From an uncultured bacterium (GTDB lineage Bacteria; Acidobacteriota; JAQAZP01), in the NCBI GenBank assembly GCA_965531145.1, contig CBESOE010000005.1, forward strand, positions 4,762-68,761: a DNA stretch of 64,000 nucleotides, written 5' to 3'. The position numbers and the translations under genes were made by a program. The notes under the pieces are model-generated. The model made no database searches and was not told the origin of the DNA. It was given only the letters and a program-made list of their open reading frames with translations. Positions 1 to 64,000 of the stretch are shown in pieces. Numbering within the stretch: the first letter of the stretch is position 1; every line of letters begins with the position of its first letter.

Positions 1-1
1 C

Positions 2-700
2 CCACTGGGCTCCGGCCGCGGTGGCCAGCGGCCGGGCCATGAAGTGGCGGCGGTCGTCATCGAGGTAGCGGCCCACACCGAAATATGCTGGTGCGTAAAG
101 CTGCCCGGCGCGAAACCCCCAGCCACTGCCCGGCCCGGTGCGGAACTCGTGCTCCCAGTGCAGCAGGCCCAGGGTGGAGAAAACCAGGTCGGGGTCGGTG
201 TCGAGATCGTTGGGGGTCTCCACCAGTTGCTGGTTGTCGGCAAAGGCCCGTGTTATCGGGTGGCCAAAGGTCACGTCATGGGCGAAACCGAACACCAGCC
301 GGCCAGCACTGTTGCCGGTTCGCACCGGCTCCCAGGTCATCAGCGCCAGAAACTCGCTGATCGAGTGCGCCGGCCCGCCTTCACTGCCCCACTGGGCATT
401 TGCCGAGAAGTATCCGCCAAAGGAGATGTTGTTGTCAGCCCACAGACGATTCTTGAAATCAAAGTAGTCGGAACCGAGCAGCCCGTTGCCGATCAGGACA
501 TCGTCGTGGGGCCGCGGGTCGCTGGGCCCACGGTCCTCCAGCCACTTGCCCCGGGGCAGGATGCTTGAGAAGGGCTCGTCTTCGGCACCGAAGGCCGAAT
601 GTGCGACAAACAGGGTGCAGGCAATCACCAGCGCGGCAGCGGCCGCCACAACACGGCGAGCGCACTGTCGGCTCCATCCGGAGCGGGCACCTCCCTGCAC
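2..700 (-). CDS. secreted porin-like / outer-membrane protein, 3'-partial (continues past window start)
   Basis: Absent from the ORF track because it has no in-window stop. Hand translation of the minus strand starts at GTG 700, with GAGGAG 7 nt upstream and an in-frame TAG just upstream. It gives VQGGARSGWSRQCARRVVAAAAALVIACTLFVAHSAFG|AEDEPFSS (signal peptide), then Gly/Asn/aromatic-rich sequence (NRLWADNNISFGGYFSANAQWGSEGG, GRLVFGFAHDVTFGHP). Same strand as the sulfatase and 77 nt downstream of it. The family assignment is a guess. Confidence 0.6.
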   Translation of the reverse strand, partial: MQGGARSGWSRQCARRVVAAAAALVIACTLFVAHSAFGAEDEPFSSILPRGKWLEDRGPSDPRPHDDVLIGNGLLGSDYFDFKNRLWADNNISFGGYFSANAQWGSEGGPAHSISEFLALMTWEPVRTGNSAGRLVFGFAHDVTFGHPITRAFADNQQLVETPNDLDTDPDLVFSTLGLLHWEHEFRTGPGSGWGFRAGQLYAPAYFGVGRYLDDDRRHFMARPLATAAGAQW

Positions 701-777
701 GGTCTGCTCCTCGTTCCCGGCCTATGGATGAGAAATCCCCGGGGACCTCGCGGCCCCCGGGATGCACCCTGCTGGCG

Positions 778-2328
778 TTACTTGTCGCCAGCGCCCTTGG
801 TGATCGCTTCCATCACGCGGTCGAGGCTGAAACTGCCCGGCTTCTGGCGCGGCGGAAAGTCTCTGAAACTCTGCAGCCATTGGCCAACATAGGCGCCGGC
901 GGGCGCGAACATGAACATGTGCTCAAACTGCCACTTGCCGTAGCCGATGGCTTCATGATGGGCCCGCTCGAAGGGATCCGTGCGGAGATTGCCGATCATC
1001 GGCATCCGCAGTGTCTCGTATGGCTGAGACCAGACGTGCATTCCATGGGCGTTCTGCCTCAGGAAAGTGATCTTCCAGTCGTTGTAGCGCAGTGCCGCGA
1101 CGTTGCCGTCGTCGGTCCAGTAGAGGAACTCATGGCGTGGCCAGGCGGCCTCTCCCTTGAGCGCGGGCATCAGGTTGTAGCCGTCGAGGTGGACCTTGTA
1201 GTTCCTGTCTCCAACGGTCTTGCCTTTGAGCAGGTCTTCTTTGACGTTGGGGTCGCCCGCCGCCGCGAGCAGCGTGCTGAGCATGTCTTCATGCGAAGCG
1301 ATCTCGTTGTTGATCGTTCCAGGTTTGATGACGCCGGGCCAGCGAATCGCTGTCGGAACCCGGAAGCCGCCCTCCCATTGCGTGGCCTTCTCGCCGGCGA
1401 ACATGGTCGAACCGCCGTCGGGCCAGGTGAACACCTCGGCACCGTTGTCGGTGGAATACATGACGATGGTGTTGTCGGCAATACCCAGTTCATCGAGCTT
1501 GGCCAGCAGCTGGCCCACCATGGCATCGTGCTCCACCATGCCGTCAGCATATACACCAAGACCGGTCTTACCCTCGGACTCGGGCTTGAGGTGGGTCCAG
1601 ACGTGCATGCGGGTGCTGTTCCACCAGACAAAGAAGGGCTTGTCCGCCTTGGCGGCCCGATCGATGAAGTTGAGCGCTGCAACGGTGACTTCCTCGTCCA
1701 CCGTCTCCATGCGCTTCTTGGTCAACGGGCCGGTATCCTCGATCGCCCCGTCGGCATAACTGTGGATGACGCCACGGGGACCGAACTTCTCGGCGAAAGT
1801 TCGCCCGTCAGCGAGCTTCATATCCCCCGGATAGTCCGGGAGCTCCGGCTCCTCTTCAGCGTTCAGATGGTAGAGGTTGCCGAAGAACTCGTCGAAGCCG
1901 TGATTGGTCGGCAGCATCTCGTCGCGGTCACCGAGGTGGTTCTTGCCGAACTGACCGGTCATGTAGCCATGTTCCTTGAGCAACCCGGCGATGGTCGGAT
2001 CTTCTACCTTCATCCCTTCCGGGGCGCTGGGAAGGCCGACCTTGGTCAGGCCGGTGCGCATGGGTGACTGGCCGGTGATGAAGGAGGCGCGACCGGCGGT
2101 ACAGCTCTGCTGGCCATACCAGTCGGTGAACACAGCGCCTTCCTTGGCGATGCGGTCGATGTTCGGCGTCTGGTAGCCCATCATCCCCATGTTGTAGGCC
2201 GAGACGTTGAACTGGCCGATGTCATCCCCCCAGATGATCAGGATGTTCGGTTTGTCCGCTGCCGCTGCCGGCAGGGTCAGGGCCATGATCGCCAGCAGGG
2301 CAATCGCGAATCCAAGTGTTCTTCTCAT
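778..2328 (-). CDS. Cys-type arylsulfatase family protein (secreted)
   Basis: ORF 778..2361, with the start moved to ATG 2328 (AAGGAGG 9 nt upstream). Signal peptide MRRTLGFAIALLAIMALTLPAAAADKP. N-terminal sulfatase block NILIIWGDDIG...YGQQSCTAGRASFITGQSP, a C-x-A-x-R variant of the C-x-P-x-R formylglycine motif. Further family-like blocks are GKNHLGD and STDNGAE. Confidence 0.9.
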   Translation of the reverse strand: MRRTLGFAIALLAIMALTLPAAAADKPNILIIWGDDIGQFNVSAYNMGMMGYQTPNIDRIAKEGAVFTDWYGQQSCTAGRASFITGQSPMRTGLTKVGLPSAPEGMKVEDPTIAGLLKEHGYMTGQFGKNHLGDRDEMLPTNHGFDEFFGNLYHLNAEEEPELPDYPGDMKLADGRTFAEKFGPRGVIHSYADGAIEDTGPLTKKRMETVDEEVTVAALNFIDRAAKADKPFFVWWNSTRMHVWTHLKPESEGKTGLGVYADGMVEHDAMVGQLLAKLDELGIADNTIVMYSTDNGAEVFTWPDGGSTMFAGEKATQWEGGFRVPTAIRWPGVIKPGTINNEIASHEDMLSTLLAAAGDPNVKEDLLKGKTVGDRNYKVHLDGYNLMPALKGEAAWPRHEFLYWTDDGNVAALRYNDWKITFLRQNAHGMHVWSQPYETLRMPMIGNLRTDPFERAHHEAIGYGKWQFEHMFMFAPAGAYVGQWLQSFRDFPPRQKPGSFSLDRVMEAITKGAGDK

Positions 2329-2375
2329 CTGATCGATTCCTCCTTTGTTACACAGTTGCACTGTTGCACAATTGA

Positions 2376-3305
2376 CTACCCACCCACCGGGAGGGTGTAG
2401 GTCACGTTGAAGCGGTAGGAATTCTTTACTGCTGATCCCTGCCAGTCTTTATAAAACAAGCTGGTGCGGTATTCACCGTAAATGTTCCAGCTGCTCTTTT
2501 CGTTGACGAACACCTTTCCCACACGAAGGGCCATCGGCATGTAAAATTTGCTGGAGTCCCAGTCGTAGAGGGCCACCATGTCGCCGTTGCCAACATACCA
2601 GCCCTTGCCCAGACGGTAGTTGAGGAAGGGGGCGATTCCCAGCGGGTTAGCGTCGCTGGTGCCCGGAGCCAGGGCATCGGGATCGACGCTTTGCCAGGAC
2701 TGGGTGAGGAGCAGGCCGTAAAACCACTTGCCCTTGCTGTTGACCACGGCCGTGGCGAAACCGTAGCCCCACTCGTCCTTGGCCACCTTGGTGCTCCCCG
2801 GCGTGGTGATCAGCGGTCCGATGCCAAAGCGCCCCGAACCCCAGTCCCACTTTTTGGGGATGATCAGCGCAAAGATTTCCGTGTTGCCAAACCCGGAATC
2901 GCCATTTGCATTTTCGTAGTGCCGGAGGGTGACCCGCGGCAGGATGGTCATGCTGTTCAAGGCAATCGGCGCGACGATCCTCAACTGGACATAGTCGTCC
3001 AGGCCGGCGGGCCGGGTCGTGCCATCGTCCAGGGTGTCGTCGTGGTAGTCGGGCATGGTCTGGTAGGCGAGCTGGAACGACCACTGGGTGGCCGTGCTGT
3101 CCAGTGCCGCAGTCTCGCGGTCCGCCTCGGATTGCTCGGCAGCTTCGCCGGTATCGTCACTGGAATCATCACCGGAAGCGTCTTCCTCCTCGCCATCCGG
3201 TGCGCTGTCCGCGGTCGCTACGGCCGCCGGCCAGCAGACCAGTAACCCGCAGACAACAAGGACAACCCATAGCTGAAAGATTGAAGATGCTTTTCTTTTC
3301 GCCAT
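2376..3305 (-). CDS. putative outer-membrane beta-barrel protein, paralog A
   Basis: ORF 2376..3356, with the start moved to ATG 3305 (GAGGAGAG RBS). Signal peptide MAKRKASSIFQLWVVLVVCGLLVCWPAAVATA, then an acidic low-complexity linker (GEEEDASGDDSSDDTGEAAEQSEAD) and alternating beta-strand-like sequence. Shares blocks with 3372..4253: WGSGRFGIGPL vs SGKWGAGPAL, and APFLNYRLGKGWY vs EPIFNWKINDKWF. Confidence 0.75.
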   Translation of the reverse strand: MAKRKASSIFQLWVVLVVCGLLVCWPAAVATADSAPDGEEEDASGDDSSDDTGEAAEQSEADRETAALDSTATQWSFQLAYQTMPDYHDDTLDDGTTRPAGLDDYVQLRIVAPIALNSMTILPRVTLRHYENANGDSGFGNTEIFALIIPKKWDWGSGRFGIGPLITTPGSTKVAKDEWGYGFATAVVNSKGKWFYGLLLTQSWQSVDPDALAPGTSDANPLGIAPFLNYRLGKGWYVGNGDMVALYDWDSSKFYMPMALRVGKVFVNEKSSWNIYGEYRTSLFYKDWQGSAVKNSYRFNVTYTLPVGG

Positions 3306-3371
3306 TTTTCTCTCCTCATTTGGGCCTGACGGCCAAACAAAAAAGCCTGAGAACAAACCAGTGAACGATGA

Positions 3372-4253
3372 TTACCTTTCTCGATGAAGATTGGGGAATA
3401 TAAACCCGAGGGTGAAGCTGAAGACCGCCTTCGGGGCGGCATCGGGTTTGAAGACATGGTAATACCCTTCCAGTTTCAGATCGATTATCTGTTTACCAAC
3501 CCGGAACAGGCGACCGGCCCCACCGCCCACAGGGACGATCCAGCGGTTCCGGCCTGTCTGCATCCAGTTGACCATGATAATCGGGTCGGTGAACAGAAAC
3601 CACTTGTCATTGATCTTCCAGTTGAAGATTGGTTCAACCACCAGGTTGCTGATGTTTGAGCGGTCGGCATCGCCGCCAAGCGACCACAACTGCCTCGTGA
3701 TCATGGTCAGTCCCCAACGATCTTGCCGGGCCAGGAAGACCAGCGCCGGACCGGCGCCCCACTTGCCGCTGCCCAACTGGTCCTCGGTGGCGGTGGGGAA
3801 AGAAGCCACCATCCCACCCGCGATGCTGACCGGTTTCAAACCTCGAGGTTCAACCGCAAAAATATAGGAGATATCACCGAGCCCGGTGAGACTTTTCCCG
3901 CCCACCGGCTGGGTCTGATCCGGCAGCCAGGTGGCATTTTCGTCGAGGGCCGTTATCGGCACGACCACTCGGTTGATCACATACCATTCATTTGTATTGA
4001 AGGTGTAGATGGGACGGATGTTGAGCACGGTGAAATCGCCGTTGTGCGCCCCGTTATCAGTGGTGAACTTGAACGGCAGGGACAACACCGATTTGCGCTC
4101 GTCCCCCGCACCGGAGCCGGGCGCACCGCCGGAAATGTCCTCGGCAGTTGAATCCGCCCCGTCAGGGGGATCCGCCCCTTCCACGGCCATCAGGGCAGGA
4201 TGGAACACCAGCACGGTAAATATGGCGAACCATAAAGCCACTCGATTGTTCAT
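3372..4253 (-). CDS. putative outer-membrane beta-barrel protein, paralog B
   Basis: 293-aa ORF. Signal peptide MNNRVALWFAIFTVLVFHPALMAVEG, then an acidic/Gly linker and barrel-like alternating pattern. Paralogous to 2376..3305. Confidence 0.75.
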   Translation of the reverse strand: MNNRVALWFAIFTVLVFHPALMAVEGADPPDGADSTAEDISGGAPGSGAGDERKSVLSLPFKFTTDNGAHNGDFTVLNIRPIYTFNTNEWYVINRVVVPITALDENATWLPDQTQPVGGKSLTGLGDISYIFAVEPRGLKPVSIAGGMVASFPTATEDQLGSGKWGAGPALVFLARQDRWGLTMITRQLWSLGGDADRSNISNLVVEPIFNWKINDKWFLFTDPIIMVNWMQTGRNRWIVPVGGGAGRLFRVGKQIIDLKLEGYYHVFKPDAAPKAVFSFTLGFIFPNLHRER

Positions 4254-4380
4254 CTACTCACCCTGATCCGGGATGACTATCATTAATTCGTAGCCCGAAC
4301 CCGGTACCGGAACTCGCAATTCCTTGAGGGGGCCCAGGATGCGGATGGCGCCAGTACAAAGTAGAGAAATGCCTTGCAAC

Positions 4381-4680
4381 TCAGCTGACGGTGACCGGGG
4401 CCTGGAATTCCATGATTTTCATGTTCTCCATCCGCCCGAGGACTTCGATGGCTCCCATAATCGTCTGGAACCGCCCTGTCTGCATGTGCGCCTCGAGGAG
4501 AGCCATCGACTTCCAGTGCTCGACCCAGAGCAGCCGGTTGTTCCAACCGATCTGGTCATAAAGCCCCTGGTCCAGGCAGCCTTCTTCCCTTGCCTCGGGC
4601 CTGGAAAGCGACTCGAAGGTCTGGAAGAACTCGTGGCGTTGGCGACGATCCATGGTGATGATGACCTGAAAACCTACCAT
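4381..4680 (-). CDS. antibiotic-biosynthesis-monooxygenase (ABM)-like small protein
   Basis: ORF 4381..4749, with the start moved to ATG 4680 (GAGGAG 7 nt upstream). The 99-aa product MVGFQVIITMDRRQRHEFFQTFESL...WVEHWKSMALLEAHMQTGRFQTIMG has ABM/ferredoxin-like size and pattern. First gene downstream of the sigma-54 promoter. Confidence 0.65.
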   Translation of the reverse strand: MVGFQVIITMDRRQRHEFFQTFESLSRPEAREEGCLDQGLYDQIGWNNRLLWVEHWKSMALLEAHMQTGRFQTIMGAIEVLGRMENMKIMEFQAPVTVS

Positions 4681-4719
4681 ATCCCACTCCTCTTGTGCAA
4701 TGATCTCCCCAACTAGTAA

Positions 4720-4735
4720 AGCAATCGGGATGCCA
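4720..4735 (-). promoter_or_regulatory. sigma-54 (-24/-12) promoter
   Basis: The minus strand reads cTGGCATcccgaTTGCTt. GG and GC have exactly the consensus spacing of TGGCAC-N5-TTGCW. The GC lies about 40 nt upstream of ATG 4680, directly downstream of the sigma-54 activator gene. Confidence 0.6.
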
Positions 4736-4794
4736 GATGGCCGCCTCACCTGGTTATTCAGCCAAACTATTCATTTTATTCAGCTTAATTGAAA

Positions 4795-4804
4795 TTGTGC
4801 ACAA
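4795..4804. promoter_or_regulatory. perfect 10-bp palindrome TTGTGCACAA, candidate activator-binding site (UAS)
   Basis: Self-complementary 10-mer roughly 85-95 nt upstream of the predicted sigma-54 transcription start. It lies in the 178-nt gap between the activator stop and the ABM start. Confidence 0.35.
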
Positions 4805-4826
4805 AGAAGAGGACGCAGCCAGGCCA

Positions 4827-4836
4827 CCATATATGG
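4827..4836. promoter_or_regulatory. perfect 10-bp palindrome CCATATATGG, candidate UAS / bending site
   Basis: Self-complementary 10-mer roughly 120 nt upstream of the predicted sigma-54 start site. Confidence 0.3.
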
Positions 4837-4858
4837 CGGGTCACGGTATGTGGTGGAT

Positions 4859-6343
4859 TCAGGAGGGTCGGGACCACTTGATCCCCAGCTTGCTCATCCG
4901 GTTGCGGAGGGTGCTTGGTTTGAGTTGGAGAATCTCCGCGGCACCGCCGGATCCCTCCACCTTGCCGCCGGTCCGGTCGAGCACTCTCATGATGTGCCGC
5001 CGCTGGATCTCGTCCAGGCTCTGCGATTCGTCACCGGGGATACCCGGAGACAGGCCACCGCCGTTTTTCTGCAGCAGTGGCGGCATGCCAACGACCTCAT
5101 CCCGGGCGGCCACAACCGCACTCTCGAGCACGTTTTTCAGCTCCCGGATGTTGCCCATCCAGGGGTGCCGGGTAATCCTGTTCATAACGTGCACCGGGAT
5201 CTGGTCGACGGTCTTTCCCTGCTGGCTGGAAAAGCGGGTGAGAAAGTGATGGACCAGCAGGGGGATGTCCTCCGGCCGGTCGCGGAGCGGGGGGACAGTG
5301 ATCGGGTAGACGTTGAGCCGGTAGAAGAGGTCACGGCGAAAACGCCCGGCCTCCACTTCGTCCGCCAGGCAACGGTTGGTGGCGGTGATCAGGCGGACGT
5401 CGACGTGCTTGCCCTTCTCGCTGCCCACCCGCGAGACCATGCCGTCTTCCAGCACGCTGAGCAGCTTGGCCTGTATCTCCAGGGGCAGCTCGCTGATCTC
5501 GTCGAGGAAGAGGGTGCCCTTGTCCGCCAGCTCGAAGTGGCCCCGCCGCCGCTGGATCGCCCCGGTGAAGGCCCCCTTCTCGTGGCCGAACAGTTCGCTC
5601 TCGATGAGGCTGGTGGACATGGCCGCACAGTTGACCTTGATCAGCGGCCGTTTTCGACGCGGGCTGCGCCCGTGGATGGCCCGGGCCACCAGCTCCTTGC
5701 CCACGCCGGTCTCACCCTCGATGAACACGGTGGTGGTGGTGGGCGCCACCTCGGAGATCCGGTGCCAGACATACTTGATCGGCTTGCTCTCGCCGATCAT
5801 CTCCTCGAAGTTGGACGCCGCCTGGATCTCCCGCTGCAGGTAGATGTTCTCGGCCTCCAGCTGGTCGCGCAGCCGTGAGACCTCGGCCAGGGCAACCTTC
5901 AGGTCCTCCTCGGCCGCGACCCGGTCGGTGACGTCGGTGACGCTCTCCAGCACCTGCACCACCTCACCGTTCTCGTCCTTGATCGGCTGGGAAACGATGT
6001 AATGCCAGGCCCGGCTCGGGCCGTCGGTCCGGCGCCTGGTCTTGTGCGCCTCCCCGTCGGCAAAGGCCATCAGGGCCCCGCACCCTTCGCAGGGCGTGGT
6101 CCGGTCTTCGGAAAAGGTGAAGCACTTCTGCCCGACAGGATCCCCGTGCGGGATCATCTTGCGCAACTTCTCGTTCATCCAGACCACGTTGAGGTCACGG
6201 TCGATCAGCACCATCCCCGTGTCCAGCGCGGCGAGAATGACGCTCATCTGATAGCTTTCCCTGGCCAGCTCATCGCGGGAAAGGTCGTTCCAATCAGTGT
6301 CGTTGTGATCCTGGGAGTGGTTCGGCTTTTTTGGGTGCTTCAT
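4859..6343 (-). CDS. sigma-54-dependent transcriptional activator (PAS - AAA+ - Fis-type HTH)
   Basis: 494 aa. N-terminal PAS-like region with C-x13-C-x2-C (QKCFTFSEDRTTPCEGCG). AAA+ core has Walker A GETGVGKE, ESELFGHEKGAFTGA (GAFTGA loop) and Walker B LFLDEI. C-terminal HTH AAEILQLKPSTLRNRMSKLGI. No receiver domain. Confidence 0.93.
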   Translation of the reverse strand: MKHPKKPNHSQDHNDTDWNDLSRDELARESYQMSVILAALDTGMVLIDRDLNVVWMNEKLRKMIPHGDPVGQKCFTFSEDRTTPCEGCGALMAFADGEAHKTRRRTDGPSRAWHYIVSQPIKDENGEVVQVLESVTDVTDRVAAEEDLKVALAEVSRLRDQLEAENIYLQREIQAASNFEEMIGESKPIKYVWHRISEVAPTTTTVFIEGETGVGKELVARAIHGRSPRRKRPLIKVNCAAMSTSLIESELFGHEKGAFTGAIQRRRGHFELADKGTLFLDEISELPLEIQAKLLSVLEDGMVSRVGSEKGKHVDVRLITATNRCLADEVEAGRFRRDLFYRLNVYPITVPPLRDRPEDIPLLVHHFLTRFSSQQGKTVDQIPVHVMNRITRHPWMGNIRELKNVLESAVVAARDEVVGMPPLLQKNGGGLSPGIPGDESQSLDEIQRRHIMRVLDRTGGKVEGSGGAAEILQLKPSTLRNRMSKLGIKWSRPS

Positions 6344-6407
6344 GGGTCCGGTTCAGATCCTCGTCGAATCCTCGTGTGGGGATGGGCATGGCAGGCGCAA
6401 GAGCCCG

Positions 6408-7316
6408 TCACCAGGCGTACTGGTATCCCAGCACGACGGAGTAGTAGCGGGTGCCGGCACCGCGGTTGCCGCCGCTGCCGATCATCACACTCACCCCCTG
6501 GTTGGCCCGGATCGGGTAGGCCATGGCCACCGCCAGTCGCGTGTTGCGCTGGATGGTGGCCCGCTTGACGCCGTCGATGGTGGTCCGCCCGCCGTAGCCG
6601 TAGCCGGCGGCCAGCGCCCACCAGAACCCGGGGCGGATGGTGCGGATCGCATGCAGCTTGGTGACCAGCAGCGACTCCTGTTCGAGAAGCTGGCCCTCCA
6701 GGTAGTCACTGTTGTTGCCGAACAGCCAGGCGCCCACCGCGCCCTCGATGCTCCACTTGCCCAGCGGGTGACCGAACCCGATCTCGGGGATCAGGCCCCA
6801 GCGGTTGGCTCCGAGATTTATCGCCCTGGTCCCGTCGTATTCTCCGGTGGGCGCGATCACCTGCAGCCGGAGGCCCCACACCGTATCCGGTTCGTAATCG
6901 GCCATCTCCGCCGCGGACATGGCCTCGGCCCCGGCAAACAGGGTTTCGATAACCACCCGGGTGTCGGCGAGGCCGTTGGTGTCACGGGTGCGAAATTCGC
7001 CTTCGACAATACCGTCCCAGTGGCCGCTGGACCAGGGCTGCACCAGCTTCAGTTTCGTGGGCCGGCCGAACATCTCCAGGGTGCGGACATACCGTGCCAC
7101 CACCAGGTGCACTTCCGAATCGACGTCATCGATCGGCAGCGACGGATCGAGGAACACCGCGCCGGTCAGAAAACCGTACCCGATGCTGAAGAAATTGAGG
7201 CCCACCGGCGCCACTGAGTAGGACCGGGGCTCGAACTCCTGGGCGCCGGCCGGGGACAGACCAAACAGCGCACACAGAATGCCGGCAAGTACCCAGGCTC
7301 TGTTCAGTTTCACCAT
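6408..7316 (-). CDS. outer-membrane barrel, MetA-pathway/phenol-degradation-like (transporter) family
   Basis: ORF 6408..7406, with the start moved to ATG 7316 (AGGGAG RBS). Signal peptide MVKLNRAWVLAGILCALFGLSPAGAQE, then FEPRSYSVAPVGLNFFSIGYGF, the family-typical N-terminal block. C-terminal ...VVLGYQYAW. Confidence 0.8.
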   Translation of the reverse strand: MVKLNRAWVLAGILCALFGLSPAGAQEFEPRSYSVAPVGLNFFSIGYGFLTGAVFLDPSLPIDDVDSEVHLVVARYVRTLEMFGRPTKLKLVQPWSSGHWDGIVEGEFRTRDTNGLADTRVVIETLFAGAEAMSAAEMADYEPDTVWGLRLQVIAPTGEYDGTRAINLGANRWGLIPEIGFGHPLGKWSIEGAVGAWLFGNNSDYLEGQLLEQESLLVTKLHAIRTIRPGFWWALAAGYGYGGRTTIDGVKRATIQRNTRLAVAMAYPIRANQGVSVMIGSGGNRGAGTRYYSVVLGYQYAW

Positions 7317-7401
7317 GTTCTCCCTTAGCAGTTGTATCCAGGCTTGATCACAGGCCTGTGGTTCTGAGGAAACAAACGGTGATAAGGCATAATGCCCTAC
7401 T

Positions 7402-7490
7402 GTCATTGCGAGCGTAGCGAAGCAATCTCTCCGGCAACGATACCGACGTCAATGAGATTGCTTCGTCGCCTGCGGCTCCTCGCAACGACA
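7402..7490. repeat. ~89-bp imperfect palindromic element (REP/MITE-like)
   Basis: Inner perfect 12-bp stem cgaagcaatctc (7418-7429) / gagattgcttcg (7454-7465). Outer arms gtcattgcgag (7402-7412) / ctcgcaacgac (7479-7489) match 10/11. One frame of the right arm reads IASS..APRND, which I recall as typical of a widespread family of intergenic palindromes. Single copy in this window. Confidence 0.5.
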
Positions 7491-7684
7491 CCACGGGACA
7501 GCGCTGTTCCTTTCAATCACCAACTGCGGCTCATGATGAAAGTATAGAAGATGATTTTGAAGTTGACAATATTTAACCGAACCGGTGACCAGTGCTGCGG
7601 GATTCCGGCCGGAAAGAACTCGGCCCGCCGCCGACCGGTCTCTCGACGGTCGGGGCGGGCCGGTGGTCTGCCAATCATCACGGA

Positions 7685-10600
7685 TCAGGGAGCGGCCCCG
7701 GTCACCGTGCACTTGTCACTGTTGGTGCTGCCCGACGGGGCGTGGGGCGGCTGGTTGTATGGCGCGGGCGTCACATCCCGCGACATGAAGGTGAACAGGT
7801 TGTCACCGATAACATAGCCCAGAGCCGGCAGGGTCTGGTTCCACTGGGTAACCACGTTCTGCTGCGGCTGGATGACCTGGTACCCACGCCGCCAGTTGGC
7901 GATGTGCTTGCCGCTGGCCAGGTCCAGATCCACCTGGGTGGCCACTCGCCGGAAACTGTCACAGGTGTTGGTGATGGTGTAATTCATGTGGGTGATGAAG
8001 GGAACCGTACCGGCGGCAGGGATGCAGCTCACATCGTCGACAATGGTGGGGACGATGGACTTCTTGCCCCAGATCTCAATGTCATCGATGTTCCAGCCGC
8101 AATAGGTGTTGGCTCCATCGGTGGGGCCCATGGTCCAGCGGACTCTCACGTCGGACCGTCCGTCCGCCACCGCCGAGATGTCGATGTCCATCTGCACCCA
8201 GCTGCTGTCGACGATCTCCGTCTGGTTCTCCCACACCGTGACCCACGGGCCGCCGGCGGCACTTACGCGGACAGAGGCGTGGTCGTGGCTCGGGTCCTCC
8301 ACCCCCAGCCAGCGCCGGAACTTCAGCCGGGTATCGGTGCTGTCCGAACAGTCAAAGGACGTGCTGGTCAGATGCTCGGCGAGGAGGTTGTTGGCGTAGT
8401 CACCGGCGAGGTTGTAACCATAGGTGTTTGCCCCGGTCCAACCGCTGTCGGGATCGGGTCCACCGTTCTCCCCCCCGGCGCCCTGCGGCGGCCCCAGGGC
8501 CCAGCCGCCGTCGGCGGTCCAGCCCGGGTTCCAGCCGAGCAGCCACTGCTGCTGGCGAACCGGATCGCTGATCGGGGCGGTGATGTTGACAATGCTCTTG
8601 GTGGCGCCGGTCAACCCCGAGGGCGGGAAGGGGGGCTGGTTGAACGGTGCGGGGGTCACGTCGGTTACCAGGACATCGTAGCGGTTGACCCCGATGCAGC
8701 TCGCCTCCTCATAGTTGTAAACCTGGACGTGGGTCTTGGCCTCGTCCGGACTGATCTCCAGCGTCCCCTGCCAGTGTCCGGGCAACTCGGTGCCGTCGGC
8801 CAGGGTGACGTCCACGCTGTAAGCCAGTGTCCGGTCCACCGGGGCATAGCAGCCGGCGGTGAGCGAGCAGGTGATCGCCACCGGCGCCGTGCCGGAAGAG
8901 GGCGTGCAGCTGAGGTCCACCCAGGGCAGCGCCGGGATCGAATCAACACCGAACCCGGTGACCGAATCACCCTCGCCGCTGGGGAAATTGGCATAGAGCT
9001 GGTCGGTCCAGGACTGGGTGGAGGTGATCTCGGTCTCCATGGCGATGCGCTCGCCACCGAGCTTCCAGTTGGTGTAATTGGAGTAGTCGATGCCGTCATA
9101 GGTGACGGTCCATTCCAGCCAGTCGTTGGACGGGTGGCTCACCCCGCCGGTACCGGTGGCGTAGACCGGGAAATCATCCCATCCGGTACGCCCCGGCCAC
9201 CACTTGATGATATCGGTCTCGGTCTGGTCAAAGGTGCCGCTCCAGGAATGCGGCTCACCGAGAGTGCCGTCCGCCTCTTTTCTTCGGACCGAGATCTCCC
9301 AGCTCTTGCCGGCCGCACCGGAGAGGTAGAGAATGCCCGGCTCGTTGGCCACACCCAGGGCGCCGCCACCGAACACATTCCCGCCCAGACGGTAGGGCAA
9401 GGTCAGGCTGAAGGGCAGTTCGCCCAGGTTTATGGGCACGATGTTCGTGCCATGGTAGGTCAGGTCGGTATCGAGGAAGTAGTTGCGCCCGTTCTCGTAC
9501 AGCCCGTGTTCCCAGTTTGGCGGACGGTAGTCGCTGGCCACAAAGTTGTCATCGTTCAGCACGTAATCGACAAAATCCTTGAACACGGCACTGGTGACTT
9601 CCTTCACCCCGGAAGCGTGCCCGCCCTGGAGGCTGATAAAGGTGGTGTGCTCGAGGCCGTTGTCGCTGAGCCAGTTATCCATATCGATGAAGTGGTTCAA
9701 CGGGAAGAAGCAGTCGTGAGAGCTGTAGGAGATGAAGACGTACTTGCCCTGCAGGGTCTGCAGATTGGCCGAATGGTCGGGGCTCATCTGGTTGGCCTTC
9801 TGGGCCATAGGTGTACCGTCGGTGATCGGGCCAAAGGCGGGAACCAGCAGGTCGGGGTTCATGCCGCCCGGGGGCACGTGATCGTAACGGAAAGCGCCGG
9901 GGCCCAGGTTGATGTTGTAGGTGCTGGCAAAAGCCGGATGGGTAGCCACCGGCACCTCGCTCAACTTGCCCAGAGCCAGGGGGGAGATCTTGGCGAACAG
10001 GCCGATCACCGTGTAGTCGTATGTCTGGTGGACCATGTTCTGGGCCAGGGTCAATGCGCTGAACCCGGCACGGGACCCGCCAAAGGCGATGATGCGGTCC
10101 TTGTCGCAGCCGTAGGTGTTGTGCAACAGCTGGATCATCAGGTTCATCGCCTCGCGCGCCTCGTCGTTCACCCCCATGGAGTGATACCCGCCGTTGTTCC
10201 AGCGAACGTAAACGATGCCACGGTTGTCCTCATCGAAGAGATAGGCGTTCTTGACCCCGGTGAGGTTGAAGGGCAGTTCGTTGAAGACCCCGTCATTGAG
10301 CCCCTTGGCCCCGTAACCGGCACCATTCATCACCACCGGGTAGCGATTGGCCGCATCGATGGAGAAGTAGGGCGGGAAGGTGATGGTGAACATCGATTTT
10401 GTCGGCAGGTGCTCCGAACCCTCGAGCATCACGTGGTTGGCCACGATCTGGATCCGGTTGATGCCCATCTGCAGATCCTCGATCCGGTTGAGCACGTCCA
10501 CACCGTCGATCTCCGGCTGGCAATACTCCTCCCATGACGCGAGGATATCCTGCAGGGTGCTGTTCAGCACGCCCACGTCATCGGTGTACATCCAGTCGTA

Positions 10601-10813
10601 GTCGTTGTACGACGGAATGTAGTCCACCCGGCCCGGGTCGGGATCGACCCCGTATCCGGGATTGAAGTACCCGGCCCCGGTCTCGGGGTCGGAGATGGTC
10701 CAGTTGGTATTGACCACGAATGGATCATCGGGATTGTCGGCACTGGCGGTGAAGGTGCATACCGCAAGGGTGAGCAGAATGAAACCGGCCACAGCCAATC
10801 TTCGCATCGTCAT
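7685..10813 (-). CDS. large secreted multidomain protein: alpha/beta-hydrolase-like head, 2x DVTPAP domain, MAM/LamG-like beta-sandwich
   Basis: 1042 aa. Signal peptide MTMRRLAVAGFILLTLAVCTFTASA. The N-terminal region has a G-x-S-x-G elbow (AFGGSRAGFS) and later SHD / GGH. An internal DVTPAP domain is encoded at about 8575-8920. It is followed by a beta-sandwich-like block (RWLGVEDPSHDHASVRVS...YCGWNIDDIEIWG). A C-terminal DVTPAP domain is encoded at about 7688-8030. Confidence 0.85.
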   Translation of the reverse strand: MTMRRLAVAGFILLTLAVCTFTASADNPDDPFVVNTNWTISDPETGAGYFNPGYGVDPDPGRVDYIPSYNDYDWMYTDDVGVLNSTLQDILASWEEYCQPEIDGVDVLNRIEDLQMGINRIQIVANHVMLEGSEHLPTKSMFTITFPPYFSIDAANRYPVVMNGAGYGAKGLNDGVFNELPFNLTGVKNAYLFDEDNRGIVYVRWNNGGYHSMGVNDEAREAMNLMIQLLHNTYGCDKDRIIAFGGSRAGFSALTLAQNMVHQTYDYTVIGLFAKISPLALGKLSEVPVATHPAFASTYNINLGPGAFRYDHVPPGGMNPDLLVPAFGPITDGTPMAQKANQMSPDHSANLQTLQGKYVFISYSSHDCFFPLNHFIDMDNWLSDNGLEHTTFISLQGGHASGVKEVTSAVFKDFVDYVLNDDNFVASDYRPPNWEHGLYENGRNYFLDTDLTYHGTNIVPINLGELPFSLTLPYRLGGNVFGGGALGVANEPGILYLSGAAGKSWEISVRRKEADGTLGEPHSWSGTFDQTETDIIKWWPGRTGWDDFPVYATGTGGVSHPSNDWLEWTVTYDGIDYSNYTNWKLGGERIAMETEITSTQSWTDQLYANFPSGEGDSVTGFGVDSIPALPWVDLSCTPSSGTAPVAITCSLTAGCYAPVDRTLAYSVDVTLADGTELPGHWQGTLEISPDEAKTHVQVYNYEEASCIGVNRYDVLVTDVTPAPFNQPPFPPSGLTGATKSIVNITAPISDPVRQQQWLLGWNPGWTADGGWALGPPQGAGGENGGPDPDSGWTGANTYGYNLAGDYANNLLAEHLTSTSFDCSDSTDTRLKFRRWLGVEDPSHDHASVRVSAAGGPWVTVWENQTEIVDSSWVQMDIDISAVADGRSDVRVRWTMGPTDGANTYCGWNIDDIEIWGKKSIVPTIVDDVSCIPAAGTVPFITHMNYTITNTCDSFRRVATQVDLDLASGKHIANWRRGYQVIQPQQNVVTQWNQTLPALGYVIGDNLFTFMSRDVTPAPYNQPPHAPSGSTNSDKCTVTGAAP

Positions 10814-11888
10814 CCCCCTTCATTCTTTGCCCCGTGGAACGGCGAAGACACTCCGCCGGTTCACGGGAACTGACCTTTAAAAATGGTTCACCGCTCGTCA
10901 AGAAGAGATCCGTACTTCCCGGAAAAAGAAATCGGGGCAACCGTACACGGGCGGGAACCCTGCCCGGCCTGAAGATCACCCCACACTGCTGTAAAACTGA
11001 AACCTACCCGAGGAAAAGCTCTATGGGAGAAAATATAATCGCTGATGATCAAAATGTCAAACTGGGGAAACCGTCTTTTCGCACTGTTTTCCAGCGCCGA
11101 ACATCCGAAAACAGACAGGGACAGTATCGGTAAACATCATTGTCACCAAATGAAAATAAATGTGGCCCGCAGCCTCGAAACTGCGTATACATCATCAGTG
11201 GCGAAACCACGCCACAATACTCATCCAATAAAATACGGAATCCGTTTCTGACCCGGAGGAATGTGCAATCGAACTGTCGGCAGTTGAACCCGTCCACGGC
11301 AAAAGCCACAAGACATACAATTGCAACGATTTATGGAGGTAACAATGAAAAAGGAGTACCACGGATTGTCCCGAACACGTTGCCCAGGATTCGATTCAAC
11401 CAGCTCATGAGGCAGACTGACCGGATACCCCTCCCCCTTCTGACTGACCTGCCTCAGCCTCGGGACTGAAACGAGCAGACCCGGCAGCACAGTACGACTC
11501 ATGCAAAGAGTCCGTTCACAATTTTTTGAAATCTTCAGTTAAGAATCGTGTCACTCGGCGAACAGTATTGCTGTACACCCGGTGGTTCTTTTTCTGCAGG
11601 TTTTCCGGCCCGATTTCGCAACTACAAATGAAGGGACCCGGTCAGACCAGACCTCAGGCCGGGATAGCGTATGTCATCGACTCCAGGGAGAGGTGACGGA
11701 CCGAGGTGGACGCCAACCGGGCGTCCAGGACAATCAACAGGATCGATATTCAGAAAGGGGGATGATGCCATGCCAGCTACGCAATGGCAGGGGATGGACG
11801 GGAAACACTTCGTGTTCGACCATTCAAGTTCGAGGGACCCGCATCCTCTGTGAACGTGTGTCGACAGACAACATCCGGAGGAAAAGAG

Positions 11889-13784
11889 ATGAGTCGAAAA
11901 ATGCTGATCGCCTTCGCGGCACTGGCGTTTCTCTTCAGTGCCAGCGCAGTGGCGGAAACAGTCGTGCCGGGCGGGGACGTTTTCGGCACCTGGGATGAGT
12001 TCGGTTCACCATATCTGATCAAGGAGGAGATAACCGTGCCGGCGGGTCAGACCCTGACCATCGAACCCGGAGTGGTGGTGGACGTTCGCGGGCACTTCAA
12101 GATGATCGTACACGGCTGTCTGGAGGCCGTGGGAACAGAGAGGCAAAGGATTCTTTTCACAGCGGCGAACAGCACTGAGGGCTGGCACGGCATCCGCTTC
12201 ATCGACGCCCCGGAGGCCGGTTGCCTCGAGTGGTGCATCATCGAACACGGGCGAGCAAAGGGAACCGATATCAATGATCCGGAAGGTTGGGGCGGAGGTA
12301 TCTTCTGCAGCGGCTCCAGCCCGGCCATCACCGACTGCATTATTCGGAAGTGCTCCGCCATCGGGTCAGGCGGCGGAATCTTCTGCCATCAATCCAAATC
12401 GGAGATCACGCGCTGCAATTTCACCGGAAACTATGCCTCGATCCTGGGTGGTGGTGTGGCTGTCTACCTGTCCGACGTTGCGATTCGGCAAAGCGGCATC
12501 ACCAACAACAGCAGCGATATGTGGGGGGGAGCGATCTACACCCAGGATTCTGACACCGAGATCGAAGACTGCGCCATTCTCCGGAATCAGGCCGACCAGT
12601 TGGGAGGAGGGATCAACGCCAACAACTGGCCCAAATACCAGGAGAAACTGCTGACCGTACGGGGCTGCACGATCACCGGAAACAGTTCGGGGATGTGGGG
12701 CGGCGGGATCTCCGGTGACACTCTCACTATGGTCATCGAGGACAACGTTATCTCGGGGAACCGGGCTCCGGGCAGGTATGGCGGTGGAATATACGTCAAC
12801 AACAGCGCCGGAACCATTGAAAACAACATCATCTCGGGGAACACAGCGCTTGCCGGCGGGGGCATCAGCATGGCCACCAACTGCTCCGTCGATCTGATCA
12901 ACAACCGCATAACCGGTAACTCGGCTACGGAAGATGGCGGGGGTATCCGGTGTACCATCGGAAGCACCATACTGCTCAGAAACATGACCATTGCCGACAA
13001 CGTCGCGGCAAGGGGGGGAGGGATCTTCGCTCGCAACAGATGCACTGTGCGTTCGATAAACACGATTCTCTGGGGCAACAAGTCACACACCGGAGAGGCG
13101 GTCTGGATCGGCGGCTCCATTGGAACGCCTTCCACCCTGAGCATCAGCCACTGCGATGTGCAACCGGGTGACTCTTCGCTCTACGTGGCCCTGGGCAGTG
13201 CGCTGGAGTGGGGCGACGGCATGGTCGCCAAGGATCCAATGTTCATCGACCCGGCCAACGGCGATTACAACCTCTGCCAGGACCCCTGCCAGCCGGGGGT
13301 CAAGAACCCCTGTGTCAACACCGGTCACCCGCTCAGCCCGGTGATCCCGGGGTCCACCCGCAGTGATTGCTGCTGTGACGTGGGGCTGGTGGACATGGGC
13401 TACCACTCCCCGGTCCCGAACTCGGTGGCCACCAATATCTGGATCGAGCCCGATTCGGGAGTTCTGCCCTTCACCACCCGGGTCAGCGCCACCATGCGCA
13501 ATGCACTGGGGGTCCAGCGCACCGTTGTCGGCCAGATCGCGATGACCCTGGCCAACGGCGTGTGCTATCACAACCTGCGCCCCGGCGTGGTCGACCTGGG
13601 CCCCCACGAGAGCCACGTGCTCAACTGGAACCAGGACCTGCCGGCCCAGGAGAGATACCTGGGGATCAACACCTTCGAGCTCTCTGCCGTGGACGTCACC
13701 CCGGCGCCGTTCAACCAGTCACCCTATCCCATGTCCGGCGACACAGATAAGGACACGGCCACAGTTACCGGCACAAGCCAGTAG
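11889..13784 (+). CDS. secreted right-handed parallel beta-helix (PbH1) repeat protein with C-terminal DVTPAP domain
   Basis: ORF 11784..13784, with the start moved to ATG 11889 (GGAGGAAAAGAG upstream). Signal peptide MSRKMLIAFAALAFLFSASAVA. About 10 coils carry (W/L/Y)GGG(I/V) at ~23-25-aa spacing (WGGGIFCSG, SGGGIFCHQ, YGGGIYVNN...). C-terminal domain ...DVTPAPFNQSPYPMSGDTDKDTATVTGTSQ. Confidence 0.88.
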   Translation: MSRKMLIAFAALAFLFSASAVAETVVPGGDVFGTWDEFGSPYLIKEEITVPAGQTLTIEPGVVVDVRGHFKMIVHGCLEAVGTERQRILFTAANSTEGWHGIRFIDAPEAGCLEWCIIEHGRAKGTDINDPEGWGGGIFCSGSSPAITDCIIRKCSAIGSGGGIFCHQSKSEITRCNFTGNYASILGGGVAVYLSDVAIRQSGITNNSSDMWGGAIYTQDSDTEIEDCAILRNQADQLGGGINANNWPKYQEKLLTVRGCTITGNSSGMWGGGISGDTLTMVIEDNVISGNRAPGRYGGGIYVNNSAGTIENNIISGNTALAGGGISMATNCSVDLINNRITGNSATEDGGGIRCTIGSTILLRNMTIADNVAARGGGIFARNRCTVRSINTILWGNKSHTGEAVWIGGSIGTPSTLSISHCDVQPGDSSLYVALGSALEWGDGMVAKDPMFIDPANGDYNLCQDPCQPGVKNPCVNTGHPLSPVIPGSTRSDCCCDVGLVDMGYHSPVPNSVATNIWIEPDSGVLPFTTRVSATMRNALGVQRTVVGQIAMTLANGVCYHNLRPGVVDLGPHESHVLNWNQDLPAQERYLGINTFELSAVDVTPAPFNQSPYPMSGDTDKDTATVTGTSQ

Positions 13785-13795
13785 GATGAGCGGTA

Positions 13796-13828
13796 CCCGC
13801 AGGGGGCGTATTAGCTCCCCCTGCGGGG
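13796..13828. terminator. bidirectional hairpin between convergent genes
   Basis: 11-bp stem cccgcaggggg / ccccctgcggg with a 10-nt loop, between stop 13784 (+) and stop 13881 (-). No strong T-tract follows. Confidence 0.5.
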
Positions 13829-13880
13829 TAATTTCTCTATGGAATCGTTGGAAAAGGTACCGCCCCAGCATCACGGTCCA

Positions 13881-14678
13881 TCAATTGTTCCGTCGCAGCC
13901 AGCGCCAGGAACCACCGATACCGGTGAAGAACTCGCTGCCCTCACCGGTGACCTGGTAGCCGGCACGCCAATCCAATTGGAAGTTGTCGGTGGTGAGCCA
14001 GGTGAGACCACCGTTCACATATCCCGGATCATTGCTCCCGGCTTCGGTATAAACAAACTGATAGTACTCGATGTAACAGCCGACACTGTCGGTGAGGCCA
14101 TATCCCAGAGCGAGGCTGCCCGATAGTTCACCAATGCCCTCGCCTTGCTGACTGATCCAGGCGTAACCGATATTGGTTGAAAGGCCCGCTCTGCCGTTGA
14201 GATCCCAGGCCAGGGCCAGCCTCGCTCCGGGTTCCAGGTGCTTCTCGCCGATCTGGTCACTGCCCGTGGGAATGCCGGTGCCCACCAGCAGAGCCATGCC
14301 CGGCCGCGGGCTGCCCGGCTCGTCCGGGGCCTCCAACAGCATGAATTTGGCTCCGAGAAATACGTTTTCCAATCCGTCATTGCTTTGACCCGGATCGTCC
14401 TGCCAGGCCCAGGAGTTGAGTCCCAGCCGCAGCTCGGCACGACCGCCGAGGGCAGCCCGGAGCAGCAACTCACCCAGAGAATGGCTCTCCACATCGCCAT
14501 CCTTGCCATAGGTATAGCCGAACTCCAATTGAATCCCCCCCCGGGGAACCGTCTCGGCGCTCTCGGTAAAATCGGGCCGGTCGGTGACCAGCGGCGGCAC
14601 TTCATCCGCTCCGGCACAGGGGGCGAACAGCACACAAAAAACCAGGGCCAGCAAACGGATGGTCGACGGGTTCATCAT
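13881..14678 (-). CDS. outer-membrane barrel, MetA-pathway/phenol-degradation-like (transporter) family
   Basis: ORF 13881..14729, with the start moved to ATG 14678 (TGGAGAA upstream). Signal peptide MMNPSTIRLLALVFCVLFAPCAGA, then TDRPDFTESAETVPRGGIQLEFGYTY, the family-typical block. Confidence 0.82.
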   Translation of the reverse strand: MMNPSTIRLLALVFCVLFAPCAGADEVPPLVTDRPDFTESAETVPRGGIQLEFGYTYGKDGDVESHSLGELLLRAALGGRAELRLGLNSWAWQDDPGQSNDGLENVFLGAKFMLLEAPDEPGSPRPGMALLVGTGIPTGSDQIGEKHLEPGARLALAWDLNGRAGLSTNIGYAWISQQGEGIGELSGSLALGYGLTDSVGCYIEYYQFVYTEAGSNDPGYVNGGLTWLTTDNFQLDWRAGYQVTGEGSEFFTGIGGSWRWLRRNN

Positions 14679-14913
14679 ATTCTCCAGGGACAAGAACCGA
14701 TTCAAGGGAGCCCGGCACTTTTGGATCACCGGAACGATCTTCCAAGGGTGTATCGAAAATCGCCACCCCTGTCAATTGTTCGGGCAGAGGCCCATTTGCC
14801 AAACCCAGTTCCAGACTATATTATTTCTATCACTTCCGTGGCGGATTGCTCCGGCGGCCCCCACAACCCCGACGCCGGAACCAGGTGCAAACGAATAGCG
14901 AAAGGACCCTCCG

Positions 14914-16440
14914 ATGCTGCTTCATCACCGTTTCGTGTATTCAGCAAAGAAGCAGGGGAAAAATCCCGCTTTCATCGACCGGTCGGCGGGCAAGACCATC
15001 TCCTGGTCCCGGGCCCTGCTCGCATCCCTGATCCTGGCCAAAAAGTTTCGCCGCTACAGCGAAGGGTTCATCGGCATCATGGTCCCCACCTCGGCCGGCT
15101 GCGGGCTGGCGATCCTCGGTGCGCTGATAAGCGGACGCACACCGGTGATGATCAACTATTCCACCGGCGCCGAGGCCAACGCCAGATTCGCCCAGCGGAA
15201 GTGCGGGTTCCGCACCATCATCACCTCGAAAAAGCTGCTGGAAAAGATCAACTGCCCCCACATCAAGGGAATGATCTACCTCGAAGAAATCATGGACAGC
15301 CTGACCTCCTGGGACAAGGTGCGTGCGGCACTGATCTCAAAGCTGCCCGCGGGCCTGATCACCCGCCGGTTTACCGCAAAGGGTGAGCCGGATGACAACC
15401 TCGTGATCCTCTTCACCAGCGGCAGTGAAAAGGAACCCAAGGCGGTGCAGTTGACCCATCGCAATATCTCGTTCGACATCGAGAGCTTTTGCAAGGTGTT
15501 CCAGATCTCGGAAGGTGACAGGATGATGGCCAACCTGCCCCTCTTTCATGTATTCGGGCTGACGGTCAACTTCTGGACCCCGATCTACCACGGGATAACC
15601 ATGGTCACCTACGCCAATCCCACCGAATACCAGACCGTGGCCCAGATCATCCGTGACGACAAGCCCACCATCCTGGTCAGCACGCCGAGTTTCTTCCAGG
15701 GGTATCTCCGCCGGTCCAAAACCGGTGACTTCGAATCGCTGCGGGTGGTGGTCAGCGGCGCCGACAAATGCCCCGACGCCCTGCGCCAGGGGTATCTGAA
15801 CAAGCACGGGGTCACCCTTTTCGAGGGGTACGGGGCCACCGAAACATCCCCGGTGATCTCCGTCAACTACCCCGGTTTCAACCGGCCGGGCAGCGTGGGC
15901 CGGCCCCTGCCCAACGTGGCCGTCTTTATCGAGAACTACGAGACCGGCGAGAAGTGCGCCCCGGGAGAAGTGGGCCGGATCATGGTCCGCGGCGAGCTGG
16001 TGATGAAGGGCTACTTCGACGATCTCGAGGAAACCGCCATGCGTATCCGCCACGGATGGTATGACACCGGCGACATGGGCTACATCGACGAGGGCGGGTT
16101 TCTCTGGCACTCGGGCCGGCTGAAGCGTTTTGTCAAGATCGGCGGCGAGATGGTCTCCCTGGTCCAGGTAGAGGACCGCATCGAGAAGCTGCTACCCGAC
16201 GACGTGGACTGCTGCGTGGTGGAAATCCCCGACGTGAAGAAGGGGGCGAAGATTATCGCCGTGGTCACCAAGGAAGTGGACGAAAAGGACCTTCGCGCCA
16301 GACTGTCCGAGGAACTGCCCAACATCGCCCTGCCCAGCCAGTACGTGGTGATGGAGAAGATGCCCGAGATGGGCAGCGGCAAGATCGATTTCCGCTCGGT
16401 GACCAACCAGGTCCATGACCAGTTGCTCGACGAAATGTGA
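14914..16440 (+). CDS. AMP-dependent synthetase/ligase (acyl-CoA/acyl-ACP synthetase, Aas-like)
   Basis: 508 aa. AMP-binding motifs LFTSGSEKEPKAVQLTHRNI, GYGATETSP, WYDTGDMG and SGKIDFRS. Confidence 0.9.
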   Translation: MLLHHRFVYSAKKQGKNPAFIDRSAGKTISWSRALLASLILAKKFRRYSEGFIGIMVPTSAGCGLAILGALISGRTPVMINYSTGAEANARFAQRKCGFRTIITSKKLLEKINCPHIKGMIYLEEIMDSLTSWDKVRAALISKLPAGLITRRFTAKGEPDDNLVILFTSGSEKEPKAVQLTHRNISFDIESFCKVFQISEGDRMMANLPLFHVFGLTVNFWTPIYHGITMVTYANPTEYQTVAQIIRDDKPTILVSTPSFFQGYLRRSKTGDFESLRVVVSGADKCPDALRQGYLNKHGVTLFEGYGATETSPVISVNYPGFNRPGSVGRPLPNVAVFIENYETGEKCAPGEVGRIMVRGELVMKGYFDDLEETAMRIRHGWYDTGDMGYIDEGGFLWHSGRLKRFVKIGGEMVSLVQVEDRIEKLLPDDVDCCVVEIPDVKKGAKIIAVVTKEVDEKDLRARLSEELPNIALPSQYVVMEKMPEMGSGKIDFRSVTNQVHDQLLDEM

Positions 16441-16453
16441 GCGGATCACCTGT

Positions 16454-19189
16454 TCATTTCGGCGCCGCCTTGACCACCACCGTCCCCTTGTCCCGCAGCT
16501 CCCCGGCTGAAACGGACACCGTGTATTCACCCGCCGGCACGAATTCGGTCTGGCCGAAGTCCCCCGCCTCGATGCGCGGGATCTGGTGCTTCCCGTCGGC
16601 CTGCAGATCCCAGACCACCCGGTTAAGCCCCGGATAGCCCGGACCGCTGAGCGTCCGCACCACCGTGCCGGTGGCATCGGTGATGGAGATGGAGACCGGG
16701 GTACCCAGGCTCTCGCGCAGCCAGTAGTTGATCGCGGTCCCCGGCGCCGGGTTACGGGCGCGGAAGATGGCGTGACCGGAACCATAGCTGCGCCGCAGGT
16801 AAAACCGCGGGGTGCCGGGCTGGATCTCCAGCAGGGCCAGCGGACGGTCCGTCACCCCGGCGGTCAGGCCGGCGAACATCGAGGAGTCGTCAAGCACGTA
16901 GACCCCCCGGCCGTGGGTGCCGATCACCAGGTCCTTCTCCCGGGGGTGCTGAACGATGTCGTGCACCGCCACCGGCGGCAGGCTCTCACCGTTCATCCGC
17001 ACCCAGTTCCCGCCCCGGTCCAGGCTGACAAAGATGCTGAACTCGGTGCCGGCATAGAGCACCTCCGGATTCCAAAGGTCCTCGCGCACCACCCGCACCG
17101 GCTCGTCGCCGGGGAGGTTGGCGGTGATGTCGGTCCAGCTGCGGCCGGCGTCCCCGGTCATCAGCACCAGCGGCTTGAAGACATCGCTGCGGTGACCATC
17201 CACTGACAGGTAGGCGGTTTCTGGGTCGTGCGCCGAGGGGTGGATCCGGGAGATGTAGAGGCCGTCCACTTCGGCCGGGGTGACCTGTTGCCAGTTCTCC
17301 CCGTCATCGACGGTAACGTGCACCAGCCCGTCGTCGGTGCCGGCCCAGAGCATGCCCTGGCGCAGCGGCGACTCGGCCAGCGCGGTCACCGTGCCGTAGG
17401 TTTCGGCCCCGGAACCGAGGGTCTCGGTCTTGCCCGGTTCGTCCCGGGAGAGATCACCGCTGATGGCGAAGACCAGGTCGCCTCTCCCGGTGAGTTTGAA
17501 GACCCGGTTGCCGCCGTGGTAGAGCACCGACGGGTCGTGAGGCGAGACAAAGAAGGGCGCGTCCCAGTTGAAACGCAGTCTTTCATCTCCTTCCTGGACC
17601 GCCGGACGGATCACCTTCACCACGTTGTTGTCCAGCCGGATGCGGGCCAGGTTGCCGCCCTGGGAAGTGGAGTAGACCAGATTCGGGTCGGTGGGATCGA
17701 AATCGACGGTGAAGCCGTCACCGCCGCTGATCATTCTCCAGTCGGAGTTGAGGATCCCGTCAGCACTCTGGTCGAGGGTCAGAAAACCGGTCTCTGACGG
17801 GCCAAGCCAGGAGCCGTTGTCCTGCAGGCCGCCGGCGATGCGGTAAGGATCGGACATGTCCACCGACACCCGGTAAAACTGGGCGGCGGCCACACTGTCA
17901 TGGAGCCGCCAGGTCCGGGCCCGGTCATGGGAGACGTAGATCCCGCCATCATTGCCCACCAGGATCTGCCTGGTGTCCACCGGATTGATCACGATGGCGT
18001 GGAAATCCACGTGCACGTTCTCGCTGCCCGATCGGCGAAAGGTCCTGCCGCCGTCGTCGGAGATGGCCAGGTCCCACCCGGGGAGGTAGACCCGCTGATC
18101 ATCCTCCGGGTCCACGGCCACCCGCGAGAAATAGAAGGGGCGGAAACTGATGTCAGTGGTTCGCACCCAGGTTTCACCCCGGTCGTCGGTGCGAAACAGT
18201 CCGCCGCTGGGTGAGCGGTTATCCCACTGGGAGTGGCCCCGACCGCCGAAATCGCTCTCCACGTTGGCGTAGAGGATGCTGGTGTCGCCGGGAAAGAGGG
18301 TGAGACCGATGCGGCCGGTGGAAGGCGGCAGCCCGGAGGTCAGTTTCTTCCAGGTGCGTCCGGCATCGTCGGAACGGAAGATCCCCCCCTGCTCGCTGTT
18401 GCCCTTGAAGCTCCAGGCGGTGCGCTTGCGGACATAGAGGGCGGCATAGACGGTGTCCGGATTCGACGGGTCGAGAACCACGTCGCAGGCCCCGGTACGC
18501 TGATCCACTGTCAGTACCTGCTCCCAGGTCTCGCCGCCGTCTCCGGTTTTGAACAGTCCCCGCTCAGGGTTCTCACCCCAGAGGTGCCCCAGGGCCGCCA
18601 CGTAGCAGACATCTGGGTTGCGGGGGTCCACGGCAATGCTGGGGATGTCGTGGGTCTCGGTCAGACCCACGTGTTCGAAGCTGGCCCCGGCGTCGGTGGA
18701 GCGGTAGACCCCGCCACCCCAGGAGGAGCTGTTGCGGCCGTTGCCCTCGCCGGTGCCGACCCAGACGATCTTCCCCTTGCCACGATCCTCGCTCGCTTCG
18801 GCTTCTCCGTCGCCGGCGTTATCCTCATCCTCTGCCGCCCAGCCCGGCCAGTCGGCCGGGGCATCGGCCACGGCCAGGGCCCCGATGGAGAGTACCGGAT
18901 AGTCGTCGAAAACCGGCGAGAAGGTGGTGCCCAGGTTGTCGGTGAAAAAAACACCCCCAGTGGCGTAGCCGACATAAAAACTGGTCCGGCTGCCCGGCAC
19001 CAGGGCGATGGCCGACACCCGGCCGCCCATGTTCGCCGGCCCCACATTGCGCCAGGAGATGCGCTGCAGGTCGGCCTCGTTGAGAACCCGAGCGGATTCC
19101 GATGATTCGGCAGCAAAAACCGCGGCCGGCACCAGAACCGCAAGCAGAACGATGAAGACCACCGGTCGAACGAGATAGTGGTGAGACAT
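16454..19189 (-). CDS. secreted BNR/Asp-box repeat (sortilin/VPS10-like) protein
   Basis: ORF 16454..19204, with the start moved to ATG 19189 (GAGGAG 7 nt upstream). Signal peptide MSHHYLVRPVVFIVLLAVLVPAAVFA. At least 9 Asp-boxes are present, including STDAGASFEHV, TGDGGETWEQV, SDDAGRTWKKL, TDDRGETWVRT, SDDGGRTFRRS, TGDAGRSWTDI and SLDRGGNWVRM. C-terminal Ig-like tail: ISITDATGTVVRTLSG...VWDL...GEYTVSV. Confidence 0.88.
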   Translation of the reverse strand: MSHHYLVRPVVFIVLLAVLVPAAVFAAESSESARVLNEADLQRISWRNVGPANMGGRVSAIALVPGSRTSFYVGYATGGVFFTDNLGTTFSPVFDDYPVLSIGALAVADAPADWPGWAAEDEDNAGDGEAEASEDRGKGKIVWVGTGEGNGRNSSSWGGGVYRSTDAGASFEHVGLTETHDIPSIAVDPRNPDVCYVAALGHLWGENPERGLFKTGDGGETWEQVLTVDQRTGACDVVLDPSNPDTVYAALYVRKRTAWSFKGNSEQGGIFRSDDAGRTWKKLTSGLPPSTGRIGLTLFPGDTSILYANVESDFGGRGHSQWDNRSPSGGLFRTDDRGETWVRTTDISFRPFYFSRVAVDPEDDQRVYLPGWDLAISDDGGRTFRRSGSENVHVDFHAIVINPVDTRQILVGNDGGIYVSHDRARTWRLHDSVAAAQFYRVSVDMSDPYRIAGGLQDNGSWLGPSETGFLTLDQSADGILNSDWRMISGGDGFTVDFDPTDPNLVYSTSQGGNLARIRLDNNVVKVIRPAVQEGDERLRFNWDAPFFVSPHDPSVLYHGGNRVFKLTGRGDLVFAISGDLSRDEPGKTETLGSGAETYGTVTALAESPLRQGMLWAGTDDGLVHVTVDDGENWQQVTPAEVDGLYISRIHPSAHDPETAYLSVDGHRSDVFKPLVLMTGDAGRSWTDITANLPGDEPVRVVREDLWNPEVLYAGTEFSIFVSLDRGGNWVRMNGESLPPVAVHDIVQHPREKDLVIGTHGRGVYVLDDSSMFAGLTAGVTDRPLALLEIQPGTPRFYLRRSYGSGHAIFRARNPAPGTAINYWLRESLGTPVSISITDATGTVVRTLSGPGYPGLNRVVWDLQADGKHQIPRIEAGDFGQTEFVPAGEYTVSVSAGELRDKGTVVVKAAPK

Positions 19190-19338
19190 GGGACTTCTCC
19201 TCATACCGCGGGCCGCGGGAAAACCGATTCAGAATTCTGGCTGGAAATATTTTCCATACTTTAGCATATCAACAGGTTAGGTGACAGGCGGCCGGTGGCT
19301 TTTCCCAGGATAAAACGGCTTGCTTTTCCAACATTATT

Positions 19339-19363
19339 ATAATAGACTTAATTGGTCTATTAT
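19339..19363. promoter_or_regulatory. 9-7-9 perfect inverted repeat overlapping a TATAAT hexamer (candidate operator of the SOD operon)
   Basis: ATAATAGAC-ttaattg-GTCTATTAT. The left arm overlaps TATAAT at 19338-19343. The site is 110-135 nt upstream of the SOD start. I found no good -35 at 17-nt spacing. Confidence 0.4.
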
Positions 19364-19472
19364 CGATGCCGACACCGATCGGCCAGCCAATCGTCGAATC
19401 GCCCCTTTGGTGGGGCCGATGAGGGAACACAAAGCGCCACGCGCTTTTGCCATAATCAGGGAGAATCAACAA

Positions 19473-20078
19473 ATGGCACACGAAGTACCGAGCCTTGAGT
19501 ACGCATACGACGCCCTGGAACCGCACATCGATGCGCGGACCATGGAGATCCACCACACCAAACATCACGCGGCCTACGTGGCCAAGCTCAACGCTGCCCT
19601 GGAGTCGGCCGCCGACCTGCAGGACAAGTCGGTGGAAGACCTGCTGCGCGGCATCGACAGCGTGCCGGAGTCGATCCGTCAGGCAGTGATCAACCATGGC
19701 GGCGGCCACGCCAACCACAGCCTTTTCTGGCAGATCATCGGACCGGGCAAGGGGGGCATGCCCAGCGGCCCGGTGGCCGAGGCCATCGACCGTGACCTGG
19801 GTGGCTTCGAGAAGTTCAAAGCCGCCTTTAACGCTGCCGCCGCCAACCAGTTCGGCAGCGGCTGGGCCTGGCTGGTGGCCGACGCCAGCGGCACGCTGCG
19901 GGTCTATGGCACCGCGAACCAGGATTCGCCGCTGATGAAGGGGCACACCCCGCTGATGGGCCTCGACGTCTGGGAGCACGCCTACTACCTCAACTATCAG
20001 AACCGCCGGCCCGACTATATCGACGCCTGGTGGAACGTGGTCAACTGGGACAAGGTCAACGAGGTCTATGGAAAATGA
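19473..20078 (+). CDS. sodA: superoxide dismutase, Mn-type (Fe/Mn family)
   Basis: ORF 19320..20078, with the start moved to ATG 19473 (AGGGAGA RBS). Motifs: [52 protein letters not shown]...TANQDSPLM and [18 protein letters not shown] and NQD resemble E. coli SodA rather than SodB. Confidence 0.93.
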
Positions 20079-20518
20079 ACACCATAACGACCGAGCAGCT
20101 GCGTGAACGGATGAAAGACGGCCTGGCCGCGGTCTTTGACGTGCGCGGTGACGTGGAATACGAAATGGGACATATTCCCGGAGCCAAAACCGCTCCGCTG
20201 GGGTCACTGGTCTTCCGCATCGCCCGGGTGATGAACCCCGATACGTTTGTCACCGTCTACTCTTCCGGCGGGGAGTGCACCCTGGCCGCCGAAGCGGTGG
20301 AGCGCCTGGAAAACCTCCGGATGACCAACGTCCACTGCTATGAGGAAGGTCTGGAGGGGTGGCGGGCAGCCGGGCACGAGGTAGTGGAATCGGTGCAGGC
20401 CAAGCTCCAGACCCAGGGGCCGGTGATCGAGTGCCGGCCGGTGGTGGTCGATCGCGAAAACGCCTACGGGGGCGCATTCAAGGGAAAACCGGTGGACGGT
20501 GAAGCCGCAGGCGGCTGA
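20075..20518 (+). CDS. rhodanese-like domain protein (atypical active-site loop)
   Basis: ORF 20030..20518, with the start moved to ATG 20075, which overlaps the SOD stop (ATGA). Rhodanese fold pattern: [24 protein letters not shown]...[21 protein letters not shown]...GLEGWRAAG. The canonical Cys position after the VY strand is Ser. Confidence 0.75.
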
Positions 20519-20556
20519 TCCCGTACCGCCTCAGACAGCAAAACAGATTCGATGTG

Positions 20557-20590
20557 CACCCCTGGGGGCTCCCCCAGGGGTGTGCCTTTT
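20557..20590 (+). terminator. rho-independent terminator
   Basis: Stem cacccctggggg / cccccaggggtg, followed by tgccTTTT. Confidence 0.7.
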
Positions 20591-20646
20591 CATACCGAAT
20601 ATCTTCGAAAAAAACCACTTCATCCCTCGATGATCCCATCCCCATA

Positions 20647-20675
20647 TTGACTCGTAAGTGATTCTATAATATAAT
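20647..20675 (+). promoter_or_regulatory. sigma-70 promoter TTGACT-N17-TATAAT
   Basis: -35 TTGACT at 20647-20652, a 17-nt spacer, then -10 TATAAT at 20670-20675. About 130 nt upstream of the cytochrome c3-like gene. Confidence 0.6.
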
Positions 20676-20804
20676 TTTATCTTCGTTGTCCGCTGAAGTG
20701 TCACGCCTGCAGCGCTGGTGGCCAAATCGTTCGCCAGGGTTGCTCGCGAAACAGCGCATCATATACTCTGCAAATTCCAAGTCATTATCGGGGAGGACGA
20801 TCAC

Positions 20805-21182
20805 GTGAAGAAGACTCTCAGCCTGGTGGCGTTTCTCGCCCTGGTCAGTGTGCTGGTGATGGCCGCCGAGATTCCGGCGGACAAAGATGTTTTGACCTTC
20901 GATGCAAAAATGGGGAAGGTGACCTTCAAGCACGCCGAGCATGCGAGCAGGATTGGTGACTGCGTGACCTGTCACCACAAAACCGAGGGTGACGCAGTTC
21001 CGCAGCTCTGTTCCGAGTGCCACATGCCCAAGGAGGTCAAGGACGAGGCCCCCAAACTGAAGGACGCCGTGCACCAGAACTGTCAGGGTTGCCACCAGGA
21101 AAAGGCTGACGCCGGCGAGGCCACCGGCCCGCTGAAGAAGAAGTGCAAGGAGTGCCACATCAAGGAGAAGGCGGCCGAGTAG
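20805..21182 (+). CDS. periplasmic tetraheme cytochrome c (c3/class III-like)
   Basis: ORF 20718..21182, with the start moved to GTG 20805 (GGGGAGGA RBS). Signal peptide (V->M)KKTLSLVAFLALVSVLVMA. Four CxxCH motifs (CVTCH, CSECH, CQGCH, CKECH) in about 100 mature residues. FDAKMGKVTFKHAEH is c3/c7-like. Confidence 0.88.
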   Translation: MKKTLSLVAFLALVSVLVMAAEIPADKDVLTFDAKMGKVTFKHAEHASRIGDCVTCHHKTEGDAVPQLCSECHMPKEVKDEAPKLKDAVHQNCQGCHQEKADAGEATGPLKKKCKECHIKEKAAE

Positions 21183-21253
21183 CCTTTTCGCCAGTGCATC
21201 CCACGCACGTCCTTACGGCCTGACCGGCGGTCCGCACCGCGAGGTTTCACTTG

Positions 21254-24166
21254 ATGGTCGTTCGCTTTGACAGTCCCCGTGAGCACCGGGTCGTCCACGG
21301 CCTGGTGCTGATCCTCTCCGCCCTGCTCTGCCTCTCTTCCCTCTCCCCTCTGCTTCAGGCCCAGGAAAACGACGAATGCCTGATGTGCCACGAAGAGTCG
21401 GATATGACCGGCTTCCGTGGGGACCAGGAGATTTCGGTCTATGTCGATCCCGAGCTGTATGGCGATTCGGTCCACGCGGACATGGACTGCATCGACTGCC
21501 ACATCGACCTCAGCGGCATCGAGATGGAGCACGACGAGGACGTGGAGCCGGTGGACTGCTCCATGTGCCATGACGAGCAGGCCGAAATGCACGCGATCTC
21601 GCTGCACGGCCGGGCGGCGGCCCGGGGTGACGCCATGGCCCCCACCTGTGCCGATTGCCACGGTAACCACCACATTCTTTTCTCGTCCGACATCCACTCC
21701 CCCACCAGCAGGCTGAACATCCCGCTGCTCTGCGGCACCTGCCACAGGGAAGGGGCGCCGGTGGAGCGCGACCGGGATATCCCCCAGGACCGGATCCTGG
21801 CCAACTACTCCATGTCGATCCATGGTGAAGGGCTGTTCCTCAAGGGGCTCACCGTCACCGCCGTCTGCACCTCCTGCCACACGGCCCACGAGATCCTGTC
21901 GCACAACGACCCCCGGTCGAGCATCCACCACAACAACGTGGCCGCCACCTGCACCGTCTGTCATGCACGGATCGAGGAAGTGCACGTCAAGGTGATCGAG
22001 GGCCGGCTGTGGGAAGAGGAACCGCACAAGATCCCGGCCTGTGTGGACTGCCACCAGCCGCACGAGATCAGGCGCTCACCGCTCAACCCCAAGCGTGTGG
22101 CCAACAAGGAATGCCTGCATTGCCACGCGGATTCTGAATTGACCATGGATCGGGACGGGGAGCAGGTGTCGCTGTTCATGGACGAAGAGGTGTTCGACCT
22201 TGCCATGCACGCCCAGGTGGCCTGCGCCCAGTGCCACACCGAAGTCGATTCCTCCTCCGAGCGGCCCTGCAGCACGATCACCAAACCGGTCGACTGCGCC
22301 ATCTGCCACGCCGAGGTGGTGACCTGGTACGAGTCGAGCACCCACGGGAAACTGGCGCTGGAAGGGGACCCGGAAGCCCCCGGGTGCCTCTCGTGCCACG
22401 ACCAGCACGCTACGGAAAGCCACCTGCTGCCCACCTCTCCCACGTACAACCACAATGTTCCCGAGCTGTGCGGCACGTGCCACGCCGAAGGCGGCAACGT
22501 GGCCGAGCGGGTGAAAGCCCTGGCCGCCGAGCACATGGACGAGAGCCAGGCCGTGTGCAACGAATGCCACGACCGGGGTCCGCTGGGCGGATCACCCAAT
22601 GTCGTGATGCCCCAGGTCTCCGACATCGTGGGCAGCTATCTGCGCAGCACCCACGGCAAAGGCCTGCTGGAGAGCGGGCTGGCGGTATCGGCCAGCTGTG
22701 TCGACTGTCACACCACACACCGCATGCTGCCGCCCCACGATCCCGAATCCTCGGTCCACCCGGGCAACCTGGCCGACACCTGCGGCGAGTGCCACTCCGG
22801 AATCGCGTCTCAGATCAAGGAGAGCATCCACTGGCCGGAAAACAACGACAAGGGCCCGGTGCCCACCTGTGAGTATTGCCACACCTCGCACTCCATCTGT
22901 CGCACCACCAAGCGCGGTTTCCGGACGATGATGATGAACCGCTGCGGCCACTGCCACGAGAAGGAGGCCGACACCTTCTTCGACACCTTCCACGGCAAGG
23001 TCTCCCGGCTGGGTGAACAGGCGGCAGCCAAGTGCTACGACTGTCATGGGTCGCACAACATCCTGCCCACCAGCGATCCGGCGTCCATGCTCAGCTTTCA
23101 CAACATCGTCGATACCTGCTCCAATTGCCACGAAGGTGCGCACCGGAAGTTCGCCGGGTATCTGACACACGCCACCCACCACGACCCGGAGAAATACCCC
23201 TTCCTCTTCTGGTCCTTCTGGGGGATGACCATCCTGCTGGTGGGTACGCTATCGCTCTCGCTGCTCCACACCCTGGCCTGGCTCTACCGGCTCTGGCGTT
23301 CACGCAAGGAGTGGCGGGCCGTGCACAAACCGGAGCCGGGCGAGAAGTTCTACCGGCGTTTCACTTCGGGCCAGCGGGTGAACCACGCGGTGATGCTGCT
23401 CAGTTTCTTCATCCTCGCCATCACCGGCATGACGCTCAAGTTCTCCTACACCGACTGGGCCCAGGTAGTCTCCAACCTGCTGGGCGGGTTCGAAACCATG
23501 GGCAGCCTGCACCGCTTCGGCGCCATCGTCATGATCACCATCTTCGTCGCCCACCTGTTCAACGTCGGGCGACGTAAAAAAGAGACGGGGCTGTCCTGGT
23601 GGAAATTTATCTTCGGTCCCGGTTCGATGATGTTCAACGGTACCGATTTGAAGGAGCTCATCGGGTCAGTCAAATGGTTCCTCGGCAGGGGGCCGAGACC
23701 ACAGTACGGCCGGTTCACCTACTGGGAAAAATTCGACTACTTCGCGGTCTTCTGGGGAGTCTTCATCATCGGTGGCACCGGGCTTCTGCTCTGGTTCCCG
23801 GAGTTTTTCACCCGGTTCCTGCCCGGCCGCTCGGTAAATGTGGCCACTGTGATCCACAGCGATGAAGCTCTGCTGGCCACGGCGTTCATCTTTACCATTC
23901 ACTTCTTCAACACCCACTTCCGCCCGGACAAGTTCCCCATGGATCCGGTGATTTTCACCGGCCGCGTGCCGCTGGAAGAGCTGAAGCACGACAAGCCCAG
24001 GGAATACGAGCAGATGGTGGCTGAGGGCAAACTGGAGGAGTTGCTGGTGGATCCCTACCCGGACAACGTGGTGAAGATGATGAAGATCTTCGGCTTCACC
24101 GCCCTGGCCACCGGCTTGACCCTGATCCTTCTGATCATCGCTGCCATGACCATCGGCTACAAATAA
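21254..24166 (+). CDS. 20-heme cytochrome c fused to a membrane di-heme cytochrome b (FdnI/HydC-type) domain, CbcL-like
   Basis: 970 aa from ATG 21254. Signal peptide, then 20 CxxCH motifs counted by eye. Next come TM helices with the b-type pattern RFTSGQRVNHAVMLLSFFILAITG, GSLHRFGAIVMITIFVAHLF, YWEKFDYFAVFWGVFIIGGTG and ATVIHSDEALLATAFIFTIHFF, plus a final TM helix. Confidence 0.88.
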   Translation: MVVRFDSPREHRVVHGLVLILSALLCLSSLSPLLQAQENDECLMCHEESDMTGFRGDQEISVYVDPELYGDSVHADMDCIDCHIDLSGIEMEHDEDVEPVDCSMCHDEQAEMHAISLHGRAAARGDAMAPTCADCHGNHHILFSSDIHSPTSRLNIPLLCGTCHREGAPVERDRDIPQDRILANYSMSIHGEGLFLKGLTVTAVCTSCHTAHEILSHNDPRSSIHHNNVAATCTVCHARIEEVHVKVIEGRLWEEEPHKIPACVDCHQPHEIRRSPLNPKRVANKECLHCHADSELTMDRDGEQVSLFMDEEVFDLAMHAQVACAQCHTEVDSSSERPCSTITKPVDCAICHAEVVTWYESSTHGKLALEGDPEAPGCLSCHDQHATESHLLPTSPTYNHNVPELCGTCHAEGGNVAERVKALAAEHMDESQAVCNECHDRGPLGGSPNVVMPQVSDIVGSYLRSTHGKGLLESGLAVSASCVDCHTTHRMLPPHDPESSVHPGNLADTCGECHSGIASQIKESIHWPENNDKGPVPTCEYCHTSHSICRTTKRGFRTMMMNRCGHCHEKEADTFFDTFHGKVSRLGEQAAAKCYDCHGSHNILPTSDPASMLSFHNIVDTCSNCHEGAHRKFAGYLTHATHHDPEKYPFLFWSFWGMTILLVGTLSLSLLHTLAWLYRLWRSRKEWRAVHKPEPGEKFYRRFTSGQRVNHAVMLLSFFILAITGMTLKFSYTDWAQVVSNLLGGFETMGSLHRFGAIVMITIFVAHLFNVGRRKKETGLSWWKFIFGPGSMMFNGTDLKELIGSVKWFLGRGPRPQYGRFTYWEKFDYFAVFWGVFIIGGTGLLLWFPEFFTRFLPGRSVNVATVIHSDEALLATAFIFTIHFFNTHFRPDKFPMDPVIFTGRVPLEELKHDKPREYEQMVAEGKLEELLVDPYPDNVVKMMKIFGFTALATGLTLILLIIAAMTIGYK

Positions 24167-24317
24167 TTCGAATGAAATGGGGTCAGGCACCTTGTTGTTT
24201 CATTCCAAAGACTTTCTTTCGTAGACCAAATCAACTGGCCCGTGCTGGTTCAGGCTGAATGAATACAGATGGTGCCAGGCACCATTCATATTCACAGGAG
24301 TGCGAGAGAATTTCCTG

Positions 24318-26321
24318 CTATTCGCCGGGAGCCTGGTCCGACTCAGGCGGCGGTGACACACTCTCCAACTGCTTGCGCAGCCGCTGCTCGGTCACCTTTC
24401 GTGCTTCATCCACGTGCTCGGGATGCTCGTGGCGATACATCTCCTCGGGCATCAAACCGGTGAGCCAGCTGGGGTTCATCGGGTAAACCGCCGGGTTGAA
24501 CACCGTGGAATAGAGGTGCCAGACCAGGATGGCCAGCGATGCCAGCCAGGCTTCCCAGAAATGGATCACCAGCGCCACATCGAGAAAGCCCTTGGGCAGG
24601 AAACTGATGAACCAGTTGTCGAACCAGAGCAGCAGGCCGGTGACCACCATCACCGCCGTGCCCCAGACCAGCGCCCAGTATTCAGCCTTCTCCACGTAGC
24701 TGAAGCGATGGAATCGGGGGGATTCTTTCCGACGGCCGATACAGTAGAGAATGCGCTGCCAGAACTGGGTGAAATCCGCGGGCAGGGGCATCATGTCCTT
24801 GACGAACTCCCGGCCCCGGCGGCTGGTGGTGAGGTAAAGAACGTGCCAGATCACCGTCATGCTGAAAATCACCGCGGCGAACCGGTGCACCAGGCCTCGC
24901 AGCTCGAACCCCCCTTCCCAACCGAAGAAGACCTTTGCCAGGAAGCTCTCGTCATAGGTCAGGGCAAAGCCGGAAGCCACCAGCGTGATGAAGCTGATCA
25001 TCAGGAAGGTGTGCTGCCAGACCTCGTTGAGCCGCATGCGCCGCACCTGGGGCCGCCGGTTCATCATCAACTTGATGTGCCGGCCCAGGTCAATCAGCCA
25101 GTGAAGCACCATCAGGCCAATGATCACCACGATGGCGATGATGTAGATCTTCTCCACCAGGTCAGCCAGCGGCGTGCGCAGACCCTCCCCGGTGACCCCG
25201 TGGATCGGCATGGCCGCCATCTTCTCCGAGATCCCCGGGTGGCAGTCGCCGCAGGTGTGCTGCAGATTCTCCGGGTGAACCGTGGAGGCGGGGTTGGAGC
25301 TGGGAAGGATCCGGTGCACCCCGTGGCACGAAGCACAGTTGGCCACGTGGGTGTCGCCAGCCTTGCTCTTCAGGCCGTGGTAACTGTCGATAAAGGTGGC
25401 CAGACGGCCGGAACGCAGACCGTATTTTTCGTTGAGGATGGCCGACTCGTGGCAGGGGGAGCAGGTTTCCTCGGCCAACCGGGCGCTGGAGACGGGAGAC
25501 CGCGGGTCGTCTGGAGAAATGATCCCGTGCTCGCCATGGCAGTTGGTGCAGACCGGGGCGTCCGTCTCGCCGCGCTCCACCAGGTGGCCGTGGATTCCCT
25601 CCATGAAGTCGCTTTCCACCCCCCGGTGGCACTTGCCGCAGGTCTGGGGGATGTTGAAGTGGTTGATCGAGGATTCCTGGTGGCCCGGCGACAGGATCTT
25701 GTGTGCCGTGCCACCGGTGGAGTGGCAGTCGTTGCAGGTGGCGGCCACATAGATACCGCCCTTGGCCGCCATGCCGTGGACGCTGCCCTGGTAGATGGCG
25801 ATGGGATTGTCGATGAGGATCTCGTATTTCTTGGTCAGGTCGATGTTTTCGTGGCACTTGCCGCAGGTGGAGGGCAAATTCACCGGGTGGGTCCTGGCCA
25901 GCTTGACGCTGGAGGGCAGCACGTCGTGGTCTCCGTGGCAGTCCTTGCACTGGGGCATATCCTCGCAGGAACCGATGGCCGCACGGCCATGGGCCTGGTA
26001 CTGCTCGCCGGCATCTTCATGACACATCCGGCAGCCCTCGCACCCCACCACGAATTCGGACGTCTCGTCGTGCGGATCCGTGTCCTTGTCGATGTGGCAG
26101 TCGAGGCACTCGAAGTCCCGGTGGATCGAGTGCGAAAGATCTTCCCCGAACTCCGTGCCGTGACTGCTCTCCTCGTGGCACATCACACAGTCTTCGCTGG
26201 TGAGCGCTACGGCATCATCATCCTGGGCCGGCAAACTGACGGCAAAAAGCAAGGGCAGGACAAGGACGAGAAGCCACAGTGCAAAAATCGTGTTCCAGGA
26301 AGTGCCTCGGCATCGGCTCAT
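24318..26321 (-). CDS. 11-heme cytochrome c fused to a membrane cytochrome b domain, CbcL-like paralog
   Basis: 667 aa, ATG 26321 (GGAGG RBS). Signal peptide, then 11 CxxCH motifs. The b-type TM region has a His pattern parallel to its neighbour's (VWQHTFLMISF, GLVHRFAAVIFSMTVIWHVLY, ALVIHFWEAWLASLAILVWHLY). Convergent with 21254..24166. Confidence 0.88.
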   Translation of the reverse strand: MSRCRGTSWNTIFALWLLVLVLPLLFAVSLPAQDDDAVALTSEDCVMCHEESSHGTEFGEDLSHSIHRDFECLDCHIDKDTDPHDETSEFVVGCEGCRMCHEDAGEQYQAHGRAAIGSCEDMPQCKDCHGDHDVLPSSVKLARTHPVNLPSTCGKCHENIDLTKKYEILIDNPIAIYQGSVHGMAAKGGIYVAATCNDCHSTGGTAHKILSPGHQESSINHFNIPQTCGKCHRGVESDFMEGIHGHLVERGETDAPVCTNCHGEHGIISPDDPRSPVSSARLAEETCSPCHESAILNEKYGLRSGRLATFIDSYHGLKSKAGDTHVANCASCHGVHRILPSSNPASTVHPENLQHTCGDCHPGISEKMAAMPIHGVTGEGLRTPLADLVEKIYIIAIVVIIGLMVLHWLIDLGRHIKLMMNRRPQVRRMRLNEVWQHTFLMISFITLVASGFALTYDESFLAKVFFGWEGGFELRGLVHRFAAVIFSMTVIWHVLYLTTSRRGREFVKDMMPLPADFTQFWQRILYCIGRRKESPRFHRFSYVEKAEYWALVWGTAVMVVTGLLLWFDNWFISFLPKGFLDVALVIHFWEAWLASLAILVWHLYSTVFNPAVYPMNPSWLTGLMPEEMYRHEHPEHVDEARKVTEQRLRKQLESVSPPPESDQAPGE

Positions 26322-26770
26322 CAGGAGTGCCTCCAGAATCCCGGTTCAAATCGCCCTGCCGCGCAGCAGCGCACGGGCCGAAACAGACGGCCACGACAGG
26401 CGGAACCGGCGGATGACAAGAATTCCGATTGGATGTGTGGGAATATGGGCCTTGCCGGCACACCTTGAGAGGATCGGTCGCAAGATGGCAAGCGCTCATT
26501 GATCATAGTACTCACAGGCGAGTCGTACTCGCAATTTCCTTATATCATCAATCCCAACTGTTCACAAAATATTGAACTGTTCGCGCCGGGGAAGATCCAC
26601 CTCTGGGGCCGATGACCCACTGTTTGACGAGACACGCCCGATTCTCTATCCTGAACTTATCGACCGGCGGCAGCGCCGGCAGTGCGCGAACAGTGTATCT
26701 TGCATCCATATAGCCATATTGAGAGTTCCGGTTCGCCGACAAATCGGACCGGCAGTCAGGAGGTAAACCA

Positions 26771-28678
26771 ATGCTGATCCAGACCAGGCAGCGGCCCATC
26801 CTCGGTGTTGTCCTGCTCGCGGTGCTGATCTGTGCCGCAACGGCGGGCGAGGCCCTGGCCCAGGAATACCGCGAACCGGAGGGAACCCCCCTGCCCGAAT
26901 ACGCGCGCAAGATCCACATCGACCGCCCAGTGCCATTCATCGTGGAGAAGGGCATGCGGGGTGCGCCCGAGCTGCCCAACGTCATGATCACCGGGTACTG
27001 GCCGCCGACCAACGAGATGCTGCGCCGTTTCAGTCCCGACCCGGTGCAGAACCCCGACGGCTGGATCGGCGGAAACTGGGAGGGGCGAGGGTTCAATGTC
27101 TACGCCTTTTTCCCCGAATTCCCCGAGGGGCTGGGTCAGGGCGAGGGTGACTTCGAAGTGGACTACCAGGACACCTCGGCGGATTTCTGGCCCATAGCCG
27201 AACAGATCAGACCGGTGGCTATCATCACTTTTGGCCGGGCTTCGCCAAACCGGGATTGGGAGGTGGAGTGGCGCGGACGCAACCTGCCCGAGGCTGACTG
27301 GTTTCCCGACTACGCCGACCCGCGCAAACCCACACCATCCCCGCCCGACGACAGTGTCCCCGACAGCCACATCCGCTACTCCACCCTGCCGATGAATGAC
27401 ATCGTCGACGCCATCAACGACTCGGGGCTGAACATCAACGCCTTTGCCGACACCACCGAGGACGCCGGCGCCTTTCTCTGCGAGTTTGTCGGCTACCATG
27501 CTGCCTGGTATCACGACCTCCACGAATCCGCCGGTGACCCGGATCAGGTCCTCTCCGCCGGCCACATCCACGTGGGGAGCAATATCGGGCTCCCCGATGC
27601 CATTGCCGCCGCCGAGATCACCGTGCGCAGCCTGCTCGACAATCTCGCCCCCTTGCTGGCCCCGCAGGCCGGCCTGATCGCCGGCCCGGGGCCCGCGGAG
27701 AACAATCCGCCCACGGTCCGGGTCTTTGATGCGGAATCGTATGCCGCGCACCGCTACGAGTTCGACGCCTACGGCGTGCCCAAGTATGGCGTCAATGTCT
27801 CCGCCGGCGACCTGGACGGTGACGGGCTGGACGAGATTCTCACCGGCGCCGGGCCAGGCGCGGTCTTCGGCCCCCACGTCCGGGGTTTCGAAGCCTGGGG
27901 CACCCCACTGCCCGGGCTCAGCTTCCTCGCCTACGGCACCAACAAGTACGGGGTGAACGTCTGTGCCGGTGACATCGACGGCGACGGTTTTGACGAGATC
28001 ATCACCGGCGCCGGGCCGGGCGCGGTGTTCGGCCCCCACGTCAGGGCCTGGAACTATGACGGGTCGCCTGGAGTGGCCGCGATACCCGGGGTGAGCTACT
28101 TCGCCTACGGCACCCCGAAGTGGGGGGCCAACGTGGCCTGCGGCGACATCGACGGCGACGGGTTCGACGAGATCGTCACCGGCCCCGGTCCGGGCTCGGT
28201 GTACGGCCCCCACGTCAGGGGCTGGAACGTGGACAACGGCCCGGCCGCCGCCATGCCCACGGTGAGCTACTTCGCCTACGGCACGCTGAAGTTCGGGGTC
28301 AATGTCTGCTGCGGTGACGTGGACGGTGACGGTATGGACGAAATCATCACCGGCGCCGGACCGGGGGCGATCTTCGCCTCCCACGTCCGCGGCTGGAACT
28401 ACGACAACGGCTCCATCGCCTCCCTCCCCGGATTCAGCTACTTTGCCTGGCCCGAGAGCAGTTGCCGCTTCGGAGCCAAGGTCTTCTCCGGTGTGGACCT
28501 GGACGGCGACGGCAGCGACGAGCTGGTGGTGGGCGCAGGCCCCGACCCGGCGGTGGAATCCGCGCTCAAACTCTACCGCTACAACGGCTCGGCGGTCACC
28601 GAATCTCTCTCCCTGCAGCCCTTCCCCGCCGGCTGGACCCACGGTTCCACCGTGGCGGCAGGACGGTTTCAGGACTGA
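26771..28678 (+). CDS. secreted pyroglutamyl-peptidase I (C15)-like domain fused to the C-terminal five-loop propeller module
   Basis: 635 aa, AGGAGG RBS. Signal peptide MLIQTRQRPILGVVLLAVLICAATAGEALA. The head aligns by eye to PGP-I: VMITGYWPP, ITFGRASPNRDWEVEWRGRN (Glu), DAGAFLCEFVGYH (Cys) and SAGHIHVG (His). The C-terminal module is encoded at about 27670-28678 and has 5 DxDxDG loops. Confidence 0.85.
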   Translation: MLIQTRQRPILGVVLLAVLICAATAGEALAQEYREPEGTPLPEYARKIHIDRPVPFIVEKGMRGAPELPNVMITGYWPPTNEMLRRFSPDPVQNPDGWIGGNWEGRGFNVYAFFPEFPEGLGQGEGDFEVDYQDTSADFWPIAEQIRPVAIITFGRASPNRDWEVEWRGRNLPEADWFPDYADPRKPTPSPPDDSVPDSHIRYSTLPMNDIVDAINDSGLNINAFADTTEDAGAFLCEFVGYHAAWYHDLHESAGDPDQVLSAGHIHVGSNIGLPDAIAAAEITVRSLLDNLAPLLAPQAGLIAGPGPAENNPPTVRVFDAESYAAHRYEFDAYGVPKYGVNVSAGDLDGDGLDEILTGAGPGAVFGPHVRGFEAWGTPLPGLSFLAYGTNKYGVNVCAGDIDGDGFDEIITGAGPGAVFGPHVRAWNYDGSPGVAAIPGVSYFAYGTPKWGANVACGDIDGDGFDEIVTGPGPGSVYGPHVRGWNVDNGPAAAMPTVSYFAYGTLKFGVNVCCGDVDGDGMDEIITGAGPGAIFASHVRGWNYDNGSIASLPGFSYFAWPESSCRFGAKVFSGVDLDGDGSDELVVGAGPDPAVESALKLYRYNGSAVTESLSLQPFPAGWTHGSTVAAGRFQD

Positions 28679-28699
28679 CATAAATCAGTAATCCCTGCA

Positions 28700-28727
28700 G
28701 CGCCCCTCCTCCCGGGGGGCGCTTTTT
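28700..28727 (+). terminator. rho-independent terminator
   Basis: Stem gcgcccc / ggggcgc, followed by TTTTT. Confidence 0.7.
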
Positions 28728-28890
28728 CATTTTTTATCGAACCCTGCCCCGCTTTCCCCGTTACTAATCACATAGTAGCCGGAACCAGATGATTTTCCGG
28801 CTCCATTCATCTCTGATAACTGGAGGTCTCTCGCCGCATCCGGGGGGTATGCACTTTATTCATGTCCTTATGTGCAAGGAGACGTGCTCG

Positions 28891-30333
28891 ATGAAGCTCT
28901 GCAGCAAATTTCTGGTTCTGCTCGCTGTCCTGCCGCTGGCTTTTGGCGCCGCGGCCCAGGCGGAGACCTTCAACGGTCTGCCGCTGCACGTGGAAAAGCT
29001 GAGCGACAACGCCATCAGACTGTGGATCGGGGACTACATCTCCTCCACCGCGGTCTCGGCCATCAAAACTGACAAGGGGATCGTGGTCATCGACACCACC
29101 CAGTGCCCCACCCTCGACGAGCAGTTCCGCAAGATCATCGCCAGGGAGTTCGGCCGGGACGACTTCAAGATCCTGATCAACACCCACGAACACTTCGATC
29201 ACACCGCGGGCAACGGCGTCTACTCTGATTGCAAAATCGTCGCCCACGAACTCTGCGCCGAGGGTATGCTGGCCAACCAGGGGGACGTGGAGCGGGTCCT
29301 CGGCTGGTATGAGGAGAACCTGCCCAAGACCGAAGCAAAACTCGCGACCCTGGAAAAGGGCACCGACGAATACAAGAAGACCATGGAGGACCTGGTCACC
29401 TCGAAGATGGAGCTGAAGGCGTTCAAGGCCGGGCTGGAGCTGACCATGCCCACCAAAACTTTTGCCGACACCCTGACCATCCCCATGGGCAACATTACCT
29501 TCGAGCTCTACGCCGTGGGCGGCACCCACACCTCCAGTGACATTTTCGTCTTTGTTCCCGAGGAGGGGCTGCTGTTCACCGGCGACATGATGGCCGACAA
29601 ATGGCTCACCGACACCCCGGGTTGTCTGCAGTCCTTCTCCCTGCGCCAGGGGAACAAGCGGGACATGCCCCGGCTGCTCAAAAACTGGAAGAGCCTGCTC
29701 GACCGCAAGGGCGAGATAACGCTCTACGTTCCCGGCCACTGGAACGGCGAGCTGTCCTACGATGGGTTTGCCGCCCGCTACAACTACCTGGAGACGATGT
29801 ACACCGGCATCAACCAGGCGGTGAAAGACGGCAAACCGCTGGAGGCGATGTTCACCGAGTTCAGCCTGCAGTCCCGGTTCCCCGAGCTGGTCGGACAGCC
29901 CGGGTTCACCCTCGCCTTTGTCCACAACGGCAATATCCTCGCCTTCTGGTCCGACGCCACTGGCGCCGAATCTGCCTGCACCGCCATGGGGGATCTGATC
30001 GAGGAGCACGGCGTCGAGACATCCCTGAACAAGATGCGCAAAATGCACGCCCGGGGCGGGAACGACTACTACTTCCTCGAAGCCGAGTTCAACGCCATGG
30101 GCTATCGCTACGCCACACAGGAGAAATATGACGAGGCCATCGCCGTCTTCACACTGAACACCGAGATGTATCCCGACTCCTGGAATGTCTGGGACAGCCT
30201 GGGTGAGGCCCAGCTGAAGAACGGTCAGACCGACCTGGCCCTGGCCAACTACGAAAAGTCGCTGAAGCTCAACCCCGAGAGCGAATCCGGGAAAGCTGCA
30301 GTTAAGAATATCAAGGCTGCCCAAGTGAACTAG
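28891..30333 (+). CDS. secreted MBL-fold metallo-hydrolase with C-terminal TPR repeats
   Basis: ORF 28789..30333, with the start moved to ATG 28891 (AAGGAG RBS). Signal peptide MKLCSKFLVLLAVLPLAFGAAAQA. Metallo-beta-lactamase motif INTHEHFDHTAGN. C-terminal TPR-like YRYATQEKYDEAIAVF...GQTDLALANYEKSLKLNP. Confidence 0.85.
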   Translation: MKLCSKFLVLLAVLPLAFGAAAQAETFNGLPLHVEKLSDNAIRLWIGDYISSTAVSAIKTDKGIVVIDTTQCPTLDEQFRKIIAREFGRDDFKILINTHEHFDHTAGNGVYSDCKIVAHELCAEGMLANQGDVERVLGWYEENLPKTEAKLATLEKGTDEYKKTMEDLVTSKMELKAFKAGLELTMPTKTFADTLTIPMGNITFELYAVGGTHTSSDIFVFVPEEGLLFTGDMMADKWLTDTPGCLQSFSLRQGNKRDMPRLLKNWKSLLDRKGEITLYVPGHWNGELSYDGFAARYNYLETMYTGINQAVKDGKPLEAMFTEFSLQSRFPELVGQPGFTLAFVHNGNILAFWSDATGAESACTAMGDLIEEHGVETSLNKMRKMHARGGNDYYFLEAEFNAMGYRYATQEKYDEAIAVFTLNTEMYPDSWNVWDSLGEAQLKNGQTDLALANYEKSLKLNPESESGKAAVKNIKAAQVN

Positions 30334-30362
30334 TGACTGGTACCACTCCTCCAGTCCTCTCC

Positions 30363-30400
30363 GGCGTCCCGCATGATGGCAGCGGGGCGCCGATTTTTTT
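30363..30400 (+). terminator. rho-independent terminator
   Basis: 10-bp stem ggcgtcccgc / gcggggcgcc (one G-U pair), 9-nt loop, then gaTTTTTTT. Confidence 0.75.
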
Positions 30401-30484
30401 ATCCGCAACCAGCTGAGATTTGACTTGACCGCTTGAGCAGGTATCCTTTGGTTTTTCCGCAGGCCGCCTCTTGAGACCGGACAA

Positions 30485-32752
30485 ATGAAAACGATCCGCT
30501 TCATCATTGCACTGCTGATCCTTGCCGGGCCGGCCCTGGCTGACGAGAAAAAGACCTACACCATCCAGCGAGCAACTTCGGAAATCACGGTGGACGCCCA
30601 CCTCGACGAAGCGGCCTGGTCAACGGCCCTCACCGTTGAACTGAACTACGAAACCTTCCCCGGCGACAACATTCCGGCCCGGGTGCGCACCGAGTGCCTG
30701 CTGACCTACGACGACACCCATCTCTACGCGGCTTTCCGGGCCCATGACCCGGAGCCGGAGAAGATCCGGGCCCACTACTCGGACCGTGATGCACCGTATA
30801 ACGACGACATGGTCGGGCTGATGCTCGACACCTTCAACGACGAGCGGCGGGCCTACGAGTTCTTTGTCACCCCGCTGGGGGTGCAGATGGACCTGGTGGA
30901 GGACGATGTGAGCGGCACCGAGGACGCCTCCTGGGACGCCACCTGGACTTCGGCGGGCCGACTGACGGAGGATGGATACGTGACCGAACTGGCCATTCCC
31001 TTCCACCAGCTCAGCTTTCCCGCCGGTGAGGGAGTGCAGACCTGGGGCATCGACATCCTCCGCGCCTGGCCCCGGGACCAGAGGTTTCTCTTTCGTCTGC
31101 AGCCCCGGCAGATGGACATCGCCTGTCACTACTGCCAGGTCTCGAAACTCACCGGCCTGGAACGGCTGGAGTCGGGACGAAACCTGGCGTTCTACCCCAC
31201 ACTCACCGGTGTTCACACCGAACGCCGGGAGGATTTCCCCGAGGGCGGTTTTGTTACGGAACGGGAGGAGCTGGAGCCGGGCATCACTACCCGCTGGGGC
31301 GCCACCCCCAACTTCACTGTGGTGGGTGCCATCAACCCCGACTTCTCCCAGGTGGAGGCGGACGTGGCCCAGCTGCGGATCAACCGCCAGTTCGCCCTGT
31401 TCTACCCCGAAAAGAGGCCCTTCTTTCTCGAGGATGCCGACTACTTCCAGACCCCCCTGGAGGCGGTCTACACCCGGACCGTGGCCGACCCGCTGTGGGG
31501 CGCCAGGATCACCGGCAAGCAGGGGGCTAATGCCTGGGGGTTCTTCACCGCCCAGGACGAGGTGACCAATCTGCTCTTCCCGGGCAGCGAAAGATCAATA
31601 TTCACTTCGCTGGACCAGTCCTATCTCACCGGTGTCTTCCGCTACCGCCGGGACGTGGGCCGCCACTCAAACATCGGCATGCTGGTTACCTCCCGCCAGG
31701 GGGCCAACGACTATGAAAACTCTGTCTATGGTGCCGACGGCCAGATCAGGCTCAGTGATGCCGACACCATCCGACTGCAACTGCTGGGGTCCACCACCGC
31801 CTATCCGGACAAGGTGGCCGCGGAATACGATCAACCCCGGGGCACGTTCAGCGACCTGGCCGGCCTGGCCATCTACACCCACAGCGTTCGCAACTGGAAC
31901 TGGTGGATGAGATTCCAGAGCCTGGGCCGTGACTTCCGGGCGGACAGCGGCTTCATCCCCCGGGTGGACTATCGCGCCGCGCATGCCGGGGTGCACCGCA
32001 ACTGGTGGGGCACCGACGAGAACTGGTACAGCCGGATCGGTCTGGGAAGCGGCGTGGACATTACCGAAGACCAGGACGGCAACCCGCTGGAGAAAGAGGC
32101 CGAGTTCTGGTTCGAGGTGCACGGCCCGCTGCAGTCCCACCTGGAAACCGGCGGCGGCGTGCGTGAACTGACCTTCAACGGCGAGACGTTCGACCAGGCC
32201 TTTGGCAAACTCTTCGGTGAGTTCTCACCCAACGCCTGGTTCTCCGGGCGACTGCGGCTGGACTTCGGTGACGAGCTGGATTACGCCAACACGCGGAACG
32301 GCGATCTGCTGCGGGTTCTGCCCAGCGTGACCTGCCGGCTGGGGCAACACTTCCACCTCGAGCTGGGGTACACCTACGAGCAGCTGGATGTGGCCGATCA
32401 GCGGCTGCTGGTTCCCGGACGCCTGCAGGAAGGGCGCCTGTACCAAGCCAACCTGACCGAGCTGCGCGGGGTCTGGCAGTTCAACACCAGGAGTTTTGTC
32501 CGGGCCATCATCCAGTATGCCGACATCGATCGCGCACCCGAGCTCTATTACGAACCGGTGGACCAGCGGACCCGCGACCTCTTCGGCCAATTCCTCTACT
32601 CCTACACGCTCACCCCGCAGACCGTCTTCTTCCTCGGCTACTCGGAGAACCAGCACGGTTGGGACGACCCCTTCAGCGGCACGGACAGCATCGGCCTGAC
32701 CCGCAGCGACTGGACCATCTTCGTCAAGATCGGTTACGCTTGGCTGCTGTGA
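30485..32752 (+). CDS. CBM9-like / DUF5916-type secreted (outer-membrane?) protein
   Basis: 755 aa. Signal peptide MKTIRFIIALLILAGPALA. The N-terminal block IDAHLDEAAWS...LLTYDDTHLYAAFRAHDPEP...RDAPYNDDMVGLMLDTFNDERRAYEFFVTPLGVQMD is typical of that family as I remember it. Ends ...FVKIGYAWLL. Confidence 0.8.
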   Translation: MKTIRFIIALLILAGPALADEKKTYTIQRATSEITVDAHLDEAAWSTALTVELNYETFPGDNIPARVRTECLLTYDDTHLYAAFRAHDPEPEKIRAHYSDRDAPYNDDMVGLMLDTFNDERRAYEFFVTPLGVQMDLVEDDVSGTEDASWDATWTSAGRLTEDGYVTELAIPFHQLSFPAGEGVQTWGIDILRAWPRDQRFLFRLQPRQMDIACHYCQVSKLTGLERLESGRNLAFYPTLTGVHTERREDFPEGGFVTEREELEPGITTRWGATPNFTVVGAINPDFSQVEADVAQLRINRQFALFYPEKRPFFLEDADYFQTPLEAVYTRTVADPLWGARITGKQGANAWGFFTAQDEVTNLLFPGSERSIFTSLDQSYLTGVFRYRRDVGRHSNIGMLVTSRQGANDYENSVYGADGQIRLSDADTIRLQLLGSTTAYPDKVAAEYDQPRGTFSDLAGLAIYTHSVRNWNWWMRFQSLGRDFRADSGFIPRVDYRAAHAGVHRNWWGTDENWYSRIGLGSGVDITEDQDGNPLEKEAEFWFEVHGPLQSHLETGGGVRELTFNGETFDQAFGKLFGEFSPNAWFSGRLRLDFGDELDYANTRNGDLLRVLPSVTCRLGQHFHLELGYTYEQLDVADQRLLVPGRLQEGRLYQANLTELRGVWQFNTRSFVRAIIQYADIDRAPELYYEPVDQRTRDLFGQFLYSYTLTPQTVFFLGYSENQHGWDDPFSGTDSIGLTRSDWTIFVKIGYAWLL

Positions 32753-32761
32753 AACTCCTGC

Positions 32762-33084
32762 TCACTCCTCCCCGAAGGCCCCGGCAGCCAGCCGACCACC
32801 CATGCCCACCAGCTCCGGATCGTAGGCGATGAAGCTGATCCGCGGCATACTGGTCACCGCCACTCCGTCGTAGTTGAAGCCCCGCACGTGGCAGGGGAAG
32901 GAAGTGCCCGGCCCGGGCACGGTGAGAATCTCGTCGATGCCGTCATTGTCCAGGTCACCGCAAGCCACCACCACGCCGAGCCCCGAGGTCTCGCCGTAGG
33001 CGAAGAAGTCCACCCCCGGCATCGGTTCCAGCGTACCGCCGTCATAACTCCAGCCGCAGACCCGCGGGCCCATTGCTGGGCCAC
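32762..33084 (-). pseudogene. 3' fragment of a propeller-module gene (last ~1.7 repeats only)
   Basis: The minus strand reads ..GPAMGPRVCGWSYDGGTLEPMPGVDFFAYGETSGLGVVVACGDLDNDGIDEILTVPGPGTSFPCHVRGFNYDGVAVTSMPRISFIAYDPELVGMGGRLAAGAFGEE*. Upstream of about 33,084 the same frame is shadow sequence antisense to the + gene. There is no start with a signal peptide. Confidence 0.65.
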
Positions 33085-34078
33085 AAATGGCGTGCCTGTC
33101 TGCACCGCGACAGCGATGCAGCGAGAACCGCTGGTGGTTAGCGACGGTGCCGGCGGGGTGATCATCGCTTGGGAAGATTATCGCTACGGCTATTCGGACA
33201 TCATGGCCCAGAGGGTGGACGGTTCGGGCAACCCACTGTGGAATGCGGATGGCAATGCCATCAGCACCGCATCGGAGTACCAGTGGCATCACACCATGGC
33301 CAGCGACGGCGACGGCGGTACCGACTTTCCCCTCACCGAGTACAAGGTCTTTGCCCACACCTCCGACCCCTGGGTCTTCTGGGAGTCGGGTGTGCGCAGC
33401 GGCTGCTCGGTGGACAACCTGGCCCCGGGGGCGCCACTGACCCTGCTTGGCCTGCCGGATGAGACTGACGTCCTGCTCACCTGGGAAGCCAGTGGCGAGG
33501 ACGACGAGGACCTGGCCCACTACAACGTCTACCGCGGCAGTACTCCTGGTTTCGTGGCTGACGAGAACACACTGATCGGCACGGTCACCGACATCGAGTT
33601 CACCGACACCACCCCCGGGCACGGCACCTGGTATTACCGGGTGGCCGGCGAAGATGTGCACGGTAACGTGGGTTCGCCTTCCAACGAGACTGCGGTTCCC
33701 CTGTCCACCTCAACCGTGGCCGCGTCACTGACCTGCATGCCGTCCTCGGGTGTTCTGCCCTTTGTCACCGGCTTCACGGTTCAGATGACCAACCAGTATG
33801 ACGGGCTGACCCGCCGCATTGCCGGGCGGATCAACGTCACCCTGGCCAACGGCACGTCCTACGGTAACTGGCGGGCAGGCAGTACCAATATCGCCGCCGG
33901 CAGCACCTATGTCACCGGTTGGAACCAGCCTATCCCGGCACTGGCTCCACTGGTGGGTGACAACCTGTTCCGGCTGGTGGCCGCCGACGTGACCCCGGCC
34001 CCCTGGAACCAGCCCCCCTATCCCCCGGCCGGGGATACGGATTCCGATACGGCTACTCTTACCGACATCGCACCATGA
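33077..34078 (+). CDS. 5'-truncated (or internally initiated) surface-protein gene: W-x-x-NGV-x-VC repeat, FN3-like domain, C-terminal DVTPAP domain
   Basis: Recognisable sequence starts abruptly at WATNGVPVCTATAMQREPLVVSDGAGGVIIAWEDYRYGYSDIMAQRV. It continues LTWEASGEDDEDLAHYNVYRGS...GTWYYRVAGEDVHGNVG (FN3-like) and ends in a DVTPAP domain. There is no signal peptide. The ORF is open back to 32888 only as antisense of the propeller fragment. The first in-frame ATG inside real sequence is 33116. Confidence 0.6.
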   Translation, partial: WATNGVPVCTATAMQREPLVVSDGAGGVIIAWEDYRYGYSDIMAQRVDGSGNPLWNADGNAISTASEYQWHHTMASDGDGGTDFPLTEYKVFAHTSDPWVFWESGVRSGCSVDNLAPGAPLTLLGLPDETDVLLTWEASGEDDEDLAHYNVYRGSTPGFVADENTLIGTVTDIEFTDTTPGHGTWYYRVAGEDVHGNVGSPSNETAVPLSTSTVAASLTCMPSSGVLPFVTGFTVQMTNQYDGLTRRIAGRINVTLANGTSYGNWRAGSTNIAAGSTYVTGWNQPIPALAPLVGDNLFRLVAADVTPAPWNQPPYPPAGDTDSDTATLTDIAP

Positions 34079-34085
34079 GGTCGTT

Positions 34086-35774
34086 CTACTGGATGTAGCC
34101 GAGATTGCGCAGCTTCTCCATCTCCCGCTCCCGGTTGGGGTCCGGGGCATACTCTCTGGAAATGGTGCGCAGCAGGGCCGATCGGTCGGTGCCCGGATAA
34201 TCGGTGACCATGCGGATAGGCTGACGCTGGAGACGCTCGGGTGTGAGTGCCTCCTCAAGGACACCGCCGCGCTTTGGCGCCAATGCCAGCATCCGGCCGT
34301 CCTGGGGCAGGCCCAGCAGGTAGAGCAGGGTGGGCGCCACCTGGTAGATGGTGGCCGGCGGGGTCAATGCTGTTGAACGGATGTCCGGGCCGTGGATGAT
34401 CACCACCCCTTCCAGTCGGTGGGCGCCCGAGATGTCACTGTGTCGCATCCGCACCTGGACGAAGTTGAAGCTCTCCTTTCCCTCCCAGACCTTGTCGGTG
34501 AACAGGGCCTCTGGTGAGAAACGCACGGTGGCGGCTGGTTTGTCCGACTGCCAACCCGGTTCGGTTGTGTGATCAACCACCAGGTCGAATAGTGGTTCGT
34601 TCTCATCGGTGTGCAGTGTCTGCAGCCGGTGACAGATCTCTTCCGCCTTTTCCACCGAGGCCAGGTCGAGCCAGATCGATTTGTCGTGGCGATACATCTC
34701 GTCGATGGCAAATATCGCTCCCCCACCACCCTCCTTCATCAGGCCCAGTTCCTCGAGCAGAACCTCCAGCCGGAAGTGGTAGGCCTCGCCGGGCTGGATC
34801 GGGCCGCCGCCGTGATCGGAGACAATGGCAATGGTGGCGTTGTCCGGGGCCAGTTGGCGGATCTCACCGAGGAAGTGGTCCATCAGCCGGTAGTAGGCAC
34901 TGATCACCCTGGCCCGGCCGACATCGGGTGAACCGTCCTGGGGAAACTGCTGGGACGCAGGGTCCATGTGGCGCCAGGTGATGTGCTGGGCCACGTCGGT
35001 GCCGGAGAAGTAGACGGCGACAAAGGGGGTGACCTCCCGGGCGGCGATGACCCGCAGGGTGGCCATGGTGCGGGCATCGTTGATCAGCGTGTCCTGGAGG
35101 AACTTGCTGCGGGCGATCTCCCCGGCCAGTTGCCCGGGCATGCGCACCACGGCCTCGTCCTTGAGTGTGTCAGCAAACCCCTCGGGGTGGACCTGCCCCG
35201 GCTGGGGCTTCTCCGGGTCGAAGCCCTTGGCGATGTAATAGCCGTCGATGGCCTCGGCCGGGTACGAACCGAACCAGTTGATCACCGTTGAACGCAGGCC
35301 AACCGCACCGGCCAATTCCCAGACGGCCGGTGAGCGGCGGTCCGGGGGGCCGCTCTCCACGGCCTCGTAACTGCCGGGAAGCTTGACCAGGAAGTTGACC
35401 ACCCCGTGCTCGAATCGTGGCATACCGGTGGCAATGGTGGCCCAGAGCGCGGGTGAGATGGTGGGGTTCTCGGAGAGCAGCACGCCGCTGGCGCCCTCCT
35501 TCGCCAGTGCGGCAAAGTTGGGCAGCTCTCCACGGTCGATCATCGGCTGCAGCAGGTCCCAGGTGATGCCGTCGATCCCCACCAGCCACACCGGCCCCGA
35601 CGCCGCAGCCGAGGGTGCCGGCCCGCCCAGCTGGCCCGGGTAGGTCATCCCCGGGAAATCGGCGGCCGTCTTCTCCGCCGGGAAGACCGGCATCTGGAAA
35701 TCGTCCTCAGGCGCAGTGCATCCGGCAGCAGCCAGAACCAGAATCATGACGATGACGTGGTGGCTACGGATCAC
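34086..35774 (-). CDS. alkaline-phosphatase-superfamily lipoprotein (type I phosphodiesterase / nucleotide pyrophosphatase-like)
   Basis: ORF 34086..35855, with the start moved to GTG 35774 (GAGAGGA RBS). This gives (M)IRSHHVIVMILVLAAAGC, a lipobox. Family-like blocks: WLVGIDGITWDLLQPMIDRGELPNFAAL, PTISPALWATIATG and SDHGG. Confidence 0.82.
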   Translation of the reverse strand: MIRSHHVIVMILVLAAAGCTAPEDDFQMPVFPAEKTAADFPGMTYPGQLGGPAPSAAASGPVWLVGIDGITWDLLQPMIDRGELPNFAALAKEGASGVLLSENPTISPALWATIATGMPRFEHGVVNFLVKLPGSYEAVESGPPDRRSPAVWELAGAVGLRSTVINWFGSYPAEAIDGYYIAKGFDPEKPQPGQVHPEGFADTLKDEAVVRMPGQLAGEIARSKFLQDTLINDARTMATLRVIAAREVTPFVAVYFSGTDVAQHITWRHMDPASQQFPQDGSPDVGRARVISAYYRLMDHFLGEIRQLAPDNATIAIVSDHGGGPIQPGEAYHFRLEVLLEELGLMKEGGGGAIFAIDEMYRHDKSIWLDLASVEKAEEICHRLQTLHTDENEPLFDLVVDHTTEPGWQSDKPAATVRFSPEALFTDKVWEGKESFNFVQVRMRHSDISGAHRLEGVVIIHGPDIRSTALTPPATIYQVAPTLLYLLGLPQDGRMLALAPKRGGVLEEALTPERLQRQPIRMVTDYPGTDRSALLRTISREYAPDPNREREMEKLRNLGYIQ

Positions 35775-36106
35775 GGTTTCCTCTCCCGGGATGAGTGGTT
35801 TTCGTTGGTCAAGGGTATTGGAAGGTGCAACTCCAATCAAGCGGCCAGGGATCAATCGGTTACTGGATCAGCCCGGGAGATTTCGAAAACGTAATAGTTC
35901 TGAGCCCGACATTTTGTGAGAGAAAACCGGAATCGCCAACATCATGTTTATTTTTAGCGACTTGCAACGGCAACCACTGATTGTCAGCAAGGCATATATG
36001 TTGCAATAAATTATTCACTTGACGAAAACGTAATTAAAGCCACACAGTATCAGTATGCATTTGAATCGATGCTGCTACGCCAGCCATTGAAAACAGGAGA
36101 AGTACC

Positions 36107-37258
36107 ATGAACCTGAATCATACCTGGAACGGGATATCCGCGAAGTTCGGCGCTGTTCTCGCGCTGCTCTTTCTTTCAATCTCTTTGTGCAGTCTGGTCC
36201 CGGCCGGGGCGGATGATTTCGGCTACATCGGATCAGATGGAACTCCCTACATCGTCACCGGTCCGGGCACTGGGTCGAACAACGATCCGCTGGTCCGGGT
36301 TTTCGACCCGCTGGCCACCGATGAACCGCTGTCCGAGTGGATAGCCTACGGGGTTCCCCGGTATGGCGCCAACGTGGCGGTGGGCCAGCTGGACGGGGAC
36401 ATGGAACCGGAAGTGATCACCGGGCCGGGGCCCGGATCGCAGTTCGGACCCCACGTGCGTGGTTTTGAGATCGACGGCACGGCGATCGGTGATATCTCAT
36501 TCTTCGCCTATGGCACCGACAAGTGGGGCGTCAACGTGGCCCTTGGTGATCTGGACAATGACGGCATCGATGAAATCGTCACCGGCGCGGGGCCGGGGCC
36601 GATCTACGGCCCCCACGTCCGCGGCTGGAGCTATGACGGCACCGGCGAACCGACGTCCATTACCCAAGTCAACTTCCTGGCCTACGGCTCCTGGAAGTGG
36701 GGGGTCAACGTGGCCTGCGGTGACATCGATGGTGACGGCTTTGACGAAATCGTCACCGGCGGCGGTCCCGGACCGGTCTTCGGCCCCCATGTCCGCGGCT
36801 GGAACTACGACGGCCTGGCCGACACCACCCCCATCGATCAGATCAACTTCATGGCCTACGACTCACGGAAACGGGGGGTCAACGTGGCCTGCGGTGACAT
36901 CGACGGTGACGGCGTGGCGGAGATCATCACCGCTCCGGGTCCCGGTCCGCAATACAGTTCGCACATCAGGGGGTGGCACTGGAACGGTGTCGACCCGGTG
37001 GAGCAGATCGCCGGGGTGGACTTCATCGCCTACAACGGCCGCTACCGCAAGATGGGCGCCAACGTTGGCTGCGCCGACGTGGACGGAGACGGGATCGACG
37101 AGATCCTCACCGGCCCGGGTCCCAAACCGCAATACGATGCCTGGGTAAAGGTGTTCTCCTATGACGGCACAGGTGTGCAGGAGACCATCGACTTCATCGC
37201 CTACGACCCCGATGATTTCAACTACGGGGTGAAGGTCAGCGGGACCAGGGCGCGATAG
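36107..37258 (+). CDS. secreted stand-alone five-loop propeller module protein
   Basis: 383 aa. Signal peptide, then about 20 residues, then the module: IVTGPGTGSNNDPLVRVFDP..., 5 DxDxDG-type loops, ending FIAYDPDDFNYGVKVSGTRAR. Confidence 0.88.
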   Translation: MNLNHTWNGISAKFGAVLALLFLSISLCSLVPAGADDFGYIGSDGTPYIVTGPGTGSNNDPLVRVFDPLATDEPLSEWIAYGVPRYGANVAVGQLDGDMEPEVITGPGPGSQFGPHVRGFEIDGTAIGDISFFAYGTDKWGVNVALGDLDNDGIDEIVTGAGPGPIYGPHVRGWSYDGTGEPTSITQVNFLAYGSWKWGVNVACGDIDGDGFDEIVTGGGPGPVFGPHVRGWNYDGLADTTPIDQINFMAYDSRKRGVNVACGDIDGDGVAEIITAPGPGPQYSSHIRGWHWNGVDPVEQIAGVDFIAYNGRYRKMGANVGCADVDGDGIDEILTGPGPKPQYDAWVKVFSYDGTGVQETIDFIAYDPDDFNYGVKVSGTRAR

Positions 37259-37423
37259 CAACAGCCACATCCGCCGGGGGATTCCCCCGGCGGCCCCCGC
37301 CGCCGGTACGAGATTACACGAGATACTGGCTCGCCTTTTACATTTTTTTTACACTTCGATGAGCGATTTTCATTTGCCCCGGACGGCTGAACTGATACCC
37401 TCGGTTCAACCAAAAGGAGACAC

Positions 37424-38506
37424 ATGATAGTTCCAAAGCTCACCATCGGCAGCATAACCGCGGACGTACCCATCGTTCAGGGCGGCATGGGCGTGCGGGT
37501 CTCGCTGGCCTCCCTGGCCTCCGCCGTGGCCAACGAGGGCGGTATCGGCACCATCTCCAGCATCGGGCTGGGTGACACGGAAGCTTCCAAGGACAAGTAC
37601 GAGCAGATGTCCCGCGAGGCACTGGTGTCCGAGATCCGTAAGGCAAAAACCATGACCGACGGCCACCTGGCCGTCAATATCATGGGTGTGCTCTCCAACG
37701 CCGATGACCTGATCATTGCCTCGGTGAAGGAAGGCATCAAGATCATCGTCTACGGCGCCGGCCTGCCCACCAAGACTCCAGCCCTGGTGGAAGGCTACGA
37801 TGTGAACCTGGTGCCGATCATCAGTTCGGTGAGAATCGCGGAGTTCATCCTCAGGTCCTGGGACAAACGGTTCAACCGCATCCCCGAGGCCTTTATCCTG
37901 GAAGGGCCCCTTGCCGGCGGGCACCTCGGTTTTTCGGATGAACAACTGGATAACATAGACGATTTCTCTCTCGACATACTGCTGCCTGCGGTTCTCGAGG
38001 CGATCAAGCCGTATGAAGACAAATACGGCAGAAAGATCCCCATCATCCCGGCCGGAGGGATTTACACCGGCAGCGACATCGCCCGGATGCTGAATATGGG
38101 CGCTTCGGGCGTGCAGATGGGCACCCGGTTCGTGGTTACCGAGGAATGCGGTGTGTCCCAGGAATTCAAGCAGGCCTACATCGATGCAACGGAAGAGGAC
38201 ATCGTCATCATCAAGAGCCCGGTGGGCATGCCGGGCCGGGCCATCCGCAACCCGTTTCTCAAAGTGCTGGAGGACGGGGGCAGACACCGGATACGATGCC
38301 ACTACCGCTGCCTTACCGCCTGCAACATCGACAAGGCCAAGTACTGCATCGCCGATGCCCTGGTGAAATCCTATTTCGGGGACGTGGACAACGGCCTGGT
38401 GTTCTGCGGGCAGAACGCCCACCGCATCGACCGGATGACCACAGTCAGAGAACTGATGAACGAGCTGGTCACCGAACTGCAGGCGGAACAGCCGGCCGTG
38501 GCCTGA
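37424..38506 (+). CDS. NAD(P)H-dependent flavin oxidoreductase (nitronate monooxygenase / FabK-like)
   Basis: 360 aa, AAAGGAG RBS. Family-like blocks: PIVQGGMGVRVSLASLASAVANEGGIGTIS, EGPLAGGHLGF and IIPAGGIYTGSDIARMLNMGASGVQMGTRF. Confidence 0.88.
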   Translation: MIVPKLTIGSITADVPIVQGGMGVRVSLASLASAVANEGGIGTISSIGLGDTEASKDKYEQMSREALVSEIRKAKTMTDGHLAVNIMGVLSNADDLIIASVKEGIKIIVYGAGLPTKTPALVEGYDVNLVPIISSVRIAEFILRSWDKRFNRIPEAFILEGPLAGGHLGFSDEQLDNIDDFSLDILLPAVLEAIKPYEDKYGRKIPIIPAGGIYTGSDIARMLNMGASGVQMGTRFVVTEECGVSQEFKQAYIDATEEDIVIIKSPVGMPGRAIRNPFLKVLEDGGRHRIRCHYRCLTACNIDKAKYCIADALVKSYFGDVDNGLVFCGQNAHRIDRMTTVRELMNELVTELQAEQPAVA

Positions 38507-38689
38507 TCGCCCCGGCCGGGAATCGCCGGACGGCACCCGCAATTGCCACTTGTCCTTTCCGCCGGAAAACCCTATTAATAGAGTAAAACCGTACAGATCT
38601 CATTGGCGATATTTCCGGTTCCGAGAGCCGCCGTCCGGGCGGAGGACCGTGTCCGGACGCCGGCTCCCCGCACGCTGGGGGGGACGCAC

Positions 38690-39412
38690 ATGAAACAGAC
38701 CAAGACCGAAGGGATCGAGAAGCTGGTGGAGCACCAGCTCGGGCTCTGGCAGACCAGGCGGAAGATCAGCGAGGAGCGAATCCGCCGGGAGACCGACCCC
38801 GGGCGCACGCTCAGTTTCATCACCCTCTCCCGGGATGCGGGCAACGGCGGGGTGGCCGTGGCCCAGGGCCTGGCCGAACGGCTGGGCTGGCGGGTCTTCG
38901 ACAGCGAGATCGTGGAGTACATCGCCCAGCGGTCCAGCATCCACAAGGACCTCATCGATACGCTGGACGAGTCGGCCCGGGACTTCGTCACCGATGCGGT
39001 GATGGCCCTGGTGGGCGCCGTGGAGCACCGCGAGTATGGCTCGTCCGACTATCGCCAGTCGCTCTTCTCCACCATGGCCATCATCGCCGAGCACGGCGAA
39101 GCGGTGATTCTCGGCCGGGGCGGCAGCATCGTCCTCGAGGGGTTCAGGGGCAGTTTGCGGGTGCGGCTCATCGCCCCGCTGCCGGTGCGGGTGGACCGGG
39201 TGGCCGAGGAACTGTCCATCAGCGCCCCGGAGGCGGAGAAGCTGGTCCGCCAGACCGATCGTGAGCGGAAGGTGTTTATCAAAAAACAGTTCAACCGTGA
39301 CATCGACGACCCCTGTCTCTACGACCTGGTGATCAACACCGCAGGGATGACCTCCGGCGAGGTGGTATCGCTGATCTGGCAGGCTGCCCGGATACGCAAT
39401 CCGGGTATCTGA
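38690..39412 (+). CDS. cytidylate-kinase-like family protein (P-loop lacking canonical GxxGxGK)
   Basis: ORF 38603..39412, with the start moved to ATG 38690. ITLSRDAGNGGVAVAQGLAERLGWRVFDSEIVEYIAQRS resembles the Cytidylate_kin2-type family. Confidence 0.65.
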   Translation: MKQTKTEGIEKLVEHQLGLWQTRRKISEERIRRETDPGRTLSFITLSRDAGNGGVAVAQGLAERLGWRVFDSEIVEYIAQRSSIHKDLIDTLDESARDFVTDAVMALVGAVEHREYGSSDYRQSLFSTMAIIAEHGEAVILGRGGSIVLEGFRGSLRVRLIAPLPVRVDRVAEELSISAPEAEKLVRQTDRERKVFIKKQFNRDIDDPCLYDLVINTAGMTSGEVVSLIWQAARIRNPGI

Positions 39413-39443
39413 TTGCCCGTACTGTTTCTGTTATTATTTATGT

Positions 39444-40724
39444 ATGGCTCACCGAACTGCCAGATCGGCCTATACGCGGCTGTCCCAGCGGCTGAACCGC
39501 CATCCCCAGGGCGCCCCGCCAACGGAACTGCTCTTCCAAATTCTGAAGATTCTGGTCAGCGAACAGGAGGCCGACCTGGTCTCCCGGCTCCCCGTCCGCC
39601 CCTTCACCGCGACCAAGGCCAGCAAGTGCTGGAAACTGAGCCTGGCGGAGAGCCGCAAGGTGCTGGACGAGCTGGCCCGCCGGGCGATTCTGGTGGACTT
39701 CGAGCAGAACGGTGAGACCAGCTACGCCCTCCCGCCCCCCATGGCCGGGTTTTTCGAGTTCTCGTTGATGCGGGTGCGGGACGACATCGATCAGCAGGCG
39801 CTGAGCGAGCTGCTGCACCAGTATCTCAACGTGGAGGAGGACTTCATCCTCGATCTCTTCACCCGGGGGGAGACACAGATGGGCCGGACCTTTGTTCACG
39901 AACCTGCCCTGCCCGCGGACAACAGCCTGCACGTGCTCGACTACGAACGGGCCTCGATGGTGATCAGCGAGGCCTCCTTCCGGGCGGTGAGCATGTGCTA
40001 CTGCCGGCACAAGATGCAGCACCTGGGCCGGGCCTGCGACGCGCCGATGGATATCTGCATGACCTTCAATATGACGGCCGCCTCGCTGGCCCGGCACGGC
40101 AACGCCCGGGAAGTGGAGACCGCCGAGTGCCTCGACCTGCTGGCCGAAGCCCGGGAGAACAACCTGGTCCAGTTCGGGGAGAACGTGCGGCGGGAGGTGG
40201 GCTTTATCTGCAACTGCTGCGGCTGCTGCTGCGAGGCGATGACCGCTGCCCGGCGCTTCGCCATCCTGCAACCGGTGCACACCACCAATTTCCTGCCCGA
40301 ACTCGGCGGGGGCAGCTGCGTGGGCTGCGGCAAGTGCGTCAATGTCTGTCCGGTGGAAGCCATGACCCTGGTCTCGGCCAACGATCCCCGCCGCCCGCGG
40401 CGCAAGACGGTCCGTATCGAAGAGAGCCAGTGCCTCGGTTGCGGTCTCTGCGTCCGTGCCTGCTCCCGGAGCAACATCAGCCTGAAACAGCGGCCGGAAC
40501 GGGTGATCACACCGCTGGACGGCACCCACCGGGCCGTGGTGATGGCCATCGAGCGCGGTACCCTGCAGCACCTGATCTTCGACAACCAGGTTTTGCTGAG
40601 CCACCGGGCGCTGGCCGCGGTGCTGGGGGTGATCCTCAAGCTCCCCCCCCTGAAGCAGGCCATGGCCAGCCGCCAGCTCAAGTCACGCTACCTGGAACGA
40701 TTGATAGACGGGAAGGGGCACTGA
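39444..40724 (+). CDS. 4Fe-4S dicluster domain protein with N-terminal winged-helix-like region
   Basis: 426 aa. Cys clusters CYCRHK, CNCCGCCCEAM, CVGCGKCVNVCP and CLGCGLCVRACS. Confidence 0.8.
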   Translation: MAHRTARSAYTRLSQRLNRHPQGAPPTELLFQILKILVSEQEADLVSRLPVRPFTATKASKCWKLSLAESRKVLDELARRAILVDFEQNGETSYALPPPMAGFFEFSLMRVRDDIDQQALSELLHQYLNVEEDFILDLFTRGETQMGRTFVHEPALPADNSLHVLDYERASMVISEASFRAVSMCYCRHKMQHLGRACDAPMDICMTFNMTAASLARHGNAREVETAECLDLLAEARENNLVQFGENVRREVGFICNCCGCCCEAMTAARRFAILQPVHTTNFLPELGGGSCVGCGKCVNVCPVEAMTLVSANDPRRPRRKTVRIEESQCLGCGLCVRACSRSNISLKQRPERVITPLDGTHRAVVMAIERGTLQHLIFDNQVLLSHRALAAVLGVILKLPPLKQAMASRQLKSRYLERLIDGKGH

Positions 40725-40744
40725 GGTTCGCCGTAGGTGCCGGC

Positions 40745-41389
40745 TCACCCCAGGGAGGTGAGGTGTTTCATGTAGCCGCCGGCAATCTTCTCCGGATCCG
40801 CCTGCAGCAGTTCAGCATATTCGGCCAGCAAACGCTTGAGGTTGAGCCAGGAGGGCAAGTCTTCGATGCGGTCCTCCTCCAGCGCCGGGATCAACCCGAT
40901 GCCGATGGCGCTGCCGGCCTCGATCTCCTCCACCTGGAGGCCCATGGCGCGGCGAAGATTTCCCAAGTCGCGACCGGTCACCACCTCGGCCCCTTCCAAC
41001 TGCTTGAACAGCCGCCGGGCCTTGCCGTTGACCATGCCGCGTCGGACCTTCTGGTGGAGAGCAGTTTCCTCCGCGGAGGAGGAGCCATTGGCCGGGGCAT
41101 CCGGAGCACCTTTCGCCAGTGCGGCATCCGTGCTTCCATGCCGGGAGACAACCCCGATGGACCGGTCGTATGCCGCCCGGCGACCCGGGTCCGAGAGAGT
41201 TGCGAAAGCCTCGTCGATGCGGTTCAGAACCGCCGCCCGTTCACCGGGGGTGAAGAAGGCGTAGCTGGCCAGAGAACTCTCGTCATAGAGCAGACGGACC
41301 GTCCGGTGGGCCCGCTGAATCTCATGGACTGATGCGTCGGTTGTGACGTCCAAAACTTCGTAGTGCGACTGATCGGAAATCGGTTTCAT
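40745..41389 (-). CDS. J-domain-like (no HPD) + RodZ-type HTH domain protein
   Basis: ORF 40745..41440, with the start moved to ATG 41389 (GGAGGAG upstream). SHYEVLDVTTDASVHEIQRAHRTVRLLYDE...LSDPGRRAAYD is J-like but lacks HPD. The C-terminal half (VTGRDLGNLRRAMGLQVEEIEAGSAIGIGLIPALEEDRIEDLP...LKRLLAEYAELLQ) resembles the RodZ N-terminal HTH. Confidence 0.7.
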   Translation of the reverse strand: MKPISDQSHYEVLDVTTDASVHEIQRAHRTVRLLYDESSLASYAFFTPGERAAVLNRIDEAFATLSDPGRRAAYDRSIGVVSRHGSTDAALAKGAPDAPANGSSSAEETALHQKVRRGMVNGKARRLFKQLEGAEVVTGRDLGNLRRAMGLQVEEIEAGSAIGIGLIPALEEDRIEDLPSWLNLKRLLAEYAELLQADPEKIAGGYMKHLTSLG

Positions 41390-42335
41390 GAGCTCCTCCG
41401 GACCGGCTCCCATTCCCGTTGGCCGAGAGCTTTCCGGCAATATTCTTCAGATCCACCGCGGTCATCGCCTGCGGGTACTGCTCGATAAAGAGCCGCCGGG
41501 CGAGGATCGACTCCCGCGCCCGCTGGTCGTAATTGATGTTTCCCAGAAAGCTGAAACTGGAATAGAGGTGGCTGTTACAGACCTTGGCAATGCGGTAGCC
41601 CAACGTGGGGTCCACCCGCTGGTGGACCTGGTTGAGGATCAGGTGGAAGTTCAGACCGGACAGGGATTGCATGAGGAAGGGCCTTTTCTCCGGGTCGTGG
41701 CGCAGCACCGTTTCGATGAGGTCGGATGGCGAGGACTGCCCCTCGCGCACCTGCTCCGCGGCCTCCCGGGCGATGGCGGTGAACGCGTGGGTCTTGATCA
41801 GCTGTTTCAGTTTCCGCAGATAGGCCGACTTGACGAAGCGAAACGCATTTTCGATTGAGGTGGGTTCCGGGGTACAGAGAAAGATGCCATCGTCGGCGGC
41901 GAGGAAGAAGTCGAGGGTATTGAAACTGGTCCCGGCGCCGAGATCGAGGAGAACAACATCGTGGGGCAGGTGCCGCACCGCATCGATGATCTTCAGTTTC
42001 TGGGCGTAGGGCAGGTTGGCGATCTCGAAGGACCCGTCACAGGAGGCGATCAGAGATAGATTGGGTATCCGGGTGGGGGTCACCGCCTGTTCCAGACGAT
42101 CCACCGAGCGGCTGAGATAGTCGCCCAGGCCCACGTCCACCTGCTCCAGACCGAAGAAAGTGTGCAGGTTGGGACCACCGAGGTCGAGGTCCACCACGGC
42201 CACCTGCTCCCCCCGACCGGCCAGCAGGGAACCGAGGTTGGCCGTGACAAAGCTCTTGCCAATGCCCCCCTTTCCTCCGCCCACGGGAATGATCCTGGCC
42301 ACGTTCCCTCTCCTCTTCACCTGTCCGGCGGGCAC
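41322..42335 (-). CDS. MinD/ParA/FlhG-family P-loop ATPase
   Basis: 337 aa. Deviant Walker A VGGGKGGIGKS, then VVDLDLGGPNLH and VLLDLGAGTS. Its 3' end overlaps the downstream gene by 68 nt out of frame. Confidence 0.85.
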   Translation of the reverse strand: MPAGQVKRRGNVARIIPVGGGKGGIGKSFVTANLGSLLAGRGEQVAVVDLDLGGPNLHTFFGLEQVDVGLGDYLSRSVDRLEQAVTPTRIPNLSLIASCDGSFEIANLPYAQKLKIIDAVRHLPHDVVLLDLGAGTSFNTLDFFLAADDGIFLCTPEPTSIENAFRFVKSAYLRKLKQLIKTHAFTAIAREAAEQVREGQSSPSDLIETVLRHDPEKRPFLMQSLSGLNFHLILNQVHQRVDPTLGYRIAKVCNSHLYSSFSFLGNINYDQRARESILARRLFIEQYPQAMTAVDLKNIAGKLSANGNGSRSGGAHETDFRSVALRSFGRHNRRISP

Positions 42336-42575
42336 ACCCCACCTTGAACCACTGCCCCGACGCAGGTCAATGCGAATCCGTCCACAGGCAAATTGCTACT
42401 ATTCTGAATAACTTGGCTTGATAATAAAGGAAACCCTCGGCACAATCAAACTCGTATCTGAAAATCGGCCGGTTGCCTTTCCCCAGGCCAGGTGCTAGAG
42501 TTTCATCCATATCGGACATGTATCTTTTTCTTTTTAGCTTCACTCTGAACATCAACTGGTACAAGGAGAAACGGC

Positions 42576-45158
42576 ATGGGACACGCCATCCGCTCTGCCC
42601 GAAATTCGGCTTCACACCGGTCGCTCATCAACACGGCTGAAACCATAACCGCACTGGCCATTCTGGTGCTTCTGACCGCCATACCGGCCCAGGCCGGTCC
42701 CGCTGCAACGGCGGCCGCGGACTATGCCGGCCTGCTGGAGTGGCAGTTCAGTGAGACCACATCATCTCTGCCCGCCGGTGGGGTATCGTTCACCCGTGAC
42801 ACGGCCGAATGGACGCTGGAATCGGGCACCTTCCGTCAAATGCGGCCCACTTCGGACGGGGCGGTGACCGGCCTGATTTTCGAGGGTAAGGGCCGGTTCA
42901 AGATGACCATCCCCGACAAACACGAGACCAGCCAGCTCTACCGCTATCCCGACTTCGAGAACACCAATACCATCGAACTGACCTTCTCAAAAATGGTAAT
43001 CCGCACGTGTGAGGGCCTGGTGGCCGAACTGGCCGGTGACCCGCCGGCAGGCGGGTTTTCCTCCAACACGCTGGCCAAACAGCGGCACGAACGCTGGCTC
43101 CGCTACGCCCGCCTCGACGTGGACAGCCGGGTGATCACCGGCCTGCTCACCCCGGGGGACGAATACCTGCTGGTGGACATGGAGGCCGACGGCCCGGGCT
43201 GGGTGATGTACGAGTTCGACGCCCTGCTCTACGAGGAAGTCAGTTTCTGTCGGCTGCGGGACACCAATGACCACCAGGAAGTCCTGGTGAGCCTCGACCG
43301 TGCGGAGGACCGAAAGGCCGACGGCACTCCGGGCACCGCGAGACGCCACCGGATAGACGTGGCCCACGCCAACCTCGTGGTCAGCCTTGACGAGCATGGT
43401 GGCCGGACGGGCCAGGAGATTGCGCAGGGGTTGAGCACGGGTCGAGTGGCCCCCTGGACCTGGTTCAATTCGGAGATCCGCTTCAAACCGCTCACCGATG
43501 GTGCAAGTGCTGTCACCTTCTACCTTCATACTTTTGCCAATGTGCTCAGGGTGACCGACAGCGGGGGGAATGCTCTGCCCTTCATGCGTGACTATATCGG
43601 TGACCGGTTCAAGATGGTGCACTACAATGCCCACGACGGCAATCTGGTTGTGCTCTTTGATGAACCACTGGAAAAGGACAAGGAATATTCCGTGTCCGTG
43701 CTCTATGTCAGACAGACACTGAACCAGTTCAGCGGGCAAGCCTGGTACCCGCTCCCCTACGAGCGGGTCCACGACCATCACACGGCCACGGTCACCGTCC
43801 TGCATCCCAAAAAACTTGATCCGTTCGGCCAGGGGACCAAGAGCGGCCCCGAGGAGCGGGCAAAAGATGACCCGAAACCGGCCGGAAGCGACGGACTGAA
43901 GCTGAACGGCAAGTACATGGTGACCACCTTTACCCTGGATGAGCCGACCCTGGCCACCGCATTCACCTACGGCTGCAGTTTCAAGGAGGAGGTCGTGGAG
44001 GTAGCAGGGCTGCCGCCGATCCTCGCCTTCGGCAAGTCGGACGGGGCCACCATCGGCAGCGTGCAGAAAAACAACGCCGCTGACGTGGCCAACAGCCTGA
44101 ACTTCTACCAGCAGTTTCTCGACTGCAAACTGGACACCGACCTGCTGCGTGTTTCCCGCGCCGCCGGTCTGGATGCCTCCCACCAGAACTTCCTCATCTT
44201 CGGCACTTACACCTATACCTACGAGAGCCCTGGCCTCTCCTCGCTGCTCCGCGGAACGGAAACGGCCTACCAGCTCTGGGGCCACGCAGTGAACTGGCGG
44301 GGCTACCGCGACCAGTGGCTGGCCGTGGCGCTGCCCGAATACATGGCCATGCTCTTCCTCGAGGCCACCCAGCCGGAAGAGGACTACTTCAACGAGATTC
44401 TTGAGGTCTACGGCAACGAGCAGATCAGCTCCCAGGCTTCGGCCATGAGCCGCTTCGCCACCGGCCTCAACGCCCCCACCAGTGTCAGCACGACGCTCTT
44501 CTTCAGCTCCGAGATCAACGGCGGGTTCCGCCAGTACGAGTATTCGCTCCTGCCGAACTACCTCGACTATTCCCGCTGGGGGACGCAGACCCTGGAAAAA
44601 TTCGGGCCGATCAGCGTCGGTTTCCGTTCCAGTTCGGCCGAAGTCCCGCTGGCTCACACGGTGTTCAACCACCGCCGTGGGGTGCTGGTGCTGCACATGC
44701 TCCGCGCCCTGCTGAAGAACAGCCCGGCGGGCAAGGACCGCGACCTGTTCCGGGAGACCCTCAGCACCTTCTACAAGGAGTCGGTGGGCAAGGAGGTGAG
44801 CGCCGAGGATTTCATCAACACCCTGGAAAGGGTGACCCAGGCCGATTGGGACTGGTTCTTTGACCAGTGGGTCTACGGCACGGGCCTGCCCACGCTGACC
44901 TGGAGTTCGAAAGCGGACGGCAAGGACGCCAACGGCCGTTACCCGCTCCATGTGACCATCACCATGTCCAACGTGCCGCCGGACTTCAAGGTCTTTGTCC
45001 CGCTGAAGCTGGACTTTGGCGGCGATCGGCATAGTGAAATTCTTCTGCCGGTCACCCAGGCCACTGTGACCCATGACATCCCCTTGCCGGCAAAGCCGCA
45101 ATCGGTGGAGCTCAACCCGCGGATGTCCTGTCTGGCCAAGATGGTACATGGGAAATAG
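42576..45158 (+). CDS. secreted hypothetical protein, distantly M1-aminopeptidase-like with HExxH not conserved
   Basis: 860 aa, AAGGAGA RBS, signal-like N-terminus ...ALAILVLLTAIPAQA. The region GTETAYQLWGHAVNWRGYRDQWLAVALPEYMAMLF lines up by eye with M1 HELAHQWFGN...WLNEGFA, but both His are replaced. No GAMEN motif seen. Confidence 0.7.
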   Translation: MGHAIRSARNSASHRSLINTAETITALAILVLLTAIPAQAGPAATAAADYAGLLEWQFSETTSSLPAGGVSFTRDTAEWTLESGTFRQMRPTSDGAVTGLIFEGKGRFKMTIPDKHETSQLYRYPDFENTNTIELTFSKMVIRTCEGLVAELAGDPPAGGFSSNTLAKQRHERWLRYARLDVDSRVITGLLTPGDEYLLVDMEADGPGWVMYEFDALLYEEVSFCRLRDTNDHQEVLVSLDRAEDRKADGTPGTARRHRIDVAHANLVVSLDEHGGRTGQEIAQGLSTGRVAPWTWFNSEIRFKPLTDGASAVTFYLHTFANVLRVTDSGGNALPFMRDYIGDRFKMVHYNAHDGNLVVLFDEPLEKDKEYSVSVLYVRQTLNQFSGQAWYPLPYERVHDHHTATVTVLHPKKLDPFGQGTKSGPEERAKDDPKPAGSDGLKLNGKYMVTTFTLDEPTLATAFTYGCSFKEEVVEVAGLPPILAFGKSDGATIGSVQKNNAADVANSLNFYQQFLDCKLDTDLLRVSRAAGLDASHQNFLIFGTYTYTYESPGLSSLLRGTETAYQLWGHAVNWRGYRDQWLAVALPEYMAMLFLEATQPEEDYFNEILEVYGNEQISSQASAMSRFATGLNAPTSVSTTLFFSSEINGGFRQYEYSLLPNYLDYSRWGTQTLEKFGPISVGFRSSSAEVPLAHTVFNHRRGVLVLHMLRALLKNSPAGKDRDLFRETLSTFYKESVGKEVSAEDFINTLERVTQADWDWFFDQWVYGTGLPTLTWSSKADGKDANGRYPLHVTITMSNVPPDFKVFVPLKLDFGGDRHSEILLPVTQATVTHDIPLPAKPQSVELNPRMSCLAKMVHGK

Positions 45159-45182
45159 CGGGGTGCAGATAGCCGCTCCCAC

Positions 45183-45214
45183 GTGAGACGGCCCGGCCCT
45201 TCAGGCCGTCTCAC
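45183..45214 (+). terminator. hairpin terminator
   Basis: 11-bp perfect stem gtgagacggcc / ggccgtctcac with a 10-nt loop, 25 nt after stop 45158. No T-tract. Confidence 0.5.
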
Positions 45215-45216
45215 GG

Positions 45217-45245
45217 TTGACAGTGGTCGGTGGGGCACCTATATT
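45217..45245 (+). promoter_or_regulatory. sigma-70 promoter TTGACA-N17-TATATT
   Basis: -35 TTGACA at 45217-45222, a 17-nt spacer, then -10 TATATT at 45240-45245. 69 nt upstream of ATG 45314. Confidence 0.6.
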
Positions 45246-45313
45246 GTTTTACAGATAGCCATAATTGTGTCAGATGTGCGCCTTGCCGCTTAACGTTGAA
45301 GGAGAAGTTTGCC

Positions 45314-46435
45314 ATGTCCAAAGATCGTGACGGAAAAGCGTCGGGCGTGAACCGCCGTACCTTTATCAAAACCGGTGCCGCGGCGGCCGCCGGCATCGCC
45401 GCATCTCAGGGCAAGGCAAAGGCGGACGACCGGGGCGGTTTCGGCCCCCGCTTTTCCCGGGTTGTCCGGGTCTACGACCCCCAGGTGACCGACTGGGATT
45501 ACAGCTCGAACTACTACTGGGATTACATCGACCAGGACCGGCTGGACCACATGGTGGACGAGGGGATCAAGAAACTGGCCCACGTTTTCCCGGGGTACAA
45601 CCACCTCCAGCGTGCCTGGATGCGGATCATGCACCCCTACCAGACCGGCGACAAGATCGCGGTCAAGATCAACCTCAACAACTATGCCGGGATGTCCAAC
45701 GAGATGGATGCCATCGGGCCGCCCATCGCCTCACTCTGCCGCGGCCTGGTGGACGTGCTCGGCGTGCCGGCCGGCGACATCTACATTTACGACTGCTCCC
45801 GGCCCATTTCCCAGGCCCGGGTGCGGACCTACGTCCCCTACGCGGTCAACTGGGTGGAATCGGGTGACACCCTGGCCCAGGCCGATTACGACGCACCGAT
45901 CAGCTTCCGCGGCATCGGCACCCAGTATATCCCCACGGTGTTGAGCCAGGCCCAGCACCTGATCAACCTGCCGCTGTTCAAGGACCACATGTTCTGCCTC
46001 TCCACCATGGCCTTCAAGAACCACCTGGGCACCACCAAGCCCGGCCCGTCGAGCCTGCACTCGCCGATCCACACCAACCTCTCGGATCTGGCGGCCACCC
46101 CGCACATCAAGGACAAGACCCGCCTGTTCTTTGGCGATGCGCTGTTCGGCCTGTACAACGGCGGCCCTTACGGCGAGCCGATGCAGTGGGCCACCTTCCC
46201 CGGCGGGCCCACCCCGAACAGCCTCTTCCTCTCCAAGGACCCGGTGGCCCACGAGTCGGTGATGATCGACTACCTGATCGCCGAGCAGGAATATCACGGA
46301 ATCAGCGTCATCTCCCACGAGTTTCTGCATGACGCCGCCCAGCATCACGGACTGGGCATTCACGAGCACCGCGGACCGGGTGGCAAGTACCACCGGATCC
46401 GCTATGCCCAGGTGAACGCCGGCGAGACCTTCTAG
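45314..46435 (+). CDS. Tat-exported DUF362-like protein
   Basis: ORF 45230..46435, with the start moved to ATG 45314 (GAAGGAGAAG RBS). Twin-arginine signal MSKDRDGKASGVNRRTFIKTGAAAAAGIAASQGKAKA. DKIAVKINLNN and FKNHLGT resemble DUF362 blocks. Confidence 0.78.
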   Translation: MSKDRDGKASGVNRRTFIKTGAAAAAGIAASQGKAKADDRGGFGPRFSRVVRVYDPQVTDWDYSSNYYWDYIDQDRLDHMVDEGIKKLAHVFPGYNHLQRAWMRIMHPYQTGDKIAVKINLNNYAGMSNEMDAIGPPIASLCRGLVDVLGVPAGDIYIYDCSRPISQARVRTYVPYAVNWVESGDTLAQADYDAPISFRGIGTQYIPTVLSQAQHLINLPLFKDHMFCLSTMAFKNHLGTTKPGPSSLHSPIHTNLSDLAATPHIKDKTRLFFGDALFGLYNGGPYGEPMQWATFPGGPTPNSLFLSKDPVAHESVMIDYLIAEQEYHGISVISHEFLHDAAQHHGLGIHEHRGPGGKYHRIRYAQVNAGETF

Positions 46436-46457
46436 GGAACGGCCACGCAAACAGACC

Positions 46458-46490
46458 ATGCCCGGCGCCCGGCGCGTCGGGCATTTTTAT
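46458..46490 (+). terminator. rho-independent terminator
   Basis: Stem atgcccg(gcgc) ... (gcgc)gtcgggcat, followed by TTTTT. Confidence 0.75.
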
Positions 46491-46526
46491 TTGCGCTACA
46501 ATTGCTCAGACACCTGTGCCGGCAAG

Positions 46527-49500
46527 ATGAATCGCGGAAGGAACCAGCCATTGACCAGCCATGTCACTTCACCGGACCGGCACCCCGCGGCGATTGCCGC
46601 CCTGGTCACCCTGGCCCTGCTCCTCTACGCCGCTGGTCCGGTTCCCGCCGGAAACCTCTTCGATGCCGCCGCCGCCTTTGGCGCCGGGTACCGGCCGGTC
46701 TACCTGCTGGACGGCGACCTGAACCTCGACGGTGTCACCGACATCGTGGTGAACAACTACTACGGCAACAGTGTCTGCGTGCTCCCGGGCCGCGGAGACG
46801 GTATGTTCGAACCGGCGATCTTCACCGGGGTGGGCGGCAACTGTTTCGGCAGCGCCATCGGCGACCTGGACGAGGACGGCATTCCCGACATGGTGGCCAA
46901 CCACGACGACTACTGGGGGATCACCGTCCTGCTGGGGAACGGGGACGGTTCATTTACCAGGGGCGAGGTCTACGAACCCCAGGGAGTCAACCCGGCCAAC
47001 ATGGTCATCGGCGACCTCGACGGGGACGGGCATCTCGACCTGGCGGTGGCCAATATCTTCAGCGACGACATCTCGCTCTACCGCGGGCCAGGTGACGGCA
47101 CCCTGGAGTTCCAGGGCAATGTGGCCGTTGGTGACTTTCCCATCGGGATCCTGCTCGCCGACATCGACGGTGACGACGTCCCCGACCTGCTCACGGCAAA
47201 CATGCACGACAACACGGTTTCGGTGCTGCGGGGCATTGGGGACGGTTCCTTTGCCCCGCAGGTGGTGTATGACGCCGGCGTCTACCCTTACTCACTGGCT
47301 CTGGGCGACCTGAATGGAGACGGCCTTCCGGACCTGGCGGCAGGCCACGACCAGGGTGACACCGTGACCCTGCTGGACGGCAACGGCGACGGCACCTTTG
47401 ACAACCCCCGTGAGGTTCCCGCCGGGGCCTACCCCAATGATGTGGCGCTGGGAGACCTGGACGGGGACGGAGTTCTGGACCTGGCCACCACCAGCCGGTC
47501 CGACACTTCGGGGACCGGACGGGGAGTCACCGTTCTCCTCGGCGCGGGAGACGGATCGTTCTCCTCCCCATTGCCCCCGGCCACCGCCGGCCAGGCGGAA
47601 TTTGTCCGGCTGGCCGACCTGGACGGTGACGGCCTGCTGGATGCCTTTGTGCTCAACGACCTGCAGCGCCGGGTGTGTGTCCTCATCGGACGGGGGGACG
47701 GGACCTTCCGCAGTGCCACGGACCACCTTGCCGGTGCCGAACCACTGGACACCGCACTGGGAGATCTCGACGGTGACGGGTGGATCGACCTCGCGGTTGC
47801 CGATCGTGCGGCCGGGGAGGTGAGCATCCTTTCCGGCAGGGGTGACGGGAGTTTCGATCTGCCGGCGGCGGTGACGGCCGGCCCTGCCCCCGACCTGGTG
47901 CGACTGGCCGATCTCGACCGGGACGGTGACCTCGACCTGCTGCTGCGCACCGGCGCCGTCCCGGGTCTGACCACCCTGGCCAACGACGGGGACGGCGGCT
48001 TTGGTGAACGGGTCGATCATGATTTCGGCTTCCACCCCGCCACCGTAACCGTGGGAGACCTGGACCGTGACGGGTATCCCGATCTCGTGCTTGCCGATGA
48101 GGGGTCAGCCACCGTGGCCGTGGCACTGAACGACCGGGAGGGTTCCTTTGCCGAACCCCGGGTCTACCCTGGCTCAGGCGAACCGTCAGCCTGCGTTCTG
48201 GCCGACCTGGACGTTGACGGTGATCCGGACATCGCCCTGGATGACCGGGCTGGCATGGTTCATATCCTGTTCAATGACGGTGGCGGCAGCTACATCCCGG
48301 GTACGGCGGCCACGGCGCCCCTGGCCCGGGGACTGGCCGCGGGAAACCTGGACGGCGATCCCTGGCCCGACCTGGCGGTGGGCCGCAACCAGTCCGACGT
48401 GATCAACATCCTGCTCAACAACGGGGACGGCACCTTCCGCACCGCGGGCGAGCTGGAGGCCGCCGGCGCCATGACCGGCATCCAGGCCCGCGACCTGGAC
48501 GGCGACGGTTTCACCGACCTGCTGGCCGCCTCAGCCGGCTCCGAAGAGTTGACGGTCCTGAGGGGGAGGGGGGATGGAACCTTTGACGAAGCCGTGCACA
48601 TCCCGCTGAACGACGCTCCGTCCGGGATGAGCGTGGGTGACCTGAACGGGGACCATGCCCCGGACACGGTGCTGGCCATGGCCGGTGACGGCACGGTGAC
48701 GGTTTTGTTGAACCGCACGCCGCTCACCGCCCTGATCGCCGCCGGTCCCGGCCCGGGCGCCGCCAACCCGCCGCTGATCCGTCTCTTCAGCCCGGGCGAT
48801 CCGCAGCCCCTGGTGGAGATCACCCCGTACGCCGCCATGGGCTTCGGGGCCACGGCGGCCCTCGGTGACTTCGACACCGACGGAGTGCCGGAACTGGTCA
48901 CCGGACCGGGACCGGGTCCACAGTACGGGGCCCATGTCCGCGGGTTTCGTCTGGACGGCACCCCCATCCCGGGAATCTCCTTCCTGGCCTACGGAACCCG
49001 CAAGTGGGGCGTCAACGTGGCCTGCGGCGACATCGACGGTGACGGCCGATGCGAAATCCTCACCGGCGCCGGGCCGGGAGCGGTCTTCGGCCCCCACGTG
49101 CGCGGCTGGAACTGGGACGGCTCGGGCACGGCCGCCGCCATGCCCGGCGTTTCGTTCTTCGCCTACGGGACACCGAAATGGGGGGTTAACGTGGCCTGCG
49201 GCGACCTGGATGGTGATACCTTCGACGAAATCCTCACCGGTGCCGGACCCGGTTCTGTGTATGGACCGCACGTCCGCGGGTGGAACGTGGACGGCGCCGG
49301 GCCGGCCATCCCCATGGCGAACCTCTCCTTCATGGCCTACGGGACCCACAAGTGGGGGGTCAATGTGGCCTGCGGCGACATCGACGGTGATGGTATCGAC
49401 GAAATGGTCAGCGGGGCGGGCCCTGGAGCGGTCTTTGCTTCGCACGTCCGCGGCTGGAACTATGACGGTACCGCCGGGGTGAGCGCCATCAGCGGTGTGA

Positions 49501-49733
49501 ATTTCCTGGCCTATGCCGGGCTGGCCTGGGGGGTCAATGTGGCCTGTGCGGACCTCGATAACGACGGCACCGCGGAAATCCTCACCGGCCCCGGGCCGGG
49601 TACGGATAACCCCCCGCTGGTGGCGGGCTGGAAATACGACGGTAAGACGGTGACCGGAGCCGGCGCCGCCATGTTCCTGGCCTTTGATCCGGCCCTGTTT
49701 TCCCACGGTGTCCGGGTCAGTGGCTCGCAATGA
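46527..49733 (+). CDS. secreted FG-GAP/VCBS repeat protein with C-terminal five-loop propeller module
   Basis: ORF 46458..49733, with the start moved to ATG 46527. Signal/anchor ...AAIAALVTLALLLYAAGPVPA. About 700 aa of classical FG-GAP/VCBS repeats follow (GDLNLDGVTDIVVNN, GDLDGDGHLDLAVAN, ADIDGDDVPDLLTAN ...). The C-terminal module is then encoded at about 48732-49733. Confidence 0.88.
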   Translation: MNRGRNQPLTSHVTSPDRHPAAIAALVTLALLLYAAGPVPAGNLFDAAAAFGAGYRPVYLLDGDLNLDGVTDIVVNNYYGNSVCVLPGRGDGMFEPAIFTGVGGNCFGSAIGDLDEDGIPDMVANHDDYWGITVLLGNGDGSFTRGEVYEPQGVNPANMVIGDLDGDGHLDLAVANIFSDDISLYRGPGDGTLEFQGNVAVGDFPIGILLADIDGDDVPDLLTANMHDNTVSVLRGIGDGSFAPQVVYDAGVYPYSLALGDLNGDGLPDLAAGHDQGDTVTLLDGNGDGTFDNPREVPAGAYPNDVALGDLDGDGVLDLATTSRSDTSGTGRGVTVLLGAGDGSFSSPLPPATAGQAEFVRLADLDGDGLLDAFVLNDLQRRVCVLIGRGDGTFRSATDHLAGAEPLDTALGDLDGDGWIDLAVADRAAGEVSILSGRGDGSFDLPAAVTAGPAPDLVRLADLDRDGDLDLLLRTGAVPGLTTLANDGDGGFGERVDHDFGFHPATVTVGDLDRDGYPDLVLADEGSATVAVALNDREGSFAEPRVYPGSGEPSACVLADLDVDGDPDIALDDRAGMVHILFNDGGGSYIPGTAATAPLARGLAAGNLDGDPWPDLAVGRNQSDVINILLNNGDGTFRTAGELEAAGAMTGIQARDLDGDGFTDLLAASAGSEELTVLRGRGDGTFDEAVHIPLNDAPSGMSVGDLNGDHAPDTVLAMAGDGTVTVLLNRTPLTALIAAGPGPGAANPPLIRLFSPGDPQPLVEITPYAAMGFGATAALGDFDTDGVPELVTGPGPGPQYGAHVRGFRLDGTPIPGISFLAYGTRKWGVNVACGDIDGDGRCEILTGAGPGAVFGPHVRGWNWDGSGTAAAMPGVSFFAYGTPKWGVNVACGDLDGDTFDEILTGAGPGSVYGPHVRGWNVDGAGPAIPMANLSFMAYGTHKWGVNVACGDIDGDGIDEMVSGAGPGAVFASHVRGWNYDGTAGVSAISGVNFLAYAGLAWGVNVACADLDNDGTAEILTGPGPGTDNPPLVAGWKYDGKTVTGAGAAMFLAFDPALFSHGVRVSGSQ

Positions 49734-49751
49734 CAGGTAAGGAACAACAGT

Positions 49752-50852
49752 GTGATTAAGGGAACACCAAAACTGATCACCCCGCGCCGGGCGCCGCACT
49801 TCCGCCGGCGTCTGCTCGGCTGGTATGACCGGCACCGCCGGGACTACCCCTGGCGAGAATCATCGGACACCTATGCCGTCTGGGTCTCTGAGGTGATGCT
49901 GCAGCAGACCCAGACCGGCCGGGTCATCGACTACTACCAGCCCTTTCTCCAACGCTTCCCCGATGTGCAGGCCCTGGCGGCCGCCGACCTGGAGGAGGTG
50001 CTCAAGGCCTGGGAGATGCTCGGTTACTATGCCCGGGCCAGAAACCTCCATGCGGCCGCGGGTCTGGTGGTGCGCGACCACGGCGGCCGGGTGCCGGAGG
50101 AGTACGAATCGTTCCGTGCCCTGCCCGGAGTGGGCGACTACACCGCCGCGGCGGTGACCAGCATCGCCGGCGGCCAGCCACGGGCGGTGGTGGACGGCAA
50201 CGTCAAGCGGGTCCTGTCCCGGCTCTTCCTCCTGGAATCACCGGTGAACAGTCCCTCATCCATGCCTCTGTTCCAGGAGCGGGCCGATGCCCTGCTGCAC
50301 CGCGGCCGCCCCGGCGATTTCAACCAGGCGCTGATGGAGTTCGGCGCCCGGATCTGCCGCCCGCGCACTCCCCGCTGCGATGACTGCCCGGTGGTCAACT
50401 ACTGCGGTGCCTTCCAGACTGGCCGCCAGACGGAGCTACCGCTGCGTCTGAAGACCGGCCGTAAGCCGTTGCGCCGGGTGGCGGTGGGTATCGTCAAACG
50501 GCGGGGCCGGATCCTGATCACCAGGCGGGCGCCGTCAGGGCTGCTGGGCGGGTTGTGGGAGTTTCCCGGGGGCGGCCTGCTGGATGGTGAAGCAGCAGAA
50601 GAGGCCTGCCGGCGTGAGATCAGGGAGGAGACCGGTCTGGAGGTGGCGGTGGAGGAGAAACTGGCCCGGGTGCGTCACGCCTACTCTCATTTCCGCATCG
50701 AGATGGACGTCTTCCGCTGCCGCTGCCTTTCCGGCCGGGTGAGGCTTCGCGGCCCGGTGGACCACCGCTGGATAGAGCCCGGCGAGATCGACCGTTATCC
50801 GCTGCCCGCGGCCAACCACCGCTTCCTGCACCTGCTGGAGGGGGACAACTGA
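49752..50852 (+). CDS. mutY: A/G-specific adenine DNA glycosylase
   Basis: 366 aa, GTG start. Blocks: LLGWYDRHRRDYPWR, YAVWVSEVMLQQTQ, the HhH-GPD region, a C-x6-C-x2-C-x5-C cluster (CRPRTPRCDDCPVVNYC) and a NUDIX-like C-terminal domain (GLWEFPGG). Confidence 0.93.
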   Translation: MIKGTPKLITPRRAPHFRRRLLGWYDRHRRDYPWRESSDTYAVWVSEVMLQQTQTGRVIDYYQPFLQRFPDVQALAAADLEEVLKAWEMLGYYARARNLHAAAGLVVRDHGGRVPEEYESFRALPGVGDYTAAAVTSIAGGQPRAVVDGNVKRVLSRLFLLESPVNSPSSMPLFQERADALLHRGRPGDFNQALMEFGARICRPRTPRCDDCPVVNYCGAFQTGRQTELPLRLKTGRKPLRRVAVGIVKRRGRILITRRAPSGLLGGLWEFPGGGLLDGEAAEEACRREIREETGLEVAVEEKLARVRHAYSHFRIEMDVFRCRCLSGRVRLRGPVDHRWIEPGEIDRYPLPAANHRFLHLLEGDN

Positions 50853-50980
50853 CCATCGACGGTTAGTTCTTGCACTGCGGCCGCTCCACCATAATAATGA
50901 GTTACCCTAGCCAGGGTAGGAGTAGTTTCGGGTTGCCTGTTTCCGCCGTGTGCCGCGGCAGAGGGATTACTGTGAACAAG

Positions 50981-53900
50981 ATGAACCGCCTGGCCGCTCT
51001 GGTGAGCCTCACCGCCGCCTGTGCCCTGATCTGTCTCTGGAGCCTGCACACAGTGCAGACGGACCGGGAACCGCCGAGGACGCCAAATCCCTGGTTCCAT
51101 GCCGAGCGGGCCTTCCCGCTGGGGCACATCCCACTCGAGCAGTGGCGAGCTGCACAGGAACAGGCCCGGCTGCTCAAGTCACAGACCCCGGCCCGCGGCG
51201 GCAACTGGGTCCCCCGGGGCCCGACCAACGTGGGCGGCCGGGTGACCGACGTGGCCGTGGATCCCACCGACGCCAACATCGTCTATGCCGGCGCCGCCGA
51301 GGGCGGTGTCCTGCGGACCACCGACGGCGGCCAGCACTGGACCCCGCTCTTTGACCAGCAGCCGAGCCTGGCCATCGGCGCACTGGCCATCGACCCCACG
51401 GACCGGGAAACCATCTACGCCGGCACCGGTGAGGTGAACCCGGGTGGCGGCAGCATGGCCTACGGCGGGGCGGGCCTCTTCCGTTCAACCGACATGGGGG
51501 ACAGCTGGACTCACCTGGGCCTGGGGAACAGCGGTTCCATCGGCCGGATCCGCATCGATCCCACCGACAACCAGCGCATCTTCGTCGCGGTGATGGGACA
51601 CCTCTGGGAGGGTTCAGCCGATCGCGGCGTTTACCGCAGCACCGACGGCGGCACCAGCTGGGAGAAGGTCCTCTACGTGGGGACGGAGACCGGCTGTGTC
51701 GACCTGGTGATGCGGCCGGACAACCCGGACGTGCTCTTCGCCGCCATGTGGGAGAGGATCCGCCAGCCCGAGTTCTACCGTTACGGTGGTGACACCTGCG
51801 GTGTCTACCGCACCACCGACGGCGGTGACAACTGGTCGCTGGTGGGCGGCGGGCTGCCGGCATCCACCACCGACAGCGGGCGGATCGGCCTCAGTATCTG
51901 TCACGACCAGCCCGATTTCATGCACGCCGTCTATGCCGACAAGACCGGCTACTTCGTCGGGCTTTACGCCTCGGGCAACGGCGGGGCCTCCTGGACCCGG
52001 ACCAACGACAGCGGCCTTTCCGGAGTCTTCTCCTCCTACGGCTGGTGGTTCGGCAACGTGCGCACCCACCCCCGCGACCCGGACACCGTCTTTGTCCTCG
52101 GCCTCGATTTCTACCGCAGCACCAACGGCGGCGCATCCTGGGGCTGGGCCGGCGGTTCCATGCACGTGGACCACCACGGTCTCGACTTCGGGCCCGGCAG
52201 TGACCCGGTGATCTACGAAGGGAACGATGGCGGGGTCTACCGCTCCACCAACGGCGGCACCGGCTGGGCCAAACTGCCTGACCTGCCCATCACCCAGATC
52301 TACCGGGCAGCCCTCGACGCCGGCAACCCCGACGCGCTGTATCACGGCGCCCAGGACAACGGCACCTCCCGCACCCTCAGCGGGGGGCTGGACGACTGGC
52401 AGTTTATTTACGGTGGGGACGGGTTCCAGCCGCTGGTTCACCCTCTCGACTCCAACCGCATCTGGGCCCAGTACCAGTATGGCGAGTTGGGCTATTCGGG
52501 CAATGGCGGTTCCTCCTTCTCCGGAGCCACCAGCGGCATCAGCAGCGGCGACCGACGCAACTGGAACTCGCCGCTGGTCCAGGATCCCACCGATCCCGAC
52601 CGCCGCTACTTCGGCACCAACAAGGTCTACCGCAGCACCGGCAACACCAGCTGGACCGCGGTGAGCCCGGACCTCACCGGCGGGCCGCACTCCGGCAACC
52701 CGGGACAGGTCAACGGCACTCTGACCACCCTGGCGGTGTCACCGCTGGACGGCCAGGTGATCTGGGCCGGCAGCGACGACGGCCACGTGGCGGTGACCGC
52801 CGACGGCGGCGGCAACTGGACCGACGTCTCGGCCAGCCTGCCCGTTCGCTGGATCACCGCGGTGCGGCCGTCCCCCCGGGACCGGGAGACGGCCCTGGTC
52901 ACCATCTCCGGCTACCGCTGGAGCGAACCCCTGCCCCACATCTTCCGTACCACCGACCTGGGCCAGACCTGGACGCCAGTGGCCGGCAACCTGCCCGAAG
53001 CGCCGGTCAACGACCTGGTACTCGACCCGCACGCTCCCGGCCGCTGGTATGCCGCCACCGATGTGGGGATTTTTGAGACCCTGAACAGTGGCGAAAGCTG
53101 GCACGCCCTGGGCAGTGGCCTGCCCGAGGTGGTGGTCCACGCCCTGGTCTTCCAACCGGAGACACGAACGCTGGTGGCCGGGACCTTCGGCCGCAGCATG
53201 TTTTCCATGGTGGTGGGCGACGGCACGGCTCAGCCACGGATCGTCACCGGCCCCGGTCCCGGCAGTGCCAACCCGCCGCTGGTCCGCACCTTCGATCCCC
53301 AGGCAACGGACACCCACCTGGCGGAGTGGACCGCCTACGGTGTGGACGCCTTTGGCGTGAACGCCGCCTGCGGCGACTTTGACGGTGACGGGCTGGACGA
53401 GATCGTCACCGGACCGGGCCCCGGCACCATGTTCGGCCCGCACCTCCGCGCCTTCGACGGCTGGGGCTCCCCGCTGCCCGGAGTGAACCTCCAGGCTTAC
53501 GGCACGCTGAAATACGGGTTGAACGTGGCCTGCGGGGACATCGACGGTGACGGCATGGACGAGATCCTCACCGGCGCCGGTCCGGGGGCCGTGTTCGGGC
53601 CCCACGTGCGCGGGTGGAACGTGGACGGCGCCACGGCGGCCGCCATGCCGGGGGTCAACTACCTGGCCTACGGCACCAACAAATTCGGGGTCAACGTGGC
53701 CTGCGGCGACATTGACGGCGACGGGGCCGACGAAATCGTCACCGGCGCCGGGCCGGGCGCGGTGTTCGGACCCCACGTGCGGGGCTGGGACCATGACGGC
53801 GGGACCACCGTCCCGATCCCCGGGGTGAGTTACTTTGCCTACGGTACGCTCAAGTTCGGGGTCAACGTGGCCTGCGGCGACATCGACGGCGACGGCTTCG

Positions 53901-54241
53901 ACGAGATCGTCACCGGCGCCGGGCCCGGGGCGATCTTCGGCGCCCACCTGCGGGCCTGGAACTACGATGGTTCCGCCATCACCCCGGTGGCGGCGGTGAA
54001 CCTCTTCGCCTATCCCCCGGCTGAATTCCGTTACGGTGTCCGGATCGCGACCCTCGACCTGGACGATGACGGAGTCGCCGAAATCCTCACCGTCCCCGGC
54101 CCCGACCCGGACCGGCCCGCCCTGGTGCGCGCCTGGCGGGTGGGCGGCGGCAGCACCACGCTGGTGGACACGGTGGACTTTGACGCCTACTCCGAGTTGC
54201 AGCTGACCAGCGGGGGCACCGTGGCCGGCGGCCGGTTCTGA
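50981..54241 (+). CDS. secreted BNR/Asp-box (sortilin-like) head fused to the C-terminal five-loop propeller module
   Basis: ORF 50870..54241, with the start moved to ATG 50981. Signal peptide MNRLAALVSLTAACALICLWS. At least 10 Asp-boxes are present, including TTDGGQHWTPL, STDMGDSWTHL, STDGGTSWEKV, TTDGGDNWSLV, STNGGASWGWA, TADGGGNWTDV and TTDLGQTWTPV. The module is encoded at about 53237-54241. Confidence 0.88.
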   Translation: MNRLAALVSLTAACALICLWSLHTVQTDREPPRTPNPWFHAERAFPLGHIPLEQWRAAQEQARLLKSQTPARGGNWVPRGPTNVGGRVTDVAVDPTDANIVYAGAAEGGVLRTTDGGQHWTPLFDQQPSLAIGALAIDPTDRETIYAGTGEVNPGGGSMAYGGAGLFRSTDMGDSWTHLGLGNSGSIGRIRIDPTDNQRIFVAVMGHLWEGSADRGVYRSTDGGTSWEKVLYVGTETGCVDLVMRPDNPDVLFAAMWERIRQPEFYRYGGDTCGVYRTTDGGDNWSLVGGGLPASTTDSGRIGLSICHDQPDFMHAVYADKTGYFVGLYASGNGGASWTRTNDSGLSGVFSSYGWWFGNVRTHPRDPDTVFVLGLDFYRSTNGGASWGWAGGSMHVDHHGLDFGPGSDPVIYEGNDGGVYRSTNGGTGWAKLPDLPITQIYRAALDAGNPDALYHGAQDNGTSRTLSGGLDDWQFIYGGDGFQPLVHPLDSNRIWAQYQYGELGYSGNGGSSFSGATSGISSGDRRNWNSPLVQDPTDPDRRYFGTNKVYRSTGNTSWTAVSPDLTGGPHSGNPGQVNGTLTTLAVSPLDGQVIWAGSDDGHVAVTADGGGNWTDVSASLPVRWITAVRPSPRDRETALVTISGYRWSEPLPHIFRTTDLGQTWTPVAGNLPEAPVNDLVLDPHAPGRWYAATDVGIFETLNSGESWHALGSGLPEVVVHALVFQPETRTLVAGTFGRSMFSMVVGDGTAQPRIVTGPGPGSANPPLVRTFDPQATDTHLAEWTAYGVDAFGVNAACGDFDGDGLDEIVTGPGPGTMFGPHLRAFDGWGSPLPGVNLQAYGTLKYGLNVACGDIDGDGMDEILTGAGPGAVFGPHVRGWNVDGATAAAMPGVNYLAYGTNKFGVNVACGDIDGDGADEIVTGAGPGAVFGPHVRGWDHDGGTTVPIPGVSYFAYGTLKFGVNVACGDIDGDGFDEIVTGAGPGAIFGAHLRAWNYDGSAITPVAAVNLFAYPPAEFRYGVRIATLDLDDDGVAEILTVPGPDPDRPALVRAWRVGGGSTTLVDTVDFDAYSELQLTSGGTVAGGRF

Positions 54242-54320
54242 GAAGCAGCCACCAGGCCGGGTGCAGTTCTGCCCGCTGGAGACCGAAGAGAACTTTGTGG
54301 ATCACTGATGGAGGACATCG

Positions 54321-54878
54321 ATGATTTTCTTACTGGTTCTGCTCGCGACAGCGGCGGTGGTTCTCTTCTGGGGAGTCGCTATCTACAACAAACTGGTGAA
54401 GCTCAGGAACCACGTCGAGGAGGGCGCCAGCGGCATCGACGTGCAGCTGAAACGCCGGGCGGACCTGATTCCCAATCTGCTGGAAACGGTCAAGGGATAC
54501 ATGGCCCACGAAAAAGGCACCCTCGAAGAGGTGACCCGCATGCGGGCCCGCTGTCTCGACGCCGGCAGCCTCGGCGAGAAGGGCCAGGCCGAAGGGCTGC
54601 TGGGCGCAGCTCTGGGCCGGCTCTTTGCCGTGGCCGAGAACTACCCCGACCTGAAGGCGGACAAGAATTTCGCCGAACTGCAGGAAGCACTGGAGGATGT
54701 GGAGGAACAGATCCAGCTCTCCCGCCGCTACTACAACGGGACGGCGCGCAACATGAACATCCAGGTGGAGTCCTTCCCGTCGAACCTGGTGGCCAACGCC
54801 TTCGGCTTTGCCACGGCCGAATATTTTGAAATCGAGGAACCGGGGGAGCGCCAGGTTCCCAAGGTGGAATTCAACTAG
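54321..54878 (+). CDS. lemA: LemA family membrane protein
   Basis: 185 aa. N-terminal TM helix, then YNKLVKLRNHVEEGASGIDVQLKRRADLIPNLLETVKGY...ENYPDLKAD...LSRRYYNGTARNMN. Confidence 0.92.
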   Translation: MIFLLVLLATAAVVLFWGVAIYNKLVKLRNHVEEGASGIDVQLKRRADLIPNLLETVKGYMAHEKGTLEEVTRMRARCLDAGSLGEKGQAEGLLGAALGRLFAVAENYPDLKADKNFAELQEALEDVEEQIQLSRRYYNGTARNMNIQVESFPSNLVANAFGFATAEYFEIEEPGERQVPKVEFN

Positions 54879-54881
54879 GAC

Positions 54882-56813
54882 ATGTCGATATCGCGAACAG
54901 CACTGCTGGTTCTGACCCTGGCCGGGATGCTGCTGGCGGCACCGCCGGCTGGTGCTGACGAGGGGCCCGAACGGATCCTCCTTTTCAGCAGCCTGATCCG
55001 CGTCCACCCCGACTCCAGCGTCACGGTCACCGAGACCATCCGGGTCAACTGCCGCCGGGAGGAGATCAAACGGGGCATCGTCCGCGCCTTTCCCACCACC
55101 TACACCAACCGCTTTGACAAAAGGGTGACGGTTCGTTTCGATGTCACCGAGGTGCTCCGTGACGGCCGACCCGAGCCCTACCACCTGAAAAGGGAAACCA
55201 ACGGGATCCGGATCTTCGTGGGCCGGGAGGAGGTCCACCTGGACACCGGTGAATACGCCTACAGCCTAACCTATGTCACCGACCGGCAGCTGGGCTATTT
55301 CGATGATTTCGACGAGCTCTACTGGAACGTCACCGGCACGGAGTGGAGCCTGCCCATGGACCGGGCCGAGGCGCGGATCGAACTCCCTTCCGGCGCCCGG
55401 GTGATTCAGCACTACGGCTACACCGGCCCCGAGGGCGCCGCCGGCAGTGACTACCAGACCGACAGACAGGGTGACAACAGCATCATCTTCAGCACCACCA
55501 GGCCGCTGAAACCCTACGAGGGACTCAGCGTGGCCGTTGCCTGGCCCAAGGGGTTCGTCCGTCAGCCCACGGCTGCGGAAAAACTGGGCCACGCGGTGAA
55601 GGACAACGCCTCCACCATCGCCGGCGCGGTCTGGTTCGTCTTTCTGCTGCTCTACTACTTCGCGGCCTGGCTGGCCGTGGGCCGCGACCCGGCCCGCGGA
55701 ACCGTCATCCCGCTCTACGAGCCGCCCGAGGGGCTCTCGCCGGCGGCCATGCGTTTCATTCACCGCATGGGCTTCGACCACAAGACCTTTGCCACCGCCG
55801 TAGTGGACCTGGCGGTGAAGGGCAAGCTGACCATCAAGGAGAAGAGTAAAGTCTTCACCCTGCGCAAGATAACAGACAGCGGCAGCGACGGATTGAGCCG
55901 GGGCGAAAAAAAGGTGATGGAAAAACTGCTGACGCACAGAGCCGCCATCACCTTGAAGAACACCAATCACAAGACGATCAAGGGGGCGATGGATGCCCTG
56001 AAGAAGAGCCTGAGCACCGAGTGCGAAAAGGTCTACTTCGTGGCCAACCGGGTCTTTTTCATCCCCGGCCTGGTCTTCACCCTGCTGGCCGTACTCACCA
56101 TCGTGCTCATGCCCCCGGTACGGCCGGAGGCCCTGTTCATAGCCGCCTGGCTCACCATCTGGTCCTTTGGCTGTTTCGCCATCGTACTCAAGCTCTGGCG
56201 CAGCCTGCGTGACGCCTTTTCCCGCCGGCAGGGCCGGGCCGTGGCGTTGATCCAGACCGCGGTGATGGGCGCCTTCCTCACCCCCTTCCTCGGCGGCGAA
56301 GTGGTGGGGCTGGTTTTCTTTGCCAAAGTCATGTCCTTCGGCGCCACCGTGGCCCTGGGGGGGATCCTGCTGTTAAACGTGGGCTTCTACCAGTTGCTCA
56401 AGGCTCCCACCCCGGTGGGCCGCAAACTGATGGACCGCATCGAGGGTTTCCGGCTTTTTCTCTCAGTGGCGGAAAAGGAGCGCCTGGAGTTTCTGCACCC
56501 GCCGGACCGCACCCCGGAACTGTTCGAACGGTTTCTGCCCCACGCCATGGCGTTGGACGTGGAGAACCAGTGGAGCAGTCAGTTCGTAAAGGTATTAGCG
56601 GTGGGACCGGAGGAGAGCAACGGCTGGTCGCCGTCCTGGTATTCGGGAAAATCCTGGAGCGGCCTGGACACCGCCGGCTTCGCCTCAGGACTGGGCAGTT
56701 CTTTCTCCGGCGCCATTGCCTCGTCCTCCAGCGCACCCGGCTCCTCCTCGGGCAGCAGTGGCGGCGGTTCCTCGGGGGGCGGCGGTGGTGGTGGCGGAGG
56801 GGGCGGCTGGTAG
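54882..56813 (+). CDS. DUF2207-type membrane protein
   Basis: 643 aa, starting 3 nt after the lemA stop. Signal peptide, a periplasmic domain (ILLFSSLIRVHPDSSVTVTETIRV), several TM helices and a Gly/Ser tail (SSGSSGGGSSGGGGGGGGGGGW) typical of the family. Confidence 0.88.
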   Translation: MSISRTALLVLTLAGMLLAAPPAGADEGPERILLFSSLIRVHPDSSVTVTETIRVNCRREEIKRGIVRAFPTTYTNRFDKRVTVRFDVTEVLRDGRPEPYHLKRETNGIRIFVGREEVHLDTGEYAYSLTYVTDRQLGYFDDFDELYWNVTGTEWSLPMDRAEARIELPSGARVIQHYGYTGPEGAAGSDYQTDRQGDNSIIFSTTRPLKPYEGLSVAVAWPKGFVRQPTAAEKLGHAVKDNASTIAGAVWFVFLLLYYFAAWLAVGRDPARGTVIPLYEPPEGLSPAAMRFIHRMGFDHKTFATAVVDLAVKGKLTIKEKSKVFTLRKITDSGSDGLSRGEKKVMEKLLTHRAAITLKNTNHKTIKGAMDALKKSLSTECEKVYFVANRVFFIPGLVFTLLAVLTIVLMPPVRPEALFIAAWLTIWSFGCFAIVLKLWRSLRDAFSRRQGRAVALIQTAVMGAFLTPFLGGEVVGLVFFAKVMSFGATVALGGILLLNVGFYQLLKAPTPVGRKLMDRIEGFRLFLSVAEKERLEFLHPPDRTPELFERFLPHAMALDVENQWSSQFVKVLAVGPEESNGWSPSWYSGKSWSGLDTAGFASGLGSSFSGAIASSSSAPGSSSGSSGGGSSGGGGGGGGGGGW

Positions 56814-56860
56814 TCGCCCGGGTGTTTGATCATGATAAAACCATCCAATGGAGTTGTCCC

Positions 56861-59800
56861 ATGGCCAGGCTCACCCTGATCTGGATCATTCTGCTGACGG
56901 CGATCCAAACCGGTGCGGCCGGTGCCGTGCCCGGGCAGGGACCCGATATTGAGTTCAAAGAGATCTCAATCGAAAACGGACTCTCCCAGAGCATCGTGGA
57001 GTGCATCATCCAGGATCGCCGCGGTTTCCTCTGGTTCGGTACCGAGGATGGGCTGAACAGATACGACGGGTATGATTTCACCGTGTTCCGCAATGACCCC
57101 GATGAGCGGAATACGCTGAGTTACAACCACATCCTTTCACTGTGCGAGGATCGTCAGGGCCGGATCTGGATCGGCACCTTCCAGGGTGGTCTTAACCGCT
57201 ACGACCCGGCGACCCGCCGGTTCGACCTCTTCCAGCACGACCCGGACGACGCTTCGAGCCTCAGCAACAACAACATCAACCGCATCGTTGAAGGCCGGAG
57301 CGGCCTGCTCTGGATCGGCACCGACCACGGCCTGAACAGCTTCGACCCGGTCACCGAGACATTCACCCGCTACTTGAGCGACCAGGACAGTTCGGTGGGT
57401 TCCGGCCGCAGCGTGATCCGGGCGATCCACGAGGCCCCCTCCGGTGACCTCTGGATCGGCACCGCCGGCGGGGGTCTCGGCTGCTTCGATCGGAACCGTA
57501 TTGGATTCACCTGGTACCGGCACGATCCCGAAGACCAGCACAGTTTGAGCCACGACAGCGTCCGGGTGATCTACACCGACAGTGGACGCACGCTGTGGGT
57601 CGGAACCGTTGGGGGCGGGCTGAACCGCTTTGACCCGGCAGACGAATCCTTCGATTCGTTCCGCAACCGGACCGGCGATCCGTTCAGCCTGAGCAATGAC
57701 CAGGTCTATGCCATACACGAGGATCGCAACGACGGGTTCTGGGTCGGAACCAACGGTGGAGGCCTCAACCTGTTCGATCGGGAGGAAGAAGTCTTCCACC
57801 GCTACCAGAACGATCCCAACGACCCCACCAGCCTGAGTTACGATGAAATATACGATATCCATGAGGACAGTTCAGGCGTTATCTGGCTCGGGACATACGG
57901 CGGCGGAACCAACCGCTTTGACCGTAACAAAAAGGGGTTCACCCACTACCAACCGGATCCCAACAACCCGAACAGCCTGTCCGGCGACATCGTCTGGTCG
58001 ATTCACGAGGACGAGACGGGAGCTCTCTGGATCGGGACCCACGGCGGCGGGCTGAACCGTCTGGACCGCTCCACCGGGCACTACTCCCACTTCCGCCACG
58101 ACCCTGATGACGCCACCAGCCTGTCCAGTGATATCGTGCGGGTGATCTACGCCGACAGCGATGGCACTATCTGGATCGGAACCCACGGCGGCGGAATCTG
58201 CCGCTTCGACCGGGAAAACGGAACGTTCCTTTCCCACCGGCATGATCCGGATAGTCCCCACAGCCTGAGTCATGACGAGATCAGGGCGTTATACGAAGAC
58301 CGCGCCGGCTTTTTCTGGGTGGGAACCAACGGCGGCGGCCTGAACCGGTTCGACCGGGAGAGCGGAACGTTTGTCACCTACTGCAACGACCCGGACCTTG
58401 CCGACAGTCTGAGCAACGACTTTGTCCGAGTTATCCTGGAGGACAGACAGGGCACATTCTGGATCGGGACCCAGGGTGGCGGGCTCAATGTCCTTGATCG
58501 GGAAACCGGTGAATTCACCCACTACCGCGCCGACCCGGAGAACCCGGACAGCCTGAGCAATGACTACATTTTCTCGATTCACGAAGACCGCTCGGGCACC
58601 ATCTGGATCGGCACCTGGGGTGGAGGGATCAACCGCTTCAACCGGGAGAGCGGCACCTTCAGCCACTACACGGAAAATGACGGGCTCTCCAACAACTCGG
58701 TCTACGGAATTCTCGAGGACGACCAGAATCGGTTCTGGCTGAGCACCAACTATGGTCTTTCCAATTTCGACCCCCGCAGCGAAACGTTCAGCAACTACAC
58801 CATGGAGGACGGCCTGCAGAGCAATGAGTTCAACGGCGGCTCATTCCATCGCAGTCCCGGCGGAGAGCTGTTTTTTGGCGGCATCAACGGATTCAACGCC
58901 TTCATTCCTGCGGAGATCCATCACAATCCGCATGTCCCGCCGGTGGTTCTCACCTCGTTCCTGAAACTGAACCAACGGGTGCCGCTGGAAAAGCCGATCT
59001 GGGAACTGGAGGAGCTGGTTCTCTCCCACCGGGACTACGTCTTCTCCTTCGAGTTCGCGGCGCTGGATTTCACCGCCCCGAACAAGAACCGCTACGCCTA
59101 CATGATGGAAGGTCTCGACGAGGACTGGATCGAGACCGACGCGTCCCGGAGAATTGCCACCTACACCACACTGTCCCCGGGGAAATACACCTTCCGCGTC
59201 AAGGGATCCAACAACGACGGTATCTGGAACGAAACCGGCGCCTCGATCAGGCTGAATATCACCCCGCCGTTCTGGCGGACCTGGTCCTTTCGGATACTGG
59301 CCTTCTGCGTCCTGCTCTCCCTGATCTACCCGTTCTACAAACGTAGAGTGCGCAACGAACGGATGGCTGCCGAACTGCAGGCCGCCCACGTGGCCCAGAT
59401 GTCGATCATGCCCCATGACGACCCCCGGGTGCCGGGTCTCGACATCTCCGGAGTCACCCGGCCGGCCAACGAGGTGGGAGGCGATTTCTATGATTACTTC
59501 TGGCTCGACGAGGAGCGCCGGCGGTTTGGCATTGCGGTGGGGGATGTATCGGGCAAAGCGATGCAGGCGGCGATGATCGCCGTCATGTCCTCGGGAATGA
59601 TCTGCTCGGAAGTGGTCGGGGGAGGCTCCACGGCCCACATCATGACCAGCCTCAACCGTCCGCTCTTCCGCAAAACCTCAGGGAAAATGTTCGTCTCGCT
59701 GCTGCTGGCCGCCATCGACACCGGGACCAGGCAATTGAGTTTTTCCAACGCCGGATTCAGCCACCCGCTGCTCAAATCGGGTGGGACCATCACCATCCTG

Positions 59801-60103
59801 GAGCGTGAGGGGCCCAGGTTTCCACTGGGCGTGGTGGCGGAAACCGAATACCTCGAACGGACGGTCCAACTCCAGGCCGGGGATGTTTTTGTGCTCTACT
59901 CCGACGGGATCCCCGAGGCCGTTGATGCCGAGCAAAATCTCTACGAACTGGAGGCGCTACAGAGATTACTGGCCCGCATGGACACCGACCCACTGCCGGC
60001 AGAGGAGATAAAGGAACGGATCATCCGCGACGTGCTCCTCTTCACCGGCCGCTCCCCCCAGGCCGACGACATGACCGTGGTGGTGGTCAAGGTAAGCCCT
60101 TGA
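56861..60103 (+). CDS. Reg_prop double beta-propeller + Y_Y_Y + TM + PP2C/SpoIIE phosphatase
   Basis: ORF 56570..60103, with the start moved to ATG 56861. Signal peptide MARLTLIWIILLTAIQTGAAGA. 14 repeats of the type (L/I/F)W(I/V)GT.GGGLNR(F/Y)D with DP.D..SLS spacers. One TM helix (WSFRILAFCVLLSLIYPF). C-terminal EVGGDFYDY...GIAVGDVSGKAMQAAM...DDMTVVVVKV. Confidence 0.9.
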   Translation: MARLTLIWIILLTAIQTGAAGAVPGQGPDIEFKEISIENGLSQSIVECIIQDRRGFLWFGTEDGLNRYDGYDFTVFRNDPDERNTLSYNHILSLCEDRQGRIWIGTFQGGLNRYDPATRRFDLFQHDPDDASSLSNNNINRIVEGRSGLLWIGTDHGLNSFDPVTETFTRYLSDQDSSVGSGRSVIRAIHEAPSGDLWIGTAGGGLGCFDRNRIGFTWYRHDPEDQHSLSHDSVRVIYTDSGRTLWVGTVGGGLNRFDPADESFDSFRNRTGDPFSLSNDQVYAIHEDRNDGFWVGTNGGGLNLFDREEEVFHRYQNDPNDPTSLSYDEIYDIHEDSSGVIWLGTYGGGTNRFDRNKKGFTHYQPDPNNPNSLSGDIVWSIHEDETGALWIGTHGGGLNRLDRSTGHYSHFRHDPDDATSLSSDIVRVIYADSDGTIWIGTHGGGICRFDRENGTFLSHRHDPDSPHSLSHDEIRALYEDRAGFFWVGTNGGGLNRFDRESGTFVTYCNDPDLADSLSNDFVRVILEDRQGTFWIGTQGGGLNVLDRETGEFTHYRADPENPDSLSNDYIFSIHEDRSGTIWIGTWGGGINRFNRESGTFSHYTENDGLSNNSVYGILEDDQNRFWLSTNYGLSNFDPRSETFSNYTMEDGLQSNEFNGGSFHRSPGGELFFGGINGFNAFIPAEIHHNPHVPPVVLTSFLKLNQRVPLEKPIWELEELVLSHRDYVFSFEFAALDFTAPNKNRYAYMMEGLDEDWIETDASRRIATYTTLSPGKYTFRVKGSNNDGIWNETGASIRLNITPPFWRTWSFRILAFCVLLSLIYPFYKRRVRNERMAAELQAAHVAQMSIMPHDDPRVPGLDISGVTRPANEVGGDFYDYFWLDEERRRFGIAVGDVSGKAMQAAMIAVMSSGMICSEVVGGGSTAHIMTSLNRPLFRKTSGKMFVSLLLAAIDTGTRQLSFSNAGFSHPLLKSGGTITILEREGPRFPLGVVAETEYLERTVQLQAGDVFVLYSDGIPEAVDAEQNLYELEALQRLLARMDTDPLPAEEIKERIIRDVLLFTGRSPQADDMTVVVVKVSP

Positions 60104-60108
60104 TCTAC

Positions 60109-61326
60109 TCACAAAACCCCATCGAACACGTCGATCAGGCGGTGAATCTCTTCCAGGCTGTTGTAGTGCACCAGGCTCACCCGCACCACGCCGTCCTCGG
60201 GGTCCAGCCCCAGGGCCCGGCAGAGCCGGTGAGCGTACATGTGCCCGTTGCGGATGCCGATGTTCTGCCGGTGGGCCGCCTCGGCGATTTGTTGCGAGGG
60301 CAGGTCATGGTGGAGAAAGCTCACCGTGCCCACCCGTGAACGGCCGGCTGTTTCCGGGCCCACCACCCGCACCCGCGGGTGCCCCAGCAGGTAGTCCAGC
60401 AGGCACTGCTGCAGCGGCAGTTCCCAGCGGGTCATCAGTTCGAAAGCCTCGGTGACGGTGGCCCGGTCCACCTCTTCCCGACCGGCGAGAAACGCCAGAT
60501 ACTCCCCCAGGGCCAGCAGCCCGGCGCAGCCCTCGTGGATTGCCCCGCCCAGCTCGAACTTGTAGGGGACCTCGTCGTCGGGGATGAAGTAGTGGTTCGG
60601 CCCGGTCAACTCGGCAAAGGCCTCCTCCTTGCCATAGAGCGCGGCCATGTGCGGGCCGTAGACCTTGTAGGTCGAGTAGACATACCAGTCCACGTCCCAG
60701 GCCTCCACGTCCATGGCACGGTGAGGAGCATAGGCCACACCGTCCACCACCACCCGCGCCCCCGCCCCGTGGGCCAGCCGGACGATACCCTCGAGGTCGA
60801 CGATGTCGCCCAGCAGGTTGGAGACATGGGGGAAAGCGACGATCCTCGTGCGCGGGGTGAGCAAGCGGGCCAGGTCGTCGAGGGGGCAGACACCGGTGGT
60901 CGGATCAACCCTCCAGATCTTCACCGTCATCCCCCGGCCGGCCAGGGAGGCCCAGGGCCCGGCATTGGCTTCGTGGGCGGTCTCGGCGATGACCACCTCG
61001 TCACCCGGGGAGAGGATACCGGCGTAACAGTCGGCCAGCATGCGGCAGAGCACCGAGCAGGAGGAGGCCAGGGCCACCGTCCCCGTTCGTGTACCGTTCA
61101 TCAGCAAATTGATGAACTCGTGCGCCCGGTACACCGTGTCGGTGGCCTGCTGCGAGAGCGCATACCCGGCCTCCAGCTGAACGTAGGAGTTCAGCATGTA
61201 CTCGTGCATCCGGTCGGCCACCACCCGGGGGACCTGGGAACCGCCGGCATTCTCCAGAAAGACGGTGGCCGAGGCCAGGGCCGGAAACTGGCGGCGAATC
61301 AACTGCTTGTCAGGGTGATGATCCAT
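60109..61326 (-). CDS. aminotransferase class V / cysteine-desulfurase-like PLP enzyme
   Basis: 405 aa. Typical blocks: FLENAGGSQVP, AHEANAGPW, HVSNLLGDI, YSTYKVYGPH and RVSLVHYNSLEEI. Confidence 0.85.
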   Translation of the reverse strand: MDHHPDKQLIRRQFPALASATVFLENAGGSQVPRVVADRMHEYMLNSYVQLEAGYALSQQATDTVYRAHEFINLLMNGTRTGTVALASSCSVLCRMLADCYAGILSPGDEVVIAETAHEANAGPWASLAGRGMTVKIWRVDPTTGVCPLDDLARLLTPRTRIVAFPHVSNLLGDIVDLEGIVRLAHGAGARVVVDGVAYAPHRAMDVEAWDVDWYVYSTYKVYGPHMAALYGKEEAFAELTGPNHYFIPDDEVPYKFELGGAIHEGCAGLLALGEYLAFLAGREEVDRATVTEAFELMTRWELPLQQCLLDYLLGHPRVRVVGPETAGRSRVGTVSFLHHDLPSQQIAEAAHRQNIGIRNGHMYAHRLCRALGLDPEDGVVRVSLVHYNSLEEIHRLIDVFDGVL

Positions 61327-61382
61327 GGTTCTGCTGCCTCCCGGCGCAGGATATCACCACACCCGGGGAGAAACCAAACCGG

Positions 61383-62813
61383 TCAGCGCTGCCTGCGGAA
61401 AACGACCTGGCCGTAACTCTCCTCGATGCCGCAGAGGTGCAAGGTCATGGTCTCCCCTTCCAGAGCACCCCTGGCCTCCATGATCGACCCGCTGGCGGTG
61501 CGGAAGGTGAAGGAAAGCCGGTCACCCACCATGTTCAGGTGCTGGAGCGGTGCCCGGTCCACGCTCCCCGACGAGTTGGAGATCTCGCCCGAAACGGCAT
61601 CCTGTTGCACCCGCAGAACCACCCGACCATCCAGCGCTCCCTCCGAATCCCCGGGGATGGTTTCCCAGACACCGGCGAACCGCTGGCGGTCCGTAGACAA
61701 CGCCCGGTGCCAGTGCTCGGTGAAGCGGGTGACAAACTCCTCCACGGTCAGGCCGCCGGAGGTGAAGAAGGCATCGGGAAGCTCGGGGATCCGGGTCAGG
61801 GACTCAAGGAACTCGCGCATTTCCCGGTCGGTGTAGGGATGCAGGCGATACCGCACGTCACCGCCCTGCTGCTGGTCGATATTGAGAACCAGTACCGGGT
61901 CCGTACTGGAGAAATCGATATCGTTCAGGGAGAGCCGCTTCAGTGCCGGATTTACCCTGGTTTTGAAATAGATCCCGCGGCCCCGCACGTCGCAGAGGAC
62001 CGACCACTCGGGCACGTCGAAGACCGTCAGGTTCTCCAGCATCTGCAGGCCGTAGGCCACGGCATCCTGGGTCGGGTCGAAGTCCCGGACCATCACCGCC
62101 GTCTTGACGAACCGCGGCACCGCACTGTCGTCCAGCACCGGCTCGTAGCTGCCGCCAAAACCGTCGAAGTATTTGAGCAACTCCATTTCCCGGTCGTAGG
62201 GTGTATTGAACAAACCGGGGACCGGCATGGATTCTCCCCGGTTGACCACCACTTCCCCGCCGACAAAGGCCAGGGCGGCGCAGTTTCCGGCGGCATCACC
62301 CACAAAGTAGTGCCAGGGCCAGCCGTCGATCTCCGTCTCTGCGGCGCTCTCCAGCACATCATCCACTGAGGAGCAATTGTCGAGGACGAACTGCATCCAG
62401 TTCATGTGCATCAACCGGGGGAACTCATCGTTCTTCGGGTATTCCCCTTCCTCGTTCATCTCCCAGATGAACAGCCCGGCCTCGTTGATCCCGCCATCGG
62501 GGAAATCCCGACCAAAGCAGTTGACGGTCACCGAACCGTAGCGGGAAATCCAGTCCAGCGATGACGGGTTGGCGCCGTCCTTGTTGATCAGCTCACTCCA
62601 GGTGCGCCCGGTCTTGAACACCCCCCGCTTGTTGATGAAGAGCATGCCGGGCACCCCGATGTCCCCTTCGTTGAGGTTGTGACCGAAGACCAGGGTCTCC
62701 CCCTTGTGCAGCATGAAGCTGGAACAGGCCCATGACGGCTCGGTGGCGGAGAGCAGCAGGATCAGGGACAAAACAAGGGCAGCGACCAGCATCGGGTATC
62801 TGTGGTTCATCAA
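61383..62813 (-). CDS. secreted Ntn-hydrolase (choloylglycine hydrolase / linear amide C-N hydrolase, C59-like) with extra C-terminal domain
   Basis: 476 aa. The signal peptide ends ...TEPSWA|CSSFML, putting the nucleophile Cys at the mature N-terminus. NEAGLFIWEMN follows. Confidence 0.82.
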   Translation of the reverse strand: MMNHRYPMLVAALVLSLILLLSATEPSWACSSFMLHKGETLVFGHNLNEGDIGVPGMLFINKRGVFKTGRTWSELINKDGANPSSLDWISRYGSVTVNCFGRDFPDGGINEAGLFIWEMNEEGEYPKNDEFPRLMHMNWMQFVLDNCSSVDDVLESAAETEIDGWPWHYFVGDAAGNCAALAFVGGEVVVNRGESMPVPGLFNTPYDREMELLKYFDGFGGSYEPVLDDSAVPRFVKTAVMVRDFDPTQDAVAYGLQMLENLTVFDVPEWSVLCDVRGRGIYFKTRVNPALKRLSLNDIDFSSTDPVLVLNIDQQQGGDVRYRLHPYTDREMREFLESLTRIPELPDAFFTSGGLTVEEFVTRFTEHWHRALSTDRQRFAGVWETIPGDSEGALDGRVVLRVQQDAVSGEISNSSGSVDRAPLQHLNMVGDRLSFTFRTASGSIMEARGALEGETMTLHLCGIEESYGQVVFRRQR

Positions 62814-63104
62814 AGATTCCTCCGTATTGTGAAACCACCTCTAGTAACGAACGGGTGGACCGAAAAGTTTCGCAGCGACCCGCCACCGGGCGGACCGATC
62901 CCACTGCATGAGAACCCGTCACAATAGTGCCGGGTCGGCTGGAACAGGCAAAATTCTGAAAATAAATGAGCGATTTCTTAATATAATTATCATCACTCTC
63001 CGTGAATTCCCATCATTTCAACCACCCCCATTTAATTTTGGCGTCGTGATGCCGATACCAAGGTGAATCCTGGCGGTACCGTACCGGCGGGCAAGGGGGT
63101 GTGC

Positions 63105-64000
63105 GTGAGCGAATTACTGTTCAACCTGCGATCCACCGACATCCTGCGGGGATGCGTGCGGCTGCTGCGGAACCTCGTGGGGGCGGAAGCTGTGTCGCTC
63201 TATCTGCCCGCATCACCCGAAGATCTGAACGAACCGATCCTGCTCCATGAAGGGGATGACGACCCGGTGGCCGAGCTGGCCGACCCGGGCGCGGCGGCGG
63301 AGTTCTGCTCCAGGTTTGGCGTCGGGGATGGGCAGGAAGACACGGAGCATCATCACCAGGTTTTTCGCCGGGTCAGCAGTTCGTCCACCGGCGGCCTGCT
63401 GATCCGGGTCAGCCCTCCCCTGTCCGTACTTCAGCCAGGCACCCCGGGCGAGCCGCGGCCATCGCGGCGCGCCGGCGATCTCACCGATGGGCCACCCACC
63501 CTGCCGGGAATCTGGATCGGTCTCCGCGGAGCGGACAACGGCCGGCTGAGGCTGCCCGCATCGCTGCGAGACCTGGCCAGTTCCCCCGAGCTGGGCCAGT
63601 GGTGGGACTGGCTGATCAGCCTCGGTGCGGCACTGGCCCTGCACGCCCGCCAGGTCTCTTCGGTGATCGATGATCCGGTGAGCGGACTGCCCGGCCGGGG
63701 ACAGTTCGAGACCCGCCTGACCAGGACCGTTGAACAGGGTGGAAAACTGAATCGGTCCTTCACCCTGATCCTGGTCAACCCCGACGACTTCGAGGTGGTG
63801 AACGAACACTTTGGCCGGGAAGCAGGCGACATGGTGGTTCGCGAGATCGCCAACCGACTGGTATCCCTGGTCCGCTCCACCGACGTGGTGCACCGCTACG
63901 GCGGAGCGATCTTTACCATCCTGCTCCCCGACTCCGGTCTCGAGGACGGTGTCCTGGTGGCCGAAAAGATCCGCTCGGGCCTGGCCGAGGGCGCCTACCT
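63105..64000 (+). CDS. GAF-like + GGDEF-domain protein with degenerate active site, 3'-partial
   Basis: Absent from the ORF track because it runs off the right edge. Hand translation from GTG 63105 (AAGGGGG upstream) gives VSELLFNLRSTDILRGCVRLLRNLVGAEAVSLYLP ... DDPVSGLPGRGQFETRL...FTLILVNPDDFEVVNEHFGREAGDMVVREIANRL...VVHRYGGAIFTILLP. GGAIF occupies the position of GG(D/E)EF. Confidence 0.8.
   Translation, partial: MSELLFNLRSTDILRGCVRLLRNLVGAEAVSLYLPASPEDLNEPILLHEGDDDPVAELADPGAAAEFCSRFGVGDGQEDTEHHHQVFRRVSSSSTGGLLIRVSPPLSVLQPGTPGEPRPSRRAGDLTDGPPTLPGIWIGLRGADNGRLRLPASLRDLASSPELGQWWDWLISLGAALALHARQVSSVIDDPVSGLPGRGQFETRLTRTVEQGGKLNRSFTLILVNPDDFEVVNEHFGREAGDMVVREIANRLVSLVRSTDVVHRYGGAIFTILLPDSGLEDGVLVAEKIRSGLAEGAY

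Follow-up and report, generated by a model that had tools for sequence, protein, structure and literature searches.

A compact locus in the window (the whole 64,000-nucleotide stretch of DNA analysed) encodes a small tetraheme cytochrome and two large cytochrome c / cytochrome b fusion proteins. We propose, at a probability of about 0.6, that it is a three-gene respiratory module in which the fusions are inner-membrane quinol:cytochrome c oxidoreductases of the CbcL/MtoC/MtrH type, delivering electrons to extracellular or periplasmic transfer pathways. The domain architecture, membrane topology and heme-ligand conservation of the fusions, and the conserved pairing of their genes, were observed directly.

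Layout of the locus and census of heme-binding motifs

The locus contains the following features.

20554-20585, forward strand: terminator-like hairpin, its 14-bp stem followed by a T-rich stretch, closing the upstream SOD-rhodanese unit
20647-20675, forward strand: putative sigma-70-like promoter, TTGACT-17 nt-TATAAT, lying in an AT-rich spacer and matching 11/12 consensus positions
20805-21182, forward strand: periplasmic tetraheme cytochrome of class III (c3/c7-like) with four CxxCH motifs, 125 aa including a signal peptide
21254-24166, forward strand: fusion of a 20-heme cytochrome c and a di-heme cytochrome b, starting at ATG 21254 (970 aa)
21362-23185, forward strand: periplasmic multiheme c domain of the 20-heme protein, aa 38-645
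22523-22612, forward strand: lineage-specific 30-residue insertion, aa 425-454, holding the 20th motif, CNECH, at aa 436
23198-24163, forward strand: membrane part of the 20-heme protein, aa 650-971, with TM0, an FdnI-like four-helix core and an extra C-terminal helix
24260-24294, no strand assigned: inverted repeat with 17-nt arms and a 1-nt loop
24318-26321, reverse strand: fusion of an 11-heme cytochrome c and a di-heme cytochrome b (667 aa)
24321-25169, reverse strand: membrane part of the 11-heme protein, aa 385-667, with TM0 and an FdnI-like core
25197-26225, reverse strand: periplasmic c domain of the 11-heme protein, aa 33-375, in which 11 CxxCH motifs are matched by 11 invariant non-motif His

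Motif counting revealed three intact open reading frames (ORFs) carrying 4, 20 and 11 CxxCH motifs, 35 in all. The recount reproduced exactly the coordinates and heme numbers given in the original prediction. A motif scan found no CxxxCH, CxxxxCH or CxxCK variants in the three cytochrome ORFs. Elsewhere in the 64-kb window just two CxxCH motifs were present, one per ORF (stop-to-stop ORFs of at least 60 aa, six frames); the 35-motif cluster is therefore far beyond chance. The reading frames extended over 20718-21182 and 21251-24166 on the forward strand and 24318-26321 on the reverse strand (667 aa), and public gene calls start the small ORF at GTG 20805 (125 aa), which is preceded by GGAGG, and the 20-heme ORF at ATG 21254 (970 aa). 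Residue numbers of the 20-heme protein are counted here from TTG 21251; numbering from the ATG is lower by 1.

The upstream rhodanese ORF ends at 20518, and the hairpin at 20554-20585 is the 5' boundary of the cytochrome unit. The putative promoter, recognised by its match to the consensus, had been proposed to stand before the pair of fusion genes. The site is present, with 11 of 12 consensus positions, but it precedes only the c3-like and 20-heme genes; the 11-heme gene lies on the opposite strand. The two fusion genes converge, and the inverted repeat at 24260-24294, inside the 152-nt spacer between their stop codons, may act as a shared terminator. Relatives have a Y1 transposase in this inter-stop spacer, either alone or together with further genes. 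Among the window's ORFs that were scanned there was no porin-cytochrome or other outer-membrane conduit, no terminal reductase and no further cytochrome c or MtrB-like ORF. The reported lack of an adjoining porin-cytochrome gene thus extends to the whole window, which does not contain the MtrCAB-type combination of adjacent MtrB/PioB-like barrel and MtrA/DmsE-like decaheme.

Both large proteins are genuine c-b fusions with an FdnI/HydC-type membrane domain

Each large protein consists of a signal peptide (cleavage sites judged by eye), an exported N-terminal multi-CxxCH c domain, a linker helix and, in the same polypeptide, a C-terminal FdnI/HydC-type cytochrome b. By hydropathy and in the AlphaFold2 (AF2) models, the 20-heme protein has six transmembrane (TM) helices; the 11-heme protein has five, lacks the sixth and ends in the cytoplasm. 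Including the linker helix, these numbers fall within the published range of four to six for CbcL/MtrH/MtoC-type bc-cytochromes, and the signal peptides and helices are positioned as an N-out c domain demands.

The Pfam model PF01292 (Ni_hydr_CYTB) scored above its cut-off of 30.1 in both proteins (31.5 and 58.5 bits), and the NCBIfam FdnI model TIGR01583 matched both below its cut-off. Profile matches to FdnI had E-values of about 1.5e-4, and a Foldseek search with the AF2 model returned FdnI (1kqf_C) as the top PDB match (probability 1.00; TM-score 0.74, target-normalised). The original prediction had read a four-histidine FdnI/HydC pattern by eye. All four FdnI ligands, H18, H57, H155 and H169, aligned with invariant His: H712, H754, H869 and H884 in the 20-heme protein, and H437, H479, H587 and H602 in the 11-heme protein. 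These residues, on TM1, TM2 and TM4, were invariant in 50/50 b domains of both families; in a set of 134 representatives obtained by clustering at 50% identity, 130-133 retain them. Together, the domain matches, the alignment and the Foldseek result bear out the proposed CbcL-type architecture for both proteins.

Origin of the fusions in a frameshift or missed stop is rejected: neither ORF is interrupted, and thousands of full-length homologs have the same fused layout. True two-gene versions were found only in a few distant relatives, with a clean split in the cytoplasmic loop. A third b heme, held by additional His on TM0 and TM2, is unlikely; Y/F/W and Q/Y/N occur there instead in 10-19% of representatives.

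Composition of the c domains

In the 20-heme c domain an 8-heme module (aa 42-276) is followed by a second copy of itself (aa 287-552), and a 3-heme part completes the domain. The two modules share 36% identity (E = 2e-45), and on this sequence similarity we conclude that the large c domain arose through internal duplication of the 8-heme module. The protein has 19 heme motifs in its core, alongside 20 invariant His outside the motifs. Its 20th motif lies in the insertion at aa 425-454, which is missing from 19-, 21- and 23-heme relatives, is common only to a 91%-identical relative and was modelled at pLDDT <50.

The two fusions are paralogs, with 28% identity over aa 40-661 (E = 2e-76). The nearest available sequence proxy for CbcL, a 9-heme representative with CbcL-like spacing rather than GSU0274 itself, shares 37% identity with the 11-heme protein (E = 5e-93). 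In both window proteins the invariant extra His equal or exceed the core motifs (20 versus 19; 11 versus 11), which fits the nine His-His hemes of CbcL (PMC13591261).

The c domains were modelled at pLDDT 35-85, with the 11-heme domain at the poor end (35-60), and the AF2 model of the 20-heme protein, built without hemes, had a pTM of 0.45. Foldseek with the c domain gave no meaningful matches, because the model is heme-free and of moderate confidence, and a PDB search with the single 11-heme sequence gave none. Profile comparison revealed weak similarity (E = 1e-4 to 5e-6) to 6r2q_A, which we take to be MtrA, and to MtrF, the dodecaheme 3ov0 and NrfB; a DmsE-family model scored 69 bits, below its cut-off.

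The small cytochrome is of the c3 type

The 125-residue protein matched PF02085 (class III cytochrome c) at 55.5 bits against a cut-off of 22.9 (E = 8e-15), and scored below the cut-offs of the specific NCBIfam equivalogs for c7 and TmcA. Its best PDB relatives were the c3-type domains of Desulfovibrio HmcA (E = 6e-22), with c3 and c7/PpcA also matched. Its eight His are sufficient for four bis-His hemes, and with its four CxxCH motifs it fits the c3 class, in which four bis-His hemes are bound by a mature protein of about 100 aa. The c3-like assignment made from the sequence by eye therefore stands on both the PF02085 match and the c3-type PDB relatives. The gene lies 71 nt upstream of the 20-heme gene and is conserved in the closest relatives.

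Distribution and gene neighbourhoods in relatives

The family was present in at least 593 species genomes from Acidobacteriota, Gemmatimonadota, Woeseiaceae, Ignavibacteria and others. A survey of CbcL/MtrH/MtoC homologs with 3 to 23 CxxCH motifs (Zhong & Shi 2018, PMC6295460, Table S2) already includes 11-, 19-, 20- and 23-heme forms, and both window proteins have the heme spacing of entries in that table. The long 20-heme version, singled out as notable in the original prediction, is thus real and conserved, but its architecture had been catalogued. No experimental characterisation of long forms was found in the literature searched. The design being already catalogued, what is new here is the module duplication, the insertion-borne 20th heme, the conserved pairing and the MtrA/MtrB-like neighbours in relatives.

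The long-plus-11-heme pair was present in 26 of the 42 loci with adequate flanks. The locus of one relative, L001, holds a DmsE-family decaheme and a GSU2204-family MtrB/PioB-like barrel between the two fusion genes (PF11854, 30.3 bits; TIGR03508, the DmsE-family decaheme model, 248 bits; NF041027, 560 bits). Barrel-like proteins akin to that of L001 were detected by blastp in L008, L067, L075 and L080 (24-27% identity), and similar decahemes in 13 loci. Between close relatives, fast divergence was confined to the long gene. A 503-aa protein beside the Gemmatimonadota homologs was also considered as an MtrB-type barrel; this was unsupported (hhalign probability 14%, no Pfam or NCBIfam matches).

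Comparison with known systems

The closest likeness is to CbcL (GSU0274) of Geobacter sulfurreducens, which shares the N-terminal periplasmic bis-His multiheme c domain, the linker helix and the HydC/FdnI-like di-heme b domain; its last three hemes are also spaced alike (43/42 and 28 residues). Neither CbcL nor the window proteins have FeS, flavin or Mo subunits, and each has a small periplasmic cytochrome as its likely partner (PpcA for CbcL, the c3-like protein here). They differ in size and host: CbcL, from Desulfuromonadia, has nine hemes, 619 aa and six TM helices, whereas the proteins of the Acidobacteriota-like hosts have 11 hemes (667 aa, five TM) or 20 hemes (970 aa, six TM). The role of CbcL below -0.1 V is established by genetics, whereas that of the window proteins is predicted.

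MtoC and MtrH, found in mtoAB/mtrAB clusters of Fe(II) oxidisers and Rhodoferax, have the same c-b fusion architecture, and relatives of the window locus likewise adjoin MtrA/DmsE-family decahemes and MtrB/PioB-like barrels. In contrast, MtoC and MtrH carry nine hemes, and no mtrAB-like genes adjoin the fusions in the window. The 19-, 20-, 23- and 11-heme homologs of Table S2 (among them MAF27600.1 from Gemmatimonadetes; 'BMS3Abin04 fdoI', GBD91784.1; Opitutus terrae Oter_2603) match in heme spacing and TM layout and belong to the same subfamilies, differing from the long window protein by its one additional CxxCH in the insertion at aa 425-454. Zhong & Shi (2018) took the proteins singly; the present analysis adds their conserved pairing and their origin by module duplication.

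FdnI, the gamma subunit of Escherichia coli formate dehydrogenase-N (1KQF chain C), and HydC/HyaC share the four-helix bundle and all four His ligands, and the loop in the quinone-site region of FdnI is strongly conserved here (Y824, E826 and K827 in the long protein). FdnI stands as a subunit of its own and docks to FeS and Mo subunits, whereas the window b domains are fused through an extra helix to multiheme c. It also lacks the extra His on TM2 and TM0 that are present in about 90% and 81% of family members, respectively. The Qrc, Tmc and Hmc complexes of sulfate reducers likewise combine a tetraheme c3-type cytochrome with a membrane multiheme quinone-interacting module, but they use NrfD-like/HdrE-like membrane subunits and FeS proteins and have no FdnI-type b fused to c.

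Proposed direction of electron flow and alternatives

In our favoured model, electrons flow outward, and we infer the quinol substrate, the direction and the acceptor by analogy. A Sec signal peptide would export the N-terminal domain, in which 20 (or 11) c hemes, all probably bis-His, would form an electron-transfer chain. The TM0 linker helix would bring the polypeptide back to the cytoplasmic side, and in the four-helix FdnI/HydC-type bundle His on TM1, TM2 and TM4 would ligate two b hemes, one above the other across the membrane. As in FdnI and CbcL, the site of (mena)quinol oxidation would lie near the cytoplasmic-side b heme, and electrons would cross the membrane through the two b hemes to the c-heme chain. 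The next carrier could be the tetraheme c3-type shuttle, predicted to be co-transcribed, or the chain could reach outer-membrane conduits encoded outside the window without an intermediary; Fe(III)/Mn(IV) oxides are examples of the extracellular or periplasmic acceptors at the end. The paralogs are ancient and probably differ in the redox-potential window or the partner that each serves, like ImcH, CbcL and CbcBA in Geobacter.

Outward flow is favoured because CbcL reduces the small periplasmic cytochrome PpcA and a c3/c7-like gene, conserved in the closest relatives, stands just upstream here, and because MtrA/MtrB-like modules lie beside the fusion genes in relatives. Against it, genes for an outer-membrane conduit or a terminal reductase are missing from the window, and the low to moderate confidence of the c-domain models applies here. 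The FdnI-type bundle also places the quinone site on the cytoplasmic side, where quinol oxidation releases protons inside and conserves no energy, as argued for CbcL (10.1101/2022.08.31.506072); the outward direction would thus conserve none while the reverse would, which counts against the model.

Inward flow is a realistic, though minority, possibility. Electrons from a periplasmic or extracellular donor would pass through the c hemes and b hemes to quinone, reduced at the cytoplasmic-side site with consumption of cytoplasmic protons. This would form an FdnI-like energy-conserving half redox loop, either MtoC-like or as a cytochrome c3:quinone oxidoreductase. The donor could be Fe(II), reduced sulfur or, by way of the c3-type cytochrome, H2 or formate. 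In formate dehydrogenase-N, electrons run inward to quinone at the cytoplasmic side, and the window b domains retain FdnI ligand geometry and topology. Desulfovibrio cytochromes of the c3/HmcA type, the nearest relatives of the partner cytochrome, take up electrons at periplasmic dehydrogenases and deliver them to quinone reductases in the membrane (Qrc/Tmc/Hmc). CbcL homologs (MtoC, MtrH) also occur in Fe(II) oxidisers, so that direction cannot be read from the sequence. The upstream rhodanese gene is weak evidence for inward flow. However, the ORF scan of the window found neither an Fe(II) oxidase nor a formate dehydrogenase or hydrogenase of the periplasm, the best-studied relative, CbcL, is a quinol oxidase, and the host phyla are mostly described as sediment organotrophs.

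A doubtful further reading is that the pair forms a two-range respiratory device, with a shuttle-free 19-23-heme wire of sufficient length to reach across most of the periplasm and dock directly on outer-membrane conduits, and the 11-heme protein working through soluble carriers or in the opposite direction. If so, repeated module duplication and fast long-gene divergence would represent tuning of wire length and surface to envelopes and partners, and extracellular electron exchange would be widespread and unstudied in abundant marine-sediment phyla (Woeseiaceae, Gemmatimonadota, Thermoanaerobaculia).

It is quite unlikely that the 19-23-heme c domain is a wire spanning the periplasm and joining the inner-membrane quinone pool to outer-membrane conduits without soluble shuttles, or an electron store in redox-oscillating sediments, with the 11-heme protein as the short, shuttle-using version. 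Heme number does rise from 11 to 19, 21 and 23 by module duplication and insertion while the b domain stays constant, and the weak resemblance to linear wire cytochromes and the DmsE-family model, the outer-membrane modules in relatives and the rapid divergence of the long gene alone are consistent with it. However, the predicted co-transcription of a dedicated small shuttle cytochrome with the 20-heme gene argues against a shuttle-free design in this lineage.

That the c domains are catalytic enzymes (HAO, octaheme reductase, NrfA-like) on a quinone-reactive anchor, and not plain wires, is hardly credible: profile matches to hydroxylamine oxidoreductases and nitrite reductases (E = 1e-4 to 1e-2) and to a tetrathionate-reductase octaheme model (E = 1e-3) fall far below family cut-offs and are limited to generic heme-packing segments, all core motifs are standard CxxCH with at least as many invariant extra His available as sixth ligands, and there is no CxxCK or other active-site motif.

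Significance

To our knowledge, few gates are known that link the quinone pool to extracellular electron transfer; CbcL-type bc-cytochromes are among them, and we know of studies only on the 9-heme Geobacter protein. The long (19-23-heme) and 11-heme forms, often as an adjacent pair, occur in at least several hundred sediment and soil species in which metal or electrode respiration is largely unexplored, and the predicted paired quinol-cytochrome module may help to flag members of these phyla that could exchange electrons with minerals. The natural length variants lend themselves to the study of heme-wire construction by module duplication, and the fusions are clear targets for expression and structural work. 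In public annotation these proteins appear as 'cytochrome b subunit of formate dehydrogenase'.

Gene content of the cytochrome locus

A scripted motif count returned exactly the 35 CxxCH motifs (4 + 20 + 11) and the coordinates of the original prediction, all in three intact open reading frames (ORFs) that contained no variant heme motifs.

Features of the cytochrome locus
20647-20675, + strand: promoter-like TTGACT-17-TATAAT, 11/12 consensus matches
20805-21182, + strand: small cytochrome gene, intact ORF, 4 CxxCH
21254(21251)-24166, + strand: 20-heme cytochrome c-b fusion gene (long gene), 970/971 codons, intact ORF, 20 CxxCH
24318-26321, - strand: 11-heme c-b fusion gene, 667 codons, convergent to the long gene, intact ORF, 11 CxxCH

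These starts agree with the public gene calls on identical contigs, which predict a small protein of 125 aa and a long protein of 970 aa; residues of the latter are numbered here from the TTG at 21251. A sigma-70 promoter had been proposed to serve the pair of fusions. The site is present, but it precedes only the c3 and 20-heme genes. A strong terminator-like hairpin closes the gene unit upstream of the cytochromes, and the 152-nt spacer between the convergent genes (window 24167-24317) carries an inverted repeat with 17-nt arms.

The small protein was rightly labelled c3-like: it matched the class III cytochrome c family PF02085 in Pfam (E 8e-15), and among solved structures it was closest to the c3-type domains of Desulfovibrio HmcA (E 6e-22), with c3 and Geobacter c7/PpcA next. 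It contains exactly 8 His, enough for four bis-His hemes.

Analysis of six-frame stop-to-stop ORFs across the whole 64 kb revealed only two isolated CxxCH motifs elsewhere and no further cytochrome c gene. The other window genes are unrelated and include an AMP-binding enzyme, a BNR/sortilin-like protein, an Fe/Mn SOD, a rhodanese, FG-GAP proteins, a metallo-beta-lactamase fold protein, a sulfatase and a sigma-54 activator. Large secreted proteins of the BNR/sortilin-like and FG-GAP repeat types are unusually numerous in the window (16454-19204, 26771-28678, 36107-37258, 46458-49733 and 50870-54241), and two long ORFs (7685-10813, - strand; 42576-45158, + strand) had no Pfam match.

Both fusions carry FdnI-type di-heme cytochrome b domains

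Both large proteins matched PF01292 (Ni_hydr_CYTB) above its cut-off, together with multiheme c families, and matched the FdnI model TIGR01583 below its cut-off. Hydropathy and AlphaFold2 gave the same layout for each: an N-terminal signal sequence, then the c domain, the linker helix TM0, a cytoplasmic loop with positive charge and four core helices, with a sixth, C-terminal helix in the 20-heme protein only. This is the arrangement that a periplasmic c domain plus an FdnI-like N-in/C-in core would require. The best Foldseek PDB match of the long-protein model (mean pLDDT 70; b part 80-90) was 1kqf_C (prob 1.00, TM 0.74 normalised to target).

The b domains of 25 + 25 sequences from the two families were aligned with E. 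coli FdnI (from NC_000913); profiles of both families matched FdnI at E ~1.5e-4. FdnI H18, H57, H155 and H169 reportedly bind the pair of b hemes in 1KQF (Jormakka et al. 2002). In the alignment these residues corresponded to H712, H754, H869 and H884 in the 20-heme protein and to H437, H479, H587 and H602 in its 11-heme paralog. All four were invariant in 50/50 b domains, and each position was His in 130-133 of 134 representatives clustered at 50% identity. The predicted correspondence with the FdnI ligands thus held in both proteins.

Two further His are absent from FdnI. One lies on TM2 (H768 in the 20-heme and H493 in the 11-heme protein; 121/134 representatives, 90%, otherwise Q/Y/N) and one on TM0 (H673 and H407; 109/134, 81%, otherwise Y/F/W). 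Because of these replacements, H768 and H673 are unlikely to be ligands of a third b heme; the extra TM2 and TM0 His may line the quinone site or serve packing.

The long c domain contains a duplicated module

Sequence comparison identified the two fusions as paralogs, as predicted: the 11-heme protein aligned to the C-terminal two thirds of the long protein (28% identity, E 2e-76) and also to its N-terminal module (30% identity, E 2e-40). The long protein also has an internal repeat, aa 42-276 aligning to aa 287-552 (36% identity, E 2e-45). The internal repeat and both 11-heme alignments indicate that the long form arose from an 11-heme-like ancestor by duplication of an 8-heme module.

A comparison of 56 aligned homologs revealed 19 core heme columns. 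Forms with 21 and 23 hemes have two or four extra hemes between hemes 3 and 4. The heme at aa 436, within a 30-residue insertion that is a low-confidence region of the AlphaFold2 model, was confined to the window protein and a relative 91% identical to it. Invariant non-motif His numbered 20 for the 19 core hemes of the long family and 11 for the 11 hemes of the paralog. These counts are consistent with c domains that are all-bis-His wires, matching CbcL, all nine hemes of which were measured as bis-His (PMC13591261).

Among solved structures, the closest match in sequence to the c-domain module was PDB 28pb chain A, a 278-aa 'Cytochrome c' (profile E 2.8e-9) with hemes spaced much as in the N-terminal part of CbcL-type c domains.

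Relationship to CbcL and predicted function

Zhong & Shi 2018 (PMC6295460) reported CbcL/MtrH/MtoC homologs in 15 phyla, with 3-23 CxxCH, 416-1034 aa and mostly six TM helices. Their Table S2 lists 19-heme proteins (e.g. Gemmatimonadetes MAF27600.1), 20- and 23-heme proteins, and 11-heme proteins (e.g. Opitutus terrae Oter_2603). The CbcL family as catalogued there therefore already includes both architectures, in agreement with the CbcL-type architecture first proposed. MAF27600.1 has the same heme spacing as the window protein except for the insertion in the latter. The nearest proxy for CbcL itself, a representative of 606 aa whose nine motifs have a CbcL-like arrangement, was 37% identical to the 11-heme protein. 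No experimental work on the long and 11-heme forms was found in the literature searched.

The locus very probably encodes a periplasmic tetraheme partner and two fusions, in each of which an FdnI-type di-heme cytochrome b is joined to a bis-His multiheme chain in the periplasm. By analogy with CbcL, for which electron transfer to PpcA has been shown, both fusions would work as quinol:cytochrome c oxidoreductases that supply acceptors in the periplasm or outside the cell (probability roughly 0.6), and the two ancient paralogs would work at different potentials or with different partners. Work on CbcL describes the same b motif and notes that, with the quinone site on the cytoplasmic side, oxidising quinol would contribute nothing to the proton motive force (10.1101/2022.08.31.506072). 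The main rival, which we consider less likely, is inward electron flow to quinone. For an FdnI-type b domain this would be the energy-conserving direction, and MtoC and c3-dependent systems hint at it. The long chain could possibly span the periplasm or serve as a capacitor, whereas a catalytic role of the c domains is unlikely.

Distribution and genomic context of relatives

The long protein has at least 3598 database homologs, the best 120 all full length (56-91% identity), and the 11-heme protein at least 7047, the best 120 all with exactly 11 motifs. An exhaustive search of representatives clustered at 50% identity gave 4917 clusters with E <= 1e-3, of which 869 reached E <= 1e-30. When one genome per species was scanned, relatives of the long protein occurred in at least 593 genomes, with an Acidobacteriota MAG as the top match (65%). 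The best 80 genomes came from Acidobacteriota (Thermoanaerobaculia, Sulfomarinibacteraceae and Polarisedimenticolaceae), Gemmatimonadota, Woeseiaceae, Zixibacteria, Ignavibacteria, Bacteroidota and others. Public names of homologs ('cytochrome b subunit of formate dehydrogenase', 'predicted CXXCH cytochrome family protein', 'cytochrome c3 family protein', 'hypothetical protein') omit their bc-fusion nature.

The intact ORFs and full-length best homologs speak for true fusions rather than a missed stop or frameshift. Two distant relatives have two-gene versions (loci L077, 10001-12922, and L078, 6356-9220), in which a 19-heme cytochrome, with TM0 as its C-terminal anchor helix, is followed by a separate FdnI-like b subunit. 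The split falls within the cytoplasmic loop, where a stop codon precedes a ribosome-binding site and an ATG; this shows that the c and b parts are true modules.

L001, the closest long contig, is syntenic with the window and has five genes inserted between the convergent c-b genes (12908-17560): a Y1 (IS200/IS605-type) transposase, a 106-aa ORF, a GSU2204-family MtrB/PioB-like barrel, a GSU2203/DmsE-family decaheme and an ArsR-type regulator. In another relative (L084, 4156-5022) a Y1 transposase alone occupies this spacer. Compared with L001 and a second syntenic relative, L002, the neighbour genes and the 11-heme paralog had 85-91% protein identity and the long gene 65-66%, evenly along its length. 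This low identity suggests either that recombination or transfer replaced the allele or that the long wire has evolved much faster.

An 11-heme (occasionally 13-heme) paralog was present in 26/42 loci with at least 5 kb on both flanks, and across all 81 loci 28 of 37 such paralogs lay within 700 bp of the long gene. The pair is convergent in the window's lineage and co-directional in most Gemmatimonadota and Woeseiaceae. Also recurrent nearby in the 81 loci were MtrA-like decahemes (13 loci), NapC/NirT-like pentahemes (21), 12-heme cytochromes (21) and octaheme cytochromes (14); the upstream c3 gene was kept only in the closest relatives. The structural reading of the locus was correct, for a kind of protein already known from the CbcL family; what is new here is that the long form arose by module duplication, that its 20th heme is lineage-specific, that the pairing is conserved and that outer-membrane modules recur in relatives.

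A ~503-aa secreted protein without a Pfam or NCBIfam match is conserved in 19 Gemmatimonadota-type loci (e.g. L042, 4014-5525), where it comes immediately after the long gene and next to a 12-heme cytochrome; its relation to MtrB was not detectable (hhalign probability 14%). In 12 loci (L021, L023 and L048 among them; e.g. L023, 6636-8636), the long fusion has a 21-heme cytochrome of 666 aa, NapC/NirT-like at its N-terminus, in the neighbourhood, and in L021, L023 and L048 a stand-alone b subunit of ~300 aa is directly upstream of the fusion. The 21-heme cytochrome and stand-alone b subunit may form a third type of quinol-linked multiheme module.

Follow-up and report, generated by a model that had tools for sequence, protein, structure and literature searches.

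A window of 64,000 nucleotides (the whole stretch of DNA analysed here) encodes one C-terminal protein region of ~334 aa several times over, each complete copy closing a different protein, and the question is what such a region does there. An earlier note on this DNA had inferred an anchoring, targeting or display role. Here, we describe the copies in the window, the predicted fold and the wider family, and we argue, with about even confidence, that the region is an autonomous, calcium-stabilised, six-bladed FG-GAP propeller serving as a non-catalytic, multivalent, lectin-like tethering module.

Module copies and the proteins that carry them

Translation and a tblastn search of the window with module D as the query recovered four complete modules and one 3' fragment, bearing out the positions given previously:

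26771..28678, + strand: protein A, 635 aa; signal-like hydrophobic segment, weakly C15-like (pyroglutamyl-peptidase-like) head and propeller module
27674-28675, + strand: module copy A
36107..37258, + strand: protein B, 383 aa; headless, with the propeller module immediately after a signal-like segment
36251-37255, + strand: module copy B
46458..49733, + strand: protein C, 1091 aa as listed; ~700-aa head and propeller module
48735-49730, + strand: module copy C
50870..54241, + strand: protein D, 1123 aa as listed; Sortilin-Vps10/BNR-like head and propeller module
53237-54238, + strand: module copy D
32765..33084, - strand: 3' module fragment of ~105 codons, ending at a stop codon (tblastn match ~32774-33082, E down to 7e-25)

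The likely start codons of proteins C and D are the ATG at 46527, upstream of the hydrophobic segment, and the ATG at 50981, respectively. All four proteins have a hydrophobic N-terminal signal-like segment.

The complete modules (tblastn E-values 1e-98 to 1e-123) are colinear and 333-336 aa long, and are built from a 57-58-aa FG-GAP unit, present as five full repeats and one split repeat. In pairwise alignments of 328-333 positions, 50.2-59.7% of the amino acids are identical, and indels span just 1-3 residues. Each ends its protein, as had been claimed, the stop codon of the open reading frame directly closing the module; the C-terminal ends read ...HGSTVAAGRFQD, ...YGVKVSGTRAR, ...HGVRVSGSQ and ...GGTVAGGRF. 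The earlier note had also credited every copy with exactly five DxDxDG loops and with the opening GPGPGxxN(P/D)PL(V/I)RxF. Five loop positions do occur throughout, but two of the 20 loops are non-canonical (QLDGDM in loop 1 of copy B and DLDGDT in loop 3 of copy C; the other 18 are of the canonical DxDxDG calcium-loop type), and copy A opens with a variant of the motif, GPGPAENNPPTVRVF. At the nucleotide level, the window copies are 70-77% identical and the longest exact word that they have in common is 33 nt; we therefore regard them as old paralogues. Recent duplication or gene conversion is ruled out by these same values, and an assembly artefact is excluded by the same divergence.

The heads differ in how firmly they can be assigned. 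Head A, previously called C15-peptidase-like, does have matches of that kind, to Pfam PF01470 (E 3.3e-4, 21.2 bits, cut-off 22.7), in NCBIfam (E 1e-5, far under the cut-off) and to pyrrolidone-carboxylate peptidases in the PDB (E 0.002), but all of them are sub-threshold. The descriptions of head C as ~700 aa of FG-GAP/VCBS repeats and of head D as BNR/sortilin-like agree with Pfam, in which FG-GAP_3 matches 15 stretches of head C and Sortilin-Vps10/BNR matches head D over the cut-off; head D also has a sub-threshold match to the F510_1955 glycosylhydrolase family and a module-less paralogue at 16454-19204 on the - strand. Protein B has orthologues of 96%, 81% and 74% identity (P0005, P0010 and P0017), the second of which sits in the syntenic locus L002, and protein C has one of 77.6% identity in the syntenic locus L006 of the Acidobacteriota metagenome-assembled genome (MAG) MFD03804.bin.1.167. 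Stronger constraint on module than on head is ruled out, orthologue identity being 80% for the module and 78% for the head, which is no real difference.

The fragment covers the last part of one blade, then a complete blade (DLDNDG loop) and the closing strand. It adjoins a 5'-truncated remnant of a + strand gene. Because it has no head and no credible start, we consider it a probable pseudogene remnant of a module gene. Its candidacy as an inverted orthologue of the Pel9A-like module gene in locus L002 was rejected, since a nucleotide identity of merely 67-72% is the generic level between modules. A scan of the window for RNA genes found no tRNA and no Rfam family.

Predicted fold and conservation

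A blade count by AlphaFold, proposed in the earlier note, is now available. The AlphaFold2 model of the module (pLDDT 86, pTM 0.90) has 24 strands which, by repeat register, would make up six four-stranded blades with five calcium loops. Blades 1-5 would each carry a DxDxDGxxE calcium loop, positioned between predicted strands A and B, whereas predicted blade 6 is split: its first three strands come from the N-terminal GPGPGxxNPPLVRxF segment and its fourth is the very last strand of the protein (GVxVxxG), so that the predicted ring would be closed from both ends of the module, a closure that follows from the repeat register. This assembly of blade 6 would account for five calcium loops in a six-bladed module.

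In 182 aligned modules, conservation reaches 80% or more in strands A-C, the B-C and D-A loops and the calcium loops of blades 1-4; the C-D hairpins and blades 5-6 are variable. Across proteins, blades 1-4 are mutually 50-80% identical. The B-C loop (GAGPGxxFGPH) and the D-A loop (YGTxK(W/F/Y)G) have almost the same sequence in all of blades 1-4 and are conserved throughout the 182 modules. Going by strand order in the model, these loops would together form a conserved face opposite the calcium loops, although many conserved positions are Gly or Pro, whose role may be purely structural. Three traits are specific to position, namely a 54-aa blade 1, a divergent blade 5 and the split blade 6.

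All four proteins match Pfam FG-GAP (50.9-145 bits, cut-off 22.1) and FG-GAP_3 (32.7-327 bits, cut-off 26.9), and PDB profile matches of the module are confined to the FG-GAP repeats of integrin alpha. Matches to Beta-prop_CGLA and TcdB_toxin_midN were discarded as merely short local matches to the calcium loop. Pfam-A and NCBIfam hold no model of the whole module, only repeat-level ones matching it; this accords with the earlier statement that the module could be assigned to no described system, and a named family covering the whole of it, which that note would have counted against itself, did not turn up in either collection. The module type is already known (the FG-GAP propeller), and the fixed cassette itself has no name in Pfam-A or NCBIfam.

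Integrin-type propellers (PF01839, PF13517) share with the module the repeat HMMs that score over cut-off, the DxDxDGxxD/E calcium hairpins and a ring closed by strands from both domain ends, and provide its only PDB sequence matches; they differ in having seven blades and an N-terminal or internal position (PMC3192720), as opposed to six blades and a C-terminal one, and their repeats lack the extra conserved GAGPGxxFGPHVRGW segment of the 57-58-aa unit. The best Foldseek match of the module is UmbA4 (9oee_A; E 2e-7, TMq 0.66, 18% identity, rmsd 5.4 A), a Streptomyces umbrella-toxin protein whose C-terminal six-bladed lectin is bound to teichuronic acid in 9oee (PMC13274773). The UmbA4 propeller, one of the UmbA propeller lectins grouped into families 6BP-1 to 6BP-4, binds a cell-surface glycopolymer through pockets on or between blades and has conserved calcium-type loops (PMC13274773). 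Like the module, it is secreted and six-bladed, sits C-terminally behind an unrelated head and has calcium-type loops across its blades. Unlike the module, in which blades 1-4 are nearly identical, UmbA has pocket residues that differ between blades; it combines a trypsin-like head with UmbB and UmbC, whereas the heads in the window are C15-like, absent, FG-GAP_3 and Sortilin/BNR, and the module, a single type, recurs on 52 or more head families. A search of the window for Umb-like neighbours found none, and a profile of the module (A1) did not retrieve the UmbA4 chain from PDB sequences even at E<=10.

Homologues and their genomic neighbours

The cassette is abundant in metagenomes, with 1,775 cluster representatives at E<=1e-30 and 7,827 representatives at E<=1e-10. 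A census of 255 retrieved homologues, which leans to the top-scoring matches among 16,269 representatives overall, extends beyond the window the claim that unrelated heads carry a fixed, complete C-terminal module: the module ends at most 10 residues from the C-terminus in 248 of the 255 and measures 320-349 aa in 241, and the heads fall into at least 52 clusters. Repeats at arbitrary positions and in arbitrary copy number, the other outcome that the earlier note had set against itself, are not what the close family displays. Most heads are hydrolases, and the types found are peptidases (M14, C1, M28, C11 and S8), PNGase F-like, BNR, beta-helix and nucleotidase; one homologue (P0051) is annotated Trypsin_2 (PF13365), and 44 of the 255 are headless. 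Among the head-cluster representatives, 52 of 52 match FG-GAP_3 and 51 of 52 match FG-GAP. Two related Acidobacteriota MAGs contain at least 28 and at least 18 module copies. A signal-peptide heuristic is passed by 147 of 208 homologues, yet also by 25 of 35 window proteins; being thus not specific, it is not relied on here. A literature search on FG-GAP in Acidobacteria/Acidobacteriota and on six-bladed FG-GAP lectins found nothing specific.

In distant relatives (30-44% identical), the propeller lies upstream of a YkuD or C39-like domain, the patescibacterial ones pairing it with YkuD, an L,D-transpeptidase domain. The place that the propeller takes in these relatives is usually filled, in well-known L,D-transpeptidases, by cell-wall-binding domains. 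Given this upstream placement, the C-terminal position is a habit of the close family and not a property of the fold. The idea of a C-terminal position imposed by ring closure is likewise weakened, as the patescibacterial chain runs on into the YkuD domain.

The window ORFs scanned include no sortase-, exosortase- or PorU-like protein, in agreement with the earlier remark that no candidate sorting enzyme is visible there. The 4-kb flanks of 41 related loci yielded neither a sorting enzyme nor a recurring partner gene; the recurrent neighbours are just CTD2 proteins, a sulfatase-like family and one small family which, judged by eye, reads like a DUF86/HepT-type toxin. CTD2 is a second C-terminal domain, Ig-like and ~120 aa long, on other secreted proteins of the window. 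It never shares a protein with the propeller, and one beta-helix head family bears either the propeller or CTD2, never both.

A proposed tethering role and its alternatives

Most likely, we suggest, the module binds a polymer and tethers many secreted enzymes to the polymer surface. Export would proceed through N-terminal signal peptides, as the hydrophobic N-termini suggest, and the C-terminal region would then fold into the ring described above. The B-C and D-A loops, on the face away from the calcium loops, would offer several equivalent pockets for a repeating ligand, most likely an envelope or matrix glycopolymer. Binding would tether dozens of exoenzymes (peptidases, beta-helix enzymes, BNR proteins and nucleotidases) to this polymer, probably on or near the producer cell, and protein B, having no head, would serve as a free lectin or cross-linker. 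The autonomy of the module is supported by the orthologues of headless protein B, one of them in conserved synteny, and by the headless homologues in the census; the lectin-like reading also gains from the lack of a partner gene recurring within 4 kb of the 41 loci. Against it stand the moderate structural match to UmbA4, the divergence of UmbA4 pocket residues between blades where those of the module do not diverge, and the linkerless junction of head and module, which is unusual for carbohydrate-binding modules (CBMs). In addition, strict C-terminal placement in ~250 proteins and dozens of copies per genome are the signature of a sorting domain too.

[quoted passage not shown] The type A/B CTDs of Bacteroidota likewise sit C-terminally on dozens of unrelated secreted enzymes per genome with no operon link to their machinery, and both the linkerless junction and the beta-helix family bearing one domain or the other would suit this reading. 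Extended further, it would make propeller and CTD2 two address tags for a so far undescribed system of surface display or secretion in this uncultured Acidobacteriota lineage, each sending dozens of exoenzymes to its own location or attachment chemistry, with the machinery encoded elsewhere in the genome; we give this equally little credence. T9SS CTDs are PorU-cleaved, Ig-like beta-sandwiches of ~70-100 aa, whereas the module is a 334-aa propeller, several times the size of known sorting domains, and its fold family is known to bind ligands. The headless copies, which are conserved, would be tags lacking a cargo, distant relatives have the propeller N-terminal to YkuD or C39 domains, and no candidate sorting enzyme was found among the window ORFs scanned or in the 4-kb flanks of the 41 loci. 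Pfam and NCBIfam gave no match to Por_Secre_tail (PF18962 / TIGR04183) or any other sorting signal. Nor do the proteins resemble other sorted substrates: they have 57-58-aa FG-GAP units and N-terminal signal-like segments in place of the GGxGxDxUx nonapeptides of RTX/T1SS substrates, and their ends contain no hydrophobic helix of the PEP-CTERM/LPXTG tripartite kind. We favour a binding module over a sorting signal on account of the headless orthologues, the upstream placement in distant relatives and a lectin as the nearest structure.

Binding itself could serve other ends. CBMs, SLH domains and dockerins are reusable modules on many catalytic heads, as is the module described here. Its proposed role, localising enzymes on a polymer or surface, and its dockerin-like calcium-loop chemistry recall them, whereas its fold, its size and its junction without a flexible linker set it apart. 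CBM-like targeting to a foreign polymer (microbial wall debris or necromass, plant or algal polysaccharide), bringing degradative enzymes to their substrate with no retention on the producer, is unlikely. In its favour, the heads are degradative, the ligand of the UmbA4 lectin is a wall polymer of other bacteria, and distant relatives join the propeller to the cell-wall-acting YkuD. Yet the head substrates are chemically unrelated (proteins, glycans and nucleotides), so that one substrate-specific CBM on all of them would be odd, and within-genome paralogues keep a uniform face where substrate-targeting modules usually diversify. That uniform face would equally suit a protein-protein docking domain of the cohesin-dockerin or scaffold type, assembling enzymes on a common surface receptor or scaffold, as would the role of integrin-type propellers as protein-binding platforms and the resemblance of the calcium loops to those of dockerins. 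We consider docking improbable: no candidate scaffold or receptor is encoded nearby, and four nearly identical blades suggest a repeating ligand, not a single protein epitope. Least credible of all, to a degree approaching dismissal, is an ordinary FG-GAP array, or a lyase- or phytase-like catalytic propeller, that happens to be common. Pfam recognises just FG-GAP repeats, and Foldseek matches at E ~1e-4 include the propeller phytase 3amr, a sialidase and the rhamnogalacturonan lyase YesW; but length, blade number and position are fixed in ~250 homologues, blades 1, 5 and 6 have their own distinguishing features, the catalytic matches are weak (TMq 0.36-0.56) and the heads already supply catalytic domains.

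The cassette is currently annotated just as 'hypothetical' or 'FG-GAP repeat', and thousands of proteins would be better annotated with a model made for the whole module. Being compact and highly symmetric, the module is also a convenient subject for studies of multivalent binding and propeller evolution. If the tethering reading is true, a single lectin-like cassette underlies the organisation of a large share of this lineage's extracellular degradative enzymes. The lineage would then have a means of holding enzymes and their products near the cell, with implications for polymer feeding by uncultured Acidobacteriota of soil and sediment.

Anatomy of the propeller module

The C-terminal module that the earlier note reported is real: four complete copies and one partial copy were located by translation of open reading frames (ORFs) and by tblastn with the module of protein D as query (E-values of the complete copies 1e-98 to 1e-123).

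Module copies in the window
26771–28678, +, protein A (weakly C15-like head); module 27674–28675
36107–37258, +, protein B (‘headless’, a signal-like segment and the module); module 36251–37255
46458–49733, +, protein C (FG-GAP_3 head of about 700 aa); module 48735–49730
50870–54241, +, protein D (Sortilin-Vps10/BNR-like head); module 53237–54238
32774–33082, −, partial module copy

All four ORFs translate without interruption and have the high third-position G+C expected for genuine genes (window, 62% G+C). The C15-peptidase label given to the head of protein A corresponds to sub-threshold matches only. The complete modules (333–336 aa) are colinear, share 50–60% pairwise identity, and differ by indels of only 1–3 residues. 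Because their DNA identity is 70–77% and their longest common exact word is 33 nt, they are old paralogues; the same values rule out recent duplication. Each has five loops, as claimed, which would bind calcium, but the DxDxDG pattern is not universal, with two of twenty loops deviating (QLDGDM, loop 1 of protein B; DLDGDT, loop 3 of protein C). Pfam recognises the repeats, which match FG-GAP (PF01839) and FG-GAP_3 (PF13517) above its cut-offs; a family covering the whole module is absent from Pfam, and NCBIfam yields no match.

The structure prediction suggested in the earlier note, made with AlphaFold2 from an alignment of the four sequences (pLDDT 86, pTM 0.90, 24 beta-strands), has six blades and five calcium loops. 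Blade elements were assigned by combining its strand map with the repeat register.

Elements of a blade
Strand A: GVNVACG
Calcium loop: D-I-D-G-D-G-x-D-E
Strand B: EIVTG
B-C loop: AGPGAVFGP
Strand C: HVRGW
C-D hairpin: variable
Strand D: VSFFAY
D-A loop: GTxKWG

The module starts with strands B, C, and D of one blade (IVTGPGPGxxNPPLVRVF...EWxAY) and ends with a single strand A (GVxVxxG), a few residues after which the protein stops. As modelled, it is therefore a six-bladed unit, with five blades complete and one divided between both ends, which accounts for exactly five calcium loops; the repeat register points to a velcro-type closure of the ring. Blades 1–4 are 50–80% identical to one another, also between proteins, and blade 5 reaches only about 38% identity among paralogues. 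Position-specific features of the blades (e.g. a blade 1 of 54 aa) indicate that the six-blade unit was inherited whole.

Distribution, heads, and gene neighbourhood

A profile search of 1.84 billion cluster representatives returned 16,269 matches at E ≤ 1e-3, 7,827 at E ≤ 1e-10, and 1,775 at E ≤ 1e-30. Among 255 retrieved homologues, a census of the best-scoring matches only, the protein ends within 10 residues of the module end in 248, and the module is 320–349 aa long in 241. Since position in the protein is not part of the score, the C-terminal placement is genuine. Heads with 120 aa or more (193 in all) form 52 clusters, whose representatives carry peptidase (M14, C1, M28, C11, S8), right-handed beta-helix/NosD, BNR, Sortilin, PNGase F-like, glucose/sorbosone dehydrogenase, 5'-nucleotidase, metallophosphoesterase, F5/8 type C, and other domains. 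A fixed, complete C-terminal module on unrelated heads, as initially proposed from the window, is thus supported. Fewer than 70 residues precede the module in 44 of the 255, and headless protein B has counterparts with 96%, 81%, and 74% identity, one at a syntenic locus. Two apparent exceptions to the C-terminal rule (L029 and L034, Acidobacteriota MAG MFD03804.bin.1.167), whose ORF tails resemble out-of-frame module translation, are probably assembly frameshift errors or pseudogenes.

The Sortilin/BNR head of protein D has a paralogue elsewhere in the window, at 16454–19204(−) (32.6% identity over 786 aa), which has another region of about 110 aa at its end and no propeller; one genome therefore contains both module-bearing and module-free versions of the same head.

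The MAG ‘uncultured Acidobacteriota bacterium MFD03804.bin.1.167’ is syntenic with the window at 42.5–50.8 kb (locus L006; identities of 88.5% for a DUF362 protein, 77.6% for protein C, and 84.8% for MutY), and ‘Acidobacteriota bacterium MAG_302_bin-08’ (L009) encodes an orthologue (75.6% identity) of the 1042-aa window protein; these matches assign the window to this uncultured lineage. The former MAG contains at least 28 module genes and the latter at least 18. Module genes are dispersed among housekeeping genes (cytochromes, MutY, nitronate monooxygenase, LemA), and no operon linking them with any machinery was found. Elsewhere in the window (20718–26321), a small class III cytochrome c (20718–21182) is followed by two divergent large fusion proteins (28–35% identity), each joining multihaem cytochrome c domains (c3/c7, paired CXXCH) to a membrane domain of the cytochrome b561 type:

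21251–24166, +, cytochrome fusion, 971 aa
24318–26321, −, cytochrome fusion, 667 aa

More distant relatives (24–44% identity) occur in MAGs labelled Patescibacteria, Gammaproteobacteria, Pseudobdellovibrionaceae, Planctomycetia, and Myxococcota. Some retain a head and C-terminal propeller (subtilase in a Falkowbacteria MAG, DUF4360 in a Pseudobdellovibrionaceae MAG). At four loci (three Patescibacteria MAGs, one labelled Gammaproteobacteria), a signal peptide is followed by a same-sized propeller and an L,D-transpeptidase (YkuD), and at L051 Peptidase_C39_2 takes the place of YkuD, so the fold need not be C-terminal. These propellers (L046, L048, L050, and L058 besides L051; three Patescibacteria MAGs, one labelled Gammaproteobacteria, one unclassified bacterial MAG) are 33–37% identical to the module.

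A second C-terminal domain and a rearranged site

Other secreted proteins in the window carry CTD2, a domain of about 120 aa (motif including ...DVTPAPxNQPPYxPSGDTxSD..TVTG; 32–46% identity to a reference copy).

CTD2 copies in the window
7688–8047, −, C-terminal
13419–13781, +, C-terminal
33710–34075, +, C-terminal
8573–8944, −, internal

Neither Pfam nor NCBIfam has a match for CTD2. Its AlphaFold2 model is a seven-strand beta-sandwich (pLDDT 79.5) with generic Ig-like Foldseek matches only; in the 1042-aa protein, the stretch directly upstream of it gives a weak, sub-threshold match to choice-of-anchor J. In 13 of 13 proteins (3 from the window, 10 from related loci), CTD2 extends exactly to the final residue, and it was never seen together with the propeller in one protein. 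The NosD/PMP-type beta-helix protein at 11784–13784(+) bears CTD2, and its head is 31–34% identical to propeller-bearing beta-helix heads (L002 2651–5176, L001 7796–10528, L032), which suggests that C-terminal modules were swapped within one head family.

A minus-strand 3' module fragment of about 105 codons, a remnant, adjoins a 5'-truncated CTD2 gene head-to-head. Here 560 bp (32753–33312) stand where syntenic L002 has 4.7 kb, comprising a gene for a Pel9A-like head with the module, a second gene of 377 aa, and the 5' portion of a CTD2 gene (446 aa). When window 32753–34078 is compared with L002 2434–7918, only 33313–34078 aligns, with the L002 gene at 6578–7918. The fragment is only 67–72% identical in nucleotides to the L002 module, a generic level of similarity, and the site is rearranged, not just inverted. 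At the position of protein C, module genes differ between the window and L002, which suggests turnover.

Structural neighbours and proposed role

The best PDB match of the module (Foldseek) is 9oee_A (E 2e-7, TMq 0.66), UmbA4 of Streptomyces coelicolor in complex with S. griseus teichuronic acid. The C-terminal domain of UmbA4 is a six-bladed beta-propeller lectin with conserved calcium-type loops, which binds cell-surface glycopolymer in pockets on or between blades (PMC13274773). Integrin alpha propellers rank second (TMq ~0.5), followed by weaker matches to six-bladed phytase, sialidase, YesW, and TcB; a sequence-profile search of the PDB returned only integrin alpha chains and ITFG2, which also has FG-GAP repeats (E ≥ 1e-5).

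Across 182 full modules, strands A–C, the calcium loops, and the B-C and D-A loops of blades 1–4 are at least 80% conserved, and the C-D hairpins and blades 5–6 vary. In the usual propeller topology, one face is made up of the A-B and C-D connections and the other of the B-C and D-A connections. This topology would place the calcium loops and variable hairpins together and the invariant loops on the opposite face. These invariant loops, with their His, Arg, Trp, Lys, and Tyr/Phe residues, recur four to five times on that face and may form a multivalent surface binding a repeating ligand.

The analysis establishes the repeat family, the predicted fold, the fixed architecture, the variety of heads, and the structural neighbour; export of the proteins, calcium binding, the binding face, the class of ligand, and the tethering role are inferred. 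We consider the chances of a binding or tethering module about even, and an anchor or display device, as the earlier note envisaged, is plausible. The producer's own surface as ligand is a more tentative proposal; the YkuD pairing hints at an envelope polymer. Targeting to foreign polymers as substrates is unlikely. CTD2 and the propeller are interchangeable appendages on the same head families, as an address-tag system would show; a sorting or attachment tag, slightly less likely again, is a rival to reckon with. We give little credence to a protein docking module, and least of all to an ordinary array or catalytic propeller. The module is a new, unnamed variant within the FG-GAP propeller binding domains, with the UmbA lectin as its closest analogue, and as a tether it would hold numerous exoenzymes at a polymer, most likely a glycan of the envelope or matrix.
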